Assembly (NCBI GenBank): GCA_963747865.1
Contig: CAVVHK010000109.1
Location: 1-64,000, forward strand
DNA: 64,000 bases
Direction of reading: 5' to 3'
Source: an uncultured delta proteobacterium
GTDB lineage: Bacteria; Desulfobacterota; Desulfomonilia; Desulfomonilales; Desulfomonilaceae
Shown: in pieces, positions 1-64,000 of the stretch
Position numbering within the stretch: position 1 is the first letter of the stretch
Layout of the letters: each line of letters opens with the position of its first letter
Translations under genes and position numbers: made by a program
The notes under the pieces: model-generated
Told to the model about the DNA's origin: nothing
Seen by the model: the letters and a program-made list of their open reading frames with translations, nothing else
The model's database searches: none

Positions 1-1
1 G

Positions 2-3000
2 AAGGCTCGCAGAGCGAAAACACGATACTTCTTCACTTGGAATGTGAACGAATTTGTTCTCTGGGAGACCGGAGACGAAACGTCATCTCTTCGCGAGCAG
101 AATTATAAGTCCTGGCCTGTGGTCCGCGTACATCGCGACCGCCAACTTGATCTTCCTATGACCAGTGAGGCCGTCAAGAAATGGCTCAACGTTTTTCTGT
201 GGACTTTGCCAAACTGCTACGCGGCGCCGTGGAGATTGGCCTGAAGTCTCCAGACGAGAAATTCATCAATGCGCTTGAGTCGTCACTCAATATGCCAATA
301 CTCTTGAATCTTGAGGAGCTATCCTCCCGTTATCGGCACGCTCGCTTCAAGTCCGAACTCGACAATTGGATGAGGGGCGACCAGGGCTGGACAATCTTCG
401 ACGACCCCGAGGGCATCCAACAGAACCTTATCCGAGCTTCCAAATTCGCCTGCTATGCTCTAGTTAACAAACTGGTCTTCCATGAAGCCCTCTTGAAAAG
501 GTACGGCACCCGTCTAGGCAAGCTCTCGGTCCCGGATCACCTCGATTCGGGCGAGGGGCTGAGGAACCACTTGGAGGGCTACTTCGCGGAAGCGAAGAAC
601 GTCACGGGTGATTATGAGACAGTCTTCGGAGAAGTTCACACCAACCTTGGCAACCGTATTCCATTTTATTCGGACGACGCCGTTTCTCATTGGCGTGAAC
701 TCGTCAGCCAGATCCACGAGTTCGACTTCTCACGAATGGACTACAAGGTGATCGGCAGCATATTCGAGCGACTTATCAGCCCCGAAGAACGACAGAGTTT
801 TGGTCAGTTTTACACCCGCGTCGAGGTTGTGGACCTAATAAATAGCTTTTGCATCCAACGAGGCGACGAATTGGTGATGGACCCCGCGTGCGGAGGAGGC
901 ACCTTTCTCGTCGAGCGTACGCTCGTAAACGGGAGCTGCGCCCGGGCAAACACGGGGAGCTATTGTGTGATCTCTTCGGCGTAGATGTCTCCCACTTTGC
1001 GACGCATTTGACCACGATCAACCTTGCTACCCGCGATCTCATTGACGACAAGAACTATCCACAGATTATCCGAAGTGATTTCTTTAACGTGGATGCACAT
1101 AAGTCCTTTATTTGTCTTCCCCGGCGGGCGAAGGCTACTGGACTTGGCTCGGGTCAACACCGAAATGTCGAATTCCCTCCACTGGATGCGGTCGTCGGTA
1201 ATCCGCCATACGTACGTCAGGAAGATATTCGGAAGGCCAAGAAGTCGAGAAGCCGGGCTGAGTTGGAGCGTGGGACCAAAGAGTATTACCGATCCCTAGT
1301 CGCCACGGAAGCAAAGGCCCGCCTTTCGGGGCGAAGCGATATTCACTGTTACTTTTGGCCTCACGCAACGACCTTTCTAAAGGAGGGTGGTTATCTCTGT
1401 TTTCTCACGTCTAGTCAATGGTTGGATGTCGAGTATGGTTTTCGCCTCCAGGGCTGGATCCTCAGTAATTTTCGGATACTGGCTATTTTGGAAAGCATAG
1501 GAGAACCGTGGTTCATAGGCGCCCGTGTCGGCACCGCGATTACCATTCTGCAACGAGAGTTGGACGGCGGAGCGAGGATGGAAAATTGCGTTTGTTTTGT
1601 TCAGCTTCGTCAGCCAATTCGTGACATACTCTCGCACGACGGGACCGCTGCTGGAGCGGTCCGGGCGGCCGACTACTTTCGAGATGAGATACTCTCGCTA
1701 TCTGCGGACACTGTTAACGCTCGCTACAGAGCCCGTGTCGTTCGACAAGGTGACTTATGGGACAGCGGCGTGCGGTTGCGTGAAATCATGGTCCAACCTG
1801 ATGTTGAAGAGGGTGAGAATGAGGGTACGGGCGGGGGAGACGAACGGACGGGTTTGTGGCAGTGCGTACTACGGTGGCAAATGGGGCGTGTACCTTTCGG
1901 GCCCCTGACTTTGGTTTGAGATTCTGGACATGTACGGACGTAGCCTAGTTCCGCTTGGAGAAATTGCGGACGTTCGGTTTGGCGTCAAGAGCGGAAAGGA
2001 TGCTTTCTTCCTTCCAAGAGACTGCACGTCCGAGTGTCTCGAAAGATGCAAATACGACTCCGAATTCACGATGGAATACCGTCTTCCGAGGCGGACGGTG
2101 GTGGACGGTCACATTAGACTGGTACGATGCGGCGAGAAGTTGGAAGAGATTAGGCCAATTGAGGCTGAATACCTTGAATCAGAAATCCACAGCTTGATGG
2201 AGGTAGATGAGTTCGTTGTTCACCCGGCAACTTGTTCGCGGTCAATTCTTCTTGCCGGGCGAGATCGAGAAAGCATCTCGGACAAACACGTGCTCAGGTA
2301 TATTGAGTGGGGAGAGTCGCAAGGATACCATAAGAATCCAACCTGTGCTTCCCGTGCCACAGAGGGCCACGAATGGTACGATCTCACGCAACATAGCCGA
2401 CCTGACATTGTTCTGCCGAAGATTCAGCAATACCGGCTTCTCTCGTTCTTGAATCCGGCCCATCTCTACCAGAACTCGTCCCTGCTGGGGATCTACGATG
2501 TGCCGCAAGCGTTAGTGGAGCCGTTATGCGCTATTCTGAACAGCACTCTTGCCATTGTTTCAAGGCTTGTGTACGCAAGGATGCTTGGTAATGAAGGCAA
2601 CATCCAGTTGGATGTTTACTCGGCTAAGATGATGCTGGTTCCAAACGTGGCCGCCGGGAAAAAGACAGTGATAGACGCGCTTACCGAGGCGTTCAGGAAA
2701 ATGTGTGCAAGGAAGGCGCTTGGGTTTCTTTCAGAACGCCGTCTTCGAGCAATGACTCTGGAGCAAAAAGGAAAATCGCGCGAAATAGACGCGATTTCTG
2801 ATGTATCCGAGTTGGATATGAGTGACCGATTCGATCTTGACGATGCGGCATTCCGGTTGCTTGGCGTAACGTCAAGAAAGCAACGACACGAACTCATTGG
2901 TCGCATGTATGCGTACCTGCGGGAATACTTTGAATGGACACGTCAGAAGGAGGAGAAGGCGATAATAAACAAGAATAGGGCACGAAGGCACGGGGTGGTC

Positions 3001-3483
3001 CGTCCAGAGGAAATCGCATTACAGGTCTATCAGGAGATTTGCGACAATGTACCCCATCTTTTGCGTCGATATGATTCCGGCTTTTTGGACAAATCGAAGC
3101 CATTCGACACATACGATTTGCCATTAGCCGGCAGGCCGGAACTCCATAGGGACATGTACAGCCGCCGTGGTGTGAACTTCAAGAAAGGGAAGAAGGTCAT
3201 ACGTGCGATTGATACACGGATTCCAGAACAAGACGAAGTCATTTCGGCGGTTGCGGCATCAGGAGTGCGCGGGCTGGTGCGTGTCCCGTGTGAAATAGAG
3301 GAGTGTAATCGCATTTTTACGGAATTCAGCGCTTTCGTTAAGGACCGAGATCGGATTATCTTAGAACTGGTCGAGCAACGTACGGCAGATGAGGATACTC
3401 AAGTGAAGATCCGAGAAGCACTTCTGCCACTCTTGCATAGACACGTGGAATCGGGCGGCAGCCACCGAAGCCATGAGGAATGA
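2..3483 (+). pseudogene. N6-adenine DNA methyltransferase / type IIG restriction-modification (or BREX PglX-like) enzyme. It is split over four frames (2..244, 181..984, 849..1919, 1930..3483), and the 5' end lies outside the window.
   Basis: The 181..984 ORF carries motif X 'GQFYTRVEVVDLI' and SAM motif I 'MDPACGGGTFLVE'. The 849..1919 ORF carries motif IV 'VGNPPYVRQEDI' (NPPY, gamma-class amino-MTase). The 1930..3483 ORF is a long C-terminal (TRD-like) extension. The frame-2 reading is open from position 2. There are three frame switches in 3.5 kb. Confidence 0.6.
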
Positions 3484-3534
3484 TAATAGCGCCCCCACAC
3501 TCCACCCCCCTCCCGCAGGGAGAGGGAGACCGCG

Positions 3535-5337
3535 CTACCCTTCGGCCAACGACTCCAGGTGCTCCCACCGGGCGTAGACGTCGCGGAGTTGTTGTTCCAG
3601 CTCTTCCAAGCGGGCCTTGGCCTCGACGATCGCCAGACGGTCTTGCTGGTAGAAGGCCGGATCGGCCATCGTCTGGTGCAGCGAGGCGAGGTTTTTTTCC
3701 AGGGTCGCGATTCTCGCCGGCAAGGCGTCCAACTCGGCCCGCTCGGCATACTTCAACCGTCGTTGGGCCGGCGGCTTCTTGGCCGGTCGTGAAGCTTCCG
3801 TTTCCCGTTTCCCAGTGGAAGCCTCCGCAGGACCGGCGGCCGCTTGCCGCGTACGCCGCTGGAGCAGCCAGTCGTCGTAGCCGCCGGCATACTCGTGGAC
3901 TTCGCCGGCCCCTTCCAGGACCAGCGTGCTGGTGACCACGTGGTTGAGAAACTCACGGTCGTGGCTCACCAGCAACAGCGTGCCGGAGTATTCCAGCAGC
4001 AGGTCTTCCAAGAGCTCGAGGGTTTCGATGTCCAGGTCGTTGGTCGGCTCGTCCAGCACCAACAGGTTCGACGGCTTGGTGAACAGCCGCGCCAGGAGCA
4101 CGCGGTTCCGCTCGCCGCCGGAGAGCCGGGCCACCGGACTGCGGGCCTGCTCGGGCGTGAAGAGGAAGTCCTCCAGGTAGCCGATGATGTGACGCCGCTG
4201 GCCGTTGATCACCACCGCGTCGCTGCCGCCGGCGACGTTTTCCTGGATGGTCTTCTCGCCGTCCAACTGCGCGTGGAGCTGGTCGAAATAGGCCGGCTCG
4301 AGGTTCGTCCCGCGGCGGACGGTGCCCGCGGTGGGCTCCAGCTCGCCCAGCAGCATCCGCAGCAGCGTGGTCTTGCCCGAGCCGTTGGGACCGATGATCC
4401 CCACGCGGTCGCCCCGCATCACCAGCGTGGAGAAGCCGTTGAGGATCGTGCGCTGGCCGAAGCGATGGGCGACGCCCTTGGCTTCGATCACCAGCCGGCC
4501 CGATCGCTCGGCCTCGTGGAGCTCGCACCTCGATCGTGCCCGGCCGGTCGCGGCGTTGGCTGCGGATCTCCCGCATGGCCAATAGTGAGCGGACGCGGCC
4601 ATGGTTTCGCGTCCGCCGGGCCTCGATCTTGCGGCGGATCCAGACCTCTTCCTGGGCCAGCCGCTTGTCGAACAACGCCCGCTGGGCGGCCTCGGTCTCC
4701 AGGGCCGCTTGCTTGCGGACGAGGAACGTGTCGTAATCGCAGGACCAGCTCGTCAGCATGCCGCGGTCGAGTTCGATGATCCGCGTGGCCAGCTTGCGCA
4801 GCAGCACGCGGTCGTGGGTCACCATCGCCAGCGTGCCTTGAAAGCGGAGGAGAAAATCTTCCAGCCAGGTGATGGCTTCCAGATCGAGGTGGTTGGTCGG
4901 CTCGTCCAGCAGGAGCACGTCCGGTTCGGCGGCCAGGGCCCGGGCCAACAGCACGCGGCGCTTCATCCCGGCGGAGAGCACGGCCAGTTGGGCCTCGGGG
5001 TCCAGGTTCATGCGGCTGAGCACCTTCTCCACCCGGTAGTCGCCCGACAGACGGTGCTCCGGCCGGCGGCCGGCGGAGACGCAGTTGAAGACCGTGCCCG
5101 ACAGGTCGCCGGGGACCTCCTGGACCAGCATTGCGGTGACCAACTCCTGCTGGCGGACCACCTGGCCCTCGTCGGGTTCCAGCTCACCCTGGATGAGTCG
5201 CAGCAGGGTTGACTTGCCCTCGCCGTTGCGGCCCAGGATGCACAACCGCTCGCCGGGGTCGATCTGGAGCTGGACCCCGTCCAATACGCGGGGACCGCGG
5301 AAGCGGAGGCTGACGTCCCGCAAGCTGATCAAGGGCA
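3535..5337 (-). CDS. uup: ABC-F family ATPase (Uup-like, two ABC domains plus a C-terminal coiled-coil domain). It has one frameshift at about 4500-4600.
   Basis: N-terminal half (ORF 3953..5497, real start 'MPLISLRDVSL' at ~5337): Walker A 'GRNGEGKST', signature 'LSAGMKRRVLLARAL', Walker B 'LLLDEPTNHLD'. C-terminal half (ORF 3535..4602): 'GPNGSGKTT', 'LSGGERNRVLLARL', 'LVLDEPTNDLD', then a coiled-coil tail. Confidence 0.8.
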
Positions 5338-5515
5338 TAGCCACGATTGTCGCACATGATCGGCCCCAGGTTGAAGGCCACCGACGGGGGGCTCCATCTT
5401 CACCGCCTACCGGCCCCGAACCCACGCTTGCCGATTTTAGCAAAGCCACTAGGCTATGCTTCCATGCGTTTCGTCTCAAGTGCCGCGATTCACTCACCCT
5501 ACAAGCGAGGGGCGA

Positions 5516-6105
5516 AATGGGGCTGTTCTTGTCGATGTCGGGGGTAATAGGGGCCAGGGAGGCTGATGTTGAAGCGGCCTTGAAGGAGTATTCCGCCGCT
5601 CATCTTGGCCGGTTCGAGCCGACAACGAAAAAGTCTCCTTCCTGGAGGTTCTCATACTCTCCGAATCAGACGGGAATACGACCGCTGTGTATCCGGGCGA
5701 GTTCTTTGAGTGGGATGATGCCGCCGCCCACTTGTCCCACTCACTCAACGTCCCCGTCTTCTCGTTCCATATTCATGACCACGATCTGTGGATGTACATC
5801 CTCTTTGTGGCGGGGGAGGCGGTGGATCAGTTTAACCCGATCCCCGACTATTGGGACGACAACCTTTTCGAACGAGGATCGGCAGCACTGGATGGGCAGC
5901 CCTGCCGTGATCGCCCGATGGTCTGCAACATAATCCTTCAGAATTCATGATCTCGTGTGGAATGCCGGAAGCGCAAATGGTCAGCATGCGCGAGTTGACC
6001 GGCGTAGCCATTGAGATGAAATCGGTTCGCCAAGCCGTCAGGAAATCGTTTGCCGAGATCTTCAGCGTCGAGCTGATCCCGTCCTCTCTGGAAGAGGTCA
6101 TCTAG
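5516..6105 (+). pseudogene. Hypothetical protein, apparently read through two frame switches (ORF 5085..5933 tail, ORF 5687..5950, then a 53-aa frame 5947..6105).
   Basis: Three consecutive open frames join end to end with a good coding look ('IPDYWDDNLFERGSAALDGQPC', 'MRELTGVAIEMKSVRQAVRKSFAEIF'). No recognisable family. Confidence 0.2.
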
Positions 6106-7272
6106 TGGCTATCCCCTTTAGTTACGGCTTGCGCAATCTGTGGACCAGAAAGGTCACGTCCGCGCTTACAGCAGGAGGCATGGCCTTAGTGACATTTGTC
6201 TTTGCGGCCGTTTTGATGTTGGCGGAAGGCCTGGAGCAGACACTCAGAGACACGGGCTCGCCCGACAACGCGATAGGTCCTGCGGGGGGGCGCGGAAACC
6301 GAAGTATCCAGTGTGATCGACCGTGGGGACGCCGGCATAATCGAAGTCCAGCCGGAAGTCTTCCAGGATGAAAAGGGCGACCCGGTGGCGGCAAGGGAAT
6401 CCCTGGTGTTGGTAACTTTGCCCAAAATCTCCGGAGGGAAGCCCACTAATGTCATAGTGCGGGGGGTGGAAAAACACTCACCCAAATTGCGTCCTCAAGT
6501 TAGACTCGTGGAGGGCCGGTATTTCAGACCCGGTTCGAGGGAGGTCATCGCCGGAACCAGTATGGCCAAGCGAATCGCCGGCGCCGGCCTGGGCGGGACT
6601 TTACGGTTCGCCATGGCTGATTGGACCGTCGTAGGGGTTTTTGACGCTGGGAAGACAGCTTTCGATTCCGAATTGTGGGCCGACAGCGACCAGCTAATGT
6701 CGGCTTTCCGCAGAAACGCATATTCGGTGGTTGTCTTGAAGGTCCCGGGAAAAGAATCGTTTAGGGACATCAAAAAACATCTGGAAAAAGACCCCCGCCT
6801 TACGGTTCAGGTAAAGCGAGAGATTACGTTCTACCGGGAACAATCCGAGGTAATGTCAAAATTCATTCGCATCCTCGGAATCGCAATGACCTCCTTTTTC
6901 AGTGTCGGGGCCATTCTAGGCGCCATGGTAACCATGTATTCGGCGGTGGCCAACAGGACTCGTGAAATAGGGACCATGAGAGCGCTGGGCTTCCAGAGAT
7001 GGAACATACTCATATCTTTTTTGGCCGAATCGCTTATTCTGGGTCTTGTGGGAGGGCTGATCGGAGTAGCCGGCAGCTCGACGCTCCAGTTGATTACGAT
7101 TTCAACGCTTAATTGGGAGACGTTTTCGGAACTCGCATTCGGATTTTTGCTTACACCCCGAATAGCGGCTTACGCCATGGCTTTCGCTCTAATAATGGGA
7201 TTCCTCGGCGGAGCCCTGCCCGCTTGGCAGGCCTCGAAGCTGAAGATTGTGGACGCCTTGCGCGAGACTTGA
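6105..7272 (+). CDS. ABC transporter permease, FtsX/MacB-LolE family. It has one frameshift near 6290-6320.
   Basis: N-terminal TM helix 'VTSALTAGGMALVTFVFAAVLML'. There is a periplasmic MacB-like core. C-terminal FtsX 4-TM domain 'IRILGIAMTSFFSVGAILGAMVTMYSAVANRTREIGTMRALGFQRWNI...LAESLILGLVGGLIG'. Confidence 0.75.
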
Positions 7273-7309
7273 GAGATGGGGGCAGAGGAAGCGCAGAAGT
7301 GGGCGCTCA

Positions 7310-7347
7310 CCGGAAGGAACCTTTTTGCACAAAAAGCTTCCCCTCGG
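7310..7347. repeat. REP-like palindrome, family A copy: ccggaaggaacctttttgcacaaaaagcttcccctcgg
   Basis: Perfect-stem inverted repeat lying 38 bp after the permease stop. The same element recurs at least 10 more times in the window. Confidence 0.8.
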
Positions 7348-7501
7348 ACCCTTCTTGAAAAAACTCTAACTATGGCGCCAACGTGGCAATGCGCCATCCC
7401 GAGGGCCTATGAGCACAACGTTAGCGCGGGCGTTGGGGCTCTGCTCCAGGCTCGGTTGCGGCAAACGGTTGCAGAATTTTAGCCGGCCGGTCAAAACGCG
7501 A

Positions 7502-8093
7502 TCAGACTTCCTTCCGATTGTCCAGCGCTCTGGACAAAGTTAGCGGATCAGCGAATTCCAAGGTTCCTCCGACTGGGATTCCGTAAGCTATTCTGGTTAC
7601 CACCGTACCCGAGCCACGTAACTTTTCCCCGATGTACGCGACGGTCGCTTCTCCCTCTACGGTGGGATTAAGGGCTAGAATCGTTTCTTTTATTGATTGA
7701 TCGTGGACTCTCTTGGTCAATTCACGGATTCGTATGTCCGCTGGGCCTATTGCGTCCAGAGGGGAAAGGGTTCCGTGCAGCACATGGTACACTCCCCGGA
7801 AATGACCGGCTTTTTCTATTGCCATTAGATCCAGGGGGGTTTCCACTACGCAGAGCCGACTTCCCTCCCGTTTCGGGTCCGAGCAAATGGAGCAGGGGTC
7901 CACATCGGTCAAGTTGAAGCAGTTTGAGCAGAGGCGGAGGTTTCTTCTTCACTTCCCGGATGGCTGCGACAAGTGTTTGAATTTCTACGGCATCAGCGTT
8001 CAAGAAATAGAACGCGTACCGGGTAGCCGTTTTTTCGCCGACCCCGGGCAATTTCTTGAGGGCTTTTATTAATGCTTCCAGCGCTATGATCAG
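7502..8093 (-). CDS. recR: Recombination protein RecR. It has one frameshift near 7933-7944.
   Basis: N-terminal HhH 'LIKALKKLPGVGEKTATRYAFYFL...LVAAIREVKKK'. In the other frame come the C4 zinc finger 'RLCSNCFNLTDVDPCSICSD' and a Toprim domain 'RLCVVETPLDLMAIEKAGHFRGVYHVLHGTLSPLD'. The two halves join if one C is removed from 'aaacctccgcctctgc'. Confidence 0.85.
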
Positions 8094-8450
8094 GCTGCGC
8101 CTCCGAATCGTTTGATGAATTCATTCTGTCACAAAATGTTCTGTATTGTAAGAAGTGAGACATTCGGTGGCAGTAAGAGTTGACCTGGAGAAAACTTGTT
8201 GCCTAAAACGCGTTTCCAGGTGAACCGTTACTCGCGACCTTGCCGTTGAAATTATTTGCGATAATGCTATAAAGCTCATTTACCAGGCGTTCGCAAATGG
8301 TATATATCATGCGTTCATTCCCTCAACACTAAGGTCTTCCGGCAGCCGGAACAAACAGGCTGAACTCCCGCGTGGATCGGGATGAAGCTGCTGTCTTAAC
8401 GAGTCTATGGAGTTAACGGTGTTGATTAGCAAAATAAATAGGAGGCAGAC

Positions 8451-9092
8451 ATGGATGAGTTCGTGACGGCTCACAACAAAATCAAGATTGACGCCACGGT
8501 AGCGGCCTTTAAGAAACATGATTTTGACGCTCGTCCCTTCCAAAGCAAAGAAGATGTGGCTCAGTTCATTATGGCAGCCGCAGCGGACTGCAAAACAGTG
8601 GGGATTGCCGGAACTCATACAGTGCGGGCTTTGGGAGTCCTCCCGATGCTGGAACAGGCAGGGAAGACGCTTTATGACCACTGGAAATTTCAGCCGGGCA
8701 CGCCTGAAGAGTTGGATTGCCGCAAGAAACAGATGACATGCGATCTATTCCTGTCTTCCGCAAACGCTGTCACGATGACCGGAGAAATCGTTAATCGGGA
8801 CGGATGCGGCAATCGAATCAACGCGATGACTTTTGGCCCGGGAAAGGTTATCATTGTTGTAGGCAGGAATAAAATAACCACCGACTTGGACGCGGCTTTT
8901 GAACGCATCGAATTCACAGCGGCTCCCATAAGAGCAATAAGCCTTAATCGGAAGACTCCGTGCGCTTCCGCGGGGTTATGCATGGACTGCGATTCACCTC
9001 AAAGGATCTGCCGGATAACCAGTGTGATACATAGAAAACCAATGATGACCAATATAACAGTCGCCATTATCGACGAGGAGCTTGGATACTAG
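8451..9092 (+). CDS. LUD-domain (LutC/YkgG-like, DUF162) protein
   Basis: 213-aa ORF with a good RBS-like context. The motif 'CGNRINAMTFGPGKVIIVVG' is typical of the lactate-utilisation LUD fold. It overlaps the next gene by 11 nt. Confidence 0.55.
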   Translation: MDEFVTAHNKIKIDATVAAFKKHDFDARPFQSKEDVAQFIMAAAADCKTVGIAGTHTVRALGVLPMLEQAGKTLYDHWKFQPGTPEELDCRKKQMTCDLFLSSANAVTMTGEIVNRDGCGNRINAMTFGPGKVIIVVGRNKITTDLDAAFERIEFTAAPIRAISLNRKTPCASAGLCMDCDSPQRICRITSVIHRKPMMTNITVAIIDEELGY

Positions 9093-10104
9093 GATGGAAT
9101 TGAGGATAGCGGCTCCGAATAGAATAGACCTCGGTGGGGGCACAACGGATCTGTACCCGCTGTATCTTTTTATGGACGGCGGCTGCACGGTAAACGCGGC
9201 CATCAGCGTGCGGAGCATGGTCACCTTTAGGACTCGCTCCACTGCGGGCATACGCATAGTCTCAGAAGATTTGGAGAAATCCGTTGAAGCCGCGGCGCCG
9301 GAAGATCTGCCCTTAGACGGGCCGCTGGGACTGATTGCAAGGGCAGTCAGGATGTTTCCTCCCAAGAACGGCTTGGAGATTATCACATGCAATCAAGCTC
9401 CGGCCGGCTCCGGTCTTGGCGCGTCGAGCGCTCTCCTGGTGGCCTTAATTCAGGGATTGCAGTATTTGAGATCAGAGCTTGAGGAACCGGAGAGTGTCGT
9501 CAAACTCGCAGTTAACATAGAAGCCGCGTCCATCGGGGTGCCGGCTGGAAGCCAGGACCATATAGCATCCGTGTACGGCGGCGTTTCGGTGCTGGAGTTC
9601 GGACACCGGGAATTCTCCCGCACTTCGTTGCCCAACGACTCGGGTTCCACGGACAAACTGGAGCAGTCACTTGTTTTATCCTTTACCGGTGAGAACCGGT
9701 TCTCAGGTATGAACAACTGGGAAATAACAAAGGGATTCATTGACGACAAGAACGGTATCAGACAAAAACTCACCAAAATAAGAGACATAGCTCGCTCAAT
9801 GGCGGAAGGCCTGCTTGCGGGAGACTGGGACGCAGTGGGATCTCTGATTGACGAAGAATGGCAGGTCAGACGAACCCTCGCCGACCTGGTTAGCACTCCA
9901 AGAGTTGAAGCGATTATGTTGGCGGCTGCGGAAGCCGGCGCTCTGGCCAACAAGATTTGCGGCGCAGGCGGAGGCGGTTGCATGATCACGTTTGTGGAGC
10001 CGGAGAAAAGATCGGAAGTCGAGAAGGCTATAGTCAACGCAGGAGGCACACTGATGCCGTTTACTATAGACCGACAGGGCGTGCGGATTGAATGCGAAAT
10101 GTAG
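9082..10104 (+). CDS. GHMP-family sugar kinase (heptose-7-phosphate / fucose-type kinase-like)
   Basis: 'RIDLGGGTTDL' N-terminal motif. GHMP ATP-binding motif 'PAGSGLGASSALLVALIQGL'. 340 aa. Confidence 0.75.
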   Translation: MDTRMELRIAAPNRIDLGGGTTDLYPLYLFMDGGCTVNAAISVRSMVTFRTRSTAGIRIVSEDLEKSVEAAAPEDLPLDGPLGLIARAVRMFPPKNGLEIITCNQAPAGSGLGASSALLVALIQGLQYLRSELEEPESVVKLAVNIEAASIGVPAGSQDHIASVYGGVSVLEFGHREFSRTSLPNDSGSTDKLEQSLVLSFTGENRFSGMNNWEITKGFIDDKNGIRQKLTKIRDIARSMAEGLLAGDWDAVGSLIDEEWQVRRTLADLVSTPRVEAIMLAAAEAGALANKICGAGGGGCMITFVEPEKRSEVEKAIVNAGGTLMPFTIDRQGVRIECEM

Positions 10105-10124
10105 GCTCTTGCCGTGAAAGAAGC

Positions 10125-10164
10125 CTCCGGAGGGAAACTTCTTGAAAGAAGTTTCCCTCCGGAC
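10125..10164. repeat. REP-like palindrome family A: ctccggagggaaacttcttgaaagaagtttccctccggac
   Basis: Perfect palindrome lying 21 bp after the GHMP kinase stop. Confidence 0.8.
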
Positions 10165-10227
10165 CTCATAGGCGCTAACTTTTGACCTTGTCGGACGTGA
10201 TTTCAAATAGTTAACACAGGCGGAATC

Positions 10228-10299
10228 ACGTCGCCCCCGCGAAAGCGGGGGTCCAGAAGGTAATGAAAACACTGGATTCCCGCTTGCGCGGGAATGACG
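10228..10299. repeat. Double-hairpin repeat family C, left copy (gtcgcccccgcgaaagcgggggtccagaa...ctggattcccgcttgcgcgggaatgacg)
   Basis: Two GC-rich hairpins: cccccgcg-aaa-gcggggg and attcccgc-ttgc-gcgggaat. The reverse complement recurs at 11530..11600. Confidence 0.75.
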
Positions 10300-10593
10300 G
10301 CCTGGGTCATAACGAATCCCCAAGTTAGCGCTTATGCTCCCGGACCCTCCTTCAAGAACTTCCAAAATCGCGACGAGACTGGTCGAAATTCCGGAACATG
10401 AGGGCGCAACGATCTAATAAAGACATTTGCATCATTCGTTGTAACCGCCCGCGGTCATAGGTGTGCCTGTTAAACGTCGCCGAATCGGCGCGCTTCACTG
10501 AATCAGCGCAAACAACGCAAAGGAATTGTTGCTAACATGCGGGATGCGTGATAGAAAAAATGTAATTCAGGAATTGACGGGAGGAGTCTAGGA

Positions 10594-10824
10594 ATGTTCA
10601 AAAGGATTTTAGCCGTTTTTTTGGTTGCATGTTTTTGGATGATTACCGTCCCCGCTATTTCGGCCGAGCAATGGGTAGTCATAAAGGACTCCAAAGGCAG
10701 ATGCAGCGTTCGCACCACCACTAAGGGGAAAACCGCAAAAACCATAGCCGGTCCTTTCGCAACCAAACCCGAGGCCGAGAAGGCGAAAGCGGAAAAATGC
10801 GGAAAACCGGAGCAGAAAAAGTAA
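10594..10824 (+). CDS. Small secreted Lys-rich protein (signal peptide)
   Basis: RBS 'gggagg' 8 nt upstream. The N-terminus 'MFKRILAVFLVACFWMITVPAISA' is a Sec signal. A palindromic terminator-like element follows at 10854-10898. Confidence 0.45.
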   Translation: MFKRILAVFLVACFWMITVPAISAEQWVVIKDSKGRCSVRTTTKGKTAKTIAGPFATKPEAEKAKAEKCGKPEQKK

Positions 10825-10853
10825 CGAAACCAGCACTACTTTATTCGTAATCG

Positions 10854-10898
10854 TTCACCGGGAAATTCCTTTTTGCGCAAAAATTTCCTCCCGGTGAA
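10854..10898 (+). terminator. Palindrome family A variant acting as a likely terminator: ttcaccgggaaattcctttttgcgcaaaaatttcctcccggtgaa
   Basis: Lies 30 bp downstream of the stop at 10824. Long perfect stem. Confidence 0.5.
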
Positions 10899-10982
10899 CG
10901 CTTCCCTTTATTCAGACCTTTTGCGGCACAGGGCAAACTTGGGCTCGCGTTGCTCCGGCCAACACCCATCAGCCGCGCCGTC

Positions 10983-11288
10983 TCAGTGACATCCGCAACT
11001 ATGGCCGGTTTCTTCGGCCTGAATCGGATGCAGTATCGTGATGCCGTCCTCCGTCCACTGGATTATTCCCGCTTTTTCAATTTCCGTCAAGATTTGCGCG
11101 CACTTGTTCCAATCCATTCCCAGGTAGATAGGCAACATCTTCTTATATTCATGAAGCGTTTTGCCGGCATCCATGGAATAGAGCGTCATGACGACCTGTT
11201 TGTGCACAAGGTCTAGCGCAGGGTTTGACAACAGCTGCTGAATTGTCTCATCGGATATTACCAAGTGGCCTATTCCGTCAGTACACAT
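10983..11288 (-). CDS. Hypothetical protein
   Basis: ATG 'MCTDGIGHLVISDE' with an upstream 'tggagaa' RBS-like sequence. No family recognised. It lies inside the cassette flanked by the family C inverted repeats. Confidence 0.3.
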   Translation of the reverse strand: MCTDGIGHLVISDETIQQLLSNPALDLVHKQVVMTLYSMDAGKTLHEYKKMLPIYLGMDWNKCAQILTEIEKAGIIQWTEDGITILHPIQAEETGHSCGCH

Positions 11289-11529
11289 TGAATTCTCCAA
11301 TTTTCCGGGAAGATACGTCTGGATGGAAACTTCTAGGAAGAGGTTTCCATCCGGGGCGGCTTTCAATACTTTTAATATTATGACCCGACAGGCTGTTACT
11401 ACCAAACATGAGAGCACCGGCGCCGTGACCCGAAGCACGGCGGTTTTTTTCCGATCCCCATCCTTGTGGGGCAATACCGCTGACTTAAGGATCGAAAGCA
11501 GCCTTATGGGCCACGAATAGGTCGTCAGA

Positions 11530-11600
11530 CGTCATTCCCGCGGAAGCGGGAATCCAGTTCTTTTCGGAGTTTTCTGGACCCCCGCTTTCGCGGGGGCGAC
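11530..11600. repeat. Double-hairpin repeat family C, right copy (inverted relative to 10228..10299)
   Basis: cgtcattcccgcggaagcgggaatccag...ctggacccccgctttcgcgggggcgac is the reverse complement of the left copy. Confidence 0.75.
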
Positions 11601-11775
11601 GGCGCTACGTGAAGTCGTTAGCGAGATATTCCTTAAGTCACAAGCATTGATCCTTGGGGATGGGGGATCTAAACCGCCTCTCCAAACTTGGTGAGGCTCC
11701 GGTGCTGTGAACGGTTACGCGTATGCGTGTCACGAACAAATAGAGGCATTTTCATCATTGGCGCTGACCGCCTCA

Positions 11776-12369
11776 TTACGGCTCTATCTTTGTCCCGAGA
11801 ACCTTCAAGAATTCCGCCAGCCATGCCGGATGAGCCGGCCAGGCAGGCGCTGTGACAAGTTTGCCGTGCACGTGGGCTTTATCCATGTCCACCTCCACCC
11901 AGGTTCCCCCCGCCGCCGCAACCTCCGGGCTCACCGCCGGGTACGCCGAACAAAATTTGTCTTTGATCACGTCGGCTGCCGCCAACACCTGGGCGCCATG
12001 GCAGATGGCGGCTATGGGTTTATCGGCGTCCGCAAAATGGCGCACTATTTTGAGCACATCCGGATTGAGACGGATGTATTCGGGGGCGCGTCCTCCGGGG
12101 ATGACCAAGGCGTCATAATCTTCGGGTCTCACACTATCAAAGGACGCATTCAGGGTAAAATTGTGTCCGCGTTTCTCGCTGTAGGTTTGATCCCCTTCAA
12201 AATCATGGATCGCCGTGCGCACAAAGTCTCCCGCTTTCTTTCCGGGGCAAACCGCATGCACGGTATGTCCGACCATGAGCAGAGCCTGAAACGGAACCAT
12301 CACTTCATAATCCTCGACATAATCCCCAACCAGCATCAAAAGTTTTTTCGCAGCCATCTTTTCCTCCAT
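11776..12369 (-). CDS. DJ-1/PfpI family intracellular protease / class I glutamine amidotransferase-like
   Basis: '[23 protein letters not shown]...[11 protein letters not shown]...[10 protein letters not shown]' contains the catalytic Cys-His nucleophile-elbow motif of PfpI. Confidence 0.85.
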
Positions 12370-12409
12370 CCGCTTCTAAAGAGTATTTTGAACAAATCCA
12401 GGGAGTGAA

Positions 12410-13129
12410 TCAATTACAGGCCTCGTCAAAATTAGTTCGCACAAACTCCACAAATGCGGAATAACTCTCAGGGGTTCCGATGTCAAAGAAAGGCCGGTCC
12501 TGAGGCAAACCCAACATTCGGCCCGATCCGGCAAGTCTGGGAAAGATCTCCTGTTCCATGGAGAACGGGCCGTCGGGCAGGCGCTCGATAAATTCAAGTG
12601 AAAGCACCGAGAACCCTGCGTTTATTAATCCAGGGCCGACGTTTTCCCGTTTTTCGCTGAAGCCCAATACAGTTCCGCAGGCGTCTACGGTGACGGATCC
12701 GTACCGTCCTACATCGGGAACCGGGTATAGAGAAAGGGTCACTTCCGCGCCGCTGGTTGAATGCAACAGCAAAAGTTCGTCCAGATTCACGTCAAAGAAG
12801 GTATCCCCGTTTACCAGCAGAGTGGGGTCGGTAATCAGACTTAAAGCGTGCTTGACCGCTCCTCCTGTTCCAAGCGGTTCCTCTTCTCTTGAAAAGACTA
12901 TTTTCAAATCAAGATCATTTCTTCTGAAGTGATCCTCTATAAAATCCGACATGTATCCCGTCGAGATGACAAAATTCCTTACGCCCTTTCCGGCAATGGA
13001 CCGGATCAATAGTTCCAGAAAAGGCACGCCGCGAACCAAGGCCATGGGCTTAGGACGATCCGCGACAACCGCCCGCAAGCGTTTGCCGAGACCACCAGCC
13101 AAAATCAAAGCCACCAAAGAAGAGTTCAT
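12410..13129 (-). CDS. Sugar-phosphate nucleotidyltransferase (mannose-1-P / heptose-1-P guanylyltransferase-like)
   Basis: 'ALILAGGLGKRLRAVVADRPKPMALVRGVPFLE' matches the G-x-G-x-R-L NTP-transferase signature. The internal Met start is at 13129. Confidence 0.8.
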   Translation of the reverse strand: MNSSLVALILAGGLGKRLRAVVADRPKPMALVRGVPFLELLIRSIAGKGVRNFVISTGYMSDFIEDHFRRNDLDLKIVFSREEEPLGTGGAVKHALSLITDPTLLVNGDTFFDVNLDELLLLHSTSGAEVTLSLYPVPDVGRYGSVTVDACGTVLGFSEKRENVGPGLINAGFSVLSLEFIERLPDGPFSMEQEIFPRLAGSGRMLGLPQDRPFFDIGTPESYSAFVEFVRTNFDEACN

Positions 13130-13256
13130 ATCAAAGCGTCTCCGCCGGGAAACTTCCTGCAATCCCGCGTTTGGCGCGGTTCCGGTCCTTCCTCGTATAT
13201 TGCTTCTACGGACTCTCCCTGACAGTATAATCCATGATTCGGTTGAGTGACAACGG

Positions 13257-14018
13257 TCACTCAATATGAGGCCTATTTCCTCGGCACACGCAATTTGGGT
13301 CCGCTTTCACAGGGGCGACGTGAAAGGCTGCTCTCCAGAAATCCATAACCAGCAAGCCCTGAATCAGGTCTTCCTCTCTGCCCGCCAATATTTTAAAGGC
13401 TTCGGTGACCTGCAAGGAGGCCACGGCGGCTGCTGCGGACGAAAGCACTCCGGCGGTAGAGGCTCGGGCATGGCCCGCAACCTTCAAAGGATCAGGCCAC
13501 AAGCATCTCAAACAAGGAGTTTTCCCGGGGATAATAGTCATGATATTACCCACGGCTTGAACCGCTCCACCGAAGATATAAGGTATGCCGTGGGCAAAGG
13601 CCGCATCATTAACCAGATATCGCGTCTCGGTATTGTCCAGTGCGTCCATGACCAGATGGACATCCATCACAAGCTTTTCCACATTGCGCTCGGTTATGGA
13701 TGCGTCCACAGCTTCAAATTCGACTTCGGAATTTGCTTCCTTTAGATGTTCCAGAGCAGCCTGGGACTTGGATACTCCGCGGGCCACATCGTTTTCGGTA
13801 TACAGAAGCTGCCGATGAAGATTGTGAATCTCAGGGCTGTCGTGATCCACAAGACGCAGGAATCCGACGCCGGCTCTTGCAAGCAATATGGCTATTGTGG
13901 ATCCCAAAGCCCCCAGCCCTGCCACAAGCACTCGAGCTCGGGAGATTTTCTCCTGCCCTGTCCGGCCAATGACACTCAGGAGAGTATGGCGGCTGTATCG
14001 AGGTATTTCCGGATCCAT
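13257..14018 (-). CDS. ThiF/MoeB/HesA-family E1-like adenylyltransferase
   Basis: 'YSRHTLLSVIGRTGQEKISRARVLVAGLGALGSTIAILLARAGVG' Rossmann motif. A 'CLRC' zinc motif is present. Its end overlaps the downstream gene by 8 nt. Confidence 0.85.
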   Translation of the reverse strand: MDPEIPRYSRHTLLSVIGRTGQEKISRARVLVAGLGALGSTIAILLARAGVGFLRLVDHDSPEIHNLHRQLLYTENDVARGVSKSQAALEHLKEANSEVEFEAVDASITERNVEKLVMDVHLVMDALDNTETRYLVNDAAFAHGIPYIFGGAVQAVGNIMTIIPGKTPCLRCLWPDPLKVAGHARASTAGVLSSAAAAVASLQVTEAFKILAGREEDLIQGLLVMDFWRAAFHVAPVKADPNCVCRGNRPHIE

Positions 14019-14020
14019 GC

Positions 14021-14239
14021 TTAATTGACACCCGCCAGGAAAGTTTGATGGTCAGACATCCTCTTAATGATGTCCAATTTCGCCACAGTTTGATATTCTG
14101 AAATAGCATATTTTCTCGCAATCTTGTATAGAATAAGTCCTAATAGCCCTGTATGCCCGAAGTAGGAAACCTCGGACGGAGGGGGTAGTTCCTTGATATC
14201 CTTGACATCCAGGTCCACAAGCCCAGCTTGAGGCTCCAA
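14021..14239 (-). CDS. Small hypothetical protein immediately upstream of the ThiF-like gene
   Basis: 72-aa ORF whose stop abuts the ThiF start. It is not a GG-terminated ThiS/MoaD. Confidence 0.25.
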   Translation of the reverse strand: MEPQAGLVDLDVKDIKELPPPSEVSYFGHTGLLGLILYKIARKYAISEYQTVAKLDIIKRMSDHQTFLAGVN

Positions 14240-14301
14240 GATGGGCGCCTGTGGTCAAGTTCGAAGAATGGGGCTAAGCGGCAAGTCTGGGAGATTATGA
14301 C

Positions 14302-16089
14302 TTGATCGACAGCATTAGTATTGGCCGGTTGCTTTTGGAGACGGGCAGAATCACCAAAGAGGATTACGCTGAAGCCTTGCGCACCTCTAAGGAGAGCGGA
14401 AAGTCGCTCCCTGAAATCTTTTTGAATTGTGGTAAGGTCTCGGTAGATGAACTGGTGCAGGCCTTAACCATCCATATGGACATCACACTCTTGAAGGAGG
14501 CTCTCGGTATGGAGTACGCCTCCAAGTCCACCAACAAGCACCTGTGGCCCCTGGGTTCATACTTGGAGAGGATATCAATGCTCTTCAAGATGGGAATCCT
14601 AATAAGCAGCCAAACCAATATGGGCTCGCTGATCGAAATGCTTATCAGAGAAGCTCCCACGGTAATGAACGCGGAACGAGCGACTATTTTCATTGCGGAT
14701 CACGAAAACCAAGAACTCTATTCCCATGTCGGGGTTGGCCTGACGCACGATCAAATAAGGATTCCGTGGGAATCGGGAATAGCCGGCTGGGTGTTCACTC
14801 ACGCCAAATCTCTCAATATCGTTGATCCATACAGCGATCCCAGATTCAACAAAGGGGTGGACCCCAGAACGGGATTTGTCACGAAGAATCTTCTGTGCGT
14901 GCCGCTGCGGACTCCCGGCGGCCCGGTTCTCGGTGTATTTCAGGTGCTCAATAAAAGAGCAGGGGTGTTTACCGCTACCGATCAGGAAATACTGGAAATA
15001 CTCGCCTCTCAGGCGGCGCGAGCCATGGAACACGCCCTGGAGTGGGACAATCTCACTCAAAAAGCCTTCAATCTTTCAAAAGAGAATGTGGGTCTCAAGG
15101 AGGCCCTGCATCAAAGGGACCCTCTCGATGAAATCGTGGGCAACACCAAGCCTATTCAGGATGTCCGGTCATTGATCAGGAAAGTCGCGCCCACGGAAAC
15201 TTCGGTTTTGATTCAGGGCGAATCCGGCACAGGCAAGGAATTGGTGGCTAGAGCGATTCACGCCCTGAGCGGCCGTGGCGAACAGACTATGATTTCTCTG
15301 AACTGCGCGGCTGTTCCAGCGGATCTTATCGAGAGCGAATTGTTCGGCCACAGGAAGGGCGCTTTTACCGGCGCCGTTAACGACAACCGGGGAGTTTTTA
15401 GGGCCGCGCACAACGGAACGTTGTTCCTCGACGAAATTGAGGCCACATCTCCCGCCATGCAGGTTAAACTGCTCCGCGCTCTGCAAGTGGGTGAAATAAA
15501 GCCCGTCGGAGATAATACTATCCAGATTGTGAATGTCCGCCTGATCGCCGCCACCAACAGAGATTTGGCTGGTCTGGTTAATCAGAGCGTATTTCGAGAG
15601 GATTTGTATTACAGAATAAACGTATTTCCCATAACCATCCCGCCGCTGAGGGAAAGAATGGAAGACATTCCAGTTCTGGTGAGATTTTTTCTGGACCGTT
15701 TAAATGCCCAAACGGGCAAATCGGTCCGGGGTGTGGATCCTGCGGCCATGGATTTGCTCGTAAGGCACAAGTGGCCGGGTAACGTCAGAGAGCTGGAAAA
15801 CGAGGTCGAGCGCGCTCATATTATCACCGGGGATGGATCAAATGTTTCGGTAAGGTGTCTTTCTCCCCGCATGATCCAGTCTTTGGACCACTTCGAGGCC
15901 GAGGGCAAGTCCAAGAACCCCTTGAAGCTTAAGGACGCCATCGATAAACTTGAAAAGGACATGATTTTAGGAGCTCTTGAGGCTTGCGAAGGCAATAAAA
16001 CTTGGGCCGCCAAAAGATTGGGACTTTCTCGACAAGGATTGATTAACAAGATCGGCAAGTACGGTTTTAAGGAATACATGTGCAACTGA
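14302..16089 (+). CDS. Sigma-54-dependent transcriptional activator with an N-terminal MshEN/T2SSE_N-like domain and a GAF domain
   Basis: The N-terminus 'IGRLLLETGRITKEDYAEALRTSKESGKSLPEIFLNCGKVSVDELVQAL' is like GspE-N/MshEN domains. AAA+ core: 'GESGTGKELVARAIH', 'ESELFGHRKGAFTGA' (GAFTGA), 'GTLFLDEI'. C-terminal Fis-type HTH 'KTWAAKRLGLSRQGL'. Confidence 0.9.
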   Translation: MIDSISIGRLLLETGRITKEDYAEALRTSKESGKSLPEIFLNCGKVSVDELVQALTIHMDITLLKEALGMEYASKSTNKHLWPLGSYLERISMLFKMGILISSQTNMGSLIEMLIREAPTVMNAERATIFIADHENQELYSHVGVGLTHDQIRIPWESGIAGWVFTHAKSLNIVDPYSDPRFNKGVDPRTGFVTKNLLCVPLRTPGGPVLGVFQVLNKRAGVFTATDQEILEILASQAARAMEHALEWDNLTQKAFNLSKENVGLKEALHQRDPLDEIVGNTKPIQDVRSLIRKVAPTETSVLIQGESGTGKELVARAIHALSGRGEQTMISLNCAAVPADLIESELFGHRKGAFTGAVNDNRGVFRAAHNGTLFLDEIEATSPAMQVKLLRALQVGEIKPVGDNTIQIVNVRLIAATNRDLAGLVNQSVFREDLYYRINVFPITIPPLRERMEDIPVLVRFFLDRLNAQTGKSVRGVDPAAMDLLVRHKWPGNVRELENEVERAHIITGDGSNVSVRCLSPRMIQSLDHFEAEGKSKNPLKLKDAIDKLEKDMILGALEACEGNKTWAAKRLGLSRQGLINKIGKYGFKEYMCN

Positions 16090-16314
16090 GAAGTGGGCCT
16101 GCCGCCCACGCTTGCGAAAAGACAACACTTCATTCATGTATGACGAGTTGCAGATTGCTCAGTCGTTTCACTCCTGCAAATGACGCGTGCGCTTGTCGTT
16201 GAGAGCGCAGCGAAGTAATCTCGCTTGCGCAACCGTGAGCTCACGAGAGAAGTCAAATCAAAGTCGCTTTTAGCCTGCAATTATGGTATGATTTGCATTG
16301 AAAGGTAGTTTTTC

Positions 16315-16863
16315 ATGATTAGGACGGGTATGGCTTATTTTTTGGTAGGATTAGTTGTGCTTTGGGCCGCCTCGCCCGCTCATACTCAGGTGTTTCCTTA
16401 CTCAGCTCCTCAAGCCCCCGAGTTTGATCAAAACGGGAATCCTACGCCTTCAGGGAGAGTGGAGAAGGCTCAGCCGGAGCCGGAACCTGCGCCTCAAGTC
16501 CAACCGAACGGGGGCGCCAAAGACCAAGTTGATTATCGCAGCGTTCGACCGTACGCTCCCCAGGAACCACCCGGACCAGGTTACAGCCCTCGTCGCTCCA
16601 AGAAAGCCTCCAATCAAGGTCAATACATGCCTCCAAATCGGGTGACGCCGAGTTCCGCGGCCCCTTCGCCTCAACCTCAGCCAGGTCCACGCCCCGACTG
16701 CTCACAATTCCCCATGCTCATTGCCAGATCCCAGTCCGAAGCCGAAATGCAGATTACCGCCAAGCGATATCTTGCCTGCTTACTGCAGAACGGGTGGCAG
16801 ATGGATCAGGCTAAGCAGCAGGTCATTGCCACCATCGAAAGCACGTACAGATTGCCGCAATAG
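16315..16863 (+). CDS. Secreted proline-rich hypothetical protein
   Basis: Signal peptide 'MAYFLVGLVVLWAASPAHTQ', followed by a low-complexity P/Q-rich region. Confidence 0.45.
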   Translation: MIRTGMAYFLVGLVVLWAASPAHTQVFPYSAPQAPEFDQNGNPTPSGRVEKAQPEPEPAPQVQPNGGAKDQVDYRSVRPYAPQEPPGPGYSPRRSKKASNQGQYMPPNRVTPSSAAPSPQPQPGPRPDCSQFPMLIARSQSEAEMQITAKRYLACLLQNGWQMDQAKQQVIATIESTYRLPQ

Positions 16864-16945
16864 CCGCAAAACGCGGATTAACCGGCGGCCGTCTTATATC
16901 GCAGACTGTAGGGATCCGGAAAGCCAATACTCCCGTGGAAACAAA

Positions 16946-18025
16946 TCATCTTGCGGAGTATTCCCTTATCAGATGAGCCACCTCGGCGTGTCCTCCGGCC
17001 AACGCCATTTTCAGAGCTGTTTTTCCATCATAAGCCTCAAAATTGGGGTTAGCTCCCTTCTTCAACAGCGATTTGACCATTTCAGTGTTTCCGTCGCCCG
17101 CCGCCTGCATTAGTGGAGTGCGATCAGAAGCGCTTTTAGCATTGGGATTTGCCCCGCTCTCCAAGAGGTAAGCGACAGCCTCATAATTTTTGCTTTCGAC
17201 CGCTTGCAGCAGAGCGGAACCCTGGGGGCTGTGCCTGTTCACATCGGCGCCGTGTTCAATGAGCAACCGAACCACCTCCGAATTGCCCCTGGAAGCAGCG
17301 TACATTAGCGGCGTGCGCCCGAGGGATGATGAATTCGCGTCAGCCCCATTGTCCAGCAACAGGCCGGCAATGCTTTCATTTCCGACCAACGCCGCCCAGA
17401 CCAGAGGGGCTCCCTTCTTGCCGGCCAGATTCACGTCCGCTCCGCGGTCAACCAATAGCTTGACCTCAGGCGTTGACGACCTGGCGGAGTAAAGGGCCAG
17501 GGGAGTCCATCCAAAGCGATCCACCGCGTTTATGTTTATTCCGTGCCGTATCAGAAATATCGAAGCATTGTCATAGCGGTTGCGGGAAGTGTAGAGTAGT
17601 AAGGGCCAACCTCCGGCGGCTGCGAAAAGCCAAAGGCAGACGGCGCCGAGGCCGAATGTGGCGACCAATATCATTGTCTTGGTTTTTGAGGCGGCCTTGC
17701 GCGTATCCGTCTGATGGGCGCAGGCTTGAATACTGTGGTAGCGGTAGATCAGGAGGGCCGCTGAAGGCGATAGGACAACAAGAACAAAAGATAATAGGCT
17801 CTTTATTCCCCACACTTCGCCGGCGTCTGTTGAGTGCCCCAAGGCCGCGGAAAGTAAAATGTAGAGACAAATTGGGATGTCCAGCAGAACCAGGCCGGCA
17901 AAGGCCACAAGCAGGCACTTGCGACCGAGCGGCTCTCCTCTGCGCGCATGCGCGACAGCCATAGAGCCGGCCCAAATCATGAGTCCGAAAGCCACCAACA
18001 AAATGGGCGAAAAGAACAGCAACAT
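16946..18025 (-). CDS. Membrane-anchored ankyrin-repeat protein
   Basis: About 4 N-terminal TM helices, then 6-7 ankyrin repeats ('GNTEMVKSLLKKGANPN...DGKTALKMALAGGHAEVAHLI'). Confidence 0.8.
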   Translation of the reverse strand: MLLFFSPILLVAFGLMIWAGSMAVAHARRGEPLGRKCLLVAFAGLVLLDIPICLYILLSAALGHSTDAGEVWGIKSLLSFVLVVLSPSAALLIYRYHSIQACAHQTDTRKAASKTKTMILVATFGLGAVCLWLFAAAGGWPLLLYTSRNRYDNASIFLIRHGININAVDRFGWTPLALYSARSSTPEVKLLVDRGADVNLAGKKGAPLVWAALVGNESIAGLLLDNGADANSSSLGRTPLMYAASRGNSEVVRLLIEHGADVNRHSPQGSALLQAVESKNYEAVAYLLESGANPNAKSASDRTPLMQAAGDGNTEMVKSLLKKGANPNFEAYDGKTALKMALAGGHAEVAHLIREYSAR

Positions 18026-18130
18026 ACCCGTTGCCTTTGTTTTCCGCGAACACTGGAAAGGAATTCAGTCTATTGCGTATTAACTGCTAAAACGGTAGCC
18101 GAGATATGAATTCCGTAAATTCGCTGATCT

Positions 18131-18595
18131 TCATCCCCGTTCAACAGGGAATTTGTTCACTGCGGAAATCTCCGAGGTGACCTTGGCATACAGCTTGGCG
18201 GCTTCGGCCTTGCCGTGAGTTTCGTAGGAAAGGTCCTGAATCCAAGGAGTCAAATTGTTGAGCTTTTCTTCAAGATCCACGATTCTTCTGCTCATGTAAA
18301 TATCAGCGATATATCTGTCCCTGTCTCTGGCCAGCTCATGGATTTTGTCCAACACGAAATGCATATTTTCTTTGGTCCTGGACAAAACCTCATTCTTTTC
18401 TTTGAGGCGTTCCAAACAGTCACGATCTTCGGTTTCCGATCTTCGGCTTATATTTTCAAGCCGGAAGATCTCGAGGATCGCGTAGGCCGCTACTTCCTCG
18501 CAGCCGCAATAAACCCTATAAGCCTCCTGGATTGCCTCATTGAAGCTGGATCTGATCAGGGCCGCTTCTTCCAATTTGGGATCATCTTTTGCCAT
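18131..18595 (-). CDS. Hypothetical cytoplasmic protein
   Basis: 154-aa ORF. No family recognised. Confidence 0.35.
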   Translation of the reverse strand: MAKDDPKLEEAALIRSSFNEAIQEAYRVYCGCEEVAAYAILEIFRLENISRRSETEDRDCLERLKEKNEVLSRTKENMHFVLDKIHELARDRDRYIADIYMSRRIVDLEEKLNNLTPWIQDLSYETHGKAEAAKLYAKVTSEISAVNKFPVERG

Positions 18596-18808
18596 GTTCG
18601 GAAACCTGACGCAAAGGGAAGTAATTAATAACGTGGACTACCGGGTCCATTTGGCGAGCACGGTATCACATTTAGAATCACAGCCGATTAAATGGCCGGT
18701 CGCCCCAACAAAAATGCGCTTCCAACGGCGACGGAGCTGATGAATTCCAGAGCGAATTTATGAATGGGCCTGCTAAACGCTCTGTTCATAAATTCAGCTT
18801 GGAGTAGC

Positions 18809-19081
18809 CTATTCTTTCCTTCCAAGAAGCGCCGTTATCCTATTGGTTATTCCGGCTTCTCCAAAGGCTTCCTCCATGTGCTTTCTAAGCATTTTGTCAT
18901 CGTCATAAAGCTTCTTCAAGCCGAAATACTTGACTGCGTCACTGAATCCTTCTTCGTAAGCGGTTTCTCTCAACTGATTCCGGCTCCTATTAGGACCTAT
19001 GAACCTCCTGTAAAGCAGAAAGGCCACAACTACAATTCCGACTGCGGAAATAAAGTCAAAAAGTAGAATAAGTTCGCCCAT
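18809..19081 (-). CDS. Small single-TM membrane protein downstream of the SPFH gene
   Basis: 'LILLFDFISAVGIVVVAFLLY' TM helix. Same strand as the SPFH gene, about 200 bp away. Confidence 0.4.
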   Translation of the reverse strand: MGELILLFDFISAVGIVVVAFLLYRRFIGPNRSRNQLRETAYEEGFSDAVKYFGLKKLYDDDKMLRKHMEEAFGEAGITNRITALLGRKE

Positions 19082-19285
19082 ATTTGGCCTCGTGGAAGGA
19101 ATGACGTTGTCCGGGATTGACCCAAGCGTTCAATCATATGGCGATTCTACCAGAATACGAAAATCTTCGTAACCGTACAACGGTCTTCTGACGGCCTCAT
19201 CCTCTGTCTCCTTGCCCAAGCGGTGGGCGGCGAGCTGCAGGCCGATTCAGATAGTTCGCGTGCAACGATCAGGACATGCGACGAT

Positions 19286-20635
19286 TTACTTCCCCCATTG
19301 TTTGGCAGGTTCCGGAGCTTGCGGCAAAGCGCCGTCAAGCGCGAGATTCACGCCGAGAGATTTCAGAATCAGCAAGTCCACAAGTCCCTTCTGGGCGGCC
19401 AAGCCACCGGCGGACTCCGATCCACCTTTGGCCTCTTCTACTCCGGAAATCAGAGGTACACGTTTCTTTGCGTACACGTCCGCCCAAAACTTGTGGATAT
19501 CCACCGCCGCTTGGATCTTAAGCGCCTCGTAATTGTCGGCCTCTCTCTTCAAGCGTTTGGCCTGGGCTTCTCCTTCGGCCTCGAGAATGGCGGCGGCTTT
19601 TTTCTGGTCGGCCGCCTGAGCTTGGAGTTTGGCGACGGCCAGTTCCTGCTGACCTCTAAGTTCCGCGACTTCCTTATCCTTCTGAGCTTTAACCACTTCC
19701 TGAGCCTTTACGGTTTCCTGCTCGTATTTGGCCTTCGCAACCTTAGCCTTACCTTCGGCCTCAGCCGTGATTTTATCCTGTTCAGCCTTCTGAGCGTTTG
19801 CTATGGCGGTCTGAATATCCATGTAAGCTTGTTGTTGTTTCTCTATCTGGGCCCTGACCTTGTCGCTGTAGTGCCAGGCGCGAATTTCCAGGTTGTCCAC
19901 AACTATTCCAAGGGGCTTGAAAGGGTTGCTGTCGCGAAGCGGCTTGCCATCAGGGGCTCTTTTGATCACCTTGACCAAACGCGTGATCTTTTTTCCTGTG
20001 ACCGGATCTTCGACATCTCTTTCGACTTCGTCATAGGCAAAGAGTCCGTTGGACAACTGATCCGCCGTGTAGAAAATGAAGTCCGTGCGCTTATCGCTGT
20101 AAGATTCGCGCGCGCTCATCTGGTTGGCCGTCAGGATCAAGGCTTTACGCAACTGAGGTTGGATCAACTTGTACATCAGCTCTTCCCAGCTTCTATAACC
20201 GTGCTCAACGGTTAAGGCCACAGCTTCCTTCTCTGTTTTGGGAAGAGTCACGCGGCACGTTCCTGAAATGTTACACTCCGATCCTTCGTTGAATTGCACT
20301 ATAATGCTGTGGTCTTCTCTCGTATCGAACCTGCTGTCTTGCCCTCTTGTGAAGTAGAAGGTCTCCGCCTTTGGCCAAGGTTGAATTGAACCCAACTTTA
20401 TCCACCATCCGGGCGTCATCTTTGCCGTCACCTGTCCGGTAATCCAGGACTGCTTCACCTCATACGTACCCTTCTCAACGTTTGAAACCAGCTGTGATCC
20501 GAGCAATAGGACAAAGATCAAGACCGCTCCCACCGCAACAATCAGTCCGATCTTTGCCGCTGAGAGCGGAATCCGATTCGTCCGCCCTGGGTTTTCATCA
20601 CTTCCAAATAGAGACATTTTCGCATCCCCCGACAT
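19286..20635 (-). CDS. SPFH/band-7 (flotillin/YqiK-like) membrane protein
   Basis: N-terminal TM 'IGLIVAVGAVLIFVLLL', then an SPFH domain and a long Ala/Lys/Glu-rich coiled coil ('AEAEGKAKVAKAKYEQETVKAQE...'). Confidence 0.8.
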   Translation of the reverse strand: MSGDAKMSLFGSDENPGRTNRIPLSAAKIGLIVAVGAVLIFVLLLGSQLVSNVEKGTYEVKQSWITGQVTAKMTPGWWIKLGSIQPWPKAETFYFTRGQDSRFDTREDHSIIVQFNEGSECNISGTCRVTLPKTEKEAVALTVEHGYRSWEELMYKLIQPQLRKALILTANQMSARESYSDKRTDFIFYTADQLSNGLFAYDEVERDVEDPVTGKKITRLVKVIKRAPDGKPLRDSNPFKPLGIVVDNLEIRAWHYSDKVRAQIEKQQQAYMDIQTAIANAQKAEQDKITAEAEGKAKVAKAKYEQETVKAQEVVKAQKDKEVAELRGQQELAVAKLQAQAADQKKAAAILEAEGEAQAKRLKREADNYEALKIQAAVDIHKFWADVYAKKRVPLISGVEEAKGGSESAGGLAAQKGLVDLLILKSLGVNLALDGALPQAPEPAKQWGK

Positions 20636-21210
20636 TTCGAGTTTCAGACGACCAACGCCTGATCCCTCTTGTTTGATTGCATTGATTAGCGTCTGCTCGT
20701 GAGATATCCCAAAGAGGAATGCCGGCCCTTCTCCAGCACGATTCCACATAAAGCATAACATTTACAGAGGCCGGGCAAAAGAATATTTCCCTGCGAGTCG
20801 TAAGCTTCCAGTTCCAACGTTGGAAACTAAAGAGTATTGAGGATTCAAGCGCGTGCCAAGGCTGAGAGCCTATTCGCTGAACGGGCTCAAGAAATCTTCA
20901 GCATCGAGGAATGGGTCGCTTGTAAGAATTCTTTCCATTGGTTGATCAAAAGATTCAAACTATTTTAGAAGTATCTTGACTCAGCGAGTTACAAATGGTA
21001 CGGAAAGGCCCGGCCTCAACCTCGGGGGAGGGAGGGGCCTTACCGGTAAACCGGGGGCGAGGCGCTAGTCCTCACCACCGGTTTCTTTTAAAAGGTCCCG
21101 ATATTATTACAGTAATCTCCTCTGATTAGACCCACCGAAGTTGAATGCGCACACACCCCGAAATTAGGGGCTTGACACCGAAAAGGAATAATGAGAAAAA
21201 GAAACTTGAT

Positions 21211-21297
21211 GCCGAAGTGGCGGAACTGGTAGACGCGCCAGGTTCAGGGTCTGGTGGGCGTATGCCTGTAGGAGTTCGAGTCTCCTCTTCGGCACCA
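21211..21297 (+). tRNA. tRNA-Leu (anticodon CAG)
   Basis: Sequence gccgaagtggcggaactggtagacgcgccaggttcagggtctggtgggcgtatgcctgtaggagttcgagtctcctcttcggcacca. 7-bp acceptor stem, anticodon loop ttCAGgg, long variable arm, T-loop TTCGAGT, encoded CCA. Confidence 0.9.
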
Positions 21298-21615
21298 CAT
21301 CACCTCGCTTTTGGCCGATTTGAATTGGCCGCCGTCATTTTCCTTACCAAATTTCCAGCATTATTATAGATTGTGACTACGGTTCACGCTACTTGATTTG
21401 AAAGCTCTCAGGAAGGCTTGCTTGCGTACTCCGACAAAGATCCGACAGGCGGCAATTGTGGATTGAGGTCGGGGAGGCGTGGGCTGTCGGGTGTTCGAAT
21501 CGACAACCTTGAGGGGCATGCCCCAAATCAGCGCCGATTACACGCCGGGCTTTAACAGCGGTTAGTCATGTCCATGGGGAGCGAAAGGAAGGCTGCAGCG
21601 CCTATTTCCAAACGA

Positions 21616-22326
21616 TCAGTGCAAAACGCTGTTACCTTCTTCTTCCGAGGAATCACTCAATTTATCGGAAAGGGCCCCAAGTTCCGCGCGTGCGTCATTG
21701 ATCAGTCGCTCAGTCTCCTCCATGATTCTCCTGAGCTCCAGATCCGTCATGTTGTTCACTTCTTCCACGCGCAGTCTTCCCATGATCTCCGAGAGGTTGT
21801 CCAGCTTTCGCGTAAACGCTTCGGCAGCTATCTGTTCCTCCAATTGGGGTCGGAAATCGGGTTTCCGTTTGTACAGGAGCCATGCGCACGCAGGAATGCT
21901 TACGGTGATTAAGGCCAGCAAGCTGATTAAAACATAAGGATTCAATGAATGCCCCCAGATCAAGCCGGATCTATTTTGGAAAAAGCCGTTGGCGCTTGTG
22001 TTAAGGCCATCCAGCTCTTTACCCACTTCATTTACGCTTCGGCCGACCTCGTTGACGCGTTCCCCCATGGACAGCACATGATTCTTAAGTCCCATAATAT
22101 CCATTTTAATTTCGGACGTATTTCTCGAAACAGAAGAAACATCGGACTGCAGGCCCGGGACGGCGTCATTCACCAAGCTTGACGTCTGTTGTAGAATAGC
22201 GCTATCTCTCGAAAGTATGGCGTCGCCGTAATGGATGAAAAAAGCGATTCCGGCGGTCTGGAGAATCACCAAAAGCGCCATTAAGCCATATAGTCTTCGG
22301 AAGGCTCTTGCGTGCCGACTGTCCAT
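21616..22326 (-). CDS. Hypothetical membrane protein with coiled-coil segments
   Basis: Two TM helices ('LYGLMALLVILQTAGIAFFIHY', 'LNPYVLISLLALITVSIPACAWLLY') flank a coiled-coil region. Confidence 0.4.
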   Translation of the reverse strand: MDSRHARAFRRLYGLMALLVILQTAGIAFFIHYGDAILSRDSAILQQTSSLVNDAVPGLQSDVSSVSRNTSEIKMDIMGLKNHVLSMGERVNEVGRSVNEVGKELDGLNTSANGFFQNRSGLIWGHSLNPYVLISLLALITVSIPACAWLLYKRKPDFRPQLEEQIAAEAFTRKLDNLSEIMGRLRVEEVNNMTDLELRRIMEETERLINDARAELGALSDKLSDSSEEEGNSVLH

Positions 22327-22588
22327 GGGATCTCCGTAACCCTATATTAAAATGGCCGAGTTCTTTTTTACGAATATTAACGTTAAACGTCCACTTTTTT
22401 TTGTAATTGATAATGTCTATGGCTCCGCGCACGTCCACGCTAATTAATAATCAACGTTAACGCTGAGCCGGCCTCCACATTCGAGGCGCCGCTTAACGGA
22501 GATACCGGCTTCAGGGGCGCCACGGAAATTTGGGCGCCACTGACCCTGCTTCGCTGGGTCAGTTTAGTGGTCTCATGTGGAGCAAAAG

Positions 22589-24568
22589 CTATTGTCCGTT
22601 CAGCGGTTTCTCTACAGGCCGTGCTCCGGCGGCAGAAATCCGGACTCTGCTAAAATCAGGCTCCAGCCCGGACATCTTATGAGCGTGAGCGACGCGTCTG
22701 CACTCGGGGCAGAGATCCGAGACAGCGCTCAGGACAAGGGGCTCCATTTCTTTTTCCACATGTTTTACGAACACTTTTGGTAGGAAATACGCCCCGCAAC
22801 CCTGACACGCCTGCATTTTGATCCTGTTGATGATCGTGCCGCACATCATCAGGAGTCTTTCATCCCCCTGGTCCTCGATTTTCAGCGCGCCGGTAGGGCA
22901 GATGTTGACGCATGAGCCGCATCCTATGCACTTGGGGAGCCCATGCACGTAATCCTTTAGGATTAAAGAGCTTTCTCCGGCATGGTGAAATCTTATGGCG
23001 GATACACCGAGCTGGTCCCGACAAACCTCCACGCACTTACCGCATCGCTCGCAAATATCGCAGCGCATGCACCTCTTGGCTTCCTGACGCGCGGCTATTT
23101 CGTCGAGACCCAATTCCACTTGATCGAAACTATGCATTCTTCGATCAAGATCTATCATGGGAATTTCCTGGCGTTGGATGAAAGCCTTTTCTCGGTAATT
23201 CAGCACAATGGGCGCAACCATGTCCCTGGGCCTTAATACGGGCTTGTCCGGGTGGGCCTCGTCTCTCAAATAGGCGTCCATTGCCCTTGCCGCTCTCTTG
23301 CCGGCTCCAATCGCTTGAACAACAGTCGCCGGACCGGTCACCGCGTCACCGCCTGCGAAGACATCGGGTATGTTGGTTTGCTGGTTGTAAGAACGAACGT
23401 TTATGGTTTCCTTTTTGCTCAGTTTTAACTCGGTGAAGGCCGGAAAATCCATCACATTGGGCTTTTGGCCGATCGCCGCTATTATGGCTCCCACAGGCAT
23501 CTTGTACTCTGAATCGGGAACCGGGATGGGCCTACGACGTCCGCTTTCATCGGGCTCGCCGAGAGACGCCATAACGCACTCGAGAAAATCCACTTTGCCG
23601 TAGTTTCCGATAACTCGGGACGGAATCGTTAGCTGGTGCACATGAATCCCCTCCTCGGCCATCTGGATGATTTCCTCAAAGTGGGCGGGCATTTCCGAAC
23701 GCGTCCTGCGGTATACTATGCTTACTGATTGGGAACCCAGGCGCACACACGTGCGCGCGGCGTCAACCGCCGCGTTTCCGCCTCCTACTATTGCTACCCG
23801 GTCGGCGGGTTTGATTTTGAGGCCGAAGGACACATTCTTAAGGAACTCCAAGGCGCTGATAACCTGCGGAAAATCGTCCTCGCCCTGAATACCCAATTTG
23901 TAACCTTGCCAGGCGCCTATACCCAGAAAGAAGGCTTTGTAACCTTGGGCCCTGAGGTCATCCAGAGTCAGATCCTTCCCGACCGGGGTATCTACTACTA
24001 TTTCCACTCCCATGGCCTTAATGTTCTCGATTTCCTTCCTAACGATTCGCCGTGGCAAACGGAACTCAGGGATACCAGCCATCATCAGGCCGCCTGGTTC
24101 GGACATTGATTCGAAGACCGTGACCGGATAACCCTCCCAGGCCAAGAAATACGCTGCGGTCAATCCCGCCGGCCCTGATCCGACAACCGCTATTTTTTCC
24201 TTATAGTTGTGCTTGGGCTCCGGGACCTTGTACCCCGGTCCTTTTTCCATAACTATTTTGGCAGCCAACCCCTTAAGGTCTTTTATGCATAACGCCTTAT
24301 CCAAATACCGCCGCTGACACCACGATTCGCAAGGGTTCGTGCACACCAGTCCGCACACCCACGGAAACGGGTTGTCTTTCCTTATAAGCTCGATCGCTTC
24401 GGAGTATCTGTCCTGACCTATCAGCGCTATATAAGAGGGGATATCTATCCCGGCCGGACAATTCAACTGGCAAGGAGCTGAAGCCTCTCTCTTCAAGCCG
24501 TCATCGGCATAAACTATATGGTCCTTATCCGCCGCCGGTCCAGGGGGAAACATTGGATTTCGCGTCAT
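22589..24568 (-). CDS. GltD-like NAD(P)H-dependent FAD oxidoreductase fused to a C-terminal polyferredoxin (multiple 4Fe-4S motifs)
   Basis: N-terminal Fe-S region 'CPAGIDIPSYIALI...CGLVCTNPCESWC'. Dinucleotide motifs 'IAVVGSGPAGLTAAYFL' and 'VAIVGGGNAAVDAA'. C-terminal ferredoxins 'CMRCDICERCGKCVEVC' and 'CIGCGSCVNICP'. Confidence 0.8.
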   Translation of the reverse strand: MTRNPMFPPGPAADKDHIVYADDGLKREASAPCQLNCPAGIDIPSYIALIGQDRYSEAIELIRKDNPFPWVCGLVCTNPCESWCQRRYLDKALCIKDLKGLAAKIVMEKGPGYKVPEPKHNYKEKIAVVGSGPAGLTAAYFLAWEGYPVTVFESMSEPGGLMMAGIPEFRLPRRIVRKEIENIKAMGVEIVVDTPVGKDLTLDDLRAQGYKAFFLGIGAWQGYKLGIQGEDDFPQVISALEFLKNVSFGLKIKPADRVAIVGGGNAAVDAARTCVRLGSQSVSIVYRRTRSEMPAHFEEIIQMAEEGIHVHQLTIPSRVIGNYGKVDFLECVMASLGEPDESGRRRPIPVPDSEYKMPVGAIIAAIGQKPNVMDFPAFTELKLSKKETINVRSYNQQTNIPDVFAGGDAVTGPATVVQAIGAGKRAARAMDAYLRDEAHPDKPVLRPRDMVAPIVLNYREKAFIQRQEIPMIDLDRRMHSFDQVELGLDEIAARQEAKRCMRCDICERCGKCVEVCRDQLGVSAIRFHHAGESSLILKDYVHGLPKCIGCGSCVNICPTGALKIEDQGDERLLMMCGTIINRIKMQACQGCGAYFLPKVFVKHVEKEMEPLVLSAVSDLCPECRRVAHAHKMSGLEPDFSRVRISAAGARPVEKPLNGQ

Positions 24569-24887
24569 CGTTCGCTCCGAAGTTATTATGATCTTTTAAT
24601 GTTTGGGATTTGTAGCAACCTGTATAGAGGCGGTCCCGCATCCTCACAAATATATAACATTTTATTATAGTTGAAAAGATATAAGCCTGCGGGTGTTGGG
24701 TTGAGCGTGGAAGATCTTTTAGCAGCGCTCGCGACGAGTTAAACCACGGAGCAATCTCCAATTTTTCGGTCAAAAGAGAAAGATTACGCCGTTTGGAGTT
24801 TTCGGAATGGTTTGGCCGGAAGGGCATTTAGAACGTTTTAACCCCGCCTGCGGGCGCGGGGTTTCTCGGTAAAACGGTCCGGATTTT

Positions 24888-25121
24888 TCAGTGGTAGCCT
24901 AACGCGCAAAAAGGGCTTGCCTTCATGGAACGTAGGCTGCAAATAAGGCTTCTTCTCCTTGGTTCGTGTGATGAGATCCATTGCTGCCGTTCTTCATCCG
25001 GCCATACTTCCACTCTCGGACGACCCAATTCTTCTTCCACTCGAATGTCCTGTGTTTCTGTTAAGACCTGCATTACTTCGGACTCAGTGAATACAGGATA
25101 GTCATCAGAGCTGGAAACCAT
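24888..25121 (-). CDS. Small hypothetical protein
   Basis: 77-aa ORF with a GC hairpin (aaccccgcctgcgggcgcggggtt, 24842-24868) just downstream. Confidence 0.2.
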   Translation of the reverse strand: MVSSSDDYPVFTESEVMQVLTETQDIRVEEELGRPRVEVWPDEERQQWISSHEPRRRSLICSLRSMKASPFCALGYH

Positions 25122-25656
25122 ATCAGGCCCCTCCCTTAAGGAGTTGTTTTCTTCAATTAATCACTTCTGACTAGGAGTCAAGCGACAGATGCAAACATTG
25201 CCCGGCCGAGAAAAAAACCGCGTGATAGTTTACAGGGAGTCCCTTTTTGCACAAAAAAATATCCCTCACAGCGCCTCTGACTAGAAATCGATGCGCAATT
25301 TACTTTCAAATGGAAATGGTTGCGAGGTTTAGGCGATATGAGCTGCTCGATTCGGTGTTATTGTGCGCCTTACGCACTCGAACTGAGGTCCGAGGCTTAT
25401 TTCTGACGACGTAACATAGTGATATCAGCGGATTTCAATGCGGTCTTCCCATAATGGCGTTCGAGCCGCGGCAATGACACTTGCCCCGAAGCGATCCTGT
25501 GTGGTACGCTCGGTAAAATCATGCATCTTGATCTGGAAACTCAAACGCATATGTCCGGTATAGCGGTAACGCAAGCTCGGCATACCGTTGTCGGGACAGA
25601 CATTAATCCTAATGGGTCAACTATATCCGCACGTTAATACAATGATTGGAGGCGCC

Positions 25657-26284
25657 ATGTCGGAGAATTATGAAAACCTTTCTCCCAACGATCAGGAAGA
25701 ACTTCAGAAGTTGGAACAGAATTTGGCCGCAATGCCCGACTCGGCAGGGGCTCACTACAACCTGGGCCTGGCTCTAGCGCACAGGGGCGAGTGGGACAAG
25801 GCGATAGACTTGTTCAGGTCTGCGCTTAAACTCAAGCCGGGACTGCTGGAGGCGCGGGTGAACCTTTCCGGTGTGCTTCTTCAAAAGGGTCAGTACCGAT
25901 CAGAGCATAGAGGAAGCGCTCAAAGCCCTACAGTATAGGCCGGACATAATAGAAGCGTGCATCAATATAGGAATCGCCTTCGTGCACAAGGGAGAACATG
26001 ATCAGGCCATTCACAGCTTCCAGCAAGCGCTTAAAATTGATGATAATTCGGTTGTCGCTCACGTTAATATTGCGAACGCCTACTTGGCCATGGGAGACGT
26101 CGACAAGTGCATAGCGCACAATATCAGGGCCACCGAATTGGCCCCGGACTTTGGAATGGCCTACAACAACCTGGCGGTAGGCTATTTTCATAACGGGGAT
26201 AAAGGCAAAGCCAAAGAAGCGGCCACTAAGGCCCAAGAAATAGGGTATCCAGTCCATCCGGACTTCCTGAACAGCCTTGACTAG
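25657..26284 (+). CDS. TPR-repeat protein. It has one frameshift near 25880-25930.
   Basis: GGAGG RBS. 'AGAHYNLGLALAHRGEWDKAIDLFRSALKLKP' and 'AHVNIANAYLAMGDVDKCIAHNIRATELAPDFGMAYNNLAVGYF' are canonical TPR units lying in two frames. Confidence 0.65.
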
Positions 26285-26323
26285 AAGCGGCCGCAACGCC
26301 TAAGAGTTTCAGGAGGAGTTTTC

Positions 26324-26357
26324 GGGGAGGTTTTTTCGCGCAAAGCGCCTCCCTGGA
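26324..26357. repeat. Degenerate family A palindrome (ggggaggttttttcgcgcaaagcgcctccctgg)
   Basis: Lies about 40 bp after the TPR stop. Same architecture as the other copies. Confidence 0.5.
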
Positions 26358-26603
26358 CTCGCAATAATGGTGACTTGAGAAAATTTGATGTGACGCAGCG
26401 GTTCCAGCCTGCGGTCAATTCGATTTTGAAATAGATAGGCTGGAAGGCCTGCCCCACGCAGGAAATTCAAAGTCTAACTCTTAAGTCGACAGTATTGCCC
26501 CAAACCTCTCCCCCAAAACTCGCATCATTGCAGCCGATTCCAGTGTGGGATTTTCGCAACTTCTTGTGCGATGGACGCGCGGACGCAAGGCTTGTGAGTA
26601 ACC

Positions 26604-26731
26604 ATTCAGTTATGAGCGGCGAATACCGAGATTGCTTTCCCGCGGAACGCGGGATTTCACTTCTCGCAATGACATTTGGACTTGTCTTTGCGAGCGGAGC
26701 GAAGCAATCTCCCGCGCGTAACTGAATGAAT
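26604..26731. repeat. Roughly 130-bp nested-palindrome element, family D copy 1
   Basis: About 93% identical to 34269..34399. Outer inverted repeat cattcagttatgagcg...cgcgcgtaactgaatg. Inner palindromes gagattgctt...aagcaatctc and ctcgcaa...ttgcgag. Confidence 0.8.
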
Positions 26732-26849
26732 AGGCTTGTAAAGCTGTCGTAAACATATATCACTCGGCTTCGGCATGTAATTTCTTTTCAACATTGTTTC
26801 TATTGTTTATTATTATAGTCTGAAATTATGACCGCATACAGGAGTGGGA

Positions 26850-28232
26850 ATGAATAACGAGAACGGCGCGTTTGTAAATATCAGTGGGGCGGCTGCGTTG
26901 CCTGTGTATCTGAAAGTCTTCTTCAAGGCCCTGTTCCTGATGTTTGACCGAGACAATGTCCGCATTAGAAAAGAGAGTAATATTAACGTAGTTGACACTC
27001 TGTTCAATTTCGTGAAACTGTCTTTCCTCCAGCGCACCATCTTAAGATACAGGCGAATGGTCAAAGCCCAAGACGCTGTGATCATGGACAGCACTTTTCC
27101 TCCGTATCCGTCTCCCGCGTTCGACAAGAGAATTGCCAATTACTTGAATCATCTGGACTTGACTGAATTGCCTTCGGGAATCGTATCCATTTCGACCACC
27201 AACTGCTGTCCCTATTCATGCGCTTTTTGTTCCACAAACGCGAAACGGAATCTGGATAGCGATCTGGATGAAGAGCTGCTCAAAACCACTATCACGGAAG
27301 TCGAGAACTTCGGGGTTCCTATGATAATCCTCCACGGTGGCGAGCCCTTCTACCGGTACGACCGCTTCTTGCGCCTGGTCAAACATGTGCGCAAGGAAAC
27401 TTGCTTGTGGATGTTTACCACAGGCTATGAGGTGACTCCGGAGAGGGCTCGGGAACTTAAGGACAACGGTTTGTTCGGCGTCTGGGTGAGCCTGGACCAC
27501 TATAAACCGGAAGTCCATAATCGACTTAGGGGACACGCCGAAGCCTTTGAAAACGCATGCAAGGCAGTGGAGAACTTCAAGAAAGCGGGAATTTACACTT
27601 GCCTTTCCCTGGTTCCCCCGGACGATTTCTTGATAAAGGAGAATTTCCTCAAATATTACGATCTGGCTAAAGAGCTGGGGGTCGCTGAGATCAGAGTGAT
27701 GGAGCGGAAGCCGTCCGGCCGCGAAGCGTGCCGTGGAGTAATTGCGCACAGCCCGATTTTAGAGCAGCTTCAGAAGGACTTGTATCACGACGAGAATTAC
27801 AAAGCCTATCCGCCTCTTAGCGGATTGTCCACCTGGTTGGAAAAGGACCCGGCTTTGGGGTGCCAGTGTAGGTTCGAGTATTTGTTTATAACCTCCACCG
27901 GCGAGGTTCAGCCTTGCGAAGCCTCCGAAATATCGTTTGGAAATATCACTCAAGAATCCTTTAAGACAATCTACAAGAGGGCCTGCCAAGCCTTTCCTCA
28001 TCCCGCCACCGGCTGCATACCCATGGTCATGTACTCTGAAGTAAGAGATTATCAAAAGATCAAGGACACCTTGGCTTCCAGCGAAAAGTCGGAGGTTTCC
28101 ACCAGGATCATGGCCGAGTTCCAGGCGAGAGGCTCAATACCCGGGGCTTATAAGCAAATATGGTCCATTTACGAGAAAAGGCTGAAGGCTTACAAGCAGC
28201 GAAAGGCTACGGCCGGGAGAGCCTTCTCATGA
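26850..28232 (+). CDS. Radical SAM protein (CX3CX2C) with a Cys-rich C-terminal auxiliary region. Substrate unknown.
   Basis: 'aggag' RBS 6 nt before the ATG at 26850. Canonical rSAM cluster 'CCPYSCAFCS'. 'ILHGGEPF' glycine-rich SAM motif. C-terminal Cys residues 'CQCRFEY...CEASEISFGNI...C'. Confidence 0.8.
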   Translation: MNNENGAFVNISGAAALPVYLKVFFKALFLMFDRDNVRIRKESNINVVDTLFNFVKLSFLQRTILRYRRMVKAQDAVIMDSTFPPYPSPAFDKRIANYLNHLDLTELPSGIVSISTTNCCPYSCAFCSTNAKRNLDSDLDEELLKTTITEVENFGVPMIILHGGEPFYRYDRFLRLVKHVRKETCLWMFTTGYEVTPERARELKDNGLFGVWVSLDHYKPEVHNRLRGHAEAFENACKAVENFKKAGIYTCLSLVPPDDFLIKENFLKYYDLAKELGVAEIRVMERKPSGREACRGVIAHSPILEQLQKDLYHDENYKAYPPLSGLSTWLEKDPALGCQCRFEYLFITSTGEVQPCEASEISFGNITQESFKTIYKRACQAFPHPATGCIPMVMYSEVRDYQKIKDTLASSEKSEVSTRIMAEFQARGSIPGAYKQIWSIYEKRLKAYKQRKATAGRAFS

Positions 28233-28238
28233 AAAATA

Positions 28239-28390
28239 CCCTGGAGGGAAACTTCTTGAAAGAAGTTTCCCTCCAGGCCTCCCTTCAAGAACTTTCAATA
28301 TGGCTACGCATCAGCTTCTTATCCTCATCCCCCTGAAGGGGGGCAGTCTTCTCGGGTAGCCATGGGCGCAGCCCACGGTAGTCGACGAGC
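28239..28390. repeat. Composite MITE-like element, family B: family A palindrome + 'cccttcaagaactttcaatat' + G/C hairpins (ccccctgaaggggg; gccatgggcgcagcccacggtag)
   Basis: The same module order recurs at 46135..46275, and in reverse orientation at 47575..47859. Confidence 0.7.
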
Positions 28391-28687
28391 ACCCTATGAA
28401 TGCGTTTTCATGATTCGTTGTGACCTAGAAAAGCCGTGAGACTGCCAAAGCTCAGGCGCATAACGGTTGCACGCCGGCCGGATAGGACCCTGGGCCGCTT
28501 TGAAGTCGGGATCCACTGACCCGGGGACCAGGCCAGTGGAGATCTCCCCTTTACAAGTCTTTATTCGGTATTGGAGCGGGATTCAACCTCTCCCGCGTCA
28601 GTGCGGTATTCGCCCTTTCTTGTCGCGCCCCGGGGATGTGAAAACACGAATCGTGGGAGGATCAACCCGAATGAAGTCCGATCCTGG

Positions 28688-29395
28688 TTAATATTTTGTC
28701 GAGATTTTTTGCAGACTCTCAGTCATGTTAAGTATATATTCGTCCACACCCTTGGCCGAATCAAGAATGCCCATATACAAGGCTGAAGCTTTAGGCACGC
28801 AGAAACCGTCAATTAGTCTTTCTTCGTGGGCCAGGGCGAAATCCACCGTCATCTGGGCCAGCTCTTTTTCTTGAGCGATCAAAATATCAATTAGGGATGG
28901 ATTGAGGGTGGCCAAGAGATCTTTGAAGTTCTTCAGCACTTCGCACAGCAAGTCAAAAAGCCTCTTCAACTCATCGTTTGCCTTGTCACTAAAGGGAATA
29001 CCGTCCGCTGCCTTACGCTTAGCAATATCTAGAATCTCTGCAAGGGCCTCACCCGCTCGCTCCAACTTTGCCGGAAACAGCAGCACTGTCTTGAGAACTT
29101 CACCAGTGGTCATGGGTGAGCAAACCAGGGCGTTGGTAAGGGCCTTCTCTTCTTCTCGGATTTCCTCCATCAACGTCGCACAGTTCCCCATTTTTTCGGG
29201 GTCCCCCATTAACAGACACTTGTACAGGAGGTCGGCCATAGTATGAAGCTTTTTCAGCATCACCAGCAAACCTTCCTCGAGGCAAGTCATCTCCTGCGGA
29301 CGAGACTCGTAAATTTCGTCCAGCCTGGACGCCTCAGCATTCAGCTTGGGGCTGATCAGGCGAAATGGATTAAAAAATAGCTGCTTTTCTTTCAT
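28688..29395 (-). CDS. Hypothetical protein, PhoU/DUF47-like all-helical
   Basis: 235-aa ORF with an acidic helical composition. Family assignment is tentative. Confidence 0.35.
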   Translation of the reverse strand: MKEKQLFFNPFRLISPKLNAEASRLDEIYESRPQEMTCLEEGLLVMLKKLHTMADLLYKCLLMGDPEKMGNCATLMEEIREEEKALTNALVCSPMTTGEVLKTVLLFPAKLERAGEALAEILDIAKRKAADGIPFSDKANDELKRLFDLLCEVLKNFKDLLATLNPSLIDILIAQEKELAQMTVDFALAHEERLIDGFCVPKASALYMGILDSAKGVDEYILNMTESLQKISTKY

Positions 29396-29598
29396 AGGCG
29401 CCGACCTCCTTAAACACGCTTATTAGATTCGGGCATTTCGAGAGATGGCAAAACACAAAATGCATAAAGCAAAATATTCATTGCGCCGAAAAATATCAAG
29501 TTTATTTCGTCTGTAACCTAGCCATTGCAAATTGTTGTGAATGGACTAAGCTGAATCTTCAGGCGCATTAGGAAACAAATGAATTCTGCCGGGGAGGG

Positions 29599-30411
29599 AT
29601 GCCGATGATTGGACAAGATAGAGTCACGGGAGAGCTCCTGTCCAGGGTTCGCTCTTTGAACCCCGTAGTCCACAGCATTACCAATTTCGTGGTTATGAAT
29701 TCCACCGCAAATGTGCTTTTGGCAATGGGAGCAGCCCCCATAATGGCTCATGCCATAGAGGAACTGGAAGAGATAGTGAGCCTTGCCAACTCGGTGGTGA
29801 TCAACATCGGGACTCTGTCGCAAGCCTGGGTGGAATCCATGGTCGCCGCGGCTCAGTTGGCCAAGGCGAAGCGAAAACCTTTGATCCTTGATCCGGTGGG
29901 CGCGGGGGCCACGAAATTCCGCACTCAAACGGCCAAACAGATAATCGATCACCACACGCCCGCGGTCGTCCGGGGAAACGCGTCGGAGATTCTCTCCCTT
30001 TATGTGACAGGCGGCAAGACCAGAGGCGTGGATTCGGCCAACTCGCTTGAAGAGGCGGTGGATGCGGCGAGGTCCCTGGCCGAAGCAAGCCGGACGGTGG
30101 TGGCCGTGACCGGAGAGAGAGATTTTGTGACGGATGGGAGAAAGTCGTACATGGTTTCCAATGGGCATCCCTTGCTGGGTAGAGTTACCGGGACAGGTTG
30201 CGCCGCCACAGTAACCATCGGCGCTTTTCTATCGGCCGAAAAAGACCCTGTTCTTGCCTCTGCGGCGGCTCTAGCCTTCTTCGGATTGGCCGGTGAGAGG
30301 GCAGCCGAGCGGGCGAATGGCCCGGGAACTTTTTGGGCCCATTTGCTGGACGCCCTCTACAATATCTCTCCGGAAGATTTGGCGAATCGAGCGAGGATAG
30401 AACGGATATGA
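29599..30411 (+). CDS. thiM: Hydroxyethylthiazole kinase
   Basis: 'NPVVHSITNFVVMNSTANVLLAMGAAPIMA...VVINIGTL...LDPVGAGAT...VVRGNASEI' matches ThiM throughout. Confidence 0.9.
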   Translation: MPMIGQDRVTGELLSRVRSLNPVVHSITNFVVMNSTANVLLAMGAAPIMAHAIEELEEIVSLANSVVINIGTLSQAWVESMVAAAQLAKAKRKPLILDPVGAGATKFRTQTAKQIIDHHTPAVVRGNASEILSLYVTGGKTRGVDSANSLEEAVDAARSLAEASRTVVAVTGERDFVTDGRKSYMVSNGHPLLGRVTGTGCAATVTIGAFLSAEKDPVLASAAALAFFGLAGERAAERANGPGTFWAHLLDALYNISPEDLANRARIERI

Positions 30412-31067
30412 ATTTGAAGTCTTGGAACGTCTGCTTGGTTACTGATAGAGTTCATTCCCGCGGCCGCTCCACATTTGAAGTTGTGAAGGCTGGGGTAGCG
30501 GGAGGGGTGTCCGCTGTCCAGCTCCGGGAAAAGAACCTTGAAGCAGGCGCCTTTTATGAGGAGGGGCTAAAAATCAGGGATTTTCTTCGAGAACACAAGG
30601 TTCCTTTAATAATTAACGACCGCGTTGACATCGCGTTGGCCTTGGACGCTGATGGGGTACATCTGGGCCAGTCCGATCTGCCGGTCGAAGTTGCCAGGAA
30701 AATTCTCGGAAGAGATCGAATCCTCGGACTCTCGGTGACGGGGCCAGGGCAAATTAATGAAAAGGCCCTGAAGTATGTGGATTATTTAGGAATAAGTCCT
30801 GTTTTTCTCACGTCCACAAAACCGGATGCGACCGAAGAATGGGGACTCGCCGGGTTGCGCAATGCCCGACAACTGACTCCGCTGCCTTTAATCGCCATAG
30901 GATCGATAAAGGCGAACAACGCGGCAGGCGTAATTCGAGCGGGCGCGGACTGCGTAGCCGTGGTCACGGAAATTGTCTCCGCTGATGACTGCGCAGAGGC
31001 GACCAGAAAGCTTTGTAGTGAGGTGCTTGACGCAAAGAAAGAACGCGATTGGAAGCCAACCGCTTAG
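30408..31067 (+). CDS. thiE: Thiamine-phosphate synthase
   Basis: 'CLVTDR...VQLREK...IINDRVDIALALDADGVHLGQSDLP' matches ThiE. ATGA overlap with thiM. Confidence 0.9.
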   Translation: MNLKSWNVCLVTDRVHSRGRSTFEVVKAGVAGGVSAVQLREKNLEAGAFYEEGLKIRDFLREHKVPLIINDRVDIALALDADGVHLGQSDLPVEVARKILGRDRILGLSVTGPGQINEKALKYVDYLGISPVFLTSTKPDATEEWGLAGLRNARQLTPLPLIAIGSIKANNAAGVIRAGADCVAVVTEIVSADDCAEATRKLCSEVLDAKKERDWKPTA

Positions 31068-31461
31068 TGCAATGTGGCATAATTACGGTGTCGTATTCCG
31101 TCGATGATGCCCCGTCAGGGGCGCAAGAGGCTACTAATTTCATCTACGGCGCCCTGTGGAAATACGGTCAGGTATTCTTGATCAAGGCAGCGGGCAAGCG
31201 GGCAGTTACATAGGGTGCGGCGCCCAACAGGAACCGCATCGTTCGAGGTATAAATACCTAACCGTATTTGTGCCATAGACCACTAAGCGCTCCTTTTCAT
31301 AGAGGCGTTCGAAGTCTTTTCTCGACAGATGAGCTCCTCTTCAGGAGCCACATCCTAAGGGAACGAGAAAAGCCCCAACTCAGCGACACTGTTTTTACGA
31401 AAACGACCACTTATGGAAGCACGGTGGGGATCATTTGAGCAGCCAATATACCAGGAGTTTT

Positions 31462-31497
31462 TGGGGAAGGGACCGGGAAACCACTTTGCAAAAAGGG
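31462..31497. repeat. Family A palindrome variant (accgggaaaccactttgcaaaaaggggcttcccggt)
   Basis: Same stem consensus and tttgcaaaaa loop as the other copies. Confidence 0.6.
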
Positions 31498-31539
31498 GCT
31501 TCCCGGTAAACTATTACCTTCCACAGGCGGCGATGGCGT

Positions 31540-31950
31540 TCACATAGCCCTTGGAGGGATCTTCACGCGTTTTTTCGCCTTCTTGGTTTCTTTCGCGTGG
31601 GTTACGGGCTTCTTTTCTTTTGCCGACTTTTCCACAACCGGCTTCTCCTCCTCTTTAGGAGCGACCTTTTCCGGTTCGGTGGTTTGTTTGTCGAAGGGCG
31701 TTTCCTCTTTTACAGCGGCAAGGTCACTGGCAGGCGTAGGCCCAGCGTTGGCCAGCAATGCCTGAACCTCGATAGCAAGCTTGTCCAAAACGCCGGCTAG
31801 CTGCGGAATGAGAAAAGCTTCCTTCAATTTGTTGAGAGTGTCAGGTATTATGCCCCTGGCCACGAGCGAAGAACAATTGCACTCTTCCTTACCCACAACA
31901 TACAGTCCCACAGCGTGGGAAGGGCCGGCAATCACTGCGGCCAGAAACAA
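31540..31950 (-). CDS. Hypothetical Lys/Glu-rich protein. The N-terminus may be frameshifted relative to a signal peptide-like 'MRVVLIAVLSIVS'.
   Basis: The C-terminal 'KVAPKEEEKPVVEKSAKEKKPVTHAKETKKAKKR' tail is low complexity. An upstream ATG at about 31980 opens a different frame. Confidence 0.3.
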   Translation of the reverse strand: MFLAAVIAGPSHAVGLYVVGKEECNCSSLVARGIIPDTLNKLKEAFLIPQLAGVLDKLAIEVQALLANAGPTPASDLAAVKEETPFDKQTTEPEKVAPKEEEKPVVEKSAKEKKPVTHAKETKKAKKRVKIPPRAM

Positions 31951-32591
31951 TAGACAGCACAGCGATCAACACGACTCGCATGGCTCCATCTCCTGCTTAT
32001 AATATGGTGTAATTTTATTATACAAAATTTGCAAAAAAAATCAAGAACTTCTTTCCGGAGCCGCCGTGGGGGCCGGTTGCAGCAGCAGGAAGGACATCAT
32101 GGAAAAGGTAAGGCGCGATCGGCACGAACTCCCGCATTCCATTGGCCAAGCGCTTATTGAAGTGAGGCGGGCTATTGTGGATATGGCAAATGTCGAAATC
32201 AGTGTTTGTCTCATCAAATTCCGGAAGGGTGAAAGCTGAGGCGATAGCGGAGTCTCGCTCCCTTTCTTGCCCCATGTGAGTCTTAACCTGCCCTCAGAAC
32301 GCTCCTGCTTTGGCGACCGAGAATTTGGCGCTTAATTTGCGAAGCAAGGTAAGCGTTCGCCGGGAGGCGACTCTTTTGTGAAATGGAACGTAGCTTTTGC
32401 TCCGCATGAGGCCGATACACTGACCTGGAAACCAGGTCAGTGTCGATGTTAATCGCAAAGGAGCGCCGCTGTTTGCGGAGCTACGGACATCGTCCGTCCA
32501 AAACGCTGTTCCCCGGCATATTATTTACAAAACCAAACACTACGCGTCTATTCTGTTCCGCCGCTTTCAGGCTCGATTCATAATGCTCTGC

Positions 32592-33063
32592 TTATTCCTG
32601 TTTCTCAGTTGCTACTTCCGAAGATTTGACGGTAAGCACAGGGCACTTTGCCGTCCTGACCACATTCTCCGCCGTGCTGCCAAGGATGAGATGCTTGAAG
32701 CCGGTCCATCCATGGGTTCCCATAACGATCAAGTCTATTGACTCTTCTTCCACCAAACGCACTATTTCGTTCGCAGGGATTCCGATCCTGGACAACGTCT
32801 TTATGGCTCTCACTTTATCATTGCATTCGTTGGTCAGAAACCTCGAAAGCTTTTTCCACCGATTCCTCTATCCCCAACAGCACTTGCTGGAGATCGAAAG
32901 GGACACCCGGTTCAAATGCAGGGAAGCCAAGTCTGGATGAATTCACGACATGCAGGACAACCAGTGTTGAACCAAAGGCTTCGGCGAAGTCAACGGCATA
33001 TTGACGTGCCGGAAGCGAATTCTCTGAAAAATCCGTGCAGAATAAGATTTTTCTGGGGATCAT
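32592..33063 (-). CDS. Universal stress protein (UspA family). It has one frameshift near 32815.
   Basis: N-terminal half 'KILFCTDFSENSLPARQYAVDFAEAFGSTLVVLHVV'. C-terminal half 'IVRLVEEESIDLIVMGTHGWTGFKHLILGSTAENVVRTAKCPVLTV' (ATP-binding G-x2-G-x9-G-S motif), in another frame. Confidence 0.7.
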
Positions 33064-33449
33064 GTAGCTAACCTCCTGTGGTTAATGAAATTACAGATAA
33101 GCAAATACCAGGCCTGCCGCATTTGGCGCTAACACACGTTTTGTCCGGTGAGGCCGACCAATGTATTTTACAACATGTAAAACAGCGAGGCGATGTTTTT
33201 TGGATGCGCTCCGGGAATGCGATTGATACAGGGGATGTGGGATGGCGGCGACTTCAGGTGATTTTACTCACGGCCTGAAACAGACGGTAAATGCAAAGCT
33301 GAAGAGGGATACACCGGAGCCGAACGCCTATAGTCAGACGACCATCCCGAAGGACGCGGTATTTCCGGGCTCAATGAGGGAAATTTAGTATGTGTCGCTC
33401 AAGAATCTAATTTGTCAGACACTCGAGCGACACCCCAATTGGGTCGAAA

Positions 33450-33683
33450 TTATTCCACCTTCTGCTTGGGGGTTTTCGCGGGTTTGCACTTTTTGCAGTC
33501 TTTTACTACTTTGCCCTTTTCTTTAACGCACTCAGCCCTGGTCATTTCCTGACAATCACCCTTGATACAGCAGTGGATCTTTTTGTCCGCTTTGTCTGTT
33601 TTCTTGGTGTCGGTTTGGGCGACGGCAAACGGCACGGCCAACGCAAATACCATAATTGTAACGAGAACCAGCAATTTCTTCAT
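33450..33683 (-). CDS. Small secreted Lys/Cys-rich protein
   Basis: Signal peptide 'MKKLLVLVTIMVFALAVPFAVAQ'. The mature part has 7 Cys residues. Confidence 0.5.
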   Translation of the reverse strand: MKKLLVLVTIMVFALAVPFAVAQTDTKKTDKADKKIHCCIKGDCQEMTRAECVKEKGKVVKDCKKCKPAKTPKQKVE

Positions 33684-34268
33684 CCGGGCCTCCTCAATCC
33701 AGCAGGAGTTCTAGCCGCCTCCCAGATTCATGGATTGCGGGAGGGGGATTGAGGCATCCTACTGCCGAAGCTGATTTTATTGCAACATTTTTTCTTCGGA
33801 ACTGAATTTTTTTCTTTAATTGTTACACCAGTGGCTTGCGTCGCATGAATTAGCCGCGGACAATTAGCGTCAGATTCAGAACATTGTACTCAGGCTCTTG
33901 CCCCTTTTGCGTTGAATATTGAAACCCAATTCATTAATCTCTCCTTGTTGCGTCTTTTTTCCCTTTTCAAAATACAAGTGTGGTCGATCGGTAATATGAA
34001 CCCCGGGAGCCTCTGCGAGATTGGGCGCTTTCGCCCGAGCCGGCTTCCTCCGACAGCGACCGGCGCCTCCACCGGCTTAATCGAATGTTGTGACCGCAAA
34101 TATAGCGTCGCGCTAACGAAACGGAGCCCTTAGGCTTCGGCTTTTTGAGAGTTTTTGAATGTGTATCTCCGGAGGGAAATTCGTTGCTTGGAGTTTCCCT
34201 TCAGCGCCATCTTCATCGGCGGCTCCAACTCCGTCTTTTTTGGGTTACAGGCGACCTAGCATTGTAAC

Positions 34269-34399
34269 CTTTCAGTTATGAAGGGCGAATTCCGAGATTG
34301 CTTTCCCGCGGAAAGCGGGATTTCGCTCCTCGCAATGACATTTGGACTTGTCTTTGCGAGCGGAGCGAAGCAATCTCACGCACGTAACCGAATGAATAC
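34269..34399. repeat. Roughly 130-bp nested-palindrome element, family D copy 2
   Basis: About 93% identical to copy 1. It lies directly upstream of the oadG-like start. Confidence 0.8.
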
Positions 34400-34456
34400 C
34401 GCGCATTGCCTGAGCTTGACCGCGACTTAGGTAAGGGAGCGGACGCGGAGAGAATA

Positions 34457-34624
34457 ATGGACAATTTGACTTTTGGTGTGACTCTGATGCTAATCGGCAT
34501 GGGAGGAACCTTTCTTACACTGGCAATCATCATTCTTTTCACCAACCTGATCAAACATGCCTTTCCGGTTTTCGAGGCGCATGGCGGTCGTGAAAAGAAT
34601 AAAACCGAGGGCAGTTTAAAATGA
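34457..34624 (+). CDS. Small single-TM subunit, OadG-like (Na+-decarboxylase gamma-type)
   Basis: 55 aa, 'MDNLTFGVTLMLIGMGGTFLTLAIIILF'. 4-nt overlap with the downstream beta-subunit gene. Confidence 0.5.
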   Translation: MDNLTFGVTLMLIGMGGTFLTLAIIILFTNLIKHAFPVFEAHGGREKNKTEGSLK

Positions 34625-35770
34625 TCGAGAACGTGATCTACAGCTCCGCTGAACTCCTCACTGGAGTTCGCTTCCTGTTTACGCAGGGATGGCCCAATTT
34701 GATTATGATGTTTGCAGGATTTGGTCTTCTTTACCTGGCGATCCACAAGGAAATTGAGCCGTTACTCTTGCTTCCCATCGGTTTTGGGTGTGTGCTTGTT
34801 AACCTTCCGTTTTCGGAAGTTATGGACAAGCAAGGAGTGCTCAGGTTCTTTTACGATGTTGGCATAATTACGGAGATCTTTCCCTTACTGATTTTTGTCG
34901 GCATTGGCGCAATGACGGACTTCGGGCCACTTCTGGAAAATCCGAAGATCCTGCTGTTTGGCGCGGCCGGCCAGTTCGGTATCTTCATCACCCTACTACT
35001 AGCGCTTGCTCTTGGTTTTTCTAAGCTGGACGCTGTCTGCATCGGAATCATCGGCGCCTGCGACGGCCCGACCGCCATCTACGTGACCAGTCAGTACGCC
35101 CCTCATTTATTGGGACCGATATCTGTAGCAGCCTACTCTTATATGTCTCTTGTCCCCATAATTCAGCCTCCCATAATGGGACTTCTTACCTCGGAAAAAG
35201 AGAGAACCGTGCACATGGGAGCAGTGCGCGAGACTGTTTCCAGGAGGACAAGAATACTGTTTCCCCTTATGGTGACCGTGGTCACCGGCATAATTCGCTC
35301 CGAAGGGACTGCCGCTCATGGGAATGATAATGCTGGGGAATTTTATGAAGGAAAGCGGAGTGGTGGCAAGGCTTACCGGCTCGTCCGAGAACGAAGTCGC
35401 TAACACCGTAACTTTATTCTTGGGACTCGCCATCGGCGGAACCATGGAGGGCGGCAAGTTTTTGCGCCTTGAGACTTTGGGAGTCTTCAGCCTCGGGTTT
35501 GTGGCGATTTGTTTTGACACTGCCGCCGGGGTGCTCATCGGGAAATTTTGGTGTTGGCTTAGCGGCGGTAAGATTAATCCTTTGATCGGCGCCGCTGGGA
35601 TATCCGTGTACCCGATGGCCGTGCGGGTCGTTCAAGCCCAGGGCCAATTATACGATAAGAAGAACTTTCTACTAATGCATGCCATGGGAGCCAATACCGG
35701 CGGCCAGATAGGATCGGTCATGGCAGCCGCCATTATGCTCTCGCTTCTGAAAGGCATGGGGTTCATATAG
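34621..35770 (+). CDS. Na+-transporting oxaloacetate/methylmalonyl-CoA/glutaconyl-CoA decarboxylase beta subunit. It has one frameshift near 35290-35330.
   Basis: 'GFGCVLVNLPF', 'LLIFVGIGAMTDFGPLL...FGAAGQFGIF', 'IIGACDGPTAIY'. The continuation 'MGMIMLGNFMKESGVV...GAAGISVYPMA...GANTGGQIGSVMAA' is in another frame. Confidence 0.8.
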
Positions 35771-36640
35771 TGGGGAATCCGTTTTGCGACTATTGGACCT
35801 GAGAATACCGCTGATCTCAGCAAGAAATGTAGCGCGGAACTTGCCTGGCGCCACTCCGGGAAGACAACCGATTTTGCACTATACCCATACGTGGCGCTGG
35901 GAACCGGACTTCGCCGACACTCCGTGCGCCGATGGCGCTCCTAACTTTTCAACAGAAACGAAATCAAGGATGGATCGGAGCCGATAGATAGTGGCTGTCC
36001 GCCTAGGCGGACTCAACATCTCAATTGATAAGATCGGAAATTTTTTTGCTGCTTCCATACAAGTTTTCGGTAGACTCTGAGTAATAGTTCTGTGGCTGAT
36101 AATTGAATTTTGCCTTGACACGAATCAGTTCCGCCTCTTAACATAATACTCAACACATTTGATAAAGATCGACGACGCTAATTGTGGTTCGGAATCAGCC
36201 CGCGCTAGGCAATGCGAGATCGCATGATCGCTAAATGATATAGATCGAGATTAAATTGAATAAGAGCTTGAAGCTCTTTGCTAAATCTTGGGTCCATTGC
36301 TTGATGGCTGGAAGCGTTATAATTGTTGCAAGTAGCAACCCACAGAAGCCAATGATTAACCGAAATCGTAAGGATCCGGGTCGAACGCTTTGGGCAGCGG
36401 TCTGTTAAGGTTCGCAATGCCTTGGCCCTTGCCCCAAGTATCGGGGGGCAGGATTGGGGTTTCCGCCTTTCCGCGGTTGGACGCCGGCATTGAGGATTCA
36501 CGGAATCCGTTATGAATGGTTGACCGAAATTTCGTTCACTGGTCCCAATGAAACCGACAACAGTTCAAACCACGTTACAACCATAGCCGCTCTTTTTACC
36601 GGAACAGAGGCGGGCTACAGATCTCCAGGGGGGTGAGGCC

Positions 36641-38554
36641 ATGCGAGAAGGTAGAATCCACAGACAGGTAGCGTTACTGCTGTTTGTTGCCGTATTCTTG
36701 TTAATGTCCGTTCATTCAGCTCCAGGTCAGGGTGTTCAGAGTTCTTCCTCTCCTAAAGGGAGCGAGCCGCCTCTGATGGGGGTAGTCAAGCGCATCCAAG
36801 GCGTTGCTACCGTGGCTCGTCCAGGCCAAGCCCCTATGACGATAAACGAGGGTTTCGCCATACATGTTGAGGACACCCTGCAGACTGCCGCCAATAGCAA
36901 AGCTTGGTGGAATCAGGCGCCGGCGGATTCTCCAGTCCCGGTGCTGTCAACCGGAAACGCTTCACTGGGGGAAAATTCCTCTTTTGAACTCATCAGATTC
37001 GATTCGCAAGGCGGAGCCGAGGCGTTCACAGGAGAGGTGGGCTCAGGCCTTGTTCGTTTCATCAAGAATATCCCCAATACCAGTCCTCAGCCGTCCTTCA
37101 CGATAACCACCCCCACTGCGCTGATCGAAGTGTTGCCCGCCGATAGACCGGCCGACTTCGTAGTGGAGGTGCGAAACCAGCAAATCTCCACGATTTATGG
37201 CATATGGGGCGCGGTCCGGGTGAGGAATATTTCCGACAAATTTACAGAGGAAAGAATTGTCAGGTCCTGTCAGAAGGTCGATGTGGAAGCGGACAAAGAG
37301 CCAGGCCCCGTCACCGGAGTTTCCCCCCAGACATTGAAGGACCTCATCACTCGGACTACCATCCCCAACACGCTGCCCGAAGACGTTCCATCTTGCGGAG
37401 AGGGCGGTCCTGTTCCATACGAGATCGAGGGTGTCCCTGAGGGCGAATACTGGCCTCCGCAGGGCGGATGCCCATGTCCCCCTAACCAGGAATGGGTGGG
37501 TTACGGATGCGCGCCCTGCCCATATTGGAAATTCTACGATCCATACACTTGCAGATGCGTTTCCCGGTGCCGAAGCGATTACAATTGTCCCAAATGCCAG
37601 CGCTGCGAAGATGGCCATTGTCGTCCAAAGCTGTGCCCGCCGGGCGAATGGCTCAATTACGAAACCTGTCGCTGCGAGAGAAAATGCGACAAACAATGCC
37701 CACCAGGTTCCTGGCTGAACCCGAAGACTTGCACGTGTGAGAAAGAGTGTCACAAGGAGTGTCCACCCGGCCAGTGGCTCAATCCCAAAACCTGCGAATG
37801 TGAGACCAAGTGCCAACGCACCTGCCCGCCGGGCCAAAAACTCGATCCTACCACGTGTACATGCAAACGAGCTTGTGACAAACAATGTCCGCCCGATCAG
37901 TGGCTGAATTACGCGACATGCCAGTGTATGCCGAGATGCAATCTCCAATGCCCGGAAGGTCAGATTCTAAACAGAGAATTGTGTAAATGCGAGGGTAGTA
38001 TCCCTGCGTGCAACAAGACTTGTCTTCCCGGCCAAAAACTCAACCGAGTCACTTGCACGTGTGAACGAGCCTGCGATAAGCAATGCCCGCCCGATCAATG
38101 GCTGAATTACTCGACATGTGAGTGCATTCCGAGATGTCATCTTCAGTGTCCGGAAGGTCAGTTCCTTAACAGGCGATCGTGCAAATGTGAAAGCAGGCCC
38201 ACGTGCAAGAAAACGTGTTCCTCTGGTTATCGGCTGGACCCCGTCAGTTGCCAATGCCTGGCGATTCCACAAATTGAAAAGAAGGTCATTCAAACAAAAG
38301 GTTGTAGATCTAACGCCGAGTGCGGCCCGGATAGCGTTTGCCGCAACGGAAACTGTATACCCATAATACGGCATGACACGACCAAGCCTTACTGGGAGCA
38401 CCCAAAGACGATCATTCAGGAGCCGCACCCCTGGCCCGGCTCTGAAGGCAAACCCAAGTTCAATATACCCAAGTCCGATATACCCAAGTCCGATATACCC
38501 AAGTTCAATGTGCCCAAGACAGATCAAACACCCTTTAGACAGCAATTACGGTGA
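36641..38554 (+). CDS. Secreted protein with a FecR-like N-terminal domain and about 10 tandem 21-22-aa cysteine-rich modules (CPPGxWLNxxTCxCxxxCxxx)
   Basis: Signal peptide 'VALLLFVAVFLLMSVHSAPG'. Repeats 'CPPGEWLNYETCRCERKCDKQ', 'CPPGSWLNPKTCTCEKECHKE', 'CPPGQWLNPKTCECETKCQRT' and others. A DNA-level ~198-bp tandem duplication lies at 37873..38070 / 38069..38230. The C-terminus carries 'IPKSDIPKSDIPKFNVPK' mini-repeats. Confidence 0.7.
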   Translation: MREGRIHRQVALLLFVAVFLLMSVHSAPGQGVQSSSSPKGSEPPLMGVVKRIQGVATVARPGQAPMTINEGFAIHVEDTLQTAANSKAWWNQAPADSPVPVLSTGNASLGENSSFELIRFDSQGGAEAFTGEVGSGLVRFIKNIPNTSPQPSFTITTPTALIEVLPADRPADFVVEVRNQQISTIYGIWGAVRVRNISDKFTEERIVRSCQKVDVEADKEPGPVTGVSPQTLKDLITRTTIPNTLPEDVPSCGEGGPVPYEIEGVPEGEYWPPQGGCPCPPNQEWVGYGCAPCPYWKFYDPYTCRCVSRCRSDYNCPKCQRCEDGHCRPKLCPPGEWLNYETCRCERKCDKQCPPGSWLNPKTCTCEKECHKECPPGQWLNPKTCECETKCQRTCPPGQKLDPTTCTCKRACDKQCPPDQWLNYATCQCMPRCNLQCPEGQILNRELCKCEGSIPACNKTCLPGQKLNRVTCTCERACDKQCPPDQWLNYSTCECIPRCHLQCPEGQFLNRRSCKCESRPTCKKTCSSGYRLDPVSCQCLAIPQIEKKVIQTKGCRSNAECGPDSVCRNGNCIPIIRHDTTKPYWEHPKTIIQEPHPWPGSEGKPKFNIPKSDIPKSDIPKFNVPKTDQTPFRQQLR

Positions 38555-38606
38555 GCAGTAGGAATTGTTCCGAAATGCGTCTACCCAGATTTAGAAGGAG
38601 GACTAC

Positions 38607-39323
38607 ATGATGTCGAAAGTTTTGATCCGAGTGTTTTGCATTTCATTGGTAGCTGGATTGATCCTATTGGGAATCGGCCCTGTGGTTGCACAGAAGGCGG
38701 ATAAGCCTATGGCTACCCAGGAAAAGATGATGCCCCAGCCCAAGGCTGGAGCGCCGAGCCCCGGCCAAGAGATGGCTGGGCCGCCGAAGGACAAAGTAGA
38801 GGAGTTTGCGGTCTGTTCCCCTGCTTTTCCCGGTGAACAAATAGTGGAGATGATGGAATTTACCGCAAAGCTTTCCCCTAAAGCGGCTGAAAAGCTCAGG
38901 CCGATACTGTTAAAGTGTGACCTTGACGTGAACAACGAACTTCTCGGCTTTCTGGAAGATATGCAAAACGAAGTGGCCGACGCTCAATTCGATAATGAAG
39001 AGCAGGAAAAACTGTTTCTCGCCGAAAAAGGAAAAGAGATAGAGGCCCAATTAGCTGTCGTACAGAAACCCGTCAACGAAGGCGATCTGAAGATGGTCGT
39101 ATCGGAACTTTTTGACATGAAGCAAGCTAGCTTAAAGGGCCACTTGGCTGATCTGGAAAAAGAAACGGAACAGGTCAAGAAAAGAATAGCCGAACGGGAA
39201 AAATTGAAGGGCCAAATAGTCGATCGCAAGATCAAGGAGATGGCGTCAAGCGTGGAGCAGCCGGCTCAACAAAAGGCTCAAGGAGAAAAGGCTCAGGCTG
39301 AAGATCCTTTGGATTGGGATTAG
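38607..39323 (+). CDS. Secreted coiled-coil hypothetical protein
   Basis: AGGAGG RBS. Signal peptide 'VLIRVFCISLVAGLILLGIGPVVA'. The rest is acidic and helical. Confidence 0.5.
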   Translation: MMSKVLIRVFCISLVAGLILLGIGPVVAQKADKPMATQEKMMPQPKAGAPSPGQEMAGPPKDKVEEFAVCSPAFPGEQIVEMMEFTAKLSPKAAEKLRPILLKCDLDVNNELLGFLEDMQNEVADAQFDNEEQEKLFLAEKGKEIEAQLAVVQKPVNEGDLKMVVSELFDMKQASLKGHLADLEKETEQVKKRIAEREKLKGQIVDRKIKEMASSVEQPAQQKAQGEKAQAEDPLDWD

Positions 39324-39387
39324 CGGAAAACCGGATAATTGTGGGTCAAGTATTTCGTGTTCTTGTCATTCCAACAAATTTGGACAA

Positions 39388-39738
39388 ATGAAAGGATGGC
39401 GCCACATGAGCGAAAATGAAAAAGAAAGAAATCCAGAGGTTAATGAGACCGACGTTCCCGAATTGGACCCGAAGGTGGAATCGAGAAGAGAGTTTTTTTC
39501 CAGTCTAGGGAAATGGTCGAAAGTCGTAATCGCCGCGGTCGTTTTGGGCGAAGCGGTCGGCGCGCCTGAAGCCTCTTCGTATTGGAGCAACGGCGGTTGG
39601 CACAACGGTGGCTGGCATAACGGCGGTTGGCATAACGGCGGCTGGCACAATGGCGGCTGGTGGAATGGCGGTTGGAAAAACAAATGGAATAACGGCGGCT
39701 GGTATAATGGTGGTTGGTCCAACTACTACAGCAAATAA
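39388..39738 (+). CDS. Small Tat-signal peptide/protein with a C-terminal Gly/Trp repeat array (GGWHN x4, GGWWN, GGWKN, GGWYN, GGWSN). Candidate rSAM substrate.
   Basis: Twin-arginine motif 'SRREFFSSLG' plus h-region 'VVIAAVVLGEAVGAPEA'. The C-terminus is encoded by 15-bp tandem repeats (aacggcggctggcac...) spanning 39589-39725. The nearest downstream ORFs are a Cys-motif protein at 240 nt and a radical SAM/SPASM enzyme. Confidence 0.55.
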   Translation: MKGWRHMSENEKERNPEVNETDVPELDPKVESRREFFSSLGKWSKVVIAAVVLGEAVGAPEASSYWSNGGWHNGGWHNGGWHNGGWHNGGWWNGGWKNKWNNGGWYNGGWSNYYSK

Positions 39739-40024
39739 ATGTCGATCCGCGGGCGTCGGCTCCATTAGCGGGAAGTTTGCGTGAAAGCGCCTCCGGGGAG
39801 GATATTCCTATTGGAAATCTCTCCCCTGGGCTTCCCTTCCCGAATTCCGTATCCGGCGCAGGACGGGCGCCGAAATCCCACAGGCGGGAACGCGTCGACC
39901 GGACGCCCCTTTTAGCAGCGTCCCAACTTCTTTAAGGCTCCGCAAAGGCGTTATACCGTATGCATTCGGAGATGGCGTGAATCGTTGTGAATGCAATCAA
40001 CGACTTTTTCCCACGGAGGCCCTT

Positions 40025-40825
40025 ATGCCAATGCTATGTAACATTCCGACATCTCTCTCAACATCCGCTCAATTCAAGAATATCGTTGTTAGATCTTCAA
40101 GCGTAGCGGAGCTTTTGTCTGTGGCTCGTGAGGTTGACAGAGATCGCCTCCACGGACTACAGATTATATCGCTTGTAGACGACCCCAAGCCTCTCGCCTC
40201 TCTCTCGGAGCCGATCACGCTGGATCTGGTTGTCGAGTCGTCATCGGAGTTTTCCTCCATTTACAAGTACGCGGAGCTGCTACGAAAGCATCCAATAAGG
40301 CTTACCGTGCCGGTGACCCCCGGTTTCGTCAAGGCAGTCAGGCTGGCTTTGTCCTTGAACATACCCGTGAAACTTGAAGTGGGGCAGCCTGACGTTGAGA
40401 TGACCGAAGAGCTGGGGGCCTTGGCAAGGTTTTATCTCTACCATCAGACCGTTAGCCAACCTATGGAATTCTTTCACAGCGCGCTACTCGGTTTTTATTT
40501 GGACGACCCGGTATCTCTGTGGAAAATACAAGAGGAAGATCCCGATTCATTTGGTTATTTCGATGACACCGGAAGGAACCATCTTTCCCGTCGTCTAGTG
40601 GGCCATCGATTGCCGCAGGAAGTCCGAGAATACATAGCCGGAAATCTGGAGGCTGTGCCGTCAGTTTTACAGACTTGCCGGGATTGCCGATATTTGAAAT
40701 CTTGCGCAGGCTATTTCAAGTTTCCTTCCACCGACTATGATTGCTCCGGAATTCGGGAGTTGCTGGGGATTTTGATGGAGGCGGCTCTCGAGCTTAAGAA
40801 AACCTACCAATCTACAGAAAAATAG
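40025..40825 (+). CDS. Hypothetical protein with a C-terminal Cys motif (CRDCRYLKSCAGYFKFPSTDYDC), SPASM-like, with no radical-SAM core
   Basis: GGAGG RBS before the ATG at 40025. There is no CX3CX2C. The C-terminal spacing C-x2-C-x5-C-x3..-C resembles a SPASM/twitch half-domain. 10-nt gap to the rSAM gene. Confidence 0.5.
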   Translation: MPMLCNIPTSLSTSAQFKNIVVRSSSVAELLSVAREVDRDRLHGLQIISLVDDPKPLASLSEPITLDLVVESSSEFSSIYKYAELLRKHPIRLTVPVTPGFVKAVRLALSLNIPVKLEVGQPDVEMTEELGALARFYLYHQTVSQPMEFFHSALLGFYLDDPVSLWKIQEEDPDSFGYFDDTGRNHLSRRLVGHRLPQEVREYIAGNLEAVPSVLQTCRDCRYLKSCAGYFKFPSTDYDCSGIRELLGILMEAALELKKTYQSTEK

Positions 40826-40834
40826 GATGCGACA

Positions 40835-41989
40835 TTGAATCCGAATTGCATTTCTATGATCTTTTTGCCCACGCTCAAATGCAATGCGGCATGCGAGTAC
40901 TGTTTCGAACATAAGACAGATGAAGTGATGTCCACAGCAAGATTCGCGACGTTGCTCACAAAGCTGCTGGACTACTTGGAAGTCGCGGGCCTGGGAGGCG
41001 CAAAGATATTCTGGCAAGGCGGAGAAATCCTGACCATGGACCCGGCCTGGTTCGATGAGGCTTTGGCGCTGATCAACAAACAGGCCGAGGAACGAGGGCT
41101 CCGCATCGACAACGAATTGCAGACCAATCTCGTCGGCTACTCCCCTCGCTGGAATGCAGTTATAAAGCATATGTTTCTGAATCAATTGGGCTCATCACTG
41201 GATTTCCCCAATCTCCACCGGAAACTTCCCGGCGGTAAGCCTGAAGAATTCAACAGCTTGTGGCTCAAGAAATACCGAGAAGCTCGCTCCAACGGAATAG
41301 CCGTTGGGGTAATAACGCTACCCAACAGAGCCACGCTAAAGGTCGGACCGGAAGATTTTTATCATTATTTTACTCAAGAGATCGGACTAACCGGATTTCA
41401 GGTCAATTCCCCCTTTCCGGGCGGGCCCGCGAGCGATCACAAGGATAGGCTTCTTCCGGATATGGACGAATATGCGCGCTTCTGCGTGGGTCTAATAGAC
41501 GTTTGGCTAAAAGAAGGATACCCGCGTGGAATAGGCATTTCTCCCTATGATGGGATTCTGCATTATTTCCGAACAGGCGGATTGTCGATGCTGCTATGTG
41601 GAATGCAGGCGGATTGTAGCCGGAATTTTTTCGCCGTAGATCCTTACGGTAATGTTTCCCAATGTGATTGCTGGGTTACGAGCTACCCTGAATTTCATTT
41701 CGGAAATGTTTTCCGGGACCACTCTCTTCAGGAAATTCTGGATAGTCCAGTAAGGGCGCGTTTTAGTAGTCGACCGATCGAGATAATTGAAAATGAAGAT
41801 TGCATAGAATGCGATTATCTATCGATATGTCACGGCGGTTGCGCTATTCGCGCATATTCGGCCACGGGCCGCTTCACCTCCAAAGATTCGTATTGTGAAT
41901 TCTACAAGAAGATATTCTCCAGGCTGGAACGGGCTTCCGTCGAAATAGCAGCGGGGAAATATAAGAGAGAAGATAAAATCCCCGCGTGA
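40835..41989 (+). CDS. Radical SAM/SPASM-domain enzyme (anSME-like peptide-modifying family)
   Basis: rSAM cluster 'CNAACEYC'. Auxiliary-cluster Cys residues 'CGMQADCSRNFFAVDPYGNVSQCDCW'. Canonical SPASM 'CIECDYLSICHGGC' (CX2CX5CX3C). Confidence 0.85.
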   Translation: MNPNCISMIFLPTLKCNAACEYCFEHKTDEVMSTARFATLLTKLLDYLEVAGLGGAKIFWQGGEILTMDPAWFDEALALINKQAEERGLRIDNELQTNLVGYSPRWNAVIKHMFLNQLGSSLDFPNLHRKLPGGKPEEFNSLWLKKYREARSNGIAVGVITLPNRATLKVGPEDFYHYFTQEIGLTGFQVNSPFPGGPASDHKDRLLPDMDEYARFCVGLIDVWLKEGYPRGIGISPYDGILHYFRTGGLSMLLCGMQADCSRNFFAVDPYGNVSQCDCWVTSYPEFHFGNVFRDHSLQEILDSPVRARFSSRPIEIIENEDCIECDYLSICHGGCAIRAYSATGRFTSKDSYCEFYKKIFSRLERASVEIAAGKYKREDKIPA

Positions 41990-42232
41990 ATTTGCAAGCA
42001 TGAACGTCTAAGCGCTGCTTTTCATAAATACGGTCGCGGATTTAACGGGGATATGGCTACGGGATTGGCCTCGTAGAGGCGGGTTTTACGCCCGCCCCCA
42101 CACAGCGTCGGGAGGAACCCCGTATGGCGCGCGCCGGGGAATTTCGGCATTACCAGGAGCTTTGAGCTGACACCCGGCCTAATCTGTGACCGAATTTACG
42201 AAAACGAGCGCCAAGTTACCAACGCCTGCGCC

Positions 42233-42694
42233 TTACTTGGCTCCTTTGGATTTCAGGATCTCGACAATCTTGGGACGTCCCGCTACCGTGGCCAGCATCA
42301 ACGCTGTGGCTCCGCCTTGATTCTTTGCATTGATGTCCGCGCCTTTTTCCAACAAATAGGTCACTATTTCCGCTTTATCTTTGGTCGCAGCCTCCATTAA
42401 AGCGGTCAAGCCCCGTTCGTTTTGAGCGTTGACTTGCGCCCCGTTTTCCACGAGCAACTTCACAACATCCAAATGGCCTTCTCGGGCCGTCTCGATCAGG
42501 ATTGTGTTGCCTTTACCGTCTTTGGTGTTGACGTCGGCGCCCTTGGCGATCAATTCTTTCACTTTACCGGCTTCCCCTTCCATCGCGGCCACGGTTAGGG
42601 AGTATTCCAACTCTCCGCCAAAAGCTTGGCCATAAACTATCCCGGAGAATAAGAGCGCCGTTAAGGCGACCACACAGGGTATACTTTTCCTCAT
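42233..42694 (-). CDS. Secreted ankyrin-repeat protein
   Basis: GGAGG RBS. Signal peptide 'MRKSIPCVVALTALLFSGIVYGQA'. Four ankyrin repeats ('GADVNTKDGKGNTILIETAREGHLDVVKLLVENGA...'). Confidence 0.8.
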   Translation of the reverse strand: MRKSIPCVVALTALLFSGIVYGQAFGGELEYSLTVAAMEGEAGKVKELIAKGADVNTKDGKGNTILIETAREGHLDVVKLLVENGAQVNAQNERGLTALMEAATKDKAEIVTYLLEKGADINAKNQGGATALMLATVAGRPKIVEILKSKGAK

Positions 42695-42943
42695 TGTTCC
42701 TCCAAAAAACAATGTCAATCTTGGGTATTGTTTAGGGCTAGAGAGAAATCCCCTTTTCTCCACAAGAAAGGTCAAGTCAGCCCCAAATTTCCGAGCCAAA
42801 TTCAGCCCACACTCCAGGAAATATACCACAAAACGTTCCGTATTTAAGCCGTCTTTTTGCAGTGGAGCCAAAATGACGTTGATGCGGAAAACAAACTCTC
42901 GTATTTAGAGACTACACTAATTTGTCAAACCACGGAGGAGACA

Positions 42944-43706
42944 ATGAATCAAGTCGATTTGTCCGGTAAAGTCGCTGTAGTCACCGGCGCCGGAAAGGGT
43001 ATAGGTAGAGCAATAGCCTTGGGCCTGGCCGGTTCGGGGGCGAAGGTCGTTTCTGGCTTCGAGGACTGAGCAGGACATTGAAGAAGTCGCAGGCGCCATA
43101 CGCGCCGCCGGAGGAGAGGCTCTTGCAAAAACGACCGATTTAATGCACAGTGACCAGATTAATGCGCTCGTGGACACCACCTTGAGCGCATACGGCGGGA
43201 TCGATATCCTGGTGAACAACGCTGCCCGAAGCTTCCTGAGGCCTCTCATCGATCTGCGGGAAGACGGATTTGACAAGATTTTCGCTACGAATGTGAAGGC
43301 TCCTTTCTTGCTGAGCCGTTCCGCGGCGAAGATAATGGCGTCGCGCGGTGGAGGTCGTATTGTCAATGTTACCACCATCGGGGCAGAGCGCGGCGGACCC
43401 ATGATGGGCGCTTATTATGCGAGTAAAGCCGCTCTCAAGATGCTAACCATGTGCATGGCCGTTGAGTGGGCGCCCATGAACGTGCTGGTAAACGCCGTGG
43501 GACCAGGGATGACTCGAACCCACTTTAGCGAACCTATCTGGTCGAACCCCGAGATCGAGAAACAAATAGTCACTAGGATTCCCCAGGGCAGATTAGCTGA
43601 TCCTGAGGATATAGTCGGCGCCGTGCTCTTCTTATGCTCAAGCGCCGCCGGATTTATTACCGGCCAGACTATTTATGTGGATGGCGGGGCTTTGGCCAAT
43701 TCGTAG
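42944..43706 (+). CDS. Short-chain dehydrogenase/reductase (SDR). It has one frameshift near 43060.
   Basis: '[28 protein letters not shown]' (TGxxxGxG). In a second frame: 'NAARSF', catalytic '[11 protein letters not shown]', 'PGMTRT'. Confidence 0.75.
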
Positions 43707-43724
43707 CATATACATGGAGGAAAG

Positions 43725-44861
43725 ATGACTTACGCTGACCCTTGGGCGCCTTTTTTCAAGGCGGCGTCGTCCCCCTGGCAGGAGGCTCGCAGCCGGAAAC
43801 TCACGGACGGAACCAAGATTGTCGCGCACCTGCTTCCGGACGTTCCGCCTGAAATCATCTTTGCCTCGGGCGCTTTGCCTGTAGCTCTAAAAGGCGCCGG
43901 GGTCCAGATTTCCCACGCGTCCGCTCACATACCGGGTTATACGTGCAGTCACGCCATGGGAGCATTGGAACTCGGGTTAAGGGGCGAACTGAACTTCATC
44001 GACGGAATGATTATCCCGTATGTGTGCGATACTACTCGTAATCTGTTTCACATTTGGAATCATTGTTTTCCGGACATAAAGAATGAATTCCTTCGTGTGC
44101 CGAAACGCATGGACATCAAGGGCGCCGAAGACTACCTTCTCGCGGAATACAAACGGCTTTTCGCCTCTTTGAGCGACCTTTGCGGTCAGGCTCCTGATTT
44201 GGAGAGGTTGCGGGACGCCAATTCGTTGTACGACAAGAGTCGGGCAAGGTTGAGGCAAGCCTACAACCTTCATCGCGCTAACCCCCATACGTGGACAGCG
44301 GCAAGGGTCCAGGCTCTCATCGCTTCTTTCTATGTGTCCCCTGTCCGCGAACACGCCGCCTGGCTGGACTCCCTTCCATGGGAGGACCAGACATGCGCTC
44401 AAACTCCGGAGCATATTTCCCTGTACGTCAAGGGCAAGATCTGGGACCCGCCAGGCCTGTTAGACCTGCTGGACGGGCTGGGATTCATGATCGTCGGAGA
44501 CGAAATTGTTAACGGATACAGATGCATAGAACAGGATTGCGGGGATGAAGAAGATCCGCTGCGCGCCCTTGTGGCTCGACATTTCAGGACGACGCCGTAC
44601 GCTGGATACCATCTGAATCCTGAAGCGATAGTCAGTCGATTTGTCAACCGTGTGAAAGATAGCCAAGCTGCTGGGGTTATTTTCCTTAACCCCAAGTTTT
44701 GCGAGGCCGCCGGATTCGACACCCCTGACTTTAAAACGGCCCTGGACGGGCTAAGCATCCCGAACCTGATATTGGAGACATCGGCGAGAGGACTCTCCGT
44801 GGACCAGATCAGGCTCAGATTGGAAGCTTTCAAAGAGATAATGGTCGGGGACCTGCTTTGA
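43725..44861 (+). CDS. 2-hydroxyacyl-CoA dehydratase / benzoyl-CoA reductase family subunit (HgdB/BcrB-like)
   Basis: 378 aa. The 'CDTTRNLFH' Cys motif and overall similarity to the D-component beta subunits. Confidence 0.7.
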   Translation: MTYADPWAPFFKAASSPWQEARSRKLTDGTKIVAHLLPDVPPEIIFASGALPVALKGAGVQISHASAHIPGYTCSHAMGALELGLRGELNFIDGMIIPYVCDTTRNLFHIWNHCFPDIKNEFLRVPKRMDIKGAEDYLLAEYKRLFASLSDLCGQAPDLERLRDANSLYDKSRARLRQAYNLHRANPHTWTAARVQALIASFYVSPVREHAAWLDSLPWEDQTCAQTPEHISLYVKGKIWDPPGLLDLLDGLGFMIVGDEIVNGYRCIEQDCGDEEDPLRALVARHFRTTPYAGYHLNPEAIVSRFVNRVKDSQAAGVIFLNPKFCEAAGFDTPDFKTALDGLSIPNLILETSARGLSVDQIRLRLEAFKEIMVGDLL

Positions 44862-44893
44862 TCTGAAATTCGTCAGTCCTGTGGAGGTGATAT

Positions 44894-46096
44894 TTGCAGC
44901 CCATTGAGACATTGAAGCAGTTAAAGAAAATTAACATAGATTACTATGGCGGCGCTCACGCAGCCAGACAGCAGGGCAAGTTCATCGCGTACGTGAACGC
45001 CTTCACTCCGGTGGAGTTGCTGTACGCGATGGACATGATCCCGATATATCCGGAAAACCACGCTGTGATCCTGGGGGCGAGAAAGCTCTCGGCGGAAGTC
45101 GCCGGAGCCGCCGAAGGCATGGGCTATTCACCGGACTTGTGCTCGTACGCCCGCTGCGATCTTGGTTCCATAAAGACGGGACTAAGCCCCACTTGGGGAT
45201 TGCCCAAGCCTGATCTCATAGTAATTTCAAATAGTCAGTGCGGCACCCTGACCAAATGGTTCGAAGTGCTGAGCAGGCTATACAAGGCGCCCATGTTCCT
45301 GATCGATGTCCCGCATTCGGGCGAAGGGGAGCCGGATCAGGCGGGCGAAAAATACGTGCGAGGCCAACTCGAAGACCTTGTGGCGGTGGTGTCAAAAATT
45401 ACCGGAAAAAATCTGGACCAAAATCGTCTCGCGGATACGATAGCCTTGTCCAGGGAGGCTTCGGCGCTTTGGACAAAGGTGCTGGAGGCAGGGTCGGCAA
45501 GACCAACTCCTATGACGGTCTTTGACCAGTTTATCTCAATGGCGCCGATCGTGGCCCAAAGGGGAACAATGGTCCCTGTGGATTTCTATCGGGATCTACT
45601 CACCGAACTGGAACAGCGGGTCGAAAAAGGGATCGGGGCATGCGCCCAGGAGAAGTTCAGACTCTTCTGGGATAATTTGCCGATTTGGCCGGAGCTCCGG
45701 AGATTATCGGAGTTTTTGGAAGACCACGGGGCCGCCCTTGTAACATCTTTGTACACATGGGCCTGGGCGAGATTGTCGGTAGGCCTGGAAGACCCGATCG
45801 GAGATTGGACCAAGCAGTATCTGTACACCGCTAACCTGCATTTGAAACGCCGAGCCACGGAATATATTGAATTTGCCGAGAAATACCAACTGGACGGGTT
45901 TCTGTATCATTCAAATCGTAGCTGCAAGTTCGTTTCTCAAGACATTCCCGAGGTAAGACGGATTGTCACTGACAAAACAGGCATACCAGGGGTAATACTC
46001 GAAGCCGACCATAACGACCCTCGACTTTATACGATCGAATCGCTGGAAACGCAGATAGAAAGTTTCCTGGAGCTTCTCGCCGACAGGAAGAAGTAG
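44894..46096 (+). CDS. 2-hydroxyacyl-CoA dehydratase / benzoyl-CoA reductase family subunit (HgdA/BcrC-like)
   Basis: 'CSYARCDLG', 'ISNSQCGTLTKWFEVL' and 'YHSNRSCKF' are the conserved cysteines of the HgdA/HadB alpha subunits. It sits adjacent to its partner subunit. Confidence 0.7.
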   Translation: MQPIETLKQLKKINIDYYGGAHAARQQGKFIAYVNAFTPVELLYAMDMIPIYPENHAVILGARKLSAEVAGAAEGMGYSPDLCSYARCDLGSIKTGLSPTWGLPKPDLIVISNSQCGTLTKWFEVLSRLYKAPMFLIDVPHSGEGEPDQAGEKYVRGQLEDLVAVVSKITGKNLDQNRLADTIALSREASALWTKVLEAGSARPTPMTVFDQFISMAPIVAQRGTMVPVDFYRDLLTELEQRVEKGIGACAQEKFRLFWDNLPIWPELRRLSEFLEDHGAALVTSLYTWAWARLSVGLEDPIGDWTKQYLYTANLHLKRRATEYIEFAEKYQLDGFLYHSNRSCKFVSQDIPEVRRIVTDKTGIPGVILEADHNDPRLYTIESLETQIESFLELLADRKK

Positions 46097-46134
46097 AAAG
46101 GGGCGGCATACCGTAAGAGCTCAAAGAGGAATTG

Positions 46135-46275
46135 CCGGAGAGAAACTTCTTGGAAGAAGTGTCCCTCCAGACCCCCCTTCAAGAGCTTCCAATATTGCCG
46201 GCACGAGGTTTCCGATTCCCTCCCCCGAAGCGGGGAGTCCCATTGAGTAGCCATGGGTGAAACCCATGGAGAGGA
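46135..46275. repeat. Composite MITE-like element, family B (family A palindrome ccggagagaaacttcttggaagaagtgtccctccag + ccccttcaagagcttccaatat + cccccgaagcgggg + gtagccatgggtgaaacccatgg)
   Basis: Same module order as 28239..28390. Confidence 0.7.
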
Positions 46276-46345
46276 TGACCAACAATTTTCTTTCGCTTCG
46301 CTCAAACCTCCCACGGGATCTCCTCCCTTGAACGAGGACCAACGC

Positions 46346-46675
46346 ATGCACTGGCTTTATCTGGCCATCGCCATCGGATCTGAAGTTATCGCAACTTCGG
46401 CTCTAAAGGCCGCCGATGGTTTCACTCGATGGTTTCCATCATTGCTGGTTGTTGTCGGCTACGCCTCCGCGTTCTATTTCCTCTCACTTTGCCTGCGCAC
46501 AATACCACTCGGAGTTTCCTACGCCATTTGGTCAGGCGTTGGAGTGGCGTTGGTTTCATTAATTGGTTGGGCTCTCTATGGTCAGTCGCTCGACCTACCC
46601 GCGGTGATCGGCATCGCGCTCATAATCGCAGGGGTCGCCGTTCTAAACCTATTTTCCGGCGCGGCGCCTCATTGA
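46346..46675 (+). CDS. Small multidrug resistance (SMR/EmrE-QacE family) transporter
   Basis: 109 aa, 4 TM helices. 'YLAIAIGSEVIATSALKAADGF' carries the conserved membrane Glu. 'GVSYAIWSGVGVALVSLIGW'. Confidence 0.85.
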   Translation: MHWLYLAIAIGSEVIATSALKAADGFTRWFPSLLVVVGYASAFYFLSLCLRTIPLGVSYAIWSGVGVALVSLIGWALYGQSLDLPAVIGIALIIAGVAVLNLFSGAAPH

Positions 46676-46928
46676 GATCCCGCAGGATGCGTTTCGCTCC
46701 GCTCAACACATCCTGCGGGACTTTAGTAATAAAATTAACCAACTAATTGTTCAAGCTCAAACTGAGCCTTTGGAAAAAGTTTGAGGGCCTTCACGGCATT
46801 CCAAATTTACTGCTAAACAATCATCCAGACGCCATTACCGCATGTCGCGTTTCGCACGCCTCGCGGAAAGCGGGTTTGTTGGATCTCCCTCTTCAACCAT
46901 GGCCTTCAAGATTGCTCTTTCCTCAATG

Positions 46929-47336
46929 CTAGGGATGATTCCCTTGACAGTCGCTGTGAGTACCGATGATCTCGTCTTGGTTCCGAAACTCTACCCGTGC
47001 TGTGGCGCGACATTTGTTGTCGATCTCGATGAAAGTCCAGCGGCAGGTCACCGTATCACCAAAGTAGACGGGTTTTTTGAAGGCGAAGTCCATGTGGGAG
47101 GCCACCACGCCGATCTGGCCTCCGATTTCGGTAAGCATGCTCCCCACGAGTAGGCCGTGACAGATCGTGCCGCGGAACTTCTTTGCCCGAGCGAATCGAT
47201 CTTCGAAATGGACTGGATTGTAATCTCCTGATATGTTGGCAAATTGTATCATGTCTTGTTCAGTAAAGGTGCGCGATACGGAAAATTCGTCTCCCACTTT
47301 GATGCCGTCAATGGTTCTCTGTCTTATGCTTGTCAT
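46929..47336 (-). CDS. MaoC-like (R)-specific enoyl-CoA hydratase/dehydratase
   Basis: 'FANISGDYNPVHFEDRFA...GTICHGLL' hot-dog fold motif. Confidence 0.75.
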   Translation of the reverse strand: MTSIRQRTIDGIKVGDEFSVSRTFTEQDMIQFANISGDYNPVHFEDRFARAKKFRGTICHGLLVGSMLTEIGGQIGVVASHMDFAFKKPVYFGDTVTCRWTFIEIDNKCRATARVEFRNQDEIIGTHSDCQGNHP

Positions 47337-47574
47337 TTTGAAGTCCAGTTCTATGTGCTGCACGGATATGGATTTCCCTTGCGAGACGCGGCGCTTGTGA
47401 ACGCACAGCCGCAATAATCGGTACATTTATAGAACAGGACTTCAGTTGCCGCAATCCTATGTTTGCCGTATTCTTTTCTTCTTGTCGTTCCCAGGCTCCA
47501 GTCTCCTACTCGAATCCGGAACCGGAGTTCTAAAGAGTGGCGTGAAGTGGTCGGTTGGCGCGGAGTTCGACCCG

Positions 47575-47859
47575 CTTCGGGGTCGAAGACGGGATCTGTT
47601 GCTGTTCGCTTCCATGGGCTCAGCCCATGGCTACCCAAGGAAGAACGTCCCTTCAGGACGTCAAAGCCGTAAAGGCCCTGCCCCACAACAAATCGGCTTA
47701 AGTCACAAGAATTGAGGCCTGGGGTGGGGCTCCCCTGAAGTGGACGGCGCTTATACCGGGAAGCGCTGTAAACCCGTTGGTCCGTTGATCCGATTGCTGG
47801 AGTTTTTTGAAGGAGGGTCCGGGAGGAAACCTTTTTGTGCAAAAGAGGTTTCCTCCCGG
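47575..47859. repeat. Composite family B element in reverse orientation, ending in the family A palindrome ccgggaggaaacctttttgtgcaaaagaggtttcctcccgg (47819..47859)
   Basis: ccgcttcggggtc...ccatgggctcagcccatggctac matches reverse complements of the 28.3 kb and 46.2 kb modules. Confidence 0.65.
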
Positions 47860-47876
47860 ATAAATCTTGCCGCTTT

Positions 47877-48674
47877 TCACGCCAGCGCTGCCTTCATCTC
47901 CGAAACCCATTTCGCTAGGCCTGCTTGCCCGCCGTTGGCTATTTTCGAGACGATAGCGCTGCCCACGACGACTCCATCTACGTAAGGCTTCAGCATCGAG
48001 GCATGCTCAGGGGTAGCAACGCCGAATCCCACCACCAACGGCAGCTTCGTGGCGTTGCGAATTTTCTCGCACTGTGCGGTCACGTCCGGCGGCAAATCGT
48101 TTCGGGCTCCCGTCACCCCCAATACCGAAACATAGTAGAGGAAGCCGGAGCCTTCCTCGTCCATCTTTTGTATGCGGTCAAAAGGTGTGGTCGGAGTGAT
48201 CAAATATATCCAGGCAAGGCCGGCCTTGTCCGTGACCGGTTTCAACCAGTGAGCTTCCTCCATGGGCAGGTCAACGATCAAAACTCCATTGACCCCGACC
48301 TCGGCGGCCCGAGCTGCAAAACGTTCGGGGCCGTATTTGTGTATCGGGTTGAAATAGCTGAAGAAAACTATGGGGGTATTCGAATGGTTACGGATTTCGC
48401 CTACCATGTCAAAAGCCTTGTCCATTGTTATGCCGTTGCGAATGGCCTGGGTGGCGGCGTTCTGAATGACGGGCCCGTCGGCCACAGGGTCCGAAAACGG
48501 GTATCCGAATTCGAGGATGTCGCCTTCGGCCAAGTCCAGAAAAGCCTCCAGAGATTTGCCGTAATCAGGGAAACCGGCGACGGTAAAGGGCACGAAGCCG
48601 GTTTTTCCATCACGCTTCAGAGCAGCGAATACGCTATCTATTGATTTCATGTTACGTCCAATCTGCTCGGTCAC
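47877..48674 (-). CDS. trpA: Tryptophan synthase alpha subunit
   Basis: '[12 protein letters not shown]...[19 protein letters not shown]' matches TrpA. GTGA overlap with the trpB stop. Confidence 0.9.
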
Positions 48675-49876
48675 TTCCCGAACCTATTTTCAATTATGGG
48701 CATGTCCTTGTCGCCTCGTCCTGAAAGATTAACTATGCATATGTCGTCCTTGGACATCCCGGGAAGCTCTTTCATGGCTTGGGCTAAAGCGTGTGAAGAC
48801 TCCAGCGCGGGGATGATCCCTTCCAGGCGGCACAAAAGCGAAAACGCTTCCAAAGCCTCATCATCCGTGATGGAAACGTACCTGGCTCGTCCGGTAGTCC
48901 GTAAAAGAGAATGTTCCGGACCGACGCCCGGATAGTCCAGACCCGCGGATATAGAATGGGCCTCCTGAACCTGGCCGTTTTCATCCTGGAGGACATAAGA
49001 CCGCGATCCGTGGAACACTCCGGTTTCACCCGCGCAAAGTGTGGCGCCGTGTTTGCCGGACTCTATACCGAGCCCGCCCGCTTCTACCCCGATTAGCTCC
49101 ACCTTGTCATTCAGGAAGGCATGGAATATGCCGGCCGCATTACTGCCACCGCCAACGCATGCGATAACTTTGTTCGGCGCCCTGCCTTCTTTCTCCAAGA
49201 CCTGGCGGCGAGCTTCACGGCCTATCACGGCCTGGAAATGCCTCACCATCAAGGGATAAGGGTGAGGTCCGGCCACAGAGCCGATGACATAAAAGGTATC
49301 GCGCACGTTGGTGGCCCAATATCGCATCGCCTCGCTCATGGCGTCTTTCAGAGTAGCGCTGCCCGCCGTGACGGGGATAACCTCGGTCCCCATGAGCTTC
49401 ATTCGAAATACGTTCGGGGCTTGCCGCCGTATATCCTCTTCGCCCATGAATACTTTGCATTCCATACCCATGAGGGCGGCCGCGGCCGCAGTGGCGACTC
49501 CGTGCTGACCTGCGCCGGTTTCGGCGATTACCTTGCTCTTGCCCATCTTCTTGGCCAGGAGGACCTGTCCAAGAGTATTGTTGATCTTGTGGGCTCCGGT
49601 ATGGAGCAGGTCTTCCCTCTTCAGATAAATCTTTGCGGCGCCCAAATGTTTTGAGAATCGCTCCGCGAAGAAGAGGGGAGTTTCTCTGCCGGCGTAATTC
49701 TGCAGAAGGTTGTCCAATGCGTAGTTGAAAGGGGCCGAGTCAACATTTTTGAAGAAGGCCTCTTCCAGCTCAAGAAGAGGCGTGATCAAAGTCTCAGGAA
49801 CAAATCTGCCTCCGAACTCTCCGAAATATCCTTCGCCGTCAGGCAATGTTGCGGTGATCAACGCTGCGCGCTGCAT
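48671..49876 (-). CDS. trpB: Tryptophan synthase beta subunit
   Basis: 'GGRFVPETL', '[16 protein letters not shown]' (PLP lysine), 'GGGSNAAG'. Confidence 0.95.
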
Positions 49877-50486
49877 ATATGAACTCCTTTATCTTATCCG
49901 AATCCTTCTTGCCCGGAGACGCTTCCACTCCTGAGGAAACATCTACGGCAGCGGGTTGAATGGTTTCGATCGCTTCCGCCACGTTCGAGGGTGTGAGTCC
50001 GCCTGCCAGTATCAGTTTTCTCGCGGCGGAGGGAGGTTGTTGGAGAAGCTGTCGGCGCAGTTCTCTCCAATCCAAGGCTATGCCCGTTCCTCCCCATTGA
50101 TTTGGGACTCCGGTATCGACCAATACTGCCGTCGTGGGCCAATCGGAAATTACCGGCAGCGGATTTTCAGCGTTAAATCTGAACGCCTTGACAACAGGCA
50201 GAGAATACCCGCTTGCCTCGGCTACGCTTTCCGTTCCGTGCAACTGGATTATGCCAATGCCGGTCTTTGACACGATTTCTTCCACTTCCGGCCTCGGTGG
50301 GTTCACGAAAACTCCGACCGCAGAGACAAAAGGCGGCAATCGTTTGATAATTCCGGCCGCGGTTTCGGGCGCCACGTATCTGGAAGACTGGTTAAAGAAT
50401 ACGAAACCCAAGGCGTCCGCTCCAGCGTCAACTGCCGCAAAGGCGTCTTTCTCGGATGTTATGCCGCAAATTTTGATCCGGATCAT
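49839..50486 (-). CDS. trpF: Phosphoribosylanthranilate isomerase
   Basis: '[27 protein letters not shown]' matches TrpF. Confidence 0.9.
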
Positions 50487-50684
50487 GTGTTTACGCTCGC
50501 TTATAGTCGGCACCATCTTCGGTCGTTTGTTTCACCGGCGCCCGGGAACAAGACGAAAACCGAACCCCCTAAATCCCCCTTATCAGGGGGACTTCCTATT
50601 CCCCCCTGATAAACGGGGGCAGGGGGGTTGGCCTTTTCGTGACCGAATAAGGCGCCGGATTTTAGAAACAAAGCGCTCAGCCCA

Positions 50685-51467
50685 TCACCTACCCAGCAAC
50701 TCCCTTATCTTCGCCCCTGGATCGGGCGACCTTACGAGCGTCTCCCCGATAAGGAACACCGAAGCCCCAGCTTTAAGAATGTCTTCACGGGTTTTGATCC
50801 CGCTCTCGGACACCACGATTTTGTCCTTGGGAATATGCTCGATTGCTCTAAGCGTGGCGTCCAGATTCATTGAAAAGGTTTTCAGGTTACGGTTGTTTAC
50901 GCCGATAATCCTGGACTCCGCTTCCAGCGCTATATCAATTTCAGCGATTTCATGGGTCTCGACCAAAGGCTCCATACCCAGCGATCTGCCGAATTTCAGC
51001 AGCCGCGTCAGAGTAGCTCCATCCAATAGCCCGCTTATGAGCAGGAAGGAATCCGCGCCATACGCGCGGGCTTCGAAAATTTGATATTCGTCGAGGATAA
51101 AATCCTTCCTTAAAATAGGTTTGTCCACAACCTTTCGTACTGCCGCTAAATCTCCGATAGAGCCCTTGAAATGATCTTGTTCCGTCAATACCGAGATAGC
51201 CGACGCGCCACCTTCGACATAGCGCTTCGCCGTGGCTGCCGGGTCCAGGTCCGGGGCTATATCGCCCTTGGACGGAGAGGCTTTCTTTATCTCGGCGATT
51301 ATGTGGACACCGGGCTTGGACAATGCCGAGACAAAGTCCAAAGGCGGCGCTTGCCCGGCAGCCAGCCGTTCCAGCTCGGCAAGAGAGACCGCCTTCTTTT
51401 CTTTCTCCAGACGCTCTCGTCTAACAGCGGCGATTTTTTCCAGTATATTAACCATAATTTTGCTCAC
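50685..51467 (-). CDS. trpC: Indole-3-glycerol-phosphate synthase
   Basis: 'IAEIKKASPSKG', 'ISVLTE', 'ILRKDFILDEYQI', 'IGVNNRNL' match TrpC. Confidence 0.9.
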   Translation of the reverse strand: MSKIMVNILEKIAAVRRERLEKEKKAVSLAELERLAAGQAPPLDFVSALSKPGVHIIAEIKKASPSKGDIAPDLDPAATAKRYVEGGASAISVLTEQDHFKGSIGDLAAVRKVVDKPILRKDFILDEYQIFEARAYGADSFLLISGLLDGATLTRLLKFGRSLGMEPLVETHEIAEIDIALEAESRIIGVNNRNLKTFSMNLDATLRAIEHIPKDKIVVSESGIKTREDILKAGASVFLIGETLVRSPDPGAKIRELLGR

Positions 51468-51470
51468 GTT

Positions 51471-53180
51471 CTAGCAGCAGGGTATAAATGCAAGATATTG
51501 AGTAAGTTTTTCGAGAGCAGCCCCTGAATCCACAGACTGTGCGGCCAGTAGGAGTCCGTCCCGGAAATCATCGGCTTTTTCGGACACCACAAGCGCAGCC
51601 GCCGAGTTCAAGAGAGCTATGTCTCTGCGCGGTCCGGGTTTACCTGTAAGGATGTCCCTCAAATGCACAGCGTTCTCACTGGCGGCGCCGCCTGAAATGT
51701 CGCTCAATTCGCACTTGGACAGTCCAAGTTCTTCAGGGTCTAAGGTGAAAGTTGAAACTCTCCCGTCTTTTAATCGGCTTATCTTCGTAGGGCTGCACAG
51801 AGAGATTTCGTCAAGACCGTCCAGTCCGTGAGCCACCATAGCGGACTTGATTCCAAGGCCTTGAAGGGAGAAAGCTATTGGCTCGGTAAGGTCAGCGTCG
51901 TAGACTCCCATCAATTGGCAAGAAGCCCCCGCGGGGTTGGTCAACGGCCCCAATACGTTAAAGATGGTCCTTATCCCCATCTCCTGCCGTGCCCCCATGG
52001 CATACTTCATGGCTAGGTGGAACGACGGGGCAAAGAGAAAACCGAAACCGGTCTCCTTGATGCATTTGCCCACCTGATCGGGAGAATGGCTGAGATTGGC
52101 CCCAAGTTCCCTGAGCACGTCCGCGCTGCCGCATGAGCTGGATACCGATCTATTACCGTGCTTTGCCACCATAACGCCTGCTCCGGCCACTATGAAAGCG
52201 ACGGTCGTCGAAATATTGAAGGTTCCGGCTCCATCTCCGCCGGTGCCGCAAGTGTCGATGAGCGCTGAGCCGTCGTGGTCCACGCGCACCGGAAGGGCCT
52301 TGCTTCTCATGACGTGCGCGGCCCCGGTTATTTCTTCGACGGTCTCGCCTTTCATTTTAAGAGCCGTGAGAAACGATCCGATCTGCGCGCCGGTGGCGTT
52401 ACCGGACATAATGGTTTCCATAGCGTTTTCCATTTCGACGCGGCTGAGATTTTCGCCCTTGGTGGCCTTCTTTATAAATTCCTTGAACATGACTACCCCC
52501 TCAACTATGTTGGATTTTCCGGCGCTCGACGTGCATGGGACAGATTTAGGACCGGGATTCTCGGATAGGCTTGTAACTGCTTGGGGCCCAGTGGCTTGCT
52601 TGGACCGGAATTCTTCAGCCATCTTTAGAAAGTTGGCCAAAATGCGTTTTCCGCCGGTGGTGAGGATTGACTCCGGGTGAAACTGAACTCCTTCGATGGG
52701 AAGCTGTTTGTGTTTGATCCCCATTATCTCGTCCTGATCTGTGGTGGCAGTCACTTCCAGGCAATCCGGAAGCGATTCCTTGTCCACGATAAGGCTGTGG
52801 TACCTGCATGCGTCGAACGGATTGGGCATCCCGGCGAAAAGTCCTTGTTCCTCTGTAAAAATAGGGGATGTTTTCCCGTGCATGAGCCTGGGAGCCGAGA
52901 TCACATTGCCTCCGAATGACGCTCCAATGGCCTGATGCCCGAGACATACCCCGAGAATCGGAATGTCTGCGCCTAGTTGCTTTATGACGTCCATGGAAAT
53001 GCCGGCGTCCTCGGGACCACCCGGTCCAGGGGAAATAACTATCGCCTCGGGATTGGTCGAGCTTATTTCCGCAACCGTGGTCTGATCATTCCGCCGGACC
53101 ATGACCTCTTCGCCAAGCTCTTGAAAATACTGGACGAGATTAAATGTGAAAGAGTCGTAGTTATCGATTACGAGTATCAT
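51471..53180 (-). CDS. trpGD: Bifunctional anthranilate synthase component II (glutamine amidotransferase) / anthranilate phosphoribosyltransferase, TrpG-TrpD fusion
   Basis: N-terminal '[18 protein letters not shown]...GVCLGHQAI' (GATase). C-terminal 'DTCGTGGDG...[18 protein letters not shown]' (TrpD). ATGA overlap with trpE. Confidence 0.9.
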
Positions 53181-54694
53181 TTCCGCCTCCCTGGAAAAGT
53201 CTTGGCAATCGCAAGGGCCCGTTTCATGGCCTCGGCTTTTTTGATGGTTTCCTCGAATTCCCGCTCCGGGACGGAATCGGCGACTATCCCGGCTCCGGCT
53301 TGAAAGTAGGCGTTGGCGCCTTTCAGCATCACGGTTCGGATAGTGATTCCCATATCCATGGAACCGGAGTACGAGAAGTAACCCACACAACCACCGTATG
53401 GGCCTCTCCTGTCGGGTTCCAGATCCTCGATAATTTCCATGGCCCGGATCTTGGGCGCTCCGGACAAAGTGCCTGCCGGGAAAGTGGCCCTCAGAAGGTC
53501 GTAAGCGTCGTATCCTTCCGCAGGAATTGCTTTGACGTTGCTGACCATGTGCATTACGTGGGAGTATTTCTCTACCGTCTTGAACGCGTCCACAACTACG
53601 GTTCCAGGCTTCGCTATGCGGCCCAGGTCGTTCCGGGCCAAATCCACAAGCATCACGTGTTCAGCAAGTTCTTTCGAGTCCTTCAGCAGGTCTTCTTCAA
53701 GCGCCGCGTCAGCCTCGGGCGCCTTAGCCCTGGGACGTGTCCCGGCAATGGGCCGGACCACCGCTTCTCCGTTGCGCAGCCGGACCATGACTTCGGGGGA
53801 TGAGCCTGCCAGGACTTCATCATCGGCCTTGATGAAAAACATGTACGGAGATGGATTGATCGTCCTCAGACCGCGGTAAATGCTCAAAGGGTCGTGATTA
53901 AAGTTGCCCTGGAAGCGCTGTGAAAGGACCACTTGGATTATGTCGCCGGCCTTAATGTGATCTTTGGCCTCGAGCACCATGTTCTCGAATTGCTCTTGGC
54001 TCATGTTGGACACGAAAGTGGAACCGTCGGGGTCCGGCGCCGAACAAAGAGGGGGCGCAGGCGCGTCAAGCTTGCTGCGAAGCCTTTCAAGTCGGGCGCA
54101 GCCATCCGCGTAGGCGGTCGAAGTTGAATCGAACTCGTCTGGCCTCACCATGGTGGTTAGGATTATTTTGTGGAGGAAGTTATCAAAGATGAGGAGATCG
54201 CGAGTGATCATGAAACAGGCTTCAGAGAAACCCGGATCCGGTCTGTGTAAATCGGGAAGCCGTTCGAAGCCTCTGACCACGTCGTAGGAAAAGAACCCTA
54301 CTGCGCCTCCATAGAATTCCGGGCAGTCATCGAATTCGGCGGGGGTAAAAGAGGCCATCACCTGTTTCACAAATTCCGCCGCGTCCGACACTCCATTGAC
54401 CGTCGTGGTTTCTCCTCCTGCGGTAACACGCGCGATCCCATCGCGAATCCTGATTAAGGAATGAGGGTCTGATCCCAGAAAGGAATACCTGGCCCATCTT
54501 GTCCCTCCCTCAACGCTTTCCAAAAGAAAGCCGGCTCTGGAATCATCTATCTTCATGAACGCGGATAATGGAGTGTCCATATCCCCGGGAATTTCCATAA
54601 CGATCGGAATCAGGTTGCCGTGACTGCATAGAGTATCGAAGGTGTTGAAATCCGGCTTGATCATGAGCATTTCCTTTTGATAACCGCTGCGCAT
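53177..54694 (-). CDS. trpE: Anthranilate synthase component I
   Basis: The chorismate-binding domain '[17 protein letters not shown]' and overall TrpE similarity. Confidence 0.9.
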
Positions 54695-55084
54695 TGTTTC
54701 TGGACCTTAGGGTAGAGCTCCGCTTGAGGCTCTCTTCCACCTCTCAGGTCAAGACGCAGGATTTTGAAATTCTTCCTTGCAGGAAGGGGCAATGTATCGG
54801 GTACGATTTCAAGACGTTTCACTGTGTTGTAACCTTATAACTAAGCGACTTAACTATGTTTTATAGTTGCCTGATGGAGAACAAAGATCCAGTGTCACGG
54901 ATGGATGCGCCCCGCCTTATGGAATTGAGCCGGACTCAATTCCCTTACATGCTTACTTGTTGAATGTGGGCCTTATTTGGACTCCCGAAGCCGCTCTTCA
55001 AATGTTCTTTGTCTCCTAGCGGCTTTCAAAAGGCATTTGCCCTGATGAATGGTCGGGAGGCGACAAGCTGACTTCATAAACGCA

Positions 55085-55120
55085 AAAAAGCCATGAGCGA
55101 TCTGCCCATGGCTTTTGTTA
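55085..55120. terminator. Bidirectional rho-independent terminator-like hairpin (gccatgagcgatctgcccatggc flanked by A/T runs)
   Basis: aaaaaagccatgagcgatctgcccatggcttttgtt. It would terminate the minus-strand SCP2 gene and isolates the trp operon leader. Confidence 0.5.
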
Positions 55121-55285
55121 ACGATCTAATTGAGTTGTCAGTTAGCCGTCGCTAGGCAGACCTCCCGTGTTGTTTTCTCCAGCGCCACCACCAATTTCTT
55201 AGGCTGTTGATTTTACACATAGTCGTCTACCTTTTGTCTCAGGTTACATGAACCCCATTTAATTGTCAACAATTATTTCGTTCAA

Positions 55286-55615
55286 TTATGACATCGGAAA
55301 TAGAGACGGGATCCTTTGAGCAGCCATTATATCTCCGGTGGCCCGGAGTTTACCGGTCATAAACGCCGTCATGCCGTTGAGCTGGCCGTTACACATGGCA
55401 AGCCAGTCCACGTCAACCATACTTAGAGTCACATTCGGGCCGGCATGCACACCTTTGCTGACTGAGCATGCGCCGTCCTGAACGCTCACATTCCATTCGC
55501 CCGCTTGGGCGCCGGAAATACTGAATTGGTAAATCAAGTTCAATCCTGCCGCTGCGGCAGCGTTAAATACCTGAGGCATTTTTTCGAAAACTTCTTCAAC
55601 TGAAGTGAATCCCAT
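55286..55615 (-). CDS. SCP2 (sterol-carrier-protein-like) domain protein
   Basis: 'AAAAAGLNLIYQFSISG...TAFMTGKLRATGDIMAAQRI' matches the SCP2 fold. Confidence 0.6.
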   Translation of the reverse strand: MGFTSVEEVFEKMPQVFNAAAAAGLNLIYQFSISGAQAGEWNVSVQDGACSVSKGVHAGPNVTLSMVDVDWLAMCNGQLNGMTAFMTGKLRATGDIMAAQRIPSLFPMS

Positions 55616-55749
55616 TTCTACTCCTTCTAGGGCTAAATTCAATCAACTATTCAGTCGGTCGCCGCAATGACACAGGCGACAACTGAGCATCACCGCCACT
55701 TTATTGCACAAAATGGAAACAAGTGAAAGCTTTTTTGGTAAGCGTTCGT

Positions 55750-55785
55750 CGGGAGGAAACTCATTTGTGCAAAAGGGTTTCCCGG
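55750..55785. repeat. Family A palindrome (cgggaggaaactcatttgtgcaaaagggtttcccgg)
   Basis: Lies just downstream of the HtrA stop. Confidence 0.7.
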
Positions 55786-55798
55786 TGAAATATTACTC

Positions 55799-56974
55799 TT
55801 AGCTCTGCATACCCGGATCTTCTCCCAACTTTAGGTCCACCACATGTTCTTTGTTGTTCCTCAGAAACTTCACGCTGACCTGGTCACCTACATTTTTCCG
55901 CAGTATCACGCTCTGAAAATCATCATAAGTCGGCGTGGGCACCCCGTCGACCGCCAGGATAACATCACCCCCGAGCACCAGCGGCCTTCCGTCTATGACC
56001 ACAGGCCGGTTGCCGTAATAGGCGATCTGGCTCCCGCCCTTAAGCCCTACCTGGGCAGCGGGGCTCCCGTGAGCCACCTCGAAGATGAGTATCCCTCTGA
56101 CCGGAGCTAGGCCCATCAGCTCCGCGACTTTAGGGTCAAGATCCATATATGATTTTATGCCCAACCACGGGTAAATGGCGCGGCCATGCCGGAGAATCTG
56201 GTCGGCCACCTTTTTGGCCCTGTTTATGGGCACGGCCAGACCGATTCCCATGAATCCGCCGGTCTGACTGTAAATGGCGGAATTCACACCGATTACTTCA
56301 CCTCGAGAGTCTATGAGCGGTCCTCCGGAATTCCCGGGATTGATGGCCGCGTCGGTTTGAATCAGCCCCATCATCGTACGTTGGCCGATGGCAAGGTCGC
56401 GGTTCAAGGCGCTGACAAAACCCGCCGTAACTGTGTGTTGGAAGCCGAACGGGTTACCGATGGCTATGCTCCGCTGTCCGACGACTAAGGAATCCGAGTT
56501 GCCCATAGGCGCCACTTTCATCTCTGGGAACGGGTCCACTTTGATTACAGCCAAATCGCTTACCGGATCTTTGCCCACGAGCCGCGCTTTGACTTTACGC
56601 TCCCCTATGAAGGTGACTTCCAGGATTTCGGCGTTGGATACCACGTGGTTGTTTGTGAGTATGTATCCCCTGGGATCTATGACGAAACCGCTTCCTTGGC
56701 CCACTTGAGGGACGGGCTGCATCCAGAAGTTTACCCCTAGGCTGGTGGCGACTATGTTTACGACTGCGGGGCTGACGGTACGATAGACGTTTATCACCAC
56801 GGCTTCGCCGCTCTCCAGGGCTTCATACTTGGGCGCAGGCTCAGGGGGCGGCTGTGGTATCAGGTGGGGGGGCGAGGTCCTTTGTTGCAACCATAGCCCG
56901 GCAATTACACCGACACCGAATATCACAACAAAGGTGATAAAAACGGACCATTTTCTGGAATTCATTGAATCCAA
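55799..56974 (-). CDS. htrA: HtrA/DegP-family periplasmic serine protease with a PDZ domain
   Basis: N-terminal TM. 'GSGFVIDPRGYILTNNHVV', 'GNSGGPL' (catalytic Ser). C-terminal PDZ 'GILIFEVAHGSPAAQVGLKGGS'. Confidence 0.9.
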   Translation of the reverse strand: MDSMNSRKWSVFITFVVIFGVGVIAGLWLQQRTSPPHLIPQPPPEPAPKYEALESGEAVVINVYRTVSPAVVNIVATSLGVNFWMQPVPQVGQGSGFVIDPRGYILTNNHVVSNAEILEVTFIGERKVKARLVGKDPVSDLAVIKVDPFPEMKVAPMGNSDSLVVGQRSIAIGNPFGFQHTVTAGFVSALNRDLAIGQRTMMGLIQTDAAINPGNSGGPLIDSRGEVIGVNSAIYSQTGGFMGIGLAVPINRAKKVADQILRHGRAIYPWLGIKSYMDLDPKVAELMGLAPVRGILIFEVAHGSPAAQVGLKGGSQIAYYGNRPVVIDGRPLVLGGDVILAVDGVPTPTYDDFQSVILRKNVGDQVSVKFLRNNKEHVVDLKLGEDPGMQS

Positions 56975-57237
56975 CCGTCAGGCAAGTATGGGGAAAGCAT
57001 TTTAGGCAGATTCTGAATTGCGCGTCCAGCGTTGGACCAAACTGAATCGTTCTGCGCTATTTCAGGATTAGGGTTCGCTTGAGGTCGCTCTTGATTCGAC
57101 TCCGGATAGATGGGACTTGATGCGTAAACTACGGGTCGCCCTCTCTGGTCCCGGCTATAGTATCCGTATCCCAGAGTCTCGCCTGTGACGGTCAGAACCC
57201 GGATCTGGTCCGACTGGGGTCCTGAGGACATCAACAT
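56962..57237 (-). CDS. Small hypothetical protein between the PBP1A and HtrA genes
   Basis: 91-aa ORF whose start overlaps the PBP stop and whose end overlaps the HtrA start. Weak support. Confidence 0.2.
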   Translation of the reverse strand: MLMSSGPQSDQIRVLTVTGETLGYGYYSRDQRGRPVVYASSPIYPESNQERPQANPNPEIAQNDSVWSNAGRAIQNLPKMLSPYLPDGWIQ

Positions 57238-59883
57238 GGGGCGCCGGTGTAAGGATCATTCAAGCCGGGGGTTGAGGCGTAATCCAGATCAACGCGAGAA
57301 ACTTGTTTCAATTCCGGGCTGGGGGCAAAGTCAGGGGAGGCCTCCAGCAACGCGTCCTTGGGCGCCTTACCGGAATAGGCCGCAGAATCCAGAAATACGA
57401 TGCCGGGTGGGGTAGGGTAGTTGCTCGCCGGAGTACTGCTCAGCGCTGCGTTCATGAAATCCATCCATACCGGTAGCGCCGCTGTTCCTCCGTGTTCTTG
57501 CCTGCCGAGGGTGGTCTTGGTGTCGTGGCCGACCCAGACCCCTGTGGTGTAAGTGGGGTTGGAGCCCACGAACCAGGCGTCGGAACAATCATCCGTAGTC
57601 CCGGTCTTGCCCGTCAGGTCCCGGCGCTTCATCTTTGCAACGCTTGAAGCGGTTCCCGACACGCACACATCCCTCATCATACTCAGCATTAAGTAAGCTG
57701 TCTGAGGAGTCATTATCCTGGGCATCGGCGCTGTGAGGGACTCCAATCTCACGGGAAGGATTCGATGCGATGGAATTTCCTTCACGGGAACGTTTACCCG
57801 GGGCGCGTTTGGAGCAGAAAAGCGGCCGGGGTCGAACTGGCCTGATAGAGCGGTATAGGGCGCGTTGGGTTGCGCTTGGTATTGCGGAGCCTGCTCCTCC
57901 TCGTTTTCGGAATCATCCGGGTCCTCTTCGGGTTGCTCGGGCGCAGGTTGTTCAAGGACTTGTTCGCTCTGCTTGGCAAACAACTCCGGTTGGTCTTCGA
58001 CCATTCTCTCGGCTGGGTTTAAAGGCTCTACAGTGTTGTCTTCCAGCGCCTTACCGAAGCGGTCAACGACTTTTTTCACAAATACCGGGTTGGTCCTTAC
58101 ACCCATATTGGGAAAGACGGTGTATGCGCTTGTGAGTTCGAGAGGCGTGACTTCCGACGCCCCCAGAGCCAGCGATAGGTTTTTTCCCAAGGGCGAGTTG
58201 AGTCCCGACAGCTTGGCCATTTCAATAGCCCTGTCCAGACCGACGTCCATAAGCAATTTTATTGCTACGATGTTGCGAGAATGCGCCAGCCCCTGCCTCA
58301 AAGTCAGCGGTCCCTGAAACTGGTTGTCCGCGTTCGCAGGCAACCATTGTTCGTCCCGTCCCACCTGGACGGCGATCGGATCATCGATGATCACCGTGTT
58401 GGGACTGTACATGGTCCATTCTAGGGCAGCGGCGAAGACGAACGGTTTAAAAGCGCTTCCAGGTTGACGCATCGCCTGCGTAGCCCTGTTGAAGTTGGAA
58501 CGTTCGAAATCCATCCCACCCACAAGGGCGCGCACGTAACCTGTATTGTTTTCCACGCAGACCACAGCCCCTTGAACTCCAGGCGTGGTATCTTGGTCAA
58601 GGACTGTCTGGCCGTTCTGCACTTCGGACACCCGGAACTGGACAACGTCATTTGGCTTGTACTTGATGTTGCTAACCAGAGTCATGCGGAATTGCCGATT
58701 TCCCTGGAGGGCGAGGGCGCAATCCTGTAACTGATCCTCAGGCTTGCTTTTTCCCTTCTTCTGGGTCTGATTGACCGAATGGTTCGCTATGACAAGACCT
58801 TGGACGTAATCTCCAACTTTATAGGTCTGGTCTGGAGCCGAGGCCAGAAATTCCTTGGCTTCCGCAGGCTTCAGTCTTTTCACCAACCCCGCGGGACGGC
58901 CCTGTCGTTTCTCCCACAGCAGACCTCCCTTGAGCAGGGAATCCGCCGCAGATTTCTGCATTTTAACGTCGCAAGTTGTCCATACCTGCAATCCTTCATT
59001 GTACAGCTTGTTTTCGCCGTATTTTGACAATATGTATTGGCGTACTGTCTCAGTAAAATAGGGGACCCGCTCGTAAGGGTTCGGCTGAGATTCTATTATT
59101 GCGGGAACGCTCGCTCCGGCTTCCTTAAACTCGCCCTCTGTGATGAAACCGTGCTTCAGCATTTGTCCCAGCACGAACTCCCGACGCTTCAACGCTCCTT
59201 CCAAATTCTTCTGAGGAGACAATTTGTTGGGATTCTGCACCAGGCCTGCAAGAAGCGCAGCTTCAGCTACGGAAAGGTCTTTGGTGGTTTTGCCGAAATA
59301 GGTCCTGGCCGCGGACTCTATGCCGTAAGAACGGTTACCCATATAGATTTCGTTGAGATACAATTCGAGTATCCGTTGTTTGGATAGGGTTTTTTCGAGC
59401 CTGAAGGACAGAATGACTTCCCGGATCTTTCGCGAGATTTTCTTTTCTTTGGTGAGCAGGAAGTTGCCGCGTTACCTGCTGGGTAATGGTGCTTCCACCC
59501 TGAGCAAAGCTGCCCTCTGTGAGATTCTTGGCGAGAGCTCTGACAACTCCGAAGATGTCAATCCCGGAATGGCTGAAGAAGCGGGCGTCCTCAGCGGCAA
59601 GGAAAGCGTTAACAACTTTTGGCGGGATTGATTCCAACGGTATGGGGAATCGTTTTTCTTTGAAGAACAGGCCGATTACAGAGCCGTCTTCAGCATAAAA
59701 CGTGGACACGGTCTTTGGGCGGTACGCCTGCAAGTCTGGAATTTTGGGCAAATCAGCGGAAAAGACTATGTAGGAGCCCGCTGTCGCGCCCAACAGACCC
59801 GAGATAACGGCGCAGCACACCAGCGCCGGGATTCCGGCTATGAACCAGGCGAGCGCCTTTGCCGAACTGAATTTATACCTCAT
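57231..59883 (-). CDS. mrcA: Class A penicillin-binding protein 1A (glycosyltransferase + transpeptidase). It has one frameshift near 59400-59470.
   Basis: GT51 motifs 'EDARFFSHSGID', 'GGSTITQQ'. After the frame switch: 'YLNEIYMGNRSYGIESAA'. Transpeptidase motifs 'SAFKPF' and 'KTGTT'. Confidence 0.85.
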
Positions 59884-60394
59884 TTGGAATGGCCGGCCCT
59901 ATCTATACAGCTCCATCAACAAAAATGAAGGCGCCTACATCAGGCTACAACGCCCGCATGCCTCGGAAGAGCTTTCTACGTTAGGCTTTGCAACGCCCCT
60001 GATGTCCCGGTCTTCTGTGCGCTCAAATCGGGAATACTGCACGCGAGCCGATGTCGGTCGCTCATTTAATGTAATTAGTTTAAATGATCGGAGATTTTAC
60101 GTCAAGAAATACAGCGCTTCGCTAGTCAAGTATTCCGACGTCCAGGTAACGAACGGCCCTTAGAAGGCTGTCGAAGGCCGGCGCATTTCATCTTTGAAGA
60201 GACGGTCTGCGTATAGTCGTTGAGAAGCCCGTGGCCGCCGGGTAGCGCAATCGCCGCACGGCCGTCGCTTGAAGTCAAGCTAGGAAGCGATCGCGTCGCC
60301 TTCATAGACGGAACTGAACACATATAGTTGTCCTCCTTGGGCTTCGCTTCGCGGGGGACTTAAAGTGTTGCTTCAAAGGCAACAAAACTAACTA

Positions 60395-60560
60395 TGTCAT
60401 TGCTGCGCTCGCAATGACAACTTTATCGCTCCACCCATGCGAAAAACACCGCAATTTTCAACGCGGATCACTATTAAGGAACGGAAAAGCAGGTTTTCAC
60501 TCACAGGGGAGAGATTGCTTCCTCCGCTGGAAGCGGAGTCGCAAAGACAAGCGCAAATGT
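60395..60560. repeat. Diverged, inverted copy of the family D nested-palindrome element
   Basis: gagattgcttcctccgctggaagcggagtcgcaaagacaagcgcaaatgtcattcc...aagcaatctc is the reverse complement, with rearrangement, of the 26.6 kb copy core. Confidence 0.55.
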
Positions 60561-60721
60561 CATTCCTGGGAGTGAAACGACGAAGCAATCTCAAAACTTG
60601 CCGCTCATGAGTGAAGCGTTACAATGCGGAAGTTGCGTTGAGTCGATTATTGTTCTAAGTTCATGATGGACAGTCAAGTACCTTCCAAAATTCACATGCC
60701 CACAGAGGCACGGCAGGCGCC

Positions 60722-62155
60722 ATGCGTTGGGGAATCTTAACAAACCTGGCCATTATCCTGGTCATAAGCGGAGCGCTGCTATTCGCTGTGTTCAGCGCTT
60801 CTTTGGAGCGTTCGGCGATAGACCTTAAGATCCAACAAGCCGACACCATCTCGGATATCATCGAACACAATATACTGGGTTCAGGCGATTCCGAACAAAT
60901 GTGGGAACGTGTCCGCAGCTTTTGCAGAGGACGTCCTAATTTCAGATTTCAGCTTTGTGACGCCGCAGGCAAAGTGCTCGGATCCTGCAACATGAAGAAG
61001 GAATTGCAGGAACCTTTGTCTAAAGAGCCGGGCAGAAGATTTAAGGTCGTTGGAGTAGGCTGGCCTACCAATTTGTTCAGAGGCGGATTCGTAGTTGCGG
61101 ACACGGTTGGGCCGTTTCGCAATGGTGTCAATAGCTTGCGTGTAACTGTGGAACTTCCCGCGTCGGTGTTTTCCTCAGCCTGGAGGTTTTTCGCGGCTTA
61201 CTTGGCGCTGACCCAGTCCGCTCTGTTCTTCCTTGGATACATCCTGTTTCATCGCACTGTGGTGGGTCCGGTCAGCGAAATTGCGAACCTCGCAAGCAAA
61301 GGCGCCGGTTTGAGCACCGCTCCCACAATGGCGGACACCATGAATCTCAAGGGGGACATCCAACAAATTGCCCTCAGCATCCGTGGGATGCTGGCCAAGA
61401 TTGTGAGCGACAGAGAAAAGATGGCGGCGTTGATAGAACAACTTCAAACCGCCAACAAGGATCTGGAAGCCGCGGAGCAGAGTCTGATCAGGACCGAAAA
61501 GTTGGCGGGAATCGGGCGCCTTGCCGCGGGCGTTGCCCACGAGGTGGGTAATCCTCTCCAGATCATAATGGGATATGTGGAATTGCTGCAACGCAGGGCC
61601 GAAGGCTCGAATCTGGAGATCTTGGACAGAGTGGATCAGGAGCTCAAAAGGATTCACGACATCCTGCGGCGTCTACTGGAGTATGCCCGTCCGGAACGCA
61701 GGTGCGTCACTCCCTGCGACATAAATTCGTTGGTATCGGATTGCAGCGACCTGCTGAAGGGACGAAAAGGTTTCAGGAATTGCGATTTCGAGCTTTCCCT
61801 TGATCCGAATTTACCTATGGTCAAGACCGAGCCCGAGAAGCTCAGGCAAATCATCGTAAATCTGTTGTTCAACGCTGCGGACGCCATACCGGACTCAGGG
61901 GGAAAAATAACCCTCCAGACCTTGCGACTGGAAAACAAAATGGAAATCCTGGTCAGGGATACAGGCTGCGGAATCCCACCGGAAAATCTTGAAAAGGTCT
62001 TTGATCCTTTCTTCACGACAAAGGAGCCCGGCAAGGGCACAGGATTGGGTCTGGCGGTTTGCCTCGGCCTTGTGGAATCAATGGGGGGAGAAATCAGCCT
62101 GGAATCACAGTTGGGGGAGGGGACAACGGTGACGGTGAGATTTCCGGTAGGGTAG
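60722..62155 (+). CDS. Sensor histidine kinase (2 TM + HAMP-like + HisKA + HATPase_c)
   Basis: H-box 'AHEVGNPLQII'. N-box 'LLFNAADAI'. G-boxes 'DTGCGIP', 'GTGLGLAV'. Confidence 0.85.
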   Translation: MRWGILTNLAIILVISGALLFAVFSASLERSAIDLKIQQADTISDIIEHNILGSGDSEQMWERVRSFCRGRPNFRFQLCDAAGKVLGSCNMKKELQEPLSKEPGRRFKVVGVGWPTNLFRGGFVVADTVGPFRNGVNSLRVTVELPASVFSSAWRFFAAYLALTQSALFFLGYILFHRTVVGPVSEIANLASKGAGLSTAPTMADTMNLKGDIQQIALSIRGMLAKIVSDREKMAALIEQLQTANKDLEAAEQSLIRTEKLAGIGRLAAGVAHEVGNPLQIIMGYVELLQRRAEGSNLEILDRVDQELKRIHDILRRLLEYARPERRCVTPCDINSLVSDCSDLLKGRKGFRNCDFELSLDPNLPMVKTEPEKLRQIIVNLLFNAADAIPDSGGKITLQTLRLENKMEILVRDTGCGIPPENLEKVFDPFFTTKEPGKGTGLGLAVCLGLVESMGGEISLESQLGEGTTVTVRFPVG

Positions 62156-62248
62156 GGGAGCCGCGAATTCCAAGTCGTAAACGATCCAACAAATTACTGA
62201 CAACGTCCGTTCGGAATCGTCAAAAAAGCTATTTTGGCGGAGACTTTT

Positions 62249-62625
62249 ATGGATCAACAACCGGACCATGTTCAGGCCTATGCGAGTCTGTTGATGGGGA
62301 CATTGTTCCTGGTAACTGCCGCCGCAAGCCTTATGAAGAGCGAGTGGAGAACCTCCCTTGGAATGACCAATGTCGACACGGCCATCCATTTCGCTGCGGG
62401 TGCCGCTCTTGTAACGCTCGGTTTGCTCGACCTGAAGGAGCTGATAATTTCAGTAGGTTTCTCGCCTCCCTATCCCTTGTGTTCGGCATTTACGTAAGCC
62501 TGTCGGCCTACGGTGGTCTCTACACCGCTCATGAAAGAACTGGAATGAAGGTTCTGTATTTGCTTGTCGGAGTTGTGTGCATTGTATCGTCCGTTTATGA
62601 AGGAATTTGGATTTACTTCAATTGA
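62249..62625 (+). CDS. Small hypothetical membrane protein. It may be frameshifted near 62455.
   Basis: 'LLMGTLFLVTAAASL...AIHFAAGAALVTLGLLD' then continues in frame +2: 'LASLSLVFGIYVSLSAYGG...LYLLVGVVCIVSSV'. Confidence 0.3.
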
Positions 62626-62704
62626 GGGCTATGATGGCTCGATGTTGTGATCTTCGCCGCCACATCCCCAAAAAATATTGAAATGAGATGACTGACCAAA
62701 AGAA

Positions 62705-63199
62705 CTAACTTCCTCCACCGCTCCACATCAGTGGAAACCAAAAACCTTTCAATTTGGCCTTTTGCACTCGTTGCACGAACACGTCATTGACGTATATCCA
62801 GGAGCCCGGCATTTGCGGTATCTTGAATATGGTGGCGCCCACCAGCTTGTCTGCGAAAAACGAGTAATCATCGATGTAAAATACCCGCCCGTCATCATAT
62901 CTATCCAAGGTGGACTTGATCTCGTCCAAGGCGTCAATAATTCGAGTTAAGTTATAGAAATAATACTCTTCGCCCGCTATTTTTACCGGAAGTATTTCTC
63001 CGTTTGCCTCCAGAATGTCTCGCAAAGCCGATACCGCTTTTCGGGTGAAAACTGGGACGCTTGGAACCAAGGAAGGATAATCGCCCTTGGGCATGGAAGA
63101 CATGTCCGGGTCCCATCCCATTTTTACGTCCATCCAAGGGCGATTCATCGGCTTTCCGTCAAAGCGACGAGAGAATTCCGTAAGATCGCCGACCGTCAT
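62705..63199 (-). CDS. Hypothetical protein, member 1 of a tandem paralog array
   Basis: Aligns along its length with the 63413..63904 product ('MSRRF.G.P...DVK.GWDPDM.SMPKGD.PSL.P.VP.F.R.AV.ALRD.LE.NGEILPV.IAG.EY..YN.TR..DALDE' and a C-terminal 'KGFWFPL.WS'). Confidence 0.5.
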   Translation of the reverse strand: MTVGDLTEFSRRFDGKPMNRPWMDVKMGWDPDMSSMPKGDYPSLVPSVPVFTRKAVSALRDILEANGEILPVKIAGEEYYFYNLTRIIDALDEIKSTLDRYDDGRVFYIDDYSFFADKLVGATIFKIPQMPGSWIYVNDVFVQRVQKAKLKGFWFPLMWSGGGS

Positions 63200-63412
63200 T
63201 ATCAGGCTTTTGTGACTTGCTAGACTTGGCCCGCAGTTTATAAATGTTCATGATTGGGTTCCCTATTTCGGGAGTTTCCCCTTTGACAACGAATCTATCG
63301 GAACGCCGCTGTAGGAAGGCAACGACGCGACGGGACCATCCGGACTGGAAAACCATAGCACCCGGCTTTACTTAGAGAGCTCTAGTCATCTCTCAGTGGC
63401 GCCTGATACCGT

Positions 63413-63904
63413 CTACTCGCTGCTCCAGAGAAGGGGAAACCAAAAGCCCTTCAACCCTGCGGCTTGAACCCGTCGCACGAATGGGTCAGTGACAAAAACC
63501 GATCCGTCGATCTCTTGCGGAATTTTGAAGACGATCATTCCCGAGACTTTCTTTTCGAAGAATGCGAAATCGTGGATAGTCAAGACATCAGAACTGTCCT
63601 TAAATCTGACGATATCCGATCCGGATTCGTCCAAAGCGTCCACCACTCGGGTCACGTTGTAGAGGAAATACTCGGCTCCGGCGATCATCACGGGCAGGAT
63701 TTCCCCATTAGGCTCCAGCAAGTCTCTCAATGCCGCCACGGCTCTTCGAGAGAAAATGGGAACATTGGGTATCAAAGACGGAAAATCTCCTTTGGGCATG
63801 GACAACATGTCCGGATCCCATCCAATCTTCACGTCTTTACCCAGAGTCTTGACGGGAGCGCCATTGAAGCGCCTAGACATGTCAAAAAGATTACCTGCCG
63901 TCAT
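63413..63904 (-). CDS. Hypothetical protein, member 2 of the tandem paralog array
   Basis: See above. Roughly 50% identical to member 1. Confidence 0.5.
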   Translation of the reverse strand: MTAGNLFDMSRRFNGAPVKTLGKDVKIGWDPDMLSMPKGDFPSLIPNVPIFSRRAVAALRDLLEPNGEILPVMIAGAEYFLYNVTRVVDALDESGSDIVRFKDSSDVLTIHDFAFFEKKVSGMIVFKIPQEIDGSVFVTDPFVRRVQAAGLKGFWFPLLWSSE

Positions 63905-63965
63905 AATTAGGCCCCGATAACTGTTCGAAGCAGCACGCAGGAAATAGCCTTTCATGATGTAATCT

Positions 63966-64000
63966 TTATTTCCCACTCCAGAGAAGCGGAAACCAGAAGC
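63966..64000 (-). CDS. 3' end of a third paralog (C-terminal '...FWFPLLWSGK*'). The rest lies beyond the window.
   Basis: The reverse-strand translation of 63966-64000 gives FWFPLLWSGK-stop, the same tail as members 1 and 2. Confidence 0.4.
   Translation of the reverse strand, partial: FWFPLLWSGK

Follow-up and report, generated by a model that had tools for sequence, protein, structure and literature searches.

The question raised by this stretch of DNA (64,000 nt; the window) is what kind of element is formed by the palindromes that recur behind its genes. The initial annotation described at least 11 perfect REP-like palindromes, at 7310, 10125, 10854, 25233, 26324, 28239, 31462, 34168, 46135, 47819 and 55750. 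Hairpins are indeed present at all 11 sites, and an additional, 12th hairpin copy is present at 11321. Perfection, however, is confined to two copies, 10126–10163 and 28240–28277, whose 18-nt arms are 100 % complementary; the 47818 hairpin has arms of 19 nt that are 95 % complementary, and the remaining hairpins carry 1–3 mismatches or bulges. The start coordinate of 10125 given for the family in that annotation excludes its own first copy at 7310. Stems of ≥9 bp without mismatch exceed chance, numbering 11 in the window vs ~2.4 in 30 first-order Markov simulations, with a longest stem of 18 bp vs 11 bp.

The hairpin is only one part of an oriented, dispersed repeat of ~60–70 nt. On the upstream gene's strand, the repeat consists of a purine-rich 5′ arm, a loop, a pyrimidine-rich 3′ arm, a linker of 1–6 nt and a tail. 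An example of the 5′ arm is GGAGGGAAA-CTTCTT, with AAGAAG-TTTCCCTCC as its complementary 3′ arm, and the tail of ~20 nt reads CCTCCCTT-CAAGAAC-TTT. The extension past the palindrome is ~25 nt long and single-sided. Relative to the 5′ arm, the tail is a complement without reversal, and hence it mirrors the 3′ arm. The copies have the loop, the arms and 25 nt of flanking sequence in common and so constitute a repeat family. No Rfam family was found for the repeat, nor was a target-site duplication found for the family. The initial annotation noted neither the oriented tail nor its mirror symmetry with the hairpin.

The best example is located on the plus strand at 28239–28305, with a perfect 18-bp hairpin at 28240–28277 (CCTGGAGGGAAACTTCTT ga AAGAAGTTTCCCTCCAGG) and a tail at 28278–28305 (CCTCCCTTCAAGAACTTTCAATATGG); it scores 81.8 bits vs 43.9 bits on the other strand and lies 7 nt past the stop of a radical-SAM/SPASM gene (26844–28232). 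Also on the plus strand, the copy at 7310–7376 (61.7 bits vs 25 on the minus strand) has a hairpin at 7310–7347 (CCGGAAGGAACC..GCTTCCCCTCGG) and a tail at 7348–7376 (ACCCTTCTTGAAAAAACTC..), lies 38 nt past the stop of an FtsX-like permease gene (6313–7272) and is convergent with recR. The plus-strand copy at 46133–46199 (75.6 bits vs 31.5; hairpin 46135–46172, tail 46173–46199, CCCCCCTTCAAGAGCTTCCAATATTG) lies 37 nt past the stop of an HGD-D-family gene (44894–46096) and 54 nt upstream of an SMR-transporter ORF, and is thus intercistronic. The plus-strand copy at 11317–11382 (65.2 bits; hairpin 11318–11355, GGATGGAAACTTCT..), the one missing from the initial list, retains just TTTCAATAC of a degenerate tail and has no credible adjoining gene end. 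On the minus strand, the copy at 47790–47861 (71.5 bits vs 35.1) comprises a hairpin at 47818–47860 (TCCGGGAGGAAACC..) and a tail at 47790–47817 (CCCTCCTTCAAAAAACTCC); it lies 16 nt past the trpA stop, at the end of a minus-strand trpE-GD-(C)-F-B-A operon. The minus-strand copy at 31444–31508 (56.1 bits; hairpin 31472–31507, ACCGGGAAGCCCCTTT..; tail 31444–31471, CCCTTCCCCAAAAACTCC..) lies 32 nt past the stop of the ORF at 31540–31950. Two further minus-strand copies sit behind doubtful small ORFs: 26290–26357 (hairpin 26321–26357; weak tail, GAAAACTCCTCCTGAAACTC, at 26290–26320), with the ORF at 26467–26763 upstream, and 34138–34206 (59.6 bits), with two mismatches in its hairpin (34168–34204) and just TTCAAAAACTC kept of a degenerate tail.

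Other copies are disrupted or divergent. The plus-strand copy at 10126–10166, 22 nt past the stop of a GHMP-kinase gene (9082–10104), has a perfect 18-bp hairpin (10126–10163), and its tail is cut off after 3–4 nt (CCT/C) by an inserted element of 170 nt (10167–10336). A displaced 3′ part of an element is found to the right of the insertion at 10337–10370 on the plus strand (..CTCCCGGA CCCTCCTTCAAGAACTTCC; 33.4 bits), and its tail (10345–10363) is of the CCCTCC type associated with GGGAGG arms. The copy at 25233–25268, to which no strand was assigned, is a degenerate hairpin (CAGGGAGTCCCTTTTTGCACAAAAAAATATCCCTCA) with no recognizable tail. Three or four copies are assigned to a divergent subfamily B; the 10857 and 55750 copies and a fragment at 32348 share its different flank, GAACGCTTACC. 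Subfamily B includes the copy at 10854–10918 (tentatively plus strand; 8.5 bits), a bulged hairpin (TTCACCGGGAAATTCC..TTTCCTCCCGGTGAA) followed by CGCTTCCC, and the minus-strand copy at 55718–55787 (9.9 bits), with a hairpin at 55750–55785 followed by ACGAACGCTTACCAAAAAAGC. The latter is intercistronic, 12 nt past the stop of an HtrA-like gene (55799–56974), with an SCP2 gene 76 nt downstream. The minus-strand fragment at 32348–32395 (GGTAAGCGTTCGCCGGGAGGCGACTCTTTTGTGAAA..) is 86 % identical to 55737–55772. As the tail is degenerate in several window copies (11321, 34168, 26324) and subfamily B lacks a mirror tail, the tail is not indispensable for persistence of the repeat.

In an aligned set of 67 related copies, 97.7 % of hairpin-arm cells are paired, compensatory changes occur in 15 of 16 hairpin pairs, and double-change cells number 188 vs 41 in shuffles, which bears out the earlier observation of variable arm sequences with conserved pairing. 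In >100 metagenome and genome copies, representing several phyla, tail and arms co-vary in parallel register. A hairpin-plus-tail model gives 56–82 bits on one strand vs 24–44 on the other within the window; the scored copies also trained the model, however, so the window alone is insufficient to establish orientation. Among 107 public-genome hairpins selected by palindromic arms alone, and hence independently of the tail, 33 have a mirror tail on exactly one side and 2 on both, with the 99th percentile of random flanks as the threshold. With outer arms and outer tail left unconstrained in 80 unique metagenome copies, the tail scores 300.5 against the parallel complement of the 5′ arm vs 79 against a direct copy of the 3′ arm. 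The mirror outscores the direct repeat in 69 of these copies and the reverse holds in 6, while permuting tails among copies gives 185 ± 10 (z = 11.2 for the observed score). In the mutual-information matrix, arm position i is linked to tail position i−1 along a parallel diagonal (0.25–1.1 bits), with G matched to C and A to T.

Column by column in the 67 copies, arm–tail columns 6–9 with 56–59 are 91.1 % complementary in parallel vs 79.5 % when shuffled (0/500), with 23 double changes vs 6 and only 45–80 % complementarity in slid registers. A second arm–tail column set gives 84.3 % vs 73.5 % (double changes 25 vs 9.1), and the inner segment 98.1 %, one position being C:G in 55 copies and U:A in 8. 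Asymmetric inner arms all obey the parallel rule (TTCTTT to AAGAAA, TCTTT to AGAAA, TTTTCT to AAAAGA, CTTTCTT to AAAGAA, CTCTTTTG to CAGAAAAC) and settle the choice between mirror and inverted repeat in favour of the mirror. Departures from strict complementarity are themselves canonical triplets: C-G pairs are faced by C, and A-T pairs by A or TA. Copies within one genome share descent, so that cell counts overstate the number of independent events; the covariation argument rests on the many distinct arm types, each obeying the mirror rule.

Placement relative to genes is likewise oriented. Copies lie 3–50 nt past the stop of a co-oriented upstream gene, and the previously suggested spacing of 20–50 bp is roughly right. 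In the window, the seven copies at 7310, 10126, 28240, 31472, 46135, 47818 and 55750 are 7–38 nt past a same-strand stop, whereas three (10857, 11321 and 25233) have no credible neighbouring gene end and the 26324 and 34168 copies follow the doubtful ORFs noted above. The description of a dispersed family stands, as do its location at the 3′ side of genes that are in tandem or convergent arrangement and its broadly REP-like placement. For metagenome copies, the nearest feature within 60 nt is the end of a co-oriented gene on the hairpin side in 32 cases, a gene end on the tail side in 8 and a gene start in 10, with a median stop-to-hairpin distance of 25 nt. For genome loci the same classes number 16 vs 4 vs 2, and the upstream gene is co-oriented in 29 vs 6. 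Strong as it is, the orientation rule has exceptions and holds in roughly 75–80 % of cases, with ORFs called crudely. Within the window the orientation of the unit flips with the local gene and not with any replication direction.

Hoogsteen or reverse-Hoogsteen triplets would seem to be the only explanation for the parallel arm–tail pattern, which makes the family a potential intrastrand-triplex repeat. Successive purine, Watson–Crick pyrimidine and mirror third blocks match the layout of an intrastrand ‘paper-clip’ triple helix. Along the outer purine run, tail C would face G-C and tail T would face A-T; this is the pyrimidine motif, in which the third strand runs parallel to the purine arm. 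The tail bases over the inner TTCTT/AAGAA are A and G and would form a purine motif, antiparallel to the purine run, which in this segment belongs to the 3′ arm. As these motifs lie on opposite arms, the third strand would switch strands halfway. The opposite DNA strand presents a reverse-Hoogsteen block, the purine arm and the pyrimidine arm, i.e. class I for the template strand and class III for the coding strand.

Given its position 3–50 nt past a co-oriented stop, the unit probably forms the terminal part of that gene's transcript. REP elements are thought to stabilize upstream mRNA, and by analogy a long hairpin, possibly clamped by a tail lying in its groove, would serve as a 3′-end structure. 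Its effect could be to block 3′-to-5′ exonucleases, to make RNA polymerase pause in the absence of a U-tract, or both, and copies may multiply as a non-autonomous repeat. A mirror-tailed potential intrastrand-triplex repeat, acting as a transcribed 3′-end structure or polymerase barrier, is the best explanation at present and is advanced tentatively. In RNA or the coding strand the outer triplets would be C+.G-C runs, which require protonation. RNA can form pyrimidine-motif intrastrand triplexes, yet purine-motif triplets are reported not to form in RNA (PMC4666352); the inner half requires that motif, so that a full-length triplex implies DNA.

The chief alternative, possible if rather unlikely, is an element of DNA only, in which a transient hairpin plus third strand in single-stranded DNA, favouring the template strand, obstructs polymerases or promotes rearrangement, or which is selfish, without host function and tolerated at gene ends. 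The restriction on purine motifs in RNA is in its favour, as is the feasibility at neutral pH of both template-strand triplets, outer G.G-C and inner T.A-T. Isolated mismatches (A:C 14 vs G:T 4) do not favour the sense strand and lean antisense, the antisense strand folds 2–7 kcal/mol better in 8 of 10 imperfect window hairpins, and the tail tracks the 3′ arm 14 times vs the 5′ arm 6. These strand tests are weak and inconsistent between data sets, however, the folding-energy comparison being mixed (23:16 and 5:9) in the public sets. High copy number, wide host range and the insertion that struck the 10126 copy also suit such an element, as does the link of TMECO to genomic instability, with no role in expression found (Holder et al. 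2015, PMC4666352). Against it, a sense preference of ~4:1 directly behind stop codons would not be expected of a DNA-level or neutral element, orientation in the window follows the local gene, and a 60-nt single-stranded template hardly ever occurs.

Membership among classical REP/REPIN elements mobilized by a RAYT (REP-associated tyrosine transposase), as the initial annotation implied, is very unlikely. Scattered intergenic imperfect palindromes of 30–45 nt, typically at gene 3′ ends, are common to REP/BIME/REPIN elements and this family, and facing pairs ~200 nt apart occur in one related genome (L060). The first L060 pair is accounted for by two convergent genes that each bear their own copy; in the second, the plus copy has no co-oriented upstream gene. 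REPs carry a conserved tetranucleotide 5′ of the stem and are usually species-specific, whereas here the nucleotides 5′ of the stem are unconserved, near-identical sequence recurs across phyla, and the conserved flank is a co-varying 3′ mirror tail that a REP model leaves unexplained. A Pfam scan of ~50 window ORFs found no Y1 or other transposase. A binding site for a protein or small RNA, with an incidental mirror relation, is highly improbable: the C/U-rich tail is single-stranded in ordinary folding, with CCUCC-like runs and a reverse complement resembling a Shine–Dalgarno sequence, but arms and tails vary widely (e.g. TTAGGAAA/CCTT, AAAGAAA/TCTT, GGGGGGAAA/CCCCCCTT), a fixed protein site or anti-SD mimic could not impose joint change in parallel register, and strand polarity gives a protein no reason to prefer a mirror. 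Least probable are ordinary Rho-independent terminators that evolved independently and are merely similar. Strong stems do stand right behind stop codons, and one closes the trp operon, but the post-stem sequence is C-rich and a U-tract follows on the upstream gene's strand in none of the copies, so the proposal of canonical intrinsic terminators is not supported. The only terminator-like match among the copies (28277–28240) is on the opposite strand, and such sites are at chance level in the window overall (19 vs 15.4 expected; 16 vs 16.5 expected). A canonical terminator of other sequence exists at 55086–55116, two copies are intercistronic, and the shared loop, arms and flank indicate a family.

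The putative triplex of the repeat resembles some known systems. Designed intramolecular ‘paper-clip’ triplexes and alternate-strand triplex oligonucleotides, all synthetic DNA, were reportedly described by Sklenar & Feigon in 1990 and Beal & Dervan in 1992. They share with the repeat the order purine, loop, pyrimidine, loop, third strand, and also one natural-polarity third strand that passes from a pyrimidine motif to a purine motif on the adjoining opposite-strand run; those are synthetic oligonucleotides, whereas the repeat is natural, genomic and known here from sequence. The ENE with poly(A) and MALAT1-type structures, in which a transcript 3′ end is protected by a 3′ tail that occupies the major groove of a helix upstream, are an analogy of mechanism only. 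They are eukaryotic or viral, with solved structures, mostly U.A-U triplets and an A-rich tail, in contrast to the C+.G-C-rich putative triplets of the repeat, half of which require a purine motif.

Intrastrand triplex repeats are documented in bacteria, and in vitro the single strand of BoxC/TMECO folds into a stable triplex; for E. coli BoxC/PIT, terminator or promoter activity and an in vivo triplex footprint were absent (PMC4666352). BoxC/PIT/TMECO (Hoyne & Maher 2000; Holder et al. 2015, PMC4666352) and the repeat are both short, multi-copy and intergenic, with three consecutive blocks on one strand (purine, Watson–Crick pyrimidine partner and Hoogsteen-competent third), G/C-rich GGGAGG/CCCTCC-like runs, a complementary triplex class on the complementary strand, occasional facing pairs and no known associated transposase. 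They differ in block order, TMECO being class II (pyrimidine, purine, reverse-Hoogsteen) with loops of 3–6 nt, a pattern absent from the 64-kb window. Unlike TMECO, ‘loop 1’ of the repeat is a self-paired inner stem of 14–16 nt tracked by the motif-switching third strand, and ITxF, with its loop limit of 1–6 nt, would miss these units. TMECO has no strand bias and is more often upstream of ORFs, whereas the repeat lies in sense orientation directly behind stop codons. TMECO is an element of E. coli and other Proteobacteria; the hosts of the repeat are Clostridia, Christensenellaceae, Desulfovibrionales, Thermodesulfobacteriota and ‘delta proteobacterium’ MAGs rather than Enterobacteria. The family belongs among the bacterial ‘potential intrastrand triplex’ repeats, from whose known members it differs in topology and in having a far wider range of hosts. 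With a tail that is oriented and mirrors the hairpin, the repeat is another kind of element than first described, and its occurrence behind genes of many unrelated bacteria provides comparative evidence for selection of such putative folds.

A stem loop of the kind described is present at each of the 11 positions listed in the initial annotation, and a twelfth copy, absent from that list, lies at 11317–11382. Their description as perfect palindromes applies to the copies at 10126–10163 and 28240–28277, both with 18 nt arms; the remainder contain mismatches or bulges, as in 47818–47860, where the 19 nt arms are 95 % matched. The window contains 11 perfect stems of 9 bp or more versus approximately 2.4 expected from 30 Markov simulations, and thus the hairpins are not due to chance; the longest stem in these simulations did not exceed 11 bp. 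A 10-mer motif search of the window, with 2 mismatches allowed, gave 92 matches with 78 expected. The earlier observation is real yet incomplete.

Direct-repeat analysis revealed that the sequence following the stem is repeated too, with CC(N)CCCTTCAAGAACTTYCAATAT common to 28273–28308, 46167–46202 and 10340–10375. In copies 47818, 31472 and 34168 (copies are named by hairpin start) this tail appears reverse-complemented and to the left; these copies therefore point the opposite way. Conservation ends 3 nt past the tail (..CAAGAAC-TTT), and upstream of the stem the information content of 80 copies nowhere exceeds 0.22 bit between positions −1 and −15. These limits on both sides define a unit of approximately 60–70 nt, comprising a purine-rich 5′ arm, a loop, a 3′ arm, a linker and a tail of about 20 nt. 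A covariance model of hairpin plus tail scored each clear window copy at 56–82 bits on one strand and 24–44 bits on the other, an asymmetry that is expected for scores obtained on the training copies. Because the window copies had trained the model, orientation was examined outside the window.

The proposed location after stop codons is broadly borne out, with seven window copies lying 7–38 nt after the stop of a same-strand gene. The upstream genes encode an FtsX-like permease (copy 7310), a GHMP kinase (10126), a radical SAM/SPASM protein (28240), an HGD-D family protein (46135) and an HtrA-like protein (55750); copy 31472 follows an unnamed ORF, and copy 47818 follows trpA at the end of the trp operon. 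Plus and minus orientations alternate along the window, each matching the local gene, and since orientation flips with the local gene it is tied to transcription rather than to the direction of replication. Public copies were placed by crude ORF calls and the nearest feature within 60 nt. Among metagenome copies, this feature was a co-oriented gene end on the hairpin side in 32, a gene end on the tail side in 8 and a gene start in 10, with a median stop-to-hairpin distance of 25 nt; the corresponding counts for genome loci were 16, 4 and 2.

Side-by-side comparison of the copies shows that the tail complements the 5′ arm while running in the same 5′-to-3′ direction; put otherwise, it is the 3′ arm written backwards. 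Outer 5′ arms GGAGGGAA, GGGAGGAA, GGGGGAGGGAA, GGGGAGAAAAA and GGGGGGAAA occur with tails CCTCCCTT, CCCTCCTT, CCCCCTCCCTT, CCCCTCTTTT and CCCCCCTT, respectively, while GGGAGAAA occurs with CCCTCTT, GGAA with CCTT and AGAA with TCTT. Inner 5′ arms CTTCTT, CTTTTTT and T7 likewise occur with AAGAAC, AAAAAAC and A7. As TTCTT and T-runs are themselves mirror-symmetric, asymmetric inner arms were examined; all obey the mirror rule and none the inverted rule (arm/tail TTCTTT/AAGAAA, TCTTT/AGAAA, TTTTCT/AAAAGA, CTTTCTT/AAAGAA and CTCTTTTG/CAGAAAAC). These variants reject both a tail that is a direct repeat of the 3′ arm and one that serves as an alternative Watson–Crick partner of the 5′ arm. A Shine–Dalgarno/anti-Shine–Dalgarno pairing, to which GGAGG arms and a CCUCC tail lend some appeal, was also rejected, given that the arms vary (TTAGGAAA, AAAGAAA, GAGAACCC and others) and the tail follows. 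Nor was a loop–tail pseudoknot (GAAAG with CTTTC) retained, as loop type and post-tail bases show no covariation.

The mirror relation was quantified in a non-circular metagenome scan in which only the inner hairpin and inner tail were fixed (CTTCTTRRAAGAAG-N14-30-CAAGAAC), leaving the outer arms and outer tail free; 80 unique copies from it were analysed. In this set the tail scored 300.5 against the parallel complement of the 5′ arm and 79 against a direct copy of the 3′ arm, the mirror being better than the direct repeat in 69 copies and worse in 6. Permuting tails among copies lowered the score to 185 ± 10 (z = 11.2). Mutual information between arm and tail forms a parallel diagonal, with no anti-diagonal. 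Parallel arm–tail pairs were also counted in 67 model-aligned copies, with 500 shuffles and slid registers as controls, and all three pair sets exceeded 500 of 500 shuffles (in cells paired, double-changed cells and covariation score) as well as every slid register. The first pair set is 91.1 % complementary versus 79.5 % when shuffled, with 23 double changes versus 6, and the second 84.3 % versus 73.5 %, with 25 versus 9.1. The inner-segment set reaches 98.1 %, one position being C:G in 55 copies and U:A in 8.

To our knowledge, a mirror repeat cannot come from template copying, and we know of no reason for proteins to favour mirror symmetry. A mirror tail is what a third strand would require in order to occupy the major groove of the hairpin. 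In the outer segment the purines lie in the 5′ arm, and the parallel tail would present C for G-C and T for A-T, as in the pyrimidine motif; in the inner segment the purines lie in the 3′ arm, and the tail, antiparallel to it, would offer A and G, as in the purine motif. Where the strict complement is broken, the triplets are still canonical, with C facing C-G close to the junction and A or TA facing A-T. In its strand switch the unit is similar to synthetic alternate-strand triplex designs. By the triplex polarity rules that Holder et al. 2015 (PMC4666352) summarise, and with the class names used there, the unit falls into class III when read on the coding strand and into class I when read on its complement. 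Its sequence supplies a purine block, an antiparallel Watson–Crick pyrimidine block and a third block whose polarity and sequence would permit Hoogsteen or reverse-Hoogsteen triplets. The ITxF search rules accept stems of 6–15 nt with no more than one mismatch and two loops of 1–6 nt; the outer triplet block (8–11 nt) and linker (1–6 nt) fit, whereas the purine–pyrimidine spacer of 14–16 nt exceeds the loop limit of 1–6 nt because in this unit the spacer is the self-paired inner stem.

The family is best read as a repeat of intrastrand-triplex design that lies at gene ends in sense orientation, and the anatomy of the unit is held with high confidence. Parallel covariation in many independent arm variants from distant phyla is hard to explain without contact between a third strand and the helix. 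Triplex formation in vivo, together with a role as a 3′-end barrier or stabiliser, is put forward tentatively. A natural alternate-strand intrastrand triplex that is kept by selection and acts as a U-tract-independent barrier at gene 3′ ends, ending or protecting transcripts, is a possible but not a probable reading; the case for selection would be the covariation in parallel register, seen with many kinds of arm and in several phyla of bacteria.

The strand on which such a fold would act is approached by several lines of evidence. The orientation rule is a point for RNA or the coding strand. The purine motif that the inner half requires has been reported not to form in RNA (PMC4666352), which is a point for DNA. 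The outer triplets would consist of consecutive protonated C on the coding strand and of G.G-C on the template strand, a point for the latter. Stem mismatches in the sense orientation (A:C 14 versus G:T 4) lean the same way, as does the tail, which follows the 3′ arm somewhat more often (14 copies) than the 5′ arm (6), with 26 ties. Eight of 10 imperfect window hairpins are 2–7 kcal/mol more stable on the antisense strand, the public sets being mixed (23:16 and 5:9). Taken as tests of the strand under selection, wobble asymmetry, folding energies and the arm followed by the tail give mixed results.

Several known element types share features with the family. The initial annotation had proposed intrinsic terminators or transcript stabilisers, and the placement and repeat nature on which it drew stand. 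A position after stop codons or at an operon end would suit a canonical Rho-independent terminator, but the U-rich tract needed within 0–2 nt is absent; no window copy has a U-tract after the stem on the strand of the upstream gene, the stems being followed by CCTCCC.., and this identity was rejected. A terminator scanner flags a single family copy, 28277–28240, on the strand opposite to the gene, and terminator-like sites in the window are at chance level. A textbook bidirectional intrinsic terminator of unrelated sequence, AAAAGCCATGAGC..GCCCATGGCTTTT with an A-run and a T-run, is located at 55086–55116 after an SCP2-like gene, indicating that the organism does use canonical terminators. A sigma-70 promoter within the tail was rejected as well, since TTCAAG..CAATAT is wrongly spaced for one and promoter-like sites are about as frequent as chance predicts. 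The suggested dispersal as a REP-like element holds in part. Like REP/REPIN sequences, the copies are short, imperfect, multi-copy extragenic palindromes, but the conserved tetranucleotide at the 5′ hairpin foot is absent (≤0.22 bit, 80 copies), and a Pfam scan of approximately 50 window ORFs identified no RAYT (Y1 transposase) or other transposase. A usual MITE was rejected for lack of a target-site duplication and because the sole inverted repeat is the hairpin itself; the surroundings of 78 copies gave no signal of direct repeats, whatever the offset, with 3-mers reaching at most 4 of 78. At gathering score, Rfam matched a tRNA-Leu alone in the window and no family copy, and permissive scans of two copies gave only sub-threshold microRNA-type hairpin matches. 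No paper describing the family was found in the literature, and a sequence-string search returned only unrelated primers.

The closest relatives in principle are the BoxC/PIT/TMECO repeats, a notable case among the intrastrand triplex motifs described as abundant in prokaryotes (Holder et al., PMC4666352). Their class II pattern is CCCTCNCCC-N3-6-GGGNGAGGG-N3-GGGNGAGGG, and an isolated TMECO strand forms a stable triplex in vitro; TMECO gave no in vivo footprint, has neither terminator nor promoter activity nor an effect on expression, is linked to local genomic instability, and lies more often upstream of ORFs, favouring neither strand nor orientation with respect to genes (PMC4666352). The present family shares the triplex principle and a G-rich composition, but differs in block order (purine, pyrimidine, third strand; class III/I versus class II), in having a paired inner stem with a strand switch, and in host range. 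Whereas TMECO has no orientation bias, in this family 32/50 metagenome copies and 16/22 genome loci have, as their nearest feature, the end of a co-oriented gene on the hairpin side. The TMECO pyrimidine–loop–purine core, CCCTCNCCC-N3-6-GGGNGAGGG with the third block omitted, has no match on either strand of the window.

Occurrence in other bacteria was assessed with an arm-only query (GGAGGGAAAC-N8-14-GTTTCCCTCC) against one genome per species, leaving the flank out of the query. At least 112 loci were recovered; hosts among the matches listed include Christensenellaceae, several Clostridia, Desulfovibrio, Bilophila, Mailhella, Thermodesulfobacteriota and ‘delta proteobacterium’ MAGs, among others; the carriers in culture include Bilophila wadsworthia and Nitratidesulfovibrio. 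Although the flank was not queried, the window-type tail recurs beside many of the matches listed, as in the hairpin and tail GGAGGGAAACTTCTTGAAAGAAGTTTCCCTCC..CACTCCCTTCAAGAACTTTG of a Clostridia contig. Of 107 hairpins among the matches listed, 33 have one flank, and one only, with a tail that exceeds the 99th percentile of random flanks, and in 2 both flanks do. None of the fetched public loci overlaps the window; the closest similarities are 69 % for the window recR to one uncultured ‘delta proteobacterium’ MAG and 86–88 % for the window repeat copies to another. The family is absent from the plasmid and phage collections searched, and a scan of viral contigs gave only 2 matches.

Variations on the unit are apparent among these public loci (L-numbers). 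A very uniform gut-metagenome subfamily (e.g. L115, L120, L136, L150 and L186) has extra conserved flanks, GCCCCAAACCCCGC-TTAGGAAA..hairpin..tail..AAGCAAGGGGATTTT, whose runs of CCCC and GGGG might pair as an outer helix enclosing the entire unit. An Eubacteriales MAG (L080, 1794–2245) carries a tandem array with a 156 nt period, 3 units alternating with hairpins of another type, GCGGGGGAAACTTTTTGGGAGAAAAGCTTTCCCCCGC. In a ‘delta proteobacterium’ MAG (L060), two facing unit pairs with tails inward, approximately 200 nt apart, are found at 2909–3245 and 4080–4436; the inner 200 nt are dissimilar between pairs. Two convergent genes account for the first pair, and the plus-strand copy of the second has no co-oriented upstream gene. 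A second, unrelated repeat family with the same arms (GGAGGGAAACCC..GGGTTTCCCTCC) is present in Aminicenantes and in the ‘Eubacteriales’ MAG CAZIDN (L004, L015, L017–L019, L022, L024, L028 and others), where a linker of approximately 20 nt containing the palindrome GCGAAGCGATCGCTTCGC precedes a mirror-type pyrimidine block, CCTCCTTTCC. This suggests that the triplex design recurs in independent repeat families.

Other repeats are interspersed with the family in the window. Between the 10126 hairpin and a tail at 10345–10363 lies a 170 nt MITE-like insertion (10167–10336) with terminal inverted repeats CATAGGCGCTAAC and GTTAGCGCTTATG. It holds two G+C hairpins, CCCCCGCGAAAGCGGGGG and GGATTCCCGCTTGCGCGGGAATGAC, both of which occur again in reversed order at 11528–11600, within a related stretch (11528–11625). 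A 135 nt repeat, 93 % identical between 26598–26732 and 34264–34398, has inverted ends (TTCAGTTAC.. and ..CATAACTGAA), with the hairpins CTCGCAATGACATTTGGACTTGTCTTTGCGAG and ATCCCGCG..CGCGGGA between them; both copies fall within doubtful small ORFs (26467–26763 and 34276–34746), each followed by a hairpin-family copy, and a related hairpin, GTCATTGC..GCAATGAC, is found at 60395–60419. Approximately 60–70 nt past two of the best copies, a further similar stretch with a small hairpin and no Rfam match (28341–28378, ..GTAGCCATGGGCGCAGCCCACGG; 46232–46269, ..GTAGCCATGGGTGAAACCCATGG) is 74 % identical; at 46232 it lies immediately upstream of an SMR-transporter ORF.

Several genes appear split or truncated (regions 7502–8051, 34621–35770, 43143–43706 and 57231–59363). 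recR and the oxaloacetate decarboxylase beta subunit are each in two ORFs, a short-chain dehydrogenase begins at profile position 55, and a PBP is missing the beginning of the transglycosylase domain; frameshift errors in the assembly or pseudogenes could account for this. In-frame 15 nt tandem repeats occur at 39583–39722 (seven copies of TGGCAYAACGGYGGY) and at 38452–38526 (ACCCAAGTYCRATAT four times, closing the gene for a 637 aa CXCXC-repeat protein). The former overlaps ORFs 39388–39738 on the plus strand and 39366–39722 on the minus strand, and, if translated on the plus strand, would encode an NGGWH-like pentapeptide repeat. Ankyrin-repeat proteins, a type not often seen in free-living bacteria, are encoded at two loci, 16946–18025 and 42233–42871, and an Eco57I-type restriction-modification methylase fragment at 849–1919.

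It is 25 years since bacterial intrastrand-triplex repeats (BoxC/PIT/TMECO) became known, and we know of no evidence that their triplex matters in vivo. The family described here offers evidence of a kind lacking so far, in the form of position-by-position covariation in a parallel register, and its strict sense placement just past stop codons links the fold to transcription, which turns the question whether bacterial triplexes do anything into a testable one. Gut and sediment anaerobes carry the units in abundance, and Rfam, terminator finders and the ITxF search rules all miss them; a covariance model of them would improve gene-end annotation in metagenome-assembled genomes. If an alternate-strand triplex is indeed kept by selection and acts at gene ends, the family would provide the first comparative, covariation-type evidence for a functional triplex fold in bacteria as well as a new class of gene-end signal.

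Follow-up and report, generated by a model that had tools for sequence, protein, structure and literature searches.

Dynobactin and darobactin arise by single-enzyme radical SAM (rSAM)/SPASM cross-linking (DynA/DarE/DarW) of precursors with a single short core, and dynobactin carries a Trp1-Asn3 C-C bridge. anSME, which has a three-cluster architecture and no N-terminal RRE, modifies its substrate in the cytoplasm, and the substrate is exported later. RREs (winged helix) and TorD/DmsD-type REMPs (all-helical) are non-catalytic leader or signal binders that couple maturation to release. The cyanobacterial glycine-rich-repeat triceptides (GrrA/OscA1 with GrrM/OscB; TIGR04260/TIGR04261) are encoded as precursors of ~110-125 aa adjacent to an rSAM/SPASM gene, with a Gly-rich C-terminal half of aromatic-x-Asn/Asp motifs. 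Here, OscB forms three-residue cyclophanes by joining Trp C7 to Asn/Asp C-beta, and W-x-N is likewise cross-linked by the dynobactin enzyme DynA and by XncB, which links Trp C6 to Arg/Asn C-beta; the anSME-like clade holds enzymes of several different chemistries (PMC11002830). In bufferins and other MNIO RiPPs a Sec signal peptide takes the place of the classical leader on the precursor, and a non-catalytic partner has been proposed to mask that signal until modification is finished (PMC12452194, PMC11626156).

A GrrA/OscA1-like precursor layout with an adjacent rSAM/SPASM gene was found outside the cyanobacteria, in a window of 64,000 nucleotides from an uncultured delta proteobacterium (Desulfomonilaceae; contig CAVVHK010000109.1). 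Unlike the GrrA/OscA1 system, this one combines a leader of the Tat type with a pseudo-rSAM partner and, in its relatives, an exported NTF2-like neighbor. It differs from dynobactin and darobactin in its long, multi-repeat precursor, signal-like leader, extra partner protein and absence of a dedicated transporter, and from bufferins, which have Cys-derived heterocycles and a DUF2063 partner, in pairing an rSAM rather than an MNIO enzyme with a Tat-type rather than a Sec motif. Five open reading frames on the forward strand (36641-38554, 38607-39323, 39388-39738, 39977/40025-40825 and 40835-41989) were recovered where a sequence-only reading had placed a five-gene peptide-maturation system. Its advance test, that orthologs of the rSAM gene adjoin Gly/Trp-repeat peptides with an RR leader, was borne out: among 56 related loci whose flanking DNA was long enough, representing at least five phyla, 52 had an ORF of Trp-x-Asn/Asp repeats no more than 3 kb from the rSAM/SPASM gene, and 50 of these ORFs carried an RRxFL...GKWS leader; no peptide ORF was found within that distance in the other four. 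This co-occurrence spanned Desulfobacterota, Acidobacteriota, Verrucomicrobiota, Gammaproteobacteria, Rokubacteria and others, and persisted while flanking genes were wholly different between phyla. As the same arrangement recurs across phyla, it is far beyond chance. At least 896 protein clusters and 268 species genomes contained homologs of the rSAM enzyme. A partner gene of ~270 aa lay directly upstream of the rSAM/SPASM gene in 44 of the 56 loci, and an exported NTF2-like (SnoaL_3) protein was encoded in 43. Only three of the five genes (peptide, partner and rSAM) form the widely conserved core.

The precursor gene (39388..39738) is a 116-aa ORF, though translation probably starts at ATG 39406 (MSENEK...), giving 110 aa, since AAGGA precedes this codon at 39391-39395 and the N-termini of homologs match. 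Its product reads ...ESRREFFSSLGKWSKVVIAAVVLGEAVGAPEASS and then continues with 10 W-x-N motifs (in order WSN, WHN four times, WWN, WKN, WNN, WYN and WSN), for which the DNA has a tandem repeat of 15 nt at 39588-39718. These motifs, mostly GGWxN pentads and putative cross-linking sites, make up the core (39580..39735), which ends five residues past the last of them. Peptides across the family contained 4-17 W-x-N/D motifs, in which X2 was highly variable (mostly I/V/A/Y/H), and the Trp and Asn (i and i+2) were the only core positions invariant across phyla. The cores of some family members matched the GrrA/OscA1 model (TIGR04260), and that of locus L001 passed it with 35.1 bits (cut-off 31), compared with 7 bits for the window peptide; the leader alone had no match to the GrrA model, and the similarity, which falls within low-complexity Gly-rich sequence, may be convergent. 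Ahead of the core, the leader (39406..39579) combines an acidic n-region, S-R-R-E-F-F with the twin Arg at 39484-39489, GKWS, a short hydrophobic stretch and APEASS. The family consensus was E..L.SRRxFLxSLGKWS.A.I......G...AxA, with RR, W and S invariant, and RR and the core always lay 32-38 residues apart.

The candidate maturase (40835..41989) comprises 384 aa when translated from TTG 40835; its database entry begins at an internal ATG and has 377 aa. As anticipated, it is a complete rSAM/SPASM enzyme. It matched Pfam Radical_SAM and SPASM and has C16-x3-C20-x2-C23 and a full SPASM cysteine set; C16/C20/C23 and nine cysteines of the SPASM region were invariant or nearly so in 46 homologs. 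It reached the cut-off of no curated NCBIfam family, including every cyclophane-synthase model, with top scores for DynA (137.6 bits against 450, ~30% of the cut-off), anSME (116.7 against 349), DarE (100 against 650) and GrrM/OscB (74.9 against 310). DynA was the top HMM match for all 46 family enzymes tested, while in a PDB profile search anSME (4k36/4k37; E 7e-33) was the closest solved structure by sequence. In sequence the maturase is as near to anSME as to DynA, and it shares with anSME the three-cluster architecture and the lack of an N-terminal RRE. The partner protein (40025..40825, 266 aa; the frame is open from GTG 39977, and 39977-40825 would encode 282 aa) had been described as having a SPASM-like C-terminus without an rSAM core. 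We confirmed this and refined it to a degenerate rSAM/SPASM fold without CxxxCxxC, so SAM cleavage by the partner is unlikely. Its four invariant cysteines (C218, C221, C227 and C240, in ECxxCxxxxxCGGYFKWP......C) align with C323/C326/C332/C354 of the maturase, and the protein probably carries one [4Fe-4S] cluster; judged by its sequence, the partner is a catalytically dead paralog of the rSAM enzyme. The suggestion of a GeoRSP-type pair was rejected, with the partner matching no NCBIfam model. In most loci the stop codon of the partner gene overlaps or abuts the rSAM start, and in locus L040 the two are fused in frame.

The remaining two genes encode Desulfomonilales-specific accessories with signal peptides of their own; other phyla have the SnoaL_3/NTF2-like protein in their place. 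The 637-aa Cys-rich repeat protein (36641..38554) has a signal-like N-terminus and a PKSDIPK-repeat tail, matched Pfam CXCXC (E 3.8e-9) and found no match among PDB sequences. The ~10 Cys-rich modules first proposed were seen (10-11 of the form CPPGxxLNxxTCxC), but the FecR-like N-terminal domain fell below threshold (E 0.14, 13 bits against a cut-off of 24). Homologs were confined to Desulfomonilales loci L006, L008 and L009. The 238-aa protein at 38607..39323, proposed as a secreted coiled coil, was all-helical in a single-sequence AF2 model of modest confidence (pLDDT 73, pTM 0.41); this model found no fold match, and no Pfam or NCBIfam family was hit. Its homologs were limited to L006-L009, where they immediately precede the peptide gene, the position that the SnoaL_3/NTF2-like protein takes in other phyla.

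From the co-occurrence across loci and the invariance of Trp and Asn in the core, we strongly infer that the Gly/Trp-repeat peptide is the substrate of the rSAM/SPASM enzyme, in line with the peptide-maturation role first put forward. It is highly improbable that the enzyme instead matures some other protein, for example a sulfatase, in the manner of anSME and lies by accident beside an unrelated secreted glycine-rich protein: although anSME was its second-best HMM match and best solved-structure match, the score lay well under the cut-off, no sulfatase gene occurs in the cluster or flanks, the anSME substrate motif C/S-x-P-x-R is absent from the window peptide, and linkage of peptide and enzyme across phyla despite differing flanks effectively refutes the idea. 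The earlier expectation that the enzyme would fall confidently into no non-peptide family thus held. The expected chemistry can be narrowed to a Trp-Asn cyclophane because W-x-N is the motif of OscB, XncB and DynA and because a relative's core matches GrrA/OscA1, and we infer such cross-links in the window peptide. The enzyme might modify its W-x-N peptide differently, through darobactin/dynobactin-like ether or C-N cross-links, Asn/Trp hydroxylation or methylation, epimerization, or cross-links between repeats. Its position outside all curated cyclophane-synthase families would allow for this, as would the chemical diversity of the anSME-like clade (PMC11002830) and a bias in the residue after Asn (R in 288 and G in 96 of 448 motifs), which raises the prospect that a fourth position takes part. 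We nevertheless consider a different chemistry unlikely, as the sole invariant residues have the pairing and spacing used by three characterized enzymes (PMC11002830), and X2 varies as a bridged, non-participating residue would.

Whether the leader is also a Tat signal, as the sequence-only reading proposed, is answered differently by motifs and by models. All 45 non-redundant leaders matched the TatP expression RR.[FGAVML][LITMVF] (PMC1182353), and RR was retained without exception between phyla, followed, where the consensus calls for them, by F (98%) and L (94%). An uncharged h-region of at least 13 residues, Gly/Ala-rich and moderately hydrophobic (median hydropathy 1.3), was present in 42 of 45, AxA lay no more than nine residues from the first core Trp in 32, and 22 had a basic residue in the c-region. 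Against these strong motif-level features, HMM evidence was thin: TIGR01409 was passed by one of the 45 leaders, Pfam TAT_signal, run on six peptides, matched none, and neither model matched the window peptide. The motif could be a chance RRxFL in an ordinary RiPP leader, a Sec/SRP signal or a membrane anchor, with any export by another route or a product that stays tethered to the membrane. The long, acidic n-region is atypical of Tat signals, the uncharged run of the window leader is just nine residues, and GKWS is more strongly conserved than any generic Tat position except RR, which suggests recognition by an enzyme. Documented signal-peptide RiPPs use only Sec (PMC12452194), and no paper in the literature searched connects Tat signals with RiPP precursors, in agreement with the earlier statement that a Tat-exported modified RiPP is not an established paradigm. 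We nonetheless regard a non-Tat leader as improbable, given the features above and a conserved core module (peptide, partner, rSAM and SnoaL-like protein) without a protease or ABC exporter gene. Fe-S-dependent modification in the cytoplasm ahead of export is, moreover, the classic reason for using Tat, and we read the leader as one with Tat-signal features that would direct export by that pathway. In most lineages the partner probably holds this leader alongside the maturase. Its domain is also fused to an HxsC/NirJ-like rSAM, a HemN-like rSAM and a methyltransferase-containing protein, the pattern expected of a substrate-adaptor or recognition module, and, as RREs do, it occurs on its own as well as in fusions with tailoring enzymes of diverse kinds. 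The analogy with RREs and REMPs is functional only, as the partner is a degenerate rSAM/SPASM barrel and its binding is putative. Competibacteraceae loci keep the same GKWS leader with no partner gene nearby, so the partner is not universally required and GKWS not solely a partner-binding motif. This observation, and four invariant cysteines matching a SPASM cluster site, could also fit a redox (Fe-S electron-transfer) subunit or an additional enzyme that catalyzes a reaction of its own; we find this rather doubtful, as CxxxCxxC is missing and fusions to three unrelated catalytic domains are not the pattern of a dedicated reductase.

Taken together, we favor, with a probability of roughly 0.55, a maturation cluster of the RiPP type, one that makes three-residue cyclophanes ('triceptides') and whose export logic is unusual. 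The precursor of 110-116 aa would be synthesized in the cytoplasm, where the maturase, and in most lineages probably also its dead paralog, would grip the leader through its acidic N-terminus, SRRxF(L/F), GKWS and moderately hydrophobic stretch. The maturase would then take a hydrogen from each Asn C-beta and bond that carbon to the indole ring of the Trp that stands two positions before it, with a loss of 2 Da per ring and up to 10 rings in the window peptide. We postulate that the rigid polycyclic peptide leaves via Tat, the same leader serving as twin-arginine signal, and that signal peptidase I cuts immediately ahead of the first W-x-N. Outside the cytoplasm the product would meet the exported accessories, helical and Cys-rich proteins here and NTF2-like proteins elsewhere. 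The cluster is genuine, widespread across phyla and so far unnamed, and its product is most likely an exported, multiply ring-locked peptide related to known triceptides.

All five same-strand open reading frames (ORFs) claimed for 36641-41989 by the sequence-only reading were present at exactly those positions, and since the flanking genes belonged to unrelated metabolism (OAD-beta upstream; downstream an ankyrin protein encoded on the opposite strand, then an SDR gene and a pair of HGD-D genes), these cluster boundaries are sound. The precursor peptide, a 116-aa ORF at 39388-39738, read MKGWRHMSENEKERNPEVNETDVPELDPKVESRREFFSSLGKWSKVVIAAVVLGEAVGAPEASS, then YWSNGGWHNGGWHNGGWHNGGWHNGGWWNGGWKNKWNNGGWYNGGWSNYYSK, and carried ten W-x-N motifs, whose coding sequence is a tandem repeat with a 15-nt unit (39588-39718). 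Its translation probably starts at the ATG at 39406, which was preceded by AAGGA and gave an N-terminus resembling those of its homologues. No NCBIfam or Pfam family was found for the peptide, and the intergenic stretch downstream of it (39739-40024) matched no Rfam family, showed no folding advantage over shuffled controls (z = -0.16) and held no convincing terminator or promoter.

Related small proteins on three contigs from different phyla shared the design of the window peptide, namely SRRDFLKRLGRWS...(GGGxWVNR)n, SRRELLISLGKWS...(GGAWANR)n and DRRLFLRSIGKWS...(GGGGWINR)n. Across 59 non-redundant peptides the core held 4-17 W-x-N/D motifs in which W and N were invariant and X2 varied (I, V, A, Y, H, G, L and others), and of 448 motifs 288 were followed by R and 96 by G. 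The motifs were most often spaced seven residues apart across the family, and five apart in the window peptide and its relatives; 47 of the 59 peptides ended one or two residues past the last motif. The leader consensus of the same 59 peptides was E..L.SRR(D/L/E)FL(R/Q)S(L/M)GKWS.A(V/A)I(G/A)..., terminating in A.A. Its RR, W and S were invariant, F (98%), L (94%), K (86%) and an I located 15 residues past the first Arg of the RR (96%) were strongly conserved, and the first core Trp lay 32-38 residues past the RR in 57/59 peptides. Some precursors departed from the usual core: at six verrucomicrobial loci (L045, L058, L060, L063, L078 and L082) the repeats were Arg/Pro-rich (WINRWGPRRGG) rather than Gly-rich, with four W-x-N only, and at two Desulfomonilaceae loci (L007:4238-4936 and L009:4291-4944) there was a long poly-Gly spacer, and the W-x-N array was followed by a C-terminal CWCNC with a tail rich in Pro and Gly. 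The L009 precursor also had an apparent frameshift inside its repeats.

The ORF at 40835-41989 matched Pfam Radical_SAM and SPASM, and in an alignment of 46 homologues the CxxxCxxC residues C16, C20 and C23, together with nine more cysteines of the SPASM region, were invariant or nearly so. Against the curated NCBIfam models this radical SAM (rSAM) enzyme missed every cut-off: DynA (137.6 bits against 450), anSME (TIGR03942; 116.7 against 349), DarE (100.3 against 650), DarW (87.7 against 650), GrrM/OscB (TIGR04261; 74.9 against 310), AmcB (55.2 against 425), YhhB (49.5 against 445), XyeB (47.8 against 450) and FxsB (43.9 against 370). All 46 members tested gave an identical model ranking, and none reached the cut-off of a curated cyclophane synthase; their best E-value to TIGR04261 was 3.3e-27. 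The family comprised at least 896 protein clusters at E<=1e-10, named in their sources just 'radical SAM protein' or 'uncharacterized', and relatives were encoded by 268 species-representative genomes. A tblastn search of plasmids with the rSAM query returned solely anSME-like matches of at most 27% identity.

Three long contigs from different phyla carried one module, made up of a SnoaL_3-like protein, a protein of about 110 aa, one of about 270 aa and the rSAM enzyme. We fetched 80 genome loci with a relative of the enzyme, and made counts on the 56 non-duplicates that had at least 2 kb of upstream and at least 1.5 kb of downstream sequence. An ORF with at least three [GSAR]W.[ND] motifs was found no more than 3 kb from the rSAM gene in 52/56 loci, 50 of the 52 also bearing RR.[FL]x...W[ST]. 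The partner stood directly upstream, mostly overlapping the rSAM start, in 44/56 loci, and the SnoaL_3-like protein was present in 43/56; several seeming exceptions were frameshifted or truncated MAG contigs. It is very likely that the peptide is the substrate of the rSAM enzyme.

Alternatives foreseen by the sequence-only reading fared poorly against these data. One was that orthologues of the rSAM enzyme would occur apart from Gly/Trp-repeat peptides, which is at odds with the peptide ORF in nearly all of the 56 loci. Another was that the enzyme belongs to a non-peptide family, such as an anSME serving a nearby sulfatase; anSME was indeed the nearest solved structure by sequence (E 7e-33), and against this stand a score far below the anSME cut-off and flanking ORFs (OAD-beta, ankyrin, SDR, HGD-D) that include no sulfatase. 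The suggestion of a GeoRSP-type pair was not borne out by NCBIfam, where the partner had no match at E<=0.1 and GeoRSP was absent from the best 25 of the enzyme's 52 listed matches.

The gene content around the peptide and enzyme varied by lineage. Competibacteraceae loci had the rSAM gene, often an NTF2-like protein and then the peptide, with no nearby partner. At nine such loci (L018, L020, L022, L036, L043, L047, L048, L052 and L066) the GKWS leader was unchanged, and this variant had a conserved, divergently oriented small lipoprotein-like gene just upstream of the rSAM gene. The SnoaL_3/NTF2-like neighbour had its own signal peptide, which contained RR in Verrucomicrobia and was of Sec-like type in Competibacteraceae (for example L063:290-871, L078:4126-4689, L048:7256-7885 and L022:7375-7962), and scored 26-31 bits against the SgcJ/EcaC family, just under the cut-off of 33.95. 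Homologues of the Cys-rich and helical proteins were found only in the Desulfomonilales loci L006-L009, and these two proteins are lineage-specific accessories. The Cys-rich protein (637 aa) gave a Pfam CXCXC match, a sub-threshold FecR match and nothing else in NCBIfam or Pfam; the helical protein (238 aa) matched no family in either database, and its predicted structure, helical and of modest confidence, had no fold match.

Locus L006 also carried the SDR and HGD-D genes found downstream in the window, and synteny with L006 and L008 is the basis for assigning the window to a Desulfomonilales-like organism. The short-chain dehydrogenase gene of the window lay in two ORFs (42857-43069 and 43143-43706), and the syntenic gene in L006 (10759-11520) was a single 254-aa ORF with 76% identity to that of the window. 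Upstream, the oxaloacetate decarboxylase beta-subunit gene was also split, into two ORFs that overlap (34621-35403 and 35318-35770, covering Pfam OAD_beta 2-200 and 206-349), owing either to a frameshift, to decay into a pseudogene or to an error in assembly. Elsewhere in the window, a 77-aa secreted Lys/Cys-rich ORF on the minus strand (33450-33683) gave a Pfam GPR15L match that is probably meaningless and a weak DUF6520 match; GC content peaked locally at 0.644 (4001-6000) against about 0.52 elsewhere, and long overlapping ORFs occupied both strands at 3535-5933.

The partner (40025-40825) matched no Pfam or NCBIfam family. A search with its single sequence gave five proteins and a profile was required for more, recovering 323 homologues, all 'hypothetical', and an exhaustive HMM search gave 412 partner clusters at 50% identity. 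Its only invariant cysteines were C218, C221, C227 and C240, in the motif ECxxCxxxxxCGGYFKWPxxxxxC. In a profile-profile alignment these fell on C323, C326, C332 and C354 of the maturase, and a Tyr replaced the fourth Cys of the maturase CxxCx5Cx3C. In the anSME structure, as reportedly described by Goldman et al. in 2013, the positions equivalent to C323, C326, C332 and C354 would supply all four ligands to auxiliary cluster II, and the lost Cys would belong to cluster I. With four cysteines retained and that of cluster I lost, the partner is, on this alignment, a radical-SAM paralogue that lacks one auxiliary cluster as well as the SAM cluster. Its stop codon overlapped or abutted the rSAM start in most loci, and at L040:4999-7197 it formed a single in-frame fusion with its own maturase. 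Among partner-domain proteins of the representative library, the domain was fused to HxsC/NirJ/MoaA-like small rSAM domains (P0292, P0310 and P0341), to a HemN-like rSAM (P0254) and to a protein whose methyltransferase domain weakly resembled ApyS, a RiPP methyltransferase (P0272); P0311 was also listed among the fusion proteins. The overlapping codons and the fusions to the maturase and to other enzymes point to the partner as a putative non-catalytic adaptor working with the enzyme. Whether it acts on the leader or substrate in this way we regard as evenly balanced; its absence from the Competibacteraceae loci means that it is not indispensable. The domain may be a reusable substrate-adaptor domain.

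The window contains two features of triceptide systems, an intact rSAM/SPASM enzyme and an adjacent aromatic-X-X precursor. Among known systems GrrA/OscA with GrrM/OscB comes nearest; it has in common with the window a Gly-rich aromatic-x-Asn repeat core and the rSAM/SPASM class, whereas maturase clade, leader, partner, accessory proteins and taxonomy all differ. TIGR04260 ('GrrA/OscA1 family cyclophane-containing rSAM-modified RiPP') was matched by 10/45 relative peptides at E<=0.007, and the peptide from locus L001 exceeded its cut-off (35.1 against 31 bits), whereas the window peptide reached only 7.1 bits (E 7.9). Split queries confined the similarity to the Gly-rich core (profile positions 71-118), and leader-only queries gave no match to this model. 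Membership in the curated GrrM, DynA/DarE, anSME and GeoRSP families was considered and rejected on their cut-offs or criteria. The cluster resembles known systems in working principle rather than by belonging to their families.

Three-residue cyclophane rSAM enzymes take the C-beta hydrogen of residue i+2 and bond this carbon to the aromatic ring at position i. OscB joins Trp C7 to Asn/Asp C-beta and XncB joins Trp C6 to Arg/Asn C-beta (PMC11002830), and daropeptide maturases and 3-CyFEs have a common ancestry (PMC12912966). We postulate that the enzyme bridges Trp and Asn in every W-x-N, which for the window peptide would mean as many as ten bridges (-20 Da); such a three-residue cyclophane is, in our judgement, somewhat favoured as the modification. 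Since the enzyme is an Fe-S/SAM protein, the modification must be cytoplasmic. That the accessory proteins are exported suggests a product that acts or is handled outside the cytoplasm. Protease and transporter genes were absent from the conserved core module of the three long contigs, and because the leader has signal-peptide anatomy with AxA at the leader-core junction, export by a general pathway is the simplest route, in which signal peptidase would then cut off the leader.

The invariant RR-x-F-L points to Tat as that route, a pathway also suited to a cargo stiffened by many cross-links. Using published criteria (TatP regex RR.[FGAVML][LITMVF]; consensus (S/T)RRxFLK; PMC1182353), all 45 non-redundant leaders matched the regex, the window motif being SRREFF. 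An uncharged run of at least 13 residues was found in 42/45 (median 18, with a moderate median hydropathy of 1.3), AxA no more than nine residues from the core in 32/45, and a basic c-region residue in 22/45. In the window leader the uncharged run was just nine residues, followed by APEASS. Counting against a Tat signal, the n-region of the leader is long and acidic. The Tat model TIGR01409 (cut-off 16.7 bits) left the window peptide unmatched and was passed by one of 45 relatives (L001, 18-20.9 bits), and Pfam TAT_signal matched none of six peptides scanned. On balance, we consider Tat export likely.

Signal peptides on RiPP precursors are highly unusual and documented for Sec only, and partner proteins of the Sec-signal bufferins have been proposed to retain the leader until modification is done (PMC12452194). 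The partner described here may likewise hold the leader until modification is finished. In the literature searched we found nothing relevant on Tat with RiPP, SPASM or precursor peptide, and the similarity networks of the two key triceptide papers could mention the cluster. Cyclophane maturation, Tat export and the partner's role taken together we put at roughly 55%. More tentative, and rather less probable than its opposite, is the idea that the leader doubles as maturase recognition sequence and true twin-arginine signal, with the dead paralogue holding the peptide back from Tat until the rings are complete.

If the leader is a Tat signal, an Fe-S/SAM-modified peptide would extend the general-export logic of RiPPs beyond Sec, and such a leader would account for clusters that need no dedicated protease or transporter. 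Were the leader to serve both functions, with the paralogue as hold-back adaptor, the cluster would supply the first natural case of a RiPP or small protein that is rSAM-cross-linked and then Tat-exported, and the partner would add a new class of fold to the substrate-adaptor domains of RiPPs, reused with several other tailoring enzymes. The pseudo-rSAM partner, recurrent in fusions with other enzymes, could be a new kind of substrate adaptor and of use in genome mining. The analysis would give a predicted substrate and chemistry for the at least 896 rSAM clusters, 268 species genomes and 412 partner clusters (50% identity) of a family present in bacteria that abound in soil and wastewater (Pyrinomonadaceae, Chthoniobacterales, Competibacteraceae) as well as in Desulfomonilales. 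With 4-17 cyclophane rings each, the peptides of this family would be polycyclic products of unusual size.

Follow-up and report, generated by a model that had tools for sequence, protein, structure and literature searches.

A cysteine-rich bacterial protein that joins a FecR-like domain to Balbiani ring 3/VEGF-C-type CXCXC repeats

The gene at 36641-38554 on the + strand of the 64,000-nucleotide stretch analysed here (the window) encodes a cysteine-rich protein whose repeated module is, to go by its sequence, a BR3P/CXCXC repeat, of the type known from animals as "Balbiani ring 3 / VEGF-C". Placed behind a FecR-like head, these repeats make up a new domain architecture from known parts. We consider the product probably to be exported through Sec without becoming a lipoprotein and to reside in the envelope or outside the cell as a head, a disulfide-stapled rod, a knob and a tail, and not to be a substrate of the radical SAM (rSAM) enzyme encoded nearby. 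The repeat has been treated in the literature as a signature of animal silk and VEGF-C, and a review of VEGF-C calls its phylogenetic origin "unknown" (PMC5816233).

The ORF is genuine, by both ORF call and translation, and its product of 637 aa contains 56 Cys, or 9% of residues, rather than the approximately 50 of a preliminary description of this DNA. Residues 1-26 (36641-36718, +) form a putative Sec/SPase I-type signal peptide, assigned by eye from the sequence: a basic n-region is followed by a hydrophobic stretch at aa 10-24 and by VHS|AP, with no lipobox Cys. The AF2 model places a helix at aa 5-24, a similar hydrophobic N-terminal segment is present in every full-length homologue, and neither sequence nor model shows any other hydrophobic segment in the protein, the beta-domain following directly. 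Secretion and a modular build, both proposed earlier, are supported.

The N-domain (aa 45-252; 36773-37396, +) is all-beta in the AF2 model, with pLDDT 85-98, and Foldseek matched it in the PDB to 4M0N/4M0H (BDI_1681, a putative anti-sigma factor; 4M0N E 5.7e-6, probability 1.0) and to 6OVK_R, the C-terminal cell-surface signalling domain of PupR (E 9.4e-6, probability 1.0), over 163-199 aligned columns with target-normalised TM-scores of 0.47-0.51. The window protein itself lies under the Pfam threshold, with no match to PF04773 FecR at E<=1, but 7 of 32 homologues, distant relatives, do match that profile by sequence (best E 6e-10). The FecR-like character noted earlier therefore stands for the fold, shared with PupR and BDI_1681, but not for the sequence profile of this protein. 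The family's most conserved motif, TTIPxTLPEDVPSC, whose invariant columns run from T239 to C252, closes the domain, and an acidic linker of low confidence follows (aa 253-275; 37397-37465, +; pLDDT <50 at aa 255-271).

Next comes a Cys-rich cap (aa 276-331; 37466-37633, +), which holds 11 Cys and takes in a degenerate first BR3P module (aa 293) and a CxxCxxCxxGxC motif, with the consensus CPxxxxYDPxTCxCxxRCRxxxxCxxCxxCxxGxC. Ten canonical modules of 21-24 aa follow (aa 332-545; 37634-38275, +). The core C-x10-C-x-C thus occurs 11 times, starting at aa 293, 332, 353, 374, 395, 416, 437, 461, 482, 503 and 526, where about 10 modules had been counted before. Eight of the 11 satisfy the loose pattern C-x9-11-C-x-C-x1-4-C, all with x3 between the third and fourth Cys; in two others that gap is x5 or x6, and the last lacks a fourth Cys. 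AF2 models every module as a beta-hairpin, at pLDDT of about 76-83.

Identification of the module rests on Pfam PF03128 (CXCXC), which scores 36.7 bits against the window protein (gathering cut-off 15; E 3.8e-9) and exceeds its cut-off in 19 of 32 relatives (best E 4e-14), and on phmmer, by which the repeat region matches an Artemia "balbiani ring protein 3-like" protein at E 1.4e-36. That match scores 142.6 bits, whereas 100 shuffles with the cysteines held fixed reached at most 20.5 bits, and the control gave a similar outcome for seven further targets. The best relatives with names, all secreted structural proteins, are COWP1 of Cryptosporidium and the BR3P-like proteins that Artemia and Octopus encode. 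The earlier view that the module matches no known Cys repeat is accordingly not upheld; the match to a known family is confident, but no defined fold or disulfide pattern was tied to it here. EGF, TNFR and furin-like repeats gave no significant match in sequence or fold, and these readings were dropped for that reason. When the repeat region by itself was the query, a word-indexed search for homologues returned no matches, missing even the protein's own family, and exhaustive phmmer was used in its place. In the PDB, sequence searches with the full protein, the family profile and the 21-column module profile found nothing significant; the best match, at E 0.24, was to LNPDTCRCRK in the tail of VEGF-B167.

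The modules share with the BR3P/VEGF-C repeats the spacing of the published motif, C-x10-C-x-C-x(1-3)-C (bioRxiv 10.1101/2022.09.19.507521), an arrangement as tandem units of 19-24 aa, the non-Cys positions G 4, L/F 7, N/D 8 and T/S 11, and occurrence in secreted proteins. They differ in their bacterial host (Desulfomonilales MAGs), in their fusion partner, which is a FecR-like head where the others have a cystine-knot growth factor or a silk core, in a conserved Trp at position 6, and in having the fourth Cys mostly at x3 rather than x1; disulfides are putative here. COWP1, with its type I/II Cys-rich repeats, is related to the repeat region at E 1e-28 and is likewise a Cys-rich secreted structural protein, of a wall, but it is eukaryotic, has another overall architecture and contains no exact match to the BR3P motif.

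Beyond the rod lies a four-Cys knob, GCRSNAECGPDSVCRNGNCIP (aa 554-574; 38300-38362, +), recognized by family conservation: C555, C567 and C572 are near-invariant, and relatives carry one to three copies. Four family members match PF23416 (DUF7107), and the match would fall on this knob. The protein ends in a Pro/Lys-rich basic tail (aa 575-637; 38363-38551, +), predicted to be disordered from its composition and a pLDDT of about 36; its pI is 9.7, against 8.3 for the repeat region, and across the family each lineage has a short-repeat tail of its own.

Some 40 homologues are known from the searches, every one from a metagenome or MAG and confined to Desulfomonilales, Desulfomonilaceae and Syntrophales MAGs; among them is an 82%-identical orthologue (P0001). 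The family carries 8-11 well-conserved BR3P copies joined to the FecR-type domain. More distant members keep the head and replace the rod with other Cys-rich modules while retaining a high Cys content, and these exchanges suggest that the exact chemistry of the rod may matter little. A second, unrelated bacterial protein (P0041) has 13 BR3P copies. The family together with P0041 shows that the module is present in bacteria and able to amplify there, and the two offer a tractable, intron-free system for working out the module's fold and disulfide map. On a mild reading, bacteria might possess true homologues of the BR3P/VEGF-C silk-homology repeat.

Between the two options offered in the preliminary description, a disulfide-rich extracellular scaffold and an rSAM substrate, the evidence favours the scaffold. 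Its parts would be the FecR/PupR beta-sandwich head, a rod of 11 BR3P/CXCXC hairpins, the four-Cys knob and the basic Pro/Lys tail. After export the four Cys of each module would be oxidized to disulfides, which would stiffen the array into a protease-resistant stalk. By analogy with FecR-type periplasmic domains, the head may bind a protein partner, and the basic repeats and tail may attach to anionic polymers of the envelope or matrix. The analogy for the latter is the same type of repeat in VEGF-C, VEGF-A, silk and oocyst-wall proteins. [quoted passage not shown] A likely functional partner is p238, a secreted neighbour of 238 aa (38607-39323, +) with no match in Pfam or NCBIfam: its gene lies 53-358 nt downstream at six loci (the window, L005, L008, L009, L010 and L011), and it is the only consistent downstream gene of the Cys-rich gene in the closest subclade.

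A counterpoint to this scheme is that the hosts are strict anaerobes, so disulfide formation in the periplasm cannot be assumed. The Cys could instead be kept reduced in the anoxic periplasm, and the protein would then bind metal or sulfur species through its many thiolates. The relatedness of the hosts to anaerobic sulfate reducers would suit such a function, as would the Cys content with its CxC and CxxxC spacings and the exchange of Cys-rich modules among distant relatives that stay Cys-rich. We nevertheless think it unlikely: the shuffle control shows that the BR3P/COWP-type similarity reaches past the Cys positions, AF2 predicts regular hairpins in models free of metal, the His/Cys knuckle pattern (CxxC...CxxC) is lacking, and no metal-handling gene recurs beside the family.

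The head raises another alternative, a part in periplasmic signalling: the FecR-like domain would engage a TonB-dependent transducer or other sensor, in the manner of cell-surface signalling, with the Cys rod serving as spacer. The fold of the head matches that of the PupR CCSSD, which binds the signalling domain of PupB, and in the subclade of P0009 and P0014 a TetR gene precedes the Cys-rich gene and PAS histidine kinases follow it. The resemblance to FecR and PupR (PF04773; 6OVK, 4M0N) covers the fold of the N-domain of about 205 aa, the PF04773 matches of distant relatives and the extracytoplasmic location; the Cys-rich protein, by sequence and AF2 model, has neither a cytoplasmic anti-sigma domain nor a transmembrane helix, and its domain is N-terminal, right behind a predicted cleavable signal peptide. 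Moreover, genes for ECF sigma factors or TonB-dependent transducers or receptors were absent from the called genes and Pfam matches of the seven loci with gene tables and from the scanned immediate neighbours in the window, and no such family recurs beside the gene across 24 loci. With PF04773 also out of reach of the window protein's sequence, we regard a signalling role as rather improbable.

The preliminary description had raised the possibility of a second substrate for the rSAM enzyme because of the neighbouring genes. Downstream of p238 lie a 116-aa precursor (39388-39738, +), whose leader, SRREFF..LGKWSK, is twin-arginine-like and whose repeats are (NGGWH)n; a partner gene, p282 (39977-40825, +); and a radical SAM/SPASM maturase (40835-41989, +), identified by the Pfam SPASM and Radical_SAM models. 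NCBIfam has no model for the Cys-rich protein, p238, the precursor or p282, and for the enzyme the nearest are DynA, DarE and GrrM/OscB, at 75-138 bits, all well under their cut-offs. The same leader with Gly-rich W-x-N repeats is found at 20 related loci, and at the rSAM loci examined the rSAM gene always adjoins its own precursor of this kind; the 116-aa protein is thus probably the true substrate. It is this cassette, not the Cys-rich protein, that compares with the triceptide systems (OscB/GrrM and XncB, with Gly-rich repeat precursors), which it resembles in the affinities of its rSAM/SPASM enzyme and in the repeated W-x-N of its precursor (PMC11002830). It departs from them in scoring far under the NCBIfam cut-offs, in its twin-arginine-like leader and in its conserved 282-aa partner, and the Cys-rich protein is no conserved part of it.

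Were the Cys-rich protein nonetheless a second, protein-sized substrate, the enzyme would link Trp to Asn by C-C bonds, as cyclophanes rather than thioethers, in the protein's W-L-N motifs before export. The gene lies 4.2 kb upstream of the gene for the enzyme and shares its strand, the arrangement is kept at four loci (the window, L001/L009, L005 and L010/L030), and the first three genes are separated by short gaps with no terminator predicted between them, in a promoter/terminator scan whose matches were themselves at or below shuffle expectation. W-L-N occurs in five modules, and FLN and FYD are also present; these formally fit the i/i+2 aromatic-x-Asn/Asp motif of enzymes that form three-residue cyclophanes (PMC11002830) and resemble W-H-N, the motif repeated in the precursor encoded nearby. 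Co-conservation, set beforehand as the test, fails however. The p282 and rSAM pair, kept in most of 80 metagenome loci and widespread with its own Gly-rich precursor (482 metagenome relatives), has the Cys-rich gene beside it at only 1 of 22 informative loci, where the sequence reaches at least 4.3 kb upstream; conversely, the cassette accompanies the Cys-rich family at 2 of 21 genome loci and is absent from the other 19, the two occurring side by side only in one Desulfomonilales subclade. The family is thus mostly without the cassette and the cassette almost always without the gene. Relatives lacking the cassette retain W-F-N and W-L-D, as would be expected of a structural residue in the modelled first strand of the hairpin; at one locus (L008) the Cys-rich gene, p238 and the precursor are kept with p282 and rSAM not beside them; and the leaders differ, Sec in the Cys-rich protein against twin-arginine-like in the precursor. 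We therefore hold a second-substrate role to be very unlikely, and it would be just as much of a long shot for the Cys-rich protein, p238 and the twin-arginine-exported Gly-rich W-x-N protein to form one exported system, in the Desulfomonilales subclade where their genes adjoin, in which the cyclophane-forming rSAM enzyme also crosslinks W-L-N before export; if they did, the Cys-rich protein would be a protein-sized "triceptide" substrate. When such clusters are mined, the Cys-rich protein is best left off the list of rSAM substrates, the substrate being probably the Gly-rich W-x-N protein.

Thioether crosslinks of QhpC/QhpD or sactipeptide type, made from the Cys by the rSAM enzyme, are scarcely credible and were dropped on the co-occurrence and enzyme-family evidence: many Cys do have acidic residues close by and an rSAM/SPASM enzyme is in the neighbourhood, but the same co-occurrence failure applies (2/21; 1/22), the QhpD model (cut-off 453) gives the enzyme just 31 bits and the SCIFF maturase model 32, compared with 75-138 for cyclophane/darobactin-type models, whose families crosslink aromatic residues through C-C cyclophanes and not thioethers, and the Cys pattern finds its explanation in homology with an extracellular repeat of the disulfide type.

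Across the window Rfam matched one tRNA only, and nothing in the 870-nt spacer upstream of the gene.

Within the gene, a three-module block is present twice (aa 395-460, 37823-38020, +; and aa 461-525, 38021-38215, +), the second copy being an old tandem duplicate of the first. The direct DNA repeat has a 198-nt period, 37820-37992 pairing without gaps with 38018-38190 at 76% identity; in codon register the copies are identical at 146 of 198 nt (74%) and 50 of 66 aa. The in-gene duplication of 198 bp described earlier is thus present, but with its second block 2 nt out of register: the blocks then given, 37873-38070 and 38069-38230, are 25% identical when compared literally and 67% with the 198-nt offset. 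Differences between the copies fall 9/6/34 by codon position, dN is 0.126 and dS is saturated; at the level of sequence, purifying selection acts on the duplicated block. The 82%-identical orthologue has the same 11 modules, duplication included, whereas P0002-P0010 have the block once. The 74% identity, the saturated synonymous sites and the presence of the duplication in that orthologue make it old, and the idea of a recent, still expanding array does not hold for the modules of the window gene. Recent amplification of modules is seen in a relative (L003), where a 132-nt unit is present three times at 97-98% identity. The recently expanded repeat of the window gene itself is a 15-nt tandem array in the tail (38452-38518, +; TRF, 4.5 copies, 88% matches), which encodes PKFNI/PKSDI pentapeptides and whose unit is single-copy in the orthologue.

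The Cys-rich gene at 36641-38554 (+) is a genuine open reading frame with a purine-rich ribosome-binding site immediately 5' of it; it is preceded by an 870-nt spacer, in which Rfam gave no match. [quoted passage not shown] In the N-terminus, basic residues lead into a hydrophobic segment at aa 10-24, helical in the model, and then into VHS|AP; there is no Cys, and to the eye this looks like a Sec/SPase-I leader rather than a lipoprotein signal. Eleven modules share the spacing C-x10-C-x-C (starting at aa 293, 332, 353, 374, 395, 416, 437, 461, 482, 503 and 526), all but one of the canonical CPPGxWLNxxTCxCxxxC type, 21-24 aa long, and each forms a two-stranded hairpin in the AF2 model (pLDDT ~76-83). 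The rod is followed by a conserved four-Cys knob at aa 554-574; the Pro/Lys tail beyond it is basic and disordered and consists of lineage-specific short repeats. The preliminary description of this anatomy was mostly right, extending to the FecR-like fold of the N-domain; the counts now stand at 11 modules and 56 Cys, and it erred on the novelty of the module and the age of its duplication.

The module, earlier thought to fit no known class, is recognised by the Pfam 'CXCXC repeat' PF03128 at 36.7 bits (gathering cut-off 15; E 3.8e-9), as are those of 19 of 32 family members, and its spacing agrees exactly with the BR3P motif C-x10-C-x-C-x(1,3)-C, the defining pattern both of the VEGF-C/D 'silk homology domain' and of Balbiani ring 3 protein (bioRxiv 10.1101/2022.09.19.507521; PMC5816233). 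Exhaustive phmmer comparison of aa 331-545 with 1.84 billion representatives returned 172 matches at E<=1e-3; those with names come from Artemia (39% identity, E 1.4e-36) and Octopus, both 'balbiani ring protein 3-like', from Cryptosporidium (the oocyst wall protein COWP1, E 1e-28) and from a mollusc. When Cys positions were fixed and every other residue shuffled, scores against the Artemia protein reached at most 20.5 bits, compared with 142.6 for the real repeat region, so the likeness to BR3P proteins goes beyond Cys spacing alone. Solved structures yielded no sequence match to the modules, the best being the VEGF-B167 tail (E 0.24).

The head, aa 45-252, is modelled with high confidence as an all-beta domain (pLDDT 85-98). 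The best PDB matches in structure comparison were BDI_1681 (4M0N/4M0H; E 6e-6, probability 1.0) and the C-terminal cell-surface signalling domain of PupR (6OVK_R; E 9e-6, probability 1.0), both of them periplasmic domains of FecR-family anti-sigma regulators. The protein itself falls below the PF04773 threshold in the Pfam profile search; seven distant family members reach it. This domain and the TTIPxTLPEDVPSC motif at its end form the family's conserved core, which distant members retain but combine with different Cys-rich modules. Each of the two building blocks belongs to a known family; their combination in one protein, and its bacterial host, seem not to have been described in the literature searched. 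The main alternative to a disulfide-stapled rod is that its Cys would serve a reduced-thiol or metal-binding role in an anoxic periplasm; next comes a signalling role for the FecR-like head, the function of the PupR domain that it matches.

Within the rod, a direct DNA repeat of 198-nt period (37820-37992 and 38018-38190, 76% ungapped identity) pairs aa 395-460 with aa 461-525 when set in codon register, three modules apiece. These near-duplicate blocks had been noticed earlier, the second placed 2 nt out of register, and had been taken as recent. The duplication is instead old: the blocks are identical at 146/198 nt and 50/66 aa, third codon positions account for 34 of the 49 differences, and dS is saturated (dN 0.126). 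The orthologue P0001 (82% identical) has the same 11 modules and the more distant relatives P0002-P0010 have the block once, so it was duplicated after the split from the latter lineages and before that between the window protein and P0001; it has since been maintained by purifying selection. The recent repeat in this gene is a 15-nt unit (38452-38518, 4.5 copies) encoding PKSDI-type pentapeptides of the tail, and present singly in P0001. Genuinely recent module amplification does occur inside the family: the gene for homologue P0009 (locus L003, 10068-10562) carries at least three tandem copies of a 132-nt two-module unit at 97-98% nt identity, and its close homologue P0014 has fewer. Close relatives examined have 8 to 11 modules per protein.

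Four genes follow downstream: p238 (38607-39323, +), encoding a secreted 238-aa protein with a conserved D-P-L-x-W-D terminus, then a RiPP-like cassette (39388-41989, +) of precursor, p282 and radical SAM/SPASM enzyme (rSAM) that is widespread and apparently uncurated. The 116-aa precursor (39388-39738) has a twin-arginine-like leader (RR[DE]F[LF]..LGKWSK) and Gly-rich W-x-N, (NGGWH)n repeats, W-x-N being the i/i+2 Trp-Asn motif of three-residue cyclophane-forming enzymes (PMC11002830). Antisense to it, a QPPL-repeat-rich 118-aa ORF (39366-39722, -) in all likelihood just mirrors the GGWHN repeat and is not a gene. The conserved 282-aa p282 (39977-40825) gave no match in family searches, Pfam included; the models nearest the rSAM enzyme (40835-41989) in NCBIfam, DynA (138 bits, cut-off 450), DarE and GrrM/OscB (75, cut-off 310), all score far below cut-off. 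A scan with the enzyme gave 482 metagenome relatives; p282 precedes the rSAM gene at most of the best 80 of these loci, and the 20 loci examined showed the same precursor leader and Gly-rich W-x-N repeats.

Co-conservation was examined by tblastn in both directions. At the 21 genome loci of the Cys-rich family, p282 and rSAM genes were present in two (L009 and L010); among the 22 rSAM loci whose upstream sequence extends over 4.3 kb or more, from the best 80 of 482, the Cys-rich gene was present in one, L030, whose sequence is identical to that of L010. At L008 (= L002) the Cys-rich gene and p238 are followed by an orphan W-x-N precursor (12872-13261) with no adjoining p282 or rSAM, and then directly by the SDR gene found beyond the rSAM genes in the window, the p282-rSAM-ankyrin segment being missing; L011 has only p238. 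With so little association, the earlier proposal that the Cys-rich protein is a second rSAM substrate is not supported and is left with a small probability: five modules contain W-L-N, formally resembling the precursor's W-x-N, but these same residues are kept by relatives without the cassette.

All ~40 homologues are metagenome or MAG sequences. The 21 loci came from GTDB contigs, one genome per species, and their MAGs are labelled Desulfomonilales, Desulfomonilaceae, Desulfomonile, Syntrophaceae, Syntrophales or Thermodesulfobacteriota, or more broadly delta proteobacterium, Deltaproteobacteria or Pseudomonadota. Neighbour clustering found p238, which has no Pfam or NCBIfam match, to be the sole gene recurring beside the Cys-rich gene, at six loci, all in the closest subclade and always directly 3'; p238 would probably be the partner of the rod protein. 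A 30%-identical relative of p238 occurs at L066, an rSAM locus without the Cys-rich gene.

At least one bacterial BR3P-motif protein exists beyond this family: P0041 (L109, 8001-11498; 1165 aa, 132 Cys, 13 exact motifs), on a contig with plainly bacterial genes. Three further phmmer matches, P0042, P0045 and P0051 (1300-1550 aa), carry related Cys-rich repeats, lacking the exact motif, and a C-terminal F-type T4SS TraN domain (PF06986).

Elsewhere in the window, G+C is 0.644 at 4001-6000, compared with about 0.50-0.55 in the remainder, and an Rfam search of this segment found no rRNA or other RNA. A Na+-transporting oxaloacetate decarboxylase beta subunit gene (PF03977; 34621-35770, +), intact at the syntenic position in L002 (382 aa), is split into overlapping ORFs at 34621-35403 (profile positions 2-200) and 35318-35770 (206-349); the break marks either a frameshift pseudogene or an error in sequencing. 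The window encodes another radical SAM/SPASM protein (26844-28232, +; 462 aa), with a ~110-aa N-terminal extension; its nearest models, NirJ2 and AhbD, score far below cut-off. The gene just past rSAM runs on the opposite strand (42233-42871, -) and encodes an ankyrin-repeat protein that appears to have a signal peptide; a second ankyrin-repeat region, ~25 kb upstream (about 16949-17611, -), is 34% identical to it.

Follow-up and report, generated by a model that had tools for sequence, protein, structure and literature searches.

A tandem W-x-N repeat peptide with an export-signal-like leader, encoded with a radical SAM/SPASM enzyme: a candidate stapled RiPP

The window, the whole stretch of 64,000 nucleotides of uncultured delta proteobacterial DNA that we analyzed, carries a 15-bp tandem repeat encoding part of a small conserved protein. 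We read this repeat as the core of a RiPP, whose W-x-N units would be stapled by the adjacent radical SAM (rSAM) enzyme with the assistance of a second protein, ORF2, and which would be exported by its own signal peptide. We give this reading a probability of roughly 55%. It draws on the conserved gene order, the W-x-[ND] rule in the core, the conservation of the leader, the cysteine motifs of the rSAM/SPASM enzyme and the fusions of ORF2 to other enzymes; the chemistry is proposed by association and analogy. The features are collected in Table 1.

Table 1. Position and nature of the features of the locus within the window
Feature	Coordinates	Strand	Basis or remark
637-aa secreted Cys-rich protein with CXCXC repeats	36641..38554	+	Pfam CXCXC; lineage-specific upstream neighbor
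238-aa protein with signal-peptide-like N-terminus and coiled-coil-like charged C-terminal half	38607..39323	+	Lineage-specific upstream neighbor
Precursor peptide gene, 110 aa	39406..39738	+	ORF list; identical to database protein P0001
Conserved leader S26-A56: SRREFFSSLGKWSK, hydrophobic stretch VVIAAVVLGEAVG, then APEA	39481..39573	+	Conservation in 22 relatives
Core with ten W-x-N motifs (WSN, WHN x4, WWN, WKN, WNN, WYN, WSN); proposed modification sites	39580..39723	+	Translation
15-bp tandem DNA repeat beneath the precursor core	39588..39718	.	Tandem Repeats Finder
Intergenic spacer between precursor and ORF2, 286 bp	39739..40024	+	No terminator-like site, no Rfam match
ORF2, 266 aa, unannotated four-Cys family	40025..40825	+	Without signal peptide
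Radical SAM/SPASM enzyme, proposed Trp-Asn cyclophane synthase	40856..41989	+	Pfam, NCBIfam, Cys motifs

A coding repeat with conserved W-x-N units

The initial annotation had described 15-bp tandem repeats encoding W-x-N units, and our analysis reproduced them: Tandem Repeats Finder returned a period-15 array of 8.9 copies with a 72% match overall and 86% over the first 4.9 copies, and the translation is identical to the string given there. The array lies in frame within an ORF that is open from 39388 to 39738 on the plus strand, the ATG at 39406 being the likely start. The precursor is composed of an acidic N-terminus (residues 1-25), a signal-like leader with an RR motif (residues 26-56) and a Gly/Trp/Asn core (residues 57-110). 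The core units read, in order, YWSN, four times GGWHN, GGWWN, GGWKN, KWNN (a unit of 12 bp), GGWYN, GGWSN and YYSK followed by the stop codon. Among the eight units of 15 bp, the codons for Gly, Gly, Trp and Asn differ only synonymously (GGC/GGT, AAC/AAT), and all amino acid change is confined to the middle residue of W-x-N. Such a pattern is that of a coding repeat under purifying selection, unlike a satellite. The reading frame, the synonymous differences and the conservation of the protein led us to reject a CRISPR or a non-coding satellite, in agreement with the initial annotation. A minus-strand ORF at 39366-39722 (QPPLCQPPLC...) is simply the repeat read on the opposite strand. We found no second copy of a W-x-N peptide system within the 64-kb window, nor signs of a foreign island in its sequence composition.

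The core of the window precursor contains 9-10 W-x-[ND] motifs as compared to 2.2 in shuffles of the same residues, and none of 2,000 shuffles reached the observed number. The initial annotation had proposed Asn or Lys as the partner two positions after Trp. The Asn part stands, as position +2 is Asn in every unit of the window; the Lys part does not, because Lys is seen only in the middle of a unit (WKN) or in a spacer (N-K-W), never as the +2 partner.

To the window precursor we could add 14 database relatives, and precursors are present in 17 loci or locus groups, window included. Across 22 relatives, 245 of the 272 core Trp (90%) are followed at +2 by Asn or Asp, a frequency that falls to about 15-20% in shuffles, which agrees with the aromatic-X-Asn cyclophane motif suggested earlier. 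The middle residue (X2) takes 16 different identities in these relatives and the spacers range from 4 to 18 residues, so that Trp with Asn or Asp at +2 is the sole conserved feature of the core. Fixed W and N, combined with a free X2 and variable spacing, point to selection on W and N rather than on His or a fold. Conserved Cys, Ser or Thr residues are missing from the core, which would therefore offer no substrate for thioether or formylglycine chemistry. Close relatives carry between 9 and 17 W-x-N units, and the family as a whole between 8 and 18, and the RR-box of the relatives shares 58-96% identity over 24 residues with that of the window. Unit number thus varies under a conserved leader, as anticipated for a modular core.

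Searches of Pfam and NCBIfam with the precursor gave no family match above cutoff. The only family model with any resemblance to the W-x-N cores is GrrA/OscA1 (TIGR04260), which describes a precursor of cyclophane RiPPs. The window precursor scores 7.1 bits against it (E 7.9, cutoff 31), which is below family membership, and the best relative, a Planctomycetales member, reaches 18.9 bits (E 0.0018), still under the cutoff. These weak matches cover the repeat part alone (profile positions 63-118) and leave out the N-terminal part of the model.

A leader resembling a twin-arginine signal peptide

The leader follows the consensus (S/T)RR(E/D)F(F/L)xxLGKWSK, then a hydrophobic stretch and AxA. The RR, F and LGKWS residues and the subsequent AxA-type site are kept in all 22 relatives, all of which also have a Gly/Ala-rich hydrophobic h-region after RR-x-F-[FL] when the alignment is read by eye. 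Tat signals are recognized by the motif (S/T)-R-R-x-F-L-K, an h-region of moderate hydrophobicity and an AxA site for cleavage, and we compared the leader with these features. Against the TIGR01409 TAT signal model, one relative gave a sub-threshold match (11.9 versus 16.7 bits) and the window precursor none, a Pfam search of the precursor leader gave no match, and the predicted cleavage site of the window precursor, APEA, has Pro at -3. Judged by its motif, the leader looks like a signal peptide of the Tat type that includes a signal-peptidase site, no TAT model reaching threshold. It probably also serves as a recognition sequence. From the motif we infer export by the Tat rather than the Sec route, and the signal-peptide-like leader fits the earlier guess of a periplasmic peptide. 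In the loci compared, neither a dedicated protease nor an ABC exporter turns up repeatedly near the cassette. There is precedent in the bufferins, which show that a RiPP can rely on a general signal peptide; the same paper notes that Sec handles macrocycles poorly (PMC11626156).

A radical SAM/SPASM enzyme outside the characterized families

The downstream enzyme is 377 aa long from its ATG, in an ORF open from a TTG at 40835. The superfamily is defined by a CxxxCxxC SAM-cluster motif and a seven-Cys SPASM motif (CX9-15GX4C ... CX2CX5CX3C ... C). Both are complete in the window enzyme (C9-x3-C13-x2-C16, and C254-x10-G265-x4-C270, C316-x2-C319-x5-C325-x3-C329 and C347) and invariant in 22 homologs. 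The SPASM domain exceeds its cutoffs in Pfam (30.2 against 21.5) and in NCBIfam (57.4 against 27), and Radical_SAM scores 27.9, slightly below its cutoff of 29.5. The enzyme is a member of the radical SAM/SPASM superfamily. It starts at its own CxxxCxxC motif, with neither an N-terminal extension nor an N-terminal RRE domain, and has no signal peptide.

None of the cutoffs of curated families, including the cyclophane synthases, is passed by this enzyme. Its scores (given with the cutoffs) are 137.6/450 for the dynobactin maturase DynA, 116.7/349 for anSME, 100/650 for DarE and 74.9/310 for GrrM/OscB, followed by the other triceptide maturases YhhB (49.5/445), XyeB (47.8/450) and FxsB (43.9/370). 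DynA is the best-scoring curated model in 22 of 22 members of the clade, and 16 of the 22 match the HxsB model weakly, below its cutoff. For GrrM/OscB the best E-value in the wider clade is 1.4e-26, the wider clade having been compared by E-value. The sole sequence relative in the PDB is anSME. Since the scores for anSME and DynA are about alike and all lie below the cutoffs, sequence by itself leaves the reaction unfixed.

Triceptides are marked by a precursor with aromatic(1)-X(2)-X(3) motifs whose gene lies beside one for an rSAM/SPASM enzyme, and the window cassette has this arrangement. In this class, a C-C bond joins a ring carbon of the aromatic residue 1 to the Cβ of residue 3, with a loss of 2 Da per motif. 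OscB and XncB form such three-residue cyclophanes on the aromatic-x-Asn-type motif found here; OscB links Trp C7 to the Cβ of Asn/Asp, and XncB links Trp C6 to the Cβ of Arg/Asn (PMC11002830). The dynobactin maturase also makes a Csp2-Csp3 Trp-Asn bond (PMC10288494). We infer that the rSAM enzyme acts on the window peptide and, by analogy with these enzymes, that C-C bonds between Trp and Asn would be formed in its W-x-N units.

The enzyme could instead modify the W-x-N units with a different chemistry, such as a darobactin-like C-O-C ether, a C-N link as in the dynobactin His-Tyr ring, hydroxylation of Asn or Trp, or epimerization. Its position outside all characterized families leaves room for this, and so do its nearest curated relatives, as DarE and DynA are both capable of forming links of more than one kind (PMC9055067; PMC10288494) and the similarity to anSME about equals that to DynA. 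However, the characterized rSAM/SPASM enzymes acting on aromatic-x-Asn/Asp triplets all make the C-C cyclophane (PMC11002830), a strict i/i+2 spacing of W and N around a free middle residue is the hallmark of this chemistry, and the darobactin ether requires two aromatics in a W-x-W motif that is not conserved here. We consider a different chemistry unlikely.

Conservation of the cassette across bacterial lineages

The rSAM gene had been placed downstream of the peptide gene, and this arrangement recurs. The order precursor, ORF2, rSAM was found in 15 loci (the window and 14 others) from at least five bacterial lineages in several phyla. The hosts are Desulfomonilales, other delta-proteobacterial MAGs, Competibacteraceae, Planctomycetales, Acidobacteriota and Desulfobacteraceae. 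In L018 and L019 the ORF2 and rSAM genes overlap by 4 bp. In the window, the gap after the precursor gene shows no terminator-like site, attenuator or known RNA, and its folding energy is that of shuffled sequence (z = -0.13). Two related lineages (L002-L004 and L020-L022) have the precursor and ORF2 with no rSAM gene within about 5 kb, which may mean that the rSAM gene is unlinked or that the peptide works without it.

Other neighbors are restricted in their distribution. The 238-aa upstream protein has a homolog with 44% identity in the same position in L001 and is present in L001, L005, L006 and L007 only, while the 637-aa CXCXC protein has a 46% identical homolog in L001 and is present in L001, L005 and L007. 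A pair of small convergent genes, for a Gly-zipper lipoprotein and a periplasmic protein, is found in L002 and L020 and is shared among closely related contigs only. These two genes were rejected as components, as were the ZnuABC genes downstream in L001, which are not conserved at other loci.

The peptide might instead be an unmodified exported Gly/Trp/Asn-rich repeat protein, structural, adhesive or, in one lineage, a His metal binder, with the rSAM enzyme and ORF2 serving something else. We find this improbable. The loci with precursor and ORF2 but no nearby rSAM gene would suit it, as would the exported proteins encoded by both upstream genes, but it leaves unexplained a gene order kept across phyla in 15 loci, as well as the tie between an exported peptide and two proteins, ORF2 and the rSAM enzyme, that carry no signal peptide. 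No alternative substrate was found recurring near the cassette. The metal-binding version, suggested previously for a peptide rich in His and Trp, takes its support from the Desulfomonilales precursors, which have 2-13 His per core, and from the ZnuA-type metal ABC transporter of L001. However, His occupies the middle position of W-x-N only in this subgroup; it is absent from the motif in most lineages, which have Ala, Val, Gly or Tyr there. Because His is lineage-specific, we reject His-based metal binding as the function of the family, and in one lineage it would be compatible with crosslinking.

ORF2, a conserved partner with four invariant cysteines

ORF2 is the most constant neighbor of the precursor peptide. 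Its family has four invariant Cys (C218-x2-C221-x5-C227...C240) and further invariant polar residues (H89, R92, K116, E118, E148, H151, E170, E171, R190 and K232). Searches of Pfam and NCBIfam with ORF2 and of PDB sequences with its profile returned no match. It has no CxxxCxxC SAM-cluster motif, and its relationship to SPASM has a probability of 65%. The predicted model is a beta/alpha repeat and not a winged helix, with a pLDDT of 68 overall and confident for residues 1-120 only. No RRE (winged-helix PqqD-like) domain was found in the rSAM enzyme or in ORF2, and the model implies that any leader binding by ORF2 would use a fold other than the RRE.

In other organisms, ORF2 is fused to a HemN-like rSAM, to HxsC-like rSAM domains (P0237, P0259 and P0287), to a DUF483-methyltransferase region and to an rSAM of the window type. 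L024 carries two different cores behind the same leader, beside a HemN-ORF2 fusion and two window-type rSAMs. Because ORF2 is joined to several different tailoring enzymes, these data suggest that it is a leader-binding adaptor for the maturase. It looks like a degenerate rSAM/SPASM paralog that has kept one set of Fe-S ligands, and it presumably binds an Fe-S cluster. ORF2 is not strictly required, since L013 lacks it while carrying the leader and two copies of the rSAM. That ORF2 is instead the key enzyme, a new Fe-S protein that modifies or processes the peptide itself and is followed optionally by the rSAM in a second round of tailoring, is highly improbable: it persists where the rSAM is missing and has more invariant polar residues beyond the four Cys than a passive scaffold needs, but it has neither the CxxxCxxC motif nor a match to a catalytic family, its fusions are typical of a binding module, and L013 manages without it.

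Taking the adaptor role further is speculative. ORF2 might found a new class of RiPP leader-recognition protein that specifically reads a twin-arginine signal peptide (the RRxFFxxLGKWS box), delivers the core to paired or fused enzymes and masks the signal until stapling is done. Of the clusters of its rSAM/SPASM ancestor, the SAM cluster and one of the auxiliary clusters would have been lost, and the four ligands of the second auxiliary cluster kept. Such masking would resemble the action of the chaperones of Tat-exported redox enzymes, and RiPP maturation would then be coupled to Tat export.

Proposed maturation and its implications

In the maturation that we favor, the 110-aa precursor would be synthesized in the cytoplasm, where ORF2, a four-Cys and probably Fe-S-binding protein of rSAM/SPASM descent, would hold the leader (SRREFFxxLGKWSK and the hydrophobic stretch) and offer the Gly-rich core to the radical SAM/SPASM enzyme encoded alongside. 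The enzyme would abstract H from the Cβ of each Asn and bond this carbon to the indole ring of the Trp located two positions earlier. A three-residue cyclophane would form in each W-x-N unit and lower the mass by 2 Da per unit, or by as much as 20 Da if all ten react. The leader would double as a Tat-type signal peptide and the stapled peptide would be exported by the general machinery. Cleavage by signal peptidase near APEA/SS would release a rigid Gly/Trp/Asn peptide of about 54 residues in the periplasm or outside.

If this chemistry is true, three-residue cyclophane stapling would extend to a large rSAM/SPASM clade that is annotated merely as 'radical SAM protein'. Hundreds of proteins sharing 45-50% identity belong to the clade, with source names that include Desulfomonilaceae, Geobacteraceae, Terrimicrobiaceae, Chthoniobacterales and Competibacteraceae, plus MAGs of Planctomycetales, Acidobacteriota and Desulfobacteraceae. 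Polypeptides of 50-100 residues with 8-18 consecutive staples would be a test case for enzymology and peptide engineering. Two features are unusual for rSAM RiPPs: a general (twin-arginine) export-like leader with no dedicated protease or transporter, and a conserved helper that has no annotated relatives and is fused to several different tailoring enzymes. As a helper, ORF2 would supply a new answer to how RRE-less rSAM/SPASM enzymes recognize their substrates.

Comparison with known systems

Our literature searches did not find the window family described; the clade could still figure in the similarity networks of the founding triceptide papers (Nat Chem 2020, JACS 2022). The Grr/Osc system (GrrA/OscA1 TIGR04260 with GrrM/OscB TIGR04261) shares a Gly-rich repetitive precursor with several aromatic-x-Asn/Asp units and an RRE-less rSAM/SPASM enzyme encoded nearby, and the Trp-Asn/Asp pair linked by OscB is the pair conserved in the window family (PMC11002830). 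However, the scores of the window enzyme and precursor make neither a member, the leader differs, with the resemblance to TIGR04260 limited to the repeat part, and in the literature examined neither an RR signal-like leader nor an ORF2 partner was found described for Grr.

Of the daropeptide maturases (DynA NF041298, DarE NF038005), DynA comes first among the curated models for the whole clade, and the closest solved relative of DarE is anSME, as for the window enzyme. The window enzyme is nevertheless far below the cutoffs of both models. Daropeptides have a single short W-x-W core, usually with ABC transporter genes, whereas the window family has 8-18 W-x-N units in tandem, follows no W-x-W rule and shows no recurring transporter.

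Two further systems resemble the cassette in organization. Bufferins, which are periplasmic RiPP metallophores modified by an MNIO and equipped with Sec signal peptides, likewise replace the classical leader with a general export signal, have no dedicated exporter or protease, and combine a long core with a modifying enzyme that has a partner protein (PMC11626156). They differ in using an MNIO rather than an rSAM enzyme, thiooxazoles on Cys, a DUF2063 partner and the Sec route, where the signal of the window family has a twin-arginine motif. The His-Xaa-Ser system (HxsB/HxsC, TIGR03978/TIGR03977) also has rSAM proteins serving a precursor with repeated three-residue units, and HxsC-like rSAM domains are those found fused to the ORF2 domain elsewhere. 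Its motif is H-x-S and not W-x-N, no score reaches a cutoff, and ORF2 differs in its missing SAM-cluster motif. In our best reading, the window system is a relative of the triceptides that has a helper protein of a new kind and, as its leader, an uncommon type of export signal.

The 15-bp repeat is coding and under selection

Tandem Repeats Finder delimited an array of period 15 within the precursor gene, with copies matching at 86% over the first 4.9 copies and at 72% over all 8.9. A forward-strand ORF holds the array in frame. The probable precursor start is the ATG at 39406, where the closest relative also begins, and translation from there returns 110 residues identical to database entry P0001. 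Behind the leader, the core reads YWSN-(GGWHN)x4-GGWWN-GGWKN-KWNN-GGWYN-GGWSN-YYSK and contains ten W-x-N units (Trp with Asn at +2), the same string that the initial annotation had translated. When we shuffled the core residues we obtained a mean of 2.2 such motifs, and none of 2,000 shuffles reached the observed number. Among the eight 15-bp units, nucleotide differences in the codons for G, G, W and N are all synonymous and amino-acid change is confined to the middle residue of W-x-N. Together with the shuffling result, this demonstrates that the repeat is coding and selected. The initial annotation had also allowed Asn or Lys at the third position of the motif; in the window this position is always Asn, and Lys is found only as middle residue or spacer.

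Base composition at the locus is unremarkable, and the 286 bp gap 3' of the precursor gene returned no significant structure, terminator-like site or Rfam match. Two genes close to the locus are broken into overlapping or adjacent ORFs, either by frameshifts or by errors in assembly. The contig may thus contain indel errors; the precursor gene is intact.

Coordinates of the features in the window and in two related loci
Feature	Coordinates	Strand	Remarks
Na+-transporting oxaloacetate decarboxylase beta subunit, split	34621-35403 and 35318-35770	+	Pfam profile positions 2-200 and 206-349
Secreted Cys-rich repeat protein, 637 aa	36641-38554	+	Co-oriented, directly upstream of cassette
238-aa protein	38607-39323	+	Signal-peptide-like N-terminus; charged, coiled-coil-like C-terminal half
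ORF holding the array	39388-39738	+	
Precursor, 110 aa	39406-39738	+	First of three co-oriented cassette genes
Ten W-x-N units	39580-39723	+	
Period-15 array	39588-39718		
ORF2, unannotated, 266 aa	40025-40825	+	Second cassette gene
Radical SAM/SPASM protein (rSAM)	40856-41989	+	Third cassette gene
Ankyrin-repeat protein	42233-42871	-	Hydrophobic N-terminal segment; convergent, just 3' of rSAM; not conserved in related loci
Short-chain dehydrogenase, split	42857-43069 and 43143-43706	+	N-terminal Gly-rich motif; profile positions 55-234
L013, 304-aa protein	6047-6961		Leader and few W-x-N units
L013, rSAM copies	2949-4148 and 7438-8601		
L024, gene cluster	1552-8361		Two peptides, two window-type rSAM/SPASM (43-44% identical), HemN-ORF2 fusion, fourth rSAM, 103-aa gene

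Trp and Asn are conserved at positions i and i+2

Across the 22 family members, 245 of the 272 core Trp residues (90%) are followed by Asn (237) or Asp (8) at +2. The corresponding fraction in shuffled cores is roughly 15-20%, and 0 of 2,000 shuffles reach the observed count in any member. The middle residue of the motif takes 16 identities (His 53, Ala 49, Tyr 36, Val 20, and others), with His dominant in the Desulfomonilales subgroup only, while the motifs are spaced 4 to 18 residues apart and number 8 to 18 per core. Given this freedom, selection acts on W and N at i and i+2, and neither on a repeat fold nor on His.

The leader, in contrast, is conserved. From an acidic N-terminus it runs through the box (S/T/D)RR(E/D/N)F(F/L)xxLGKWSK and a hydrophobic stretch rich in Gly and Ala to an AxA-type site that immediately precedes the first motif. 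Among close relatives, identity in the leader box is 58-96%, whereas the motif count lies anywhere between 9 and 17. The initial annotation had stated that such variation in repeat number behind a conserved leader would support a modular RiPP core.

The precursor is probably modified by the radical SAM enzyme

We consider it likely (probability of about 0.75) that the peptide is an rSAM-modified RiPP precursor with the W-x-N units as modification sites. The enzyme begins with an N-terminal C-x3-C-x2-C and has the full seven-Cys SPASM motif, all Cys being invariant in 22 homologues. It passes none of the curated family models: DynA (dynobactin maturase; 137.6 bits, cutoff 450), anaerobic sulfatase maturase (anSME; 116.7, cutoff 349), DarE (100, cutoff 650), GrrM/OscB (74.9, cutoff 310), XyeB (47.8, cutoff 450) and FxsB (43.9, cutoff 370). 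DynA is the top model for all 22 members of the rSAM clade. The sole solved sequence relative is anSME, a likeness shared with DarE, which among characterised enzymes is also most similar to anSME (PMC10288494). The maturases of daropeptides have a common origin with the enzymes that form three-residue cyclophanes (PMC12912966).

Known enzymes join Trp C7 to Cβ of Asn or Asp (OscB) and Trp C6 to Cβ of Arg or Asn (XncB; PMC11002830), and the dynobactin maturase makes the Csp2-Csp3 Trp-Asn bond (PMC10288494). Since other SPASM chemistries would also find no conserved Cys, Ser or Thr in the core, the reaction with the best support would be a Trp-to-Asn-Cβ cyclophane on each W-x-N unit, with a loss of 2 Da per unit. 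Another chemistry on the same motif is possible, as the enzyme lies outside every characterised family.

ORF2 as a putative leader-binding adaptor

ORF2 has no match in Pfam, NCBIfam or PDB sequences. An exhaustive profile search of 1.84 billion proteins identified a discrete family of 366 representatives, with four invariant Cys (C218-x2-C221-x5-C227 ... C240) and many invariant polar residues. In profile-profile comparison its C-terminal half aligns with the SPASM part of rSAM (probability 65%, E 5.9e-5), and C-x2-C-x5-C ... C falls onto C316-x2-C319-x5-C325(-x3-C329) ... C347. In the anSME structure, these four positions coordinate the second auxiliary cluster; the Cys missing from ORF2 are those of the first auxiliary cluster and the SAM cluster.

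In several family members ORF2 is fused to another domain: a HemN-like rSAM (P0196), an HxsC-like rSAM (P0237, P0259, P0287), DUF483 alone or together with a methyltransferase (P0213, P0255), or a window-type rSAM (P0177). In L024, two peptides have a common leader (GRRQFLNGLGKWS and NRREFFNGLGKWS) and quite different, non-repetitive cores, one of which holds WVN, YPK, YAK and HYK triplets. Both peptides lie ahead of the two window-type rSAMs, the HemN-ORF2 fusion and the fourth rSAM. Leader and ORF2 are thus kept together while cores and enzymes change, as one would expect if ORF2 were an adaptor that binds the leader. The rSAM has no N-terminal recognition domain. We infer that ORF2 plays this role. 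It may instead be the enzyme that matters for the peptide, as its constancy and invariant polar residues would suggest; its fusion pattern and its absence from L013 argue against this.

The cassette is conserved across phyla

Database relatives number 14 for the precursor and hundreds, at 45-50% identity and annotated merely as 'radical SAM protein', for rSAM. Precursor, ORF2 and rSAM occur in the same order in 15 loci (the window, L001, L005-L007, L009-L012 and L014-L019) from Desulfomonilales/Desulfomonilaceae, which are the closest (rSAM identity 55-58%), other delta-proteobacterial MAGs, Competibacteraceae, Planctomycetales, Acidobacteriota and Desulfobacteraceae. Two related groups of metagenomic contigs (L002-L004 and L020-L022) have precursor and ORF2, with rSAM absent within about 5 kb; next come two genes in convergent orientation, encoding a Gly-zipper lipoprotein of 73-78 aa and a periplasmic protein of 143-145 aa. 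In L013 (Ca. Anammoxibacter), which lacks ORF2, the 304-aa protein contains an RRDFL..LGKYSK leader, is lengthened by a long N-terminal extension as well as a C-terminal domain, and is flanked by two rSAM copies and a 569-aa gene. The peptide might also be a secreted repeat protein that stays unmodified, or a metal binder that works through His. Only the loci without rSAM and the His content of a single lineage favour this reading, and it is unlikely in view of the synteny across phyla and the lack of His in other lineages.

Genes for a protease or an ABC transporter do not recur across lineages. Beyond the cassette itself, the one gene that does is a DUF892 gene, which lies upstream in six loci. 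This gene (~168 aa) precedes the precursor in the non-Desulfomonilales loci L009, L010, L014, L015, L018 and L019, and the L018 and L019 copies are recorded as DUF892.

Both genes upstream of the window cassette accompany it in Desulfomonilales loci only. The 238-aa protein, with no family match, is encoded between the Cys-rich gene and the precursor also in L001 (44% identity), L005, L006 and L007. The 637-aa protein contains about a dozen CPPGxWLN(P/Y)xTCxC units and carries at its C-terminus IPKSD/IPKFN pentapeptide repeats. Six units contain W-L-N, a triplet type shared with the peptide core; the aromatic position is not conserved in the other units, nor in the L001 homologue.

Export and comparison with known systems

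Because ORF2 and rSAM have no signal sequences, modification would have to occur in the cytoplasm. The leader fits the twin-arginine consensus by eye but does not come up to the threshold of any signal model. That no dedicated protease or exporter accompanies the cassette fits the use of general machinery, for which bufferins, RiPPs with general signal peptides, offer a precedent (PMC11626156). The bufferin study also remarks that Sec would handle macrocyclised peptides poorly (PMC11626156), which makes Tat export of a multiply stapled peptide plausible. We lean slightly towards the full mechanism of stapling, ORF2 adaptor and export.

Overall, the system works like a Grr/Osc-type triceptide pathway, with an enzyme closest to the maturases of dynobactin and darobactin, but membership tests place it outside all these families. 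The clade may already figure in the networks of the founding triceptide papers. Two features, the signal-peptide-like leader and the ORF2 partner, are additions to such pathways, and we found neither of them described.
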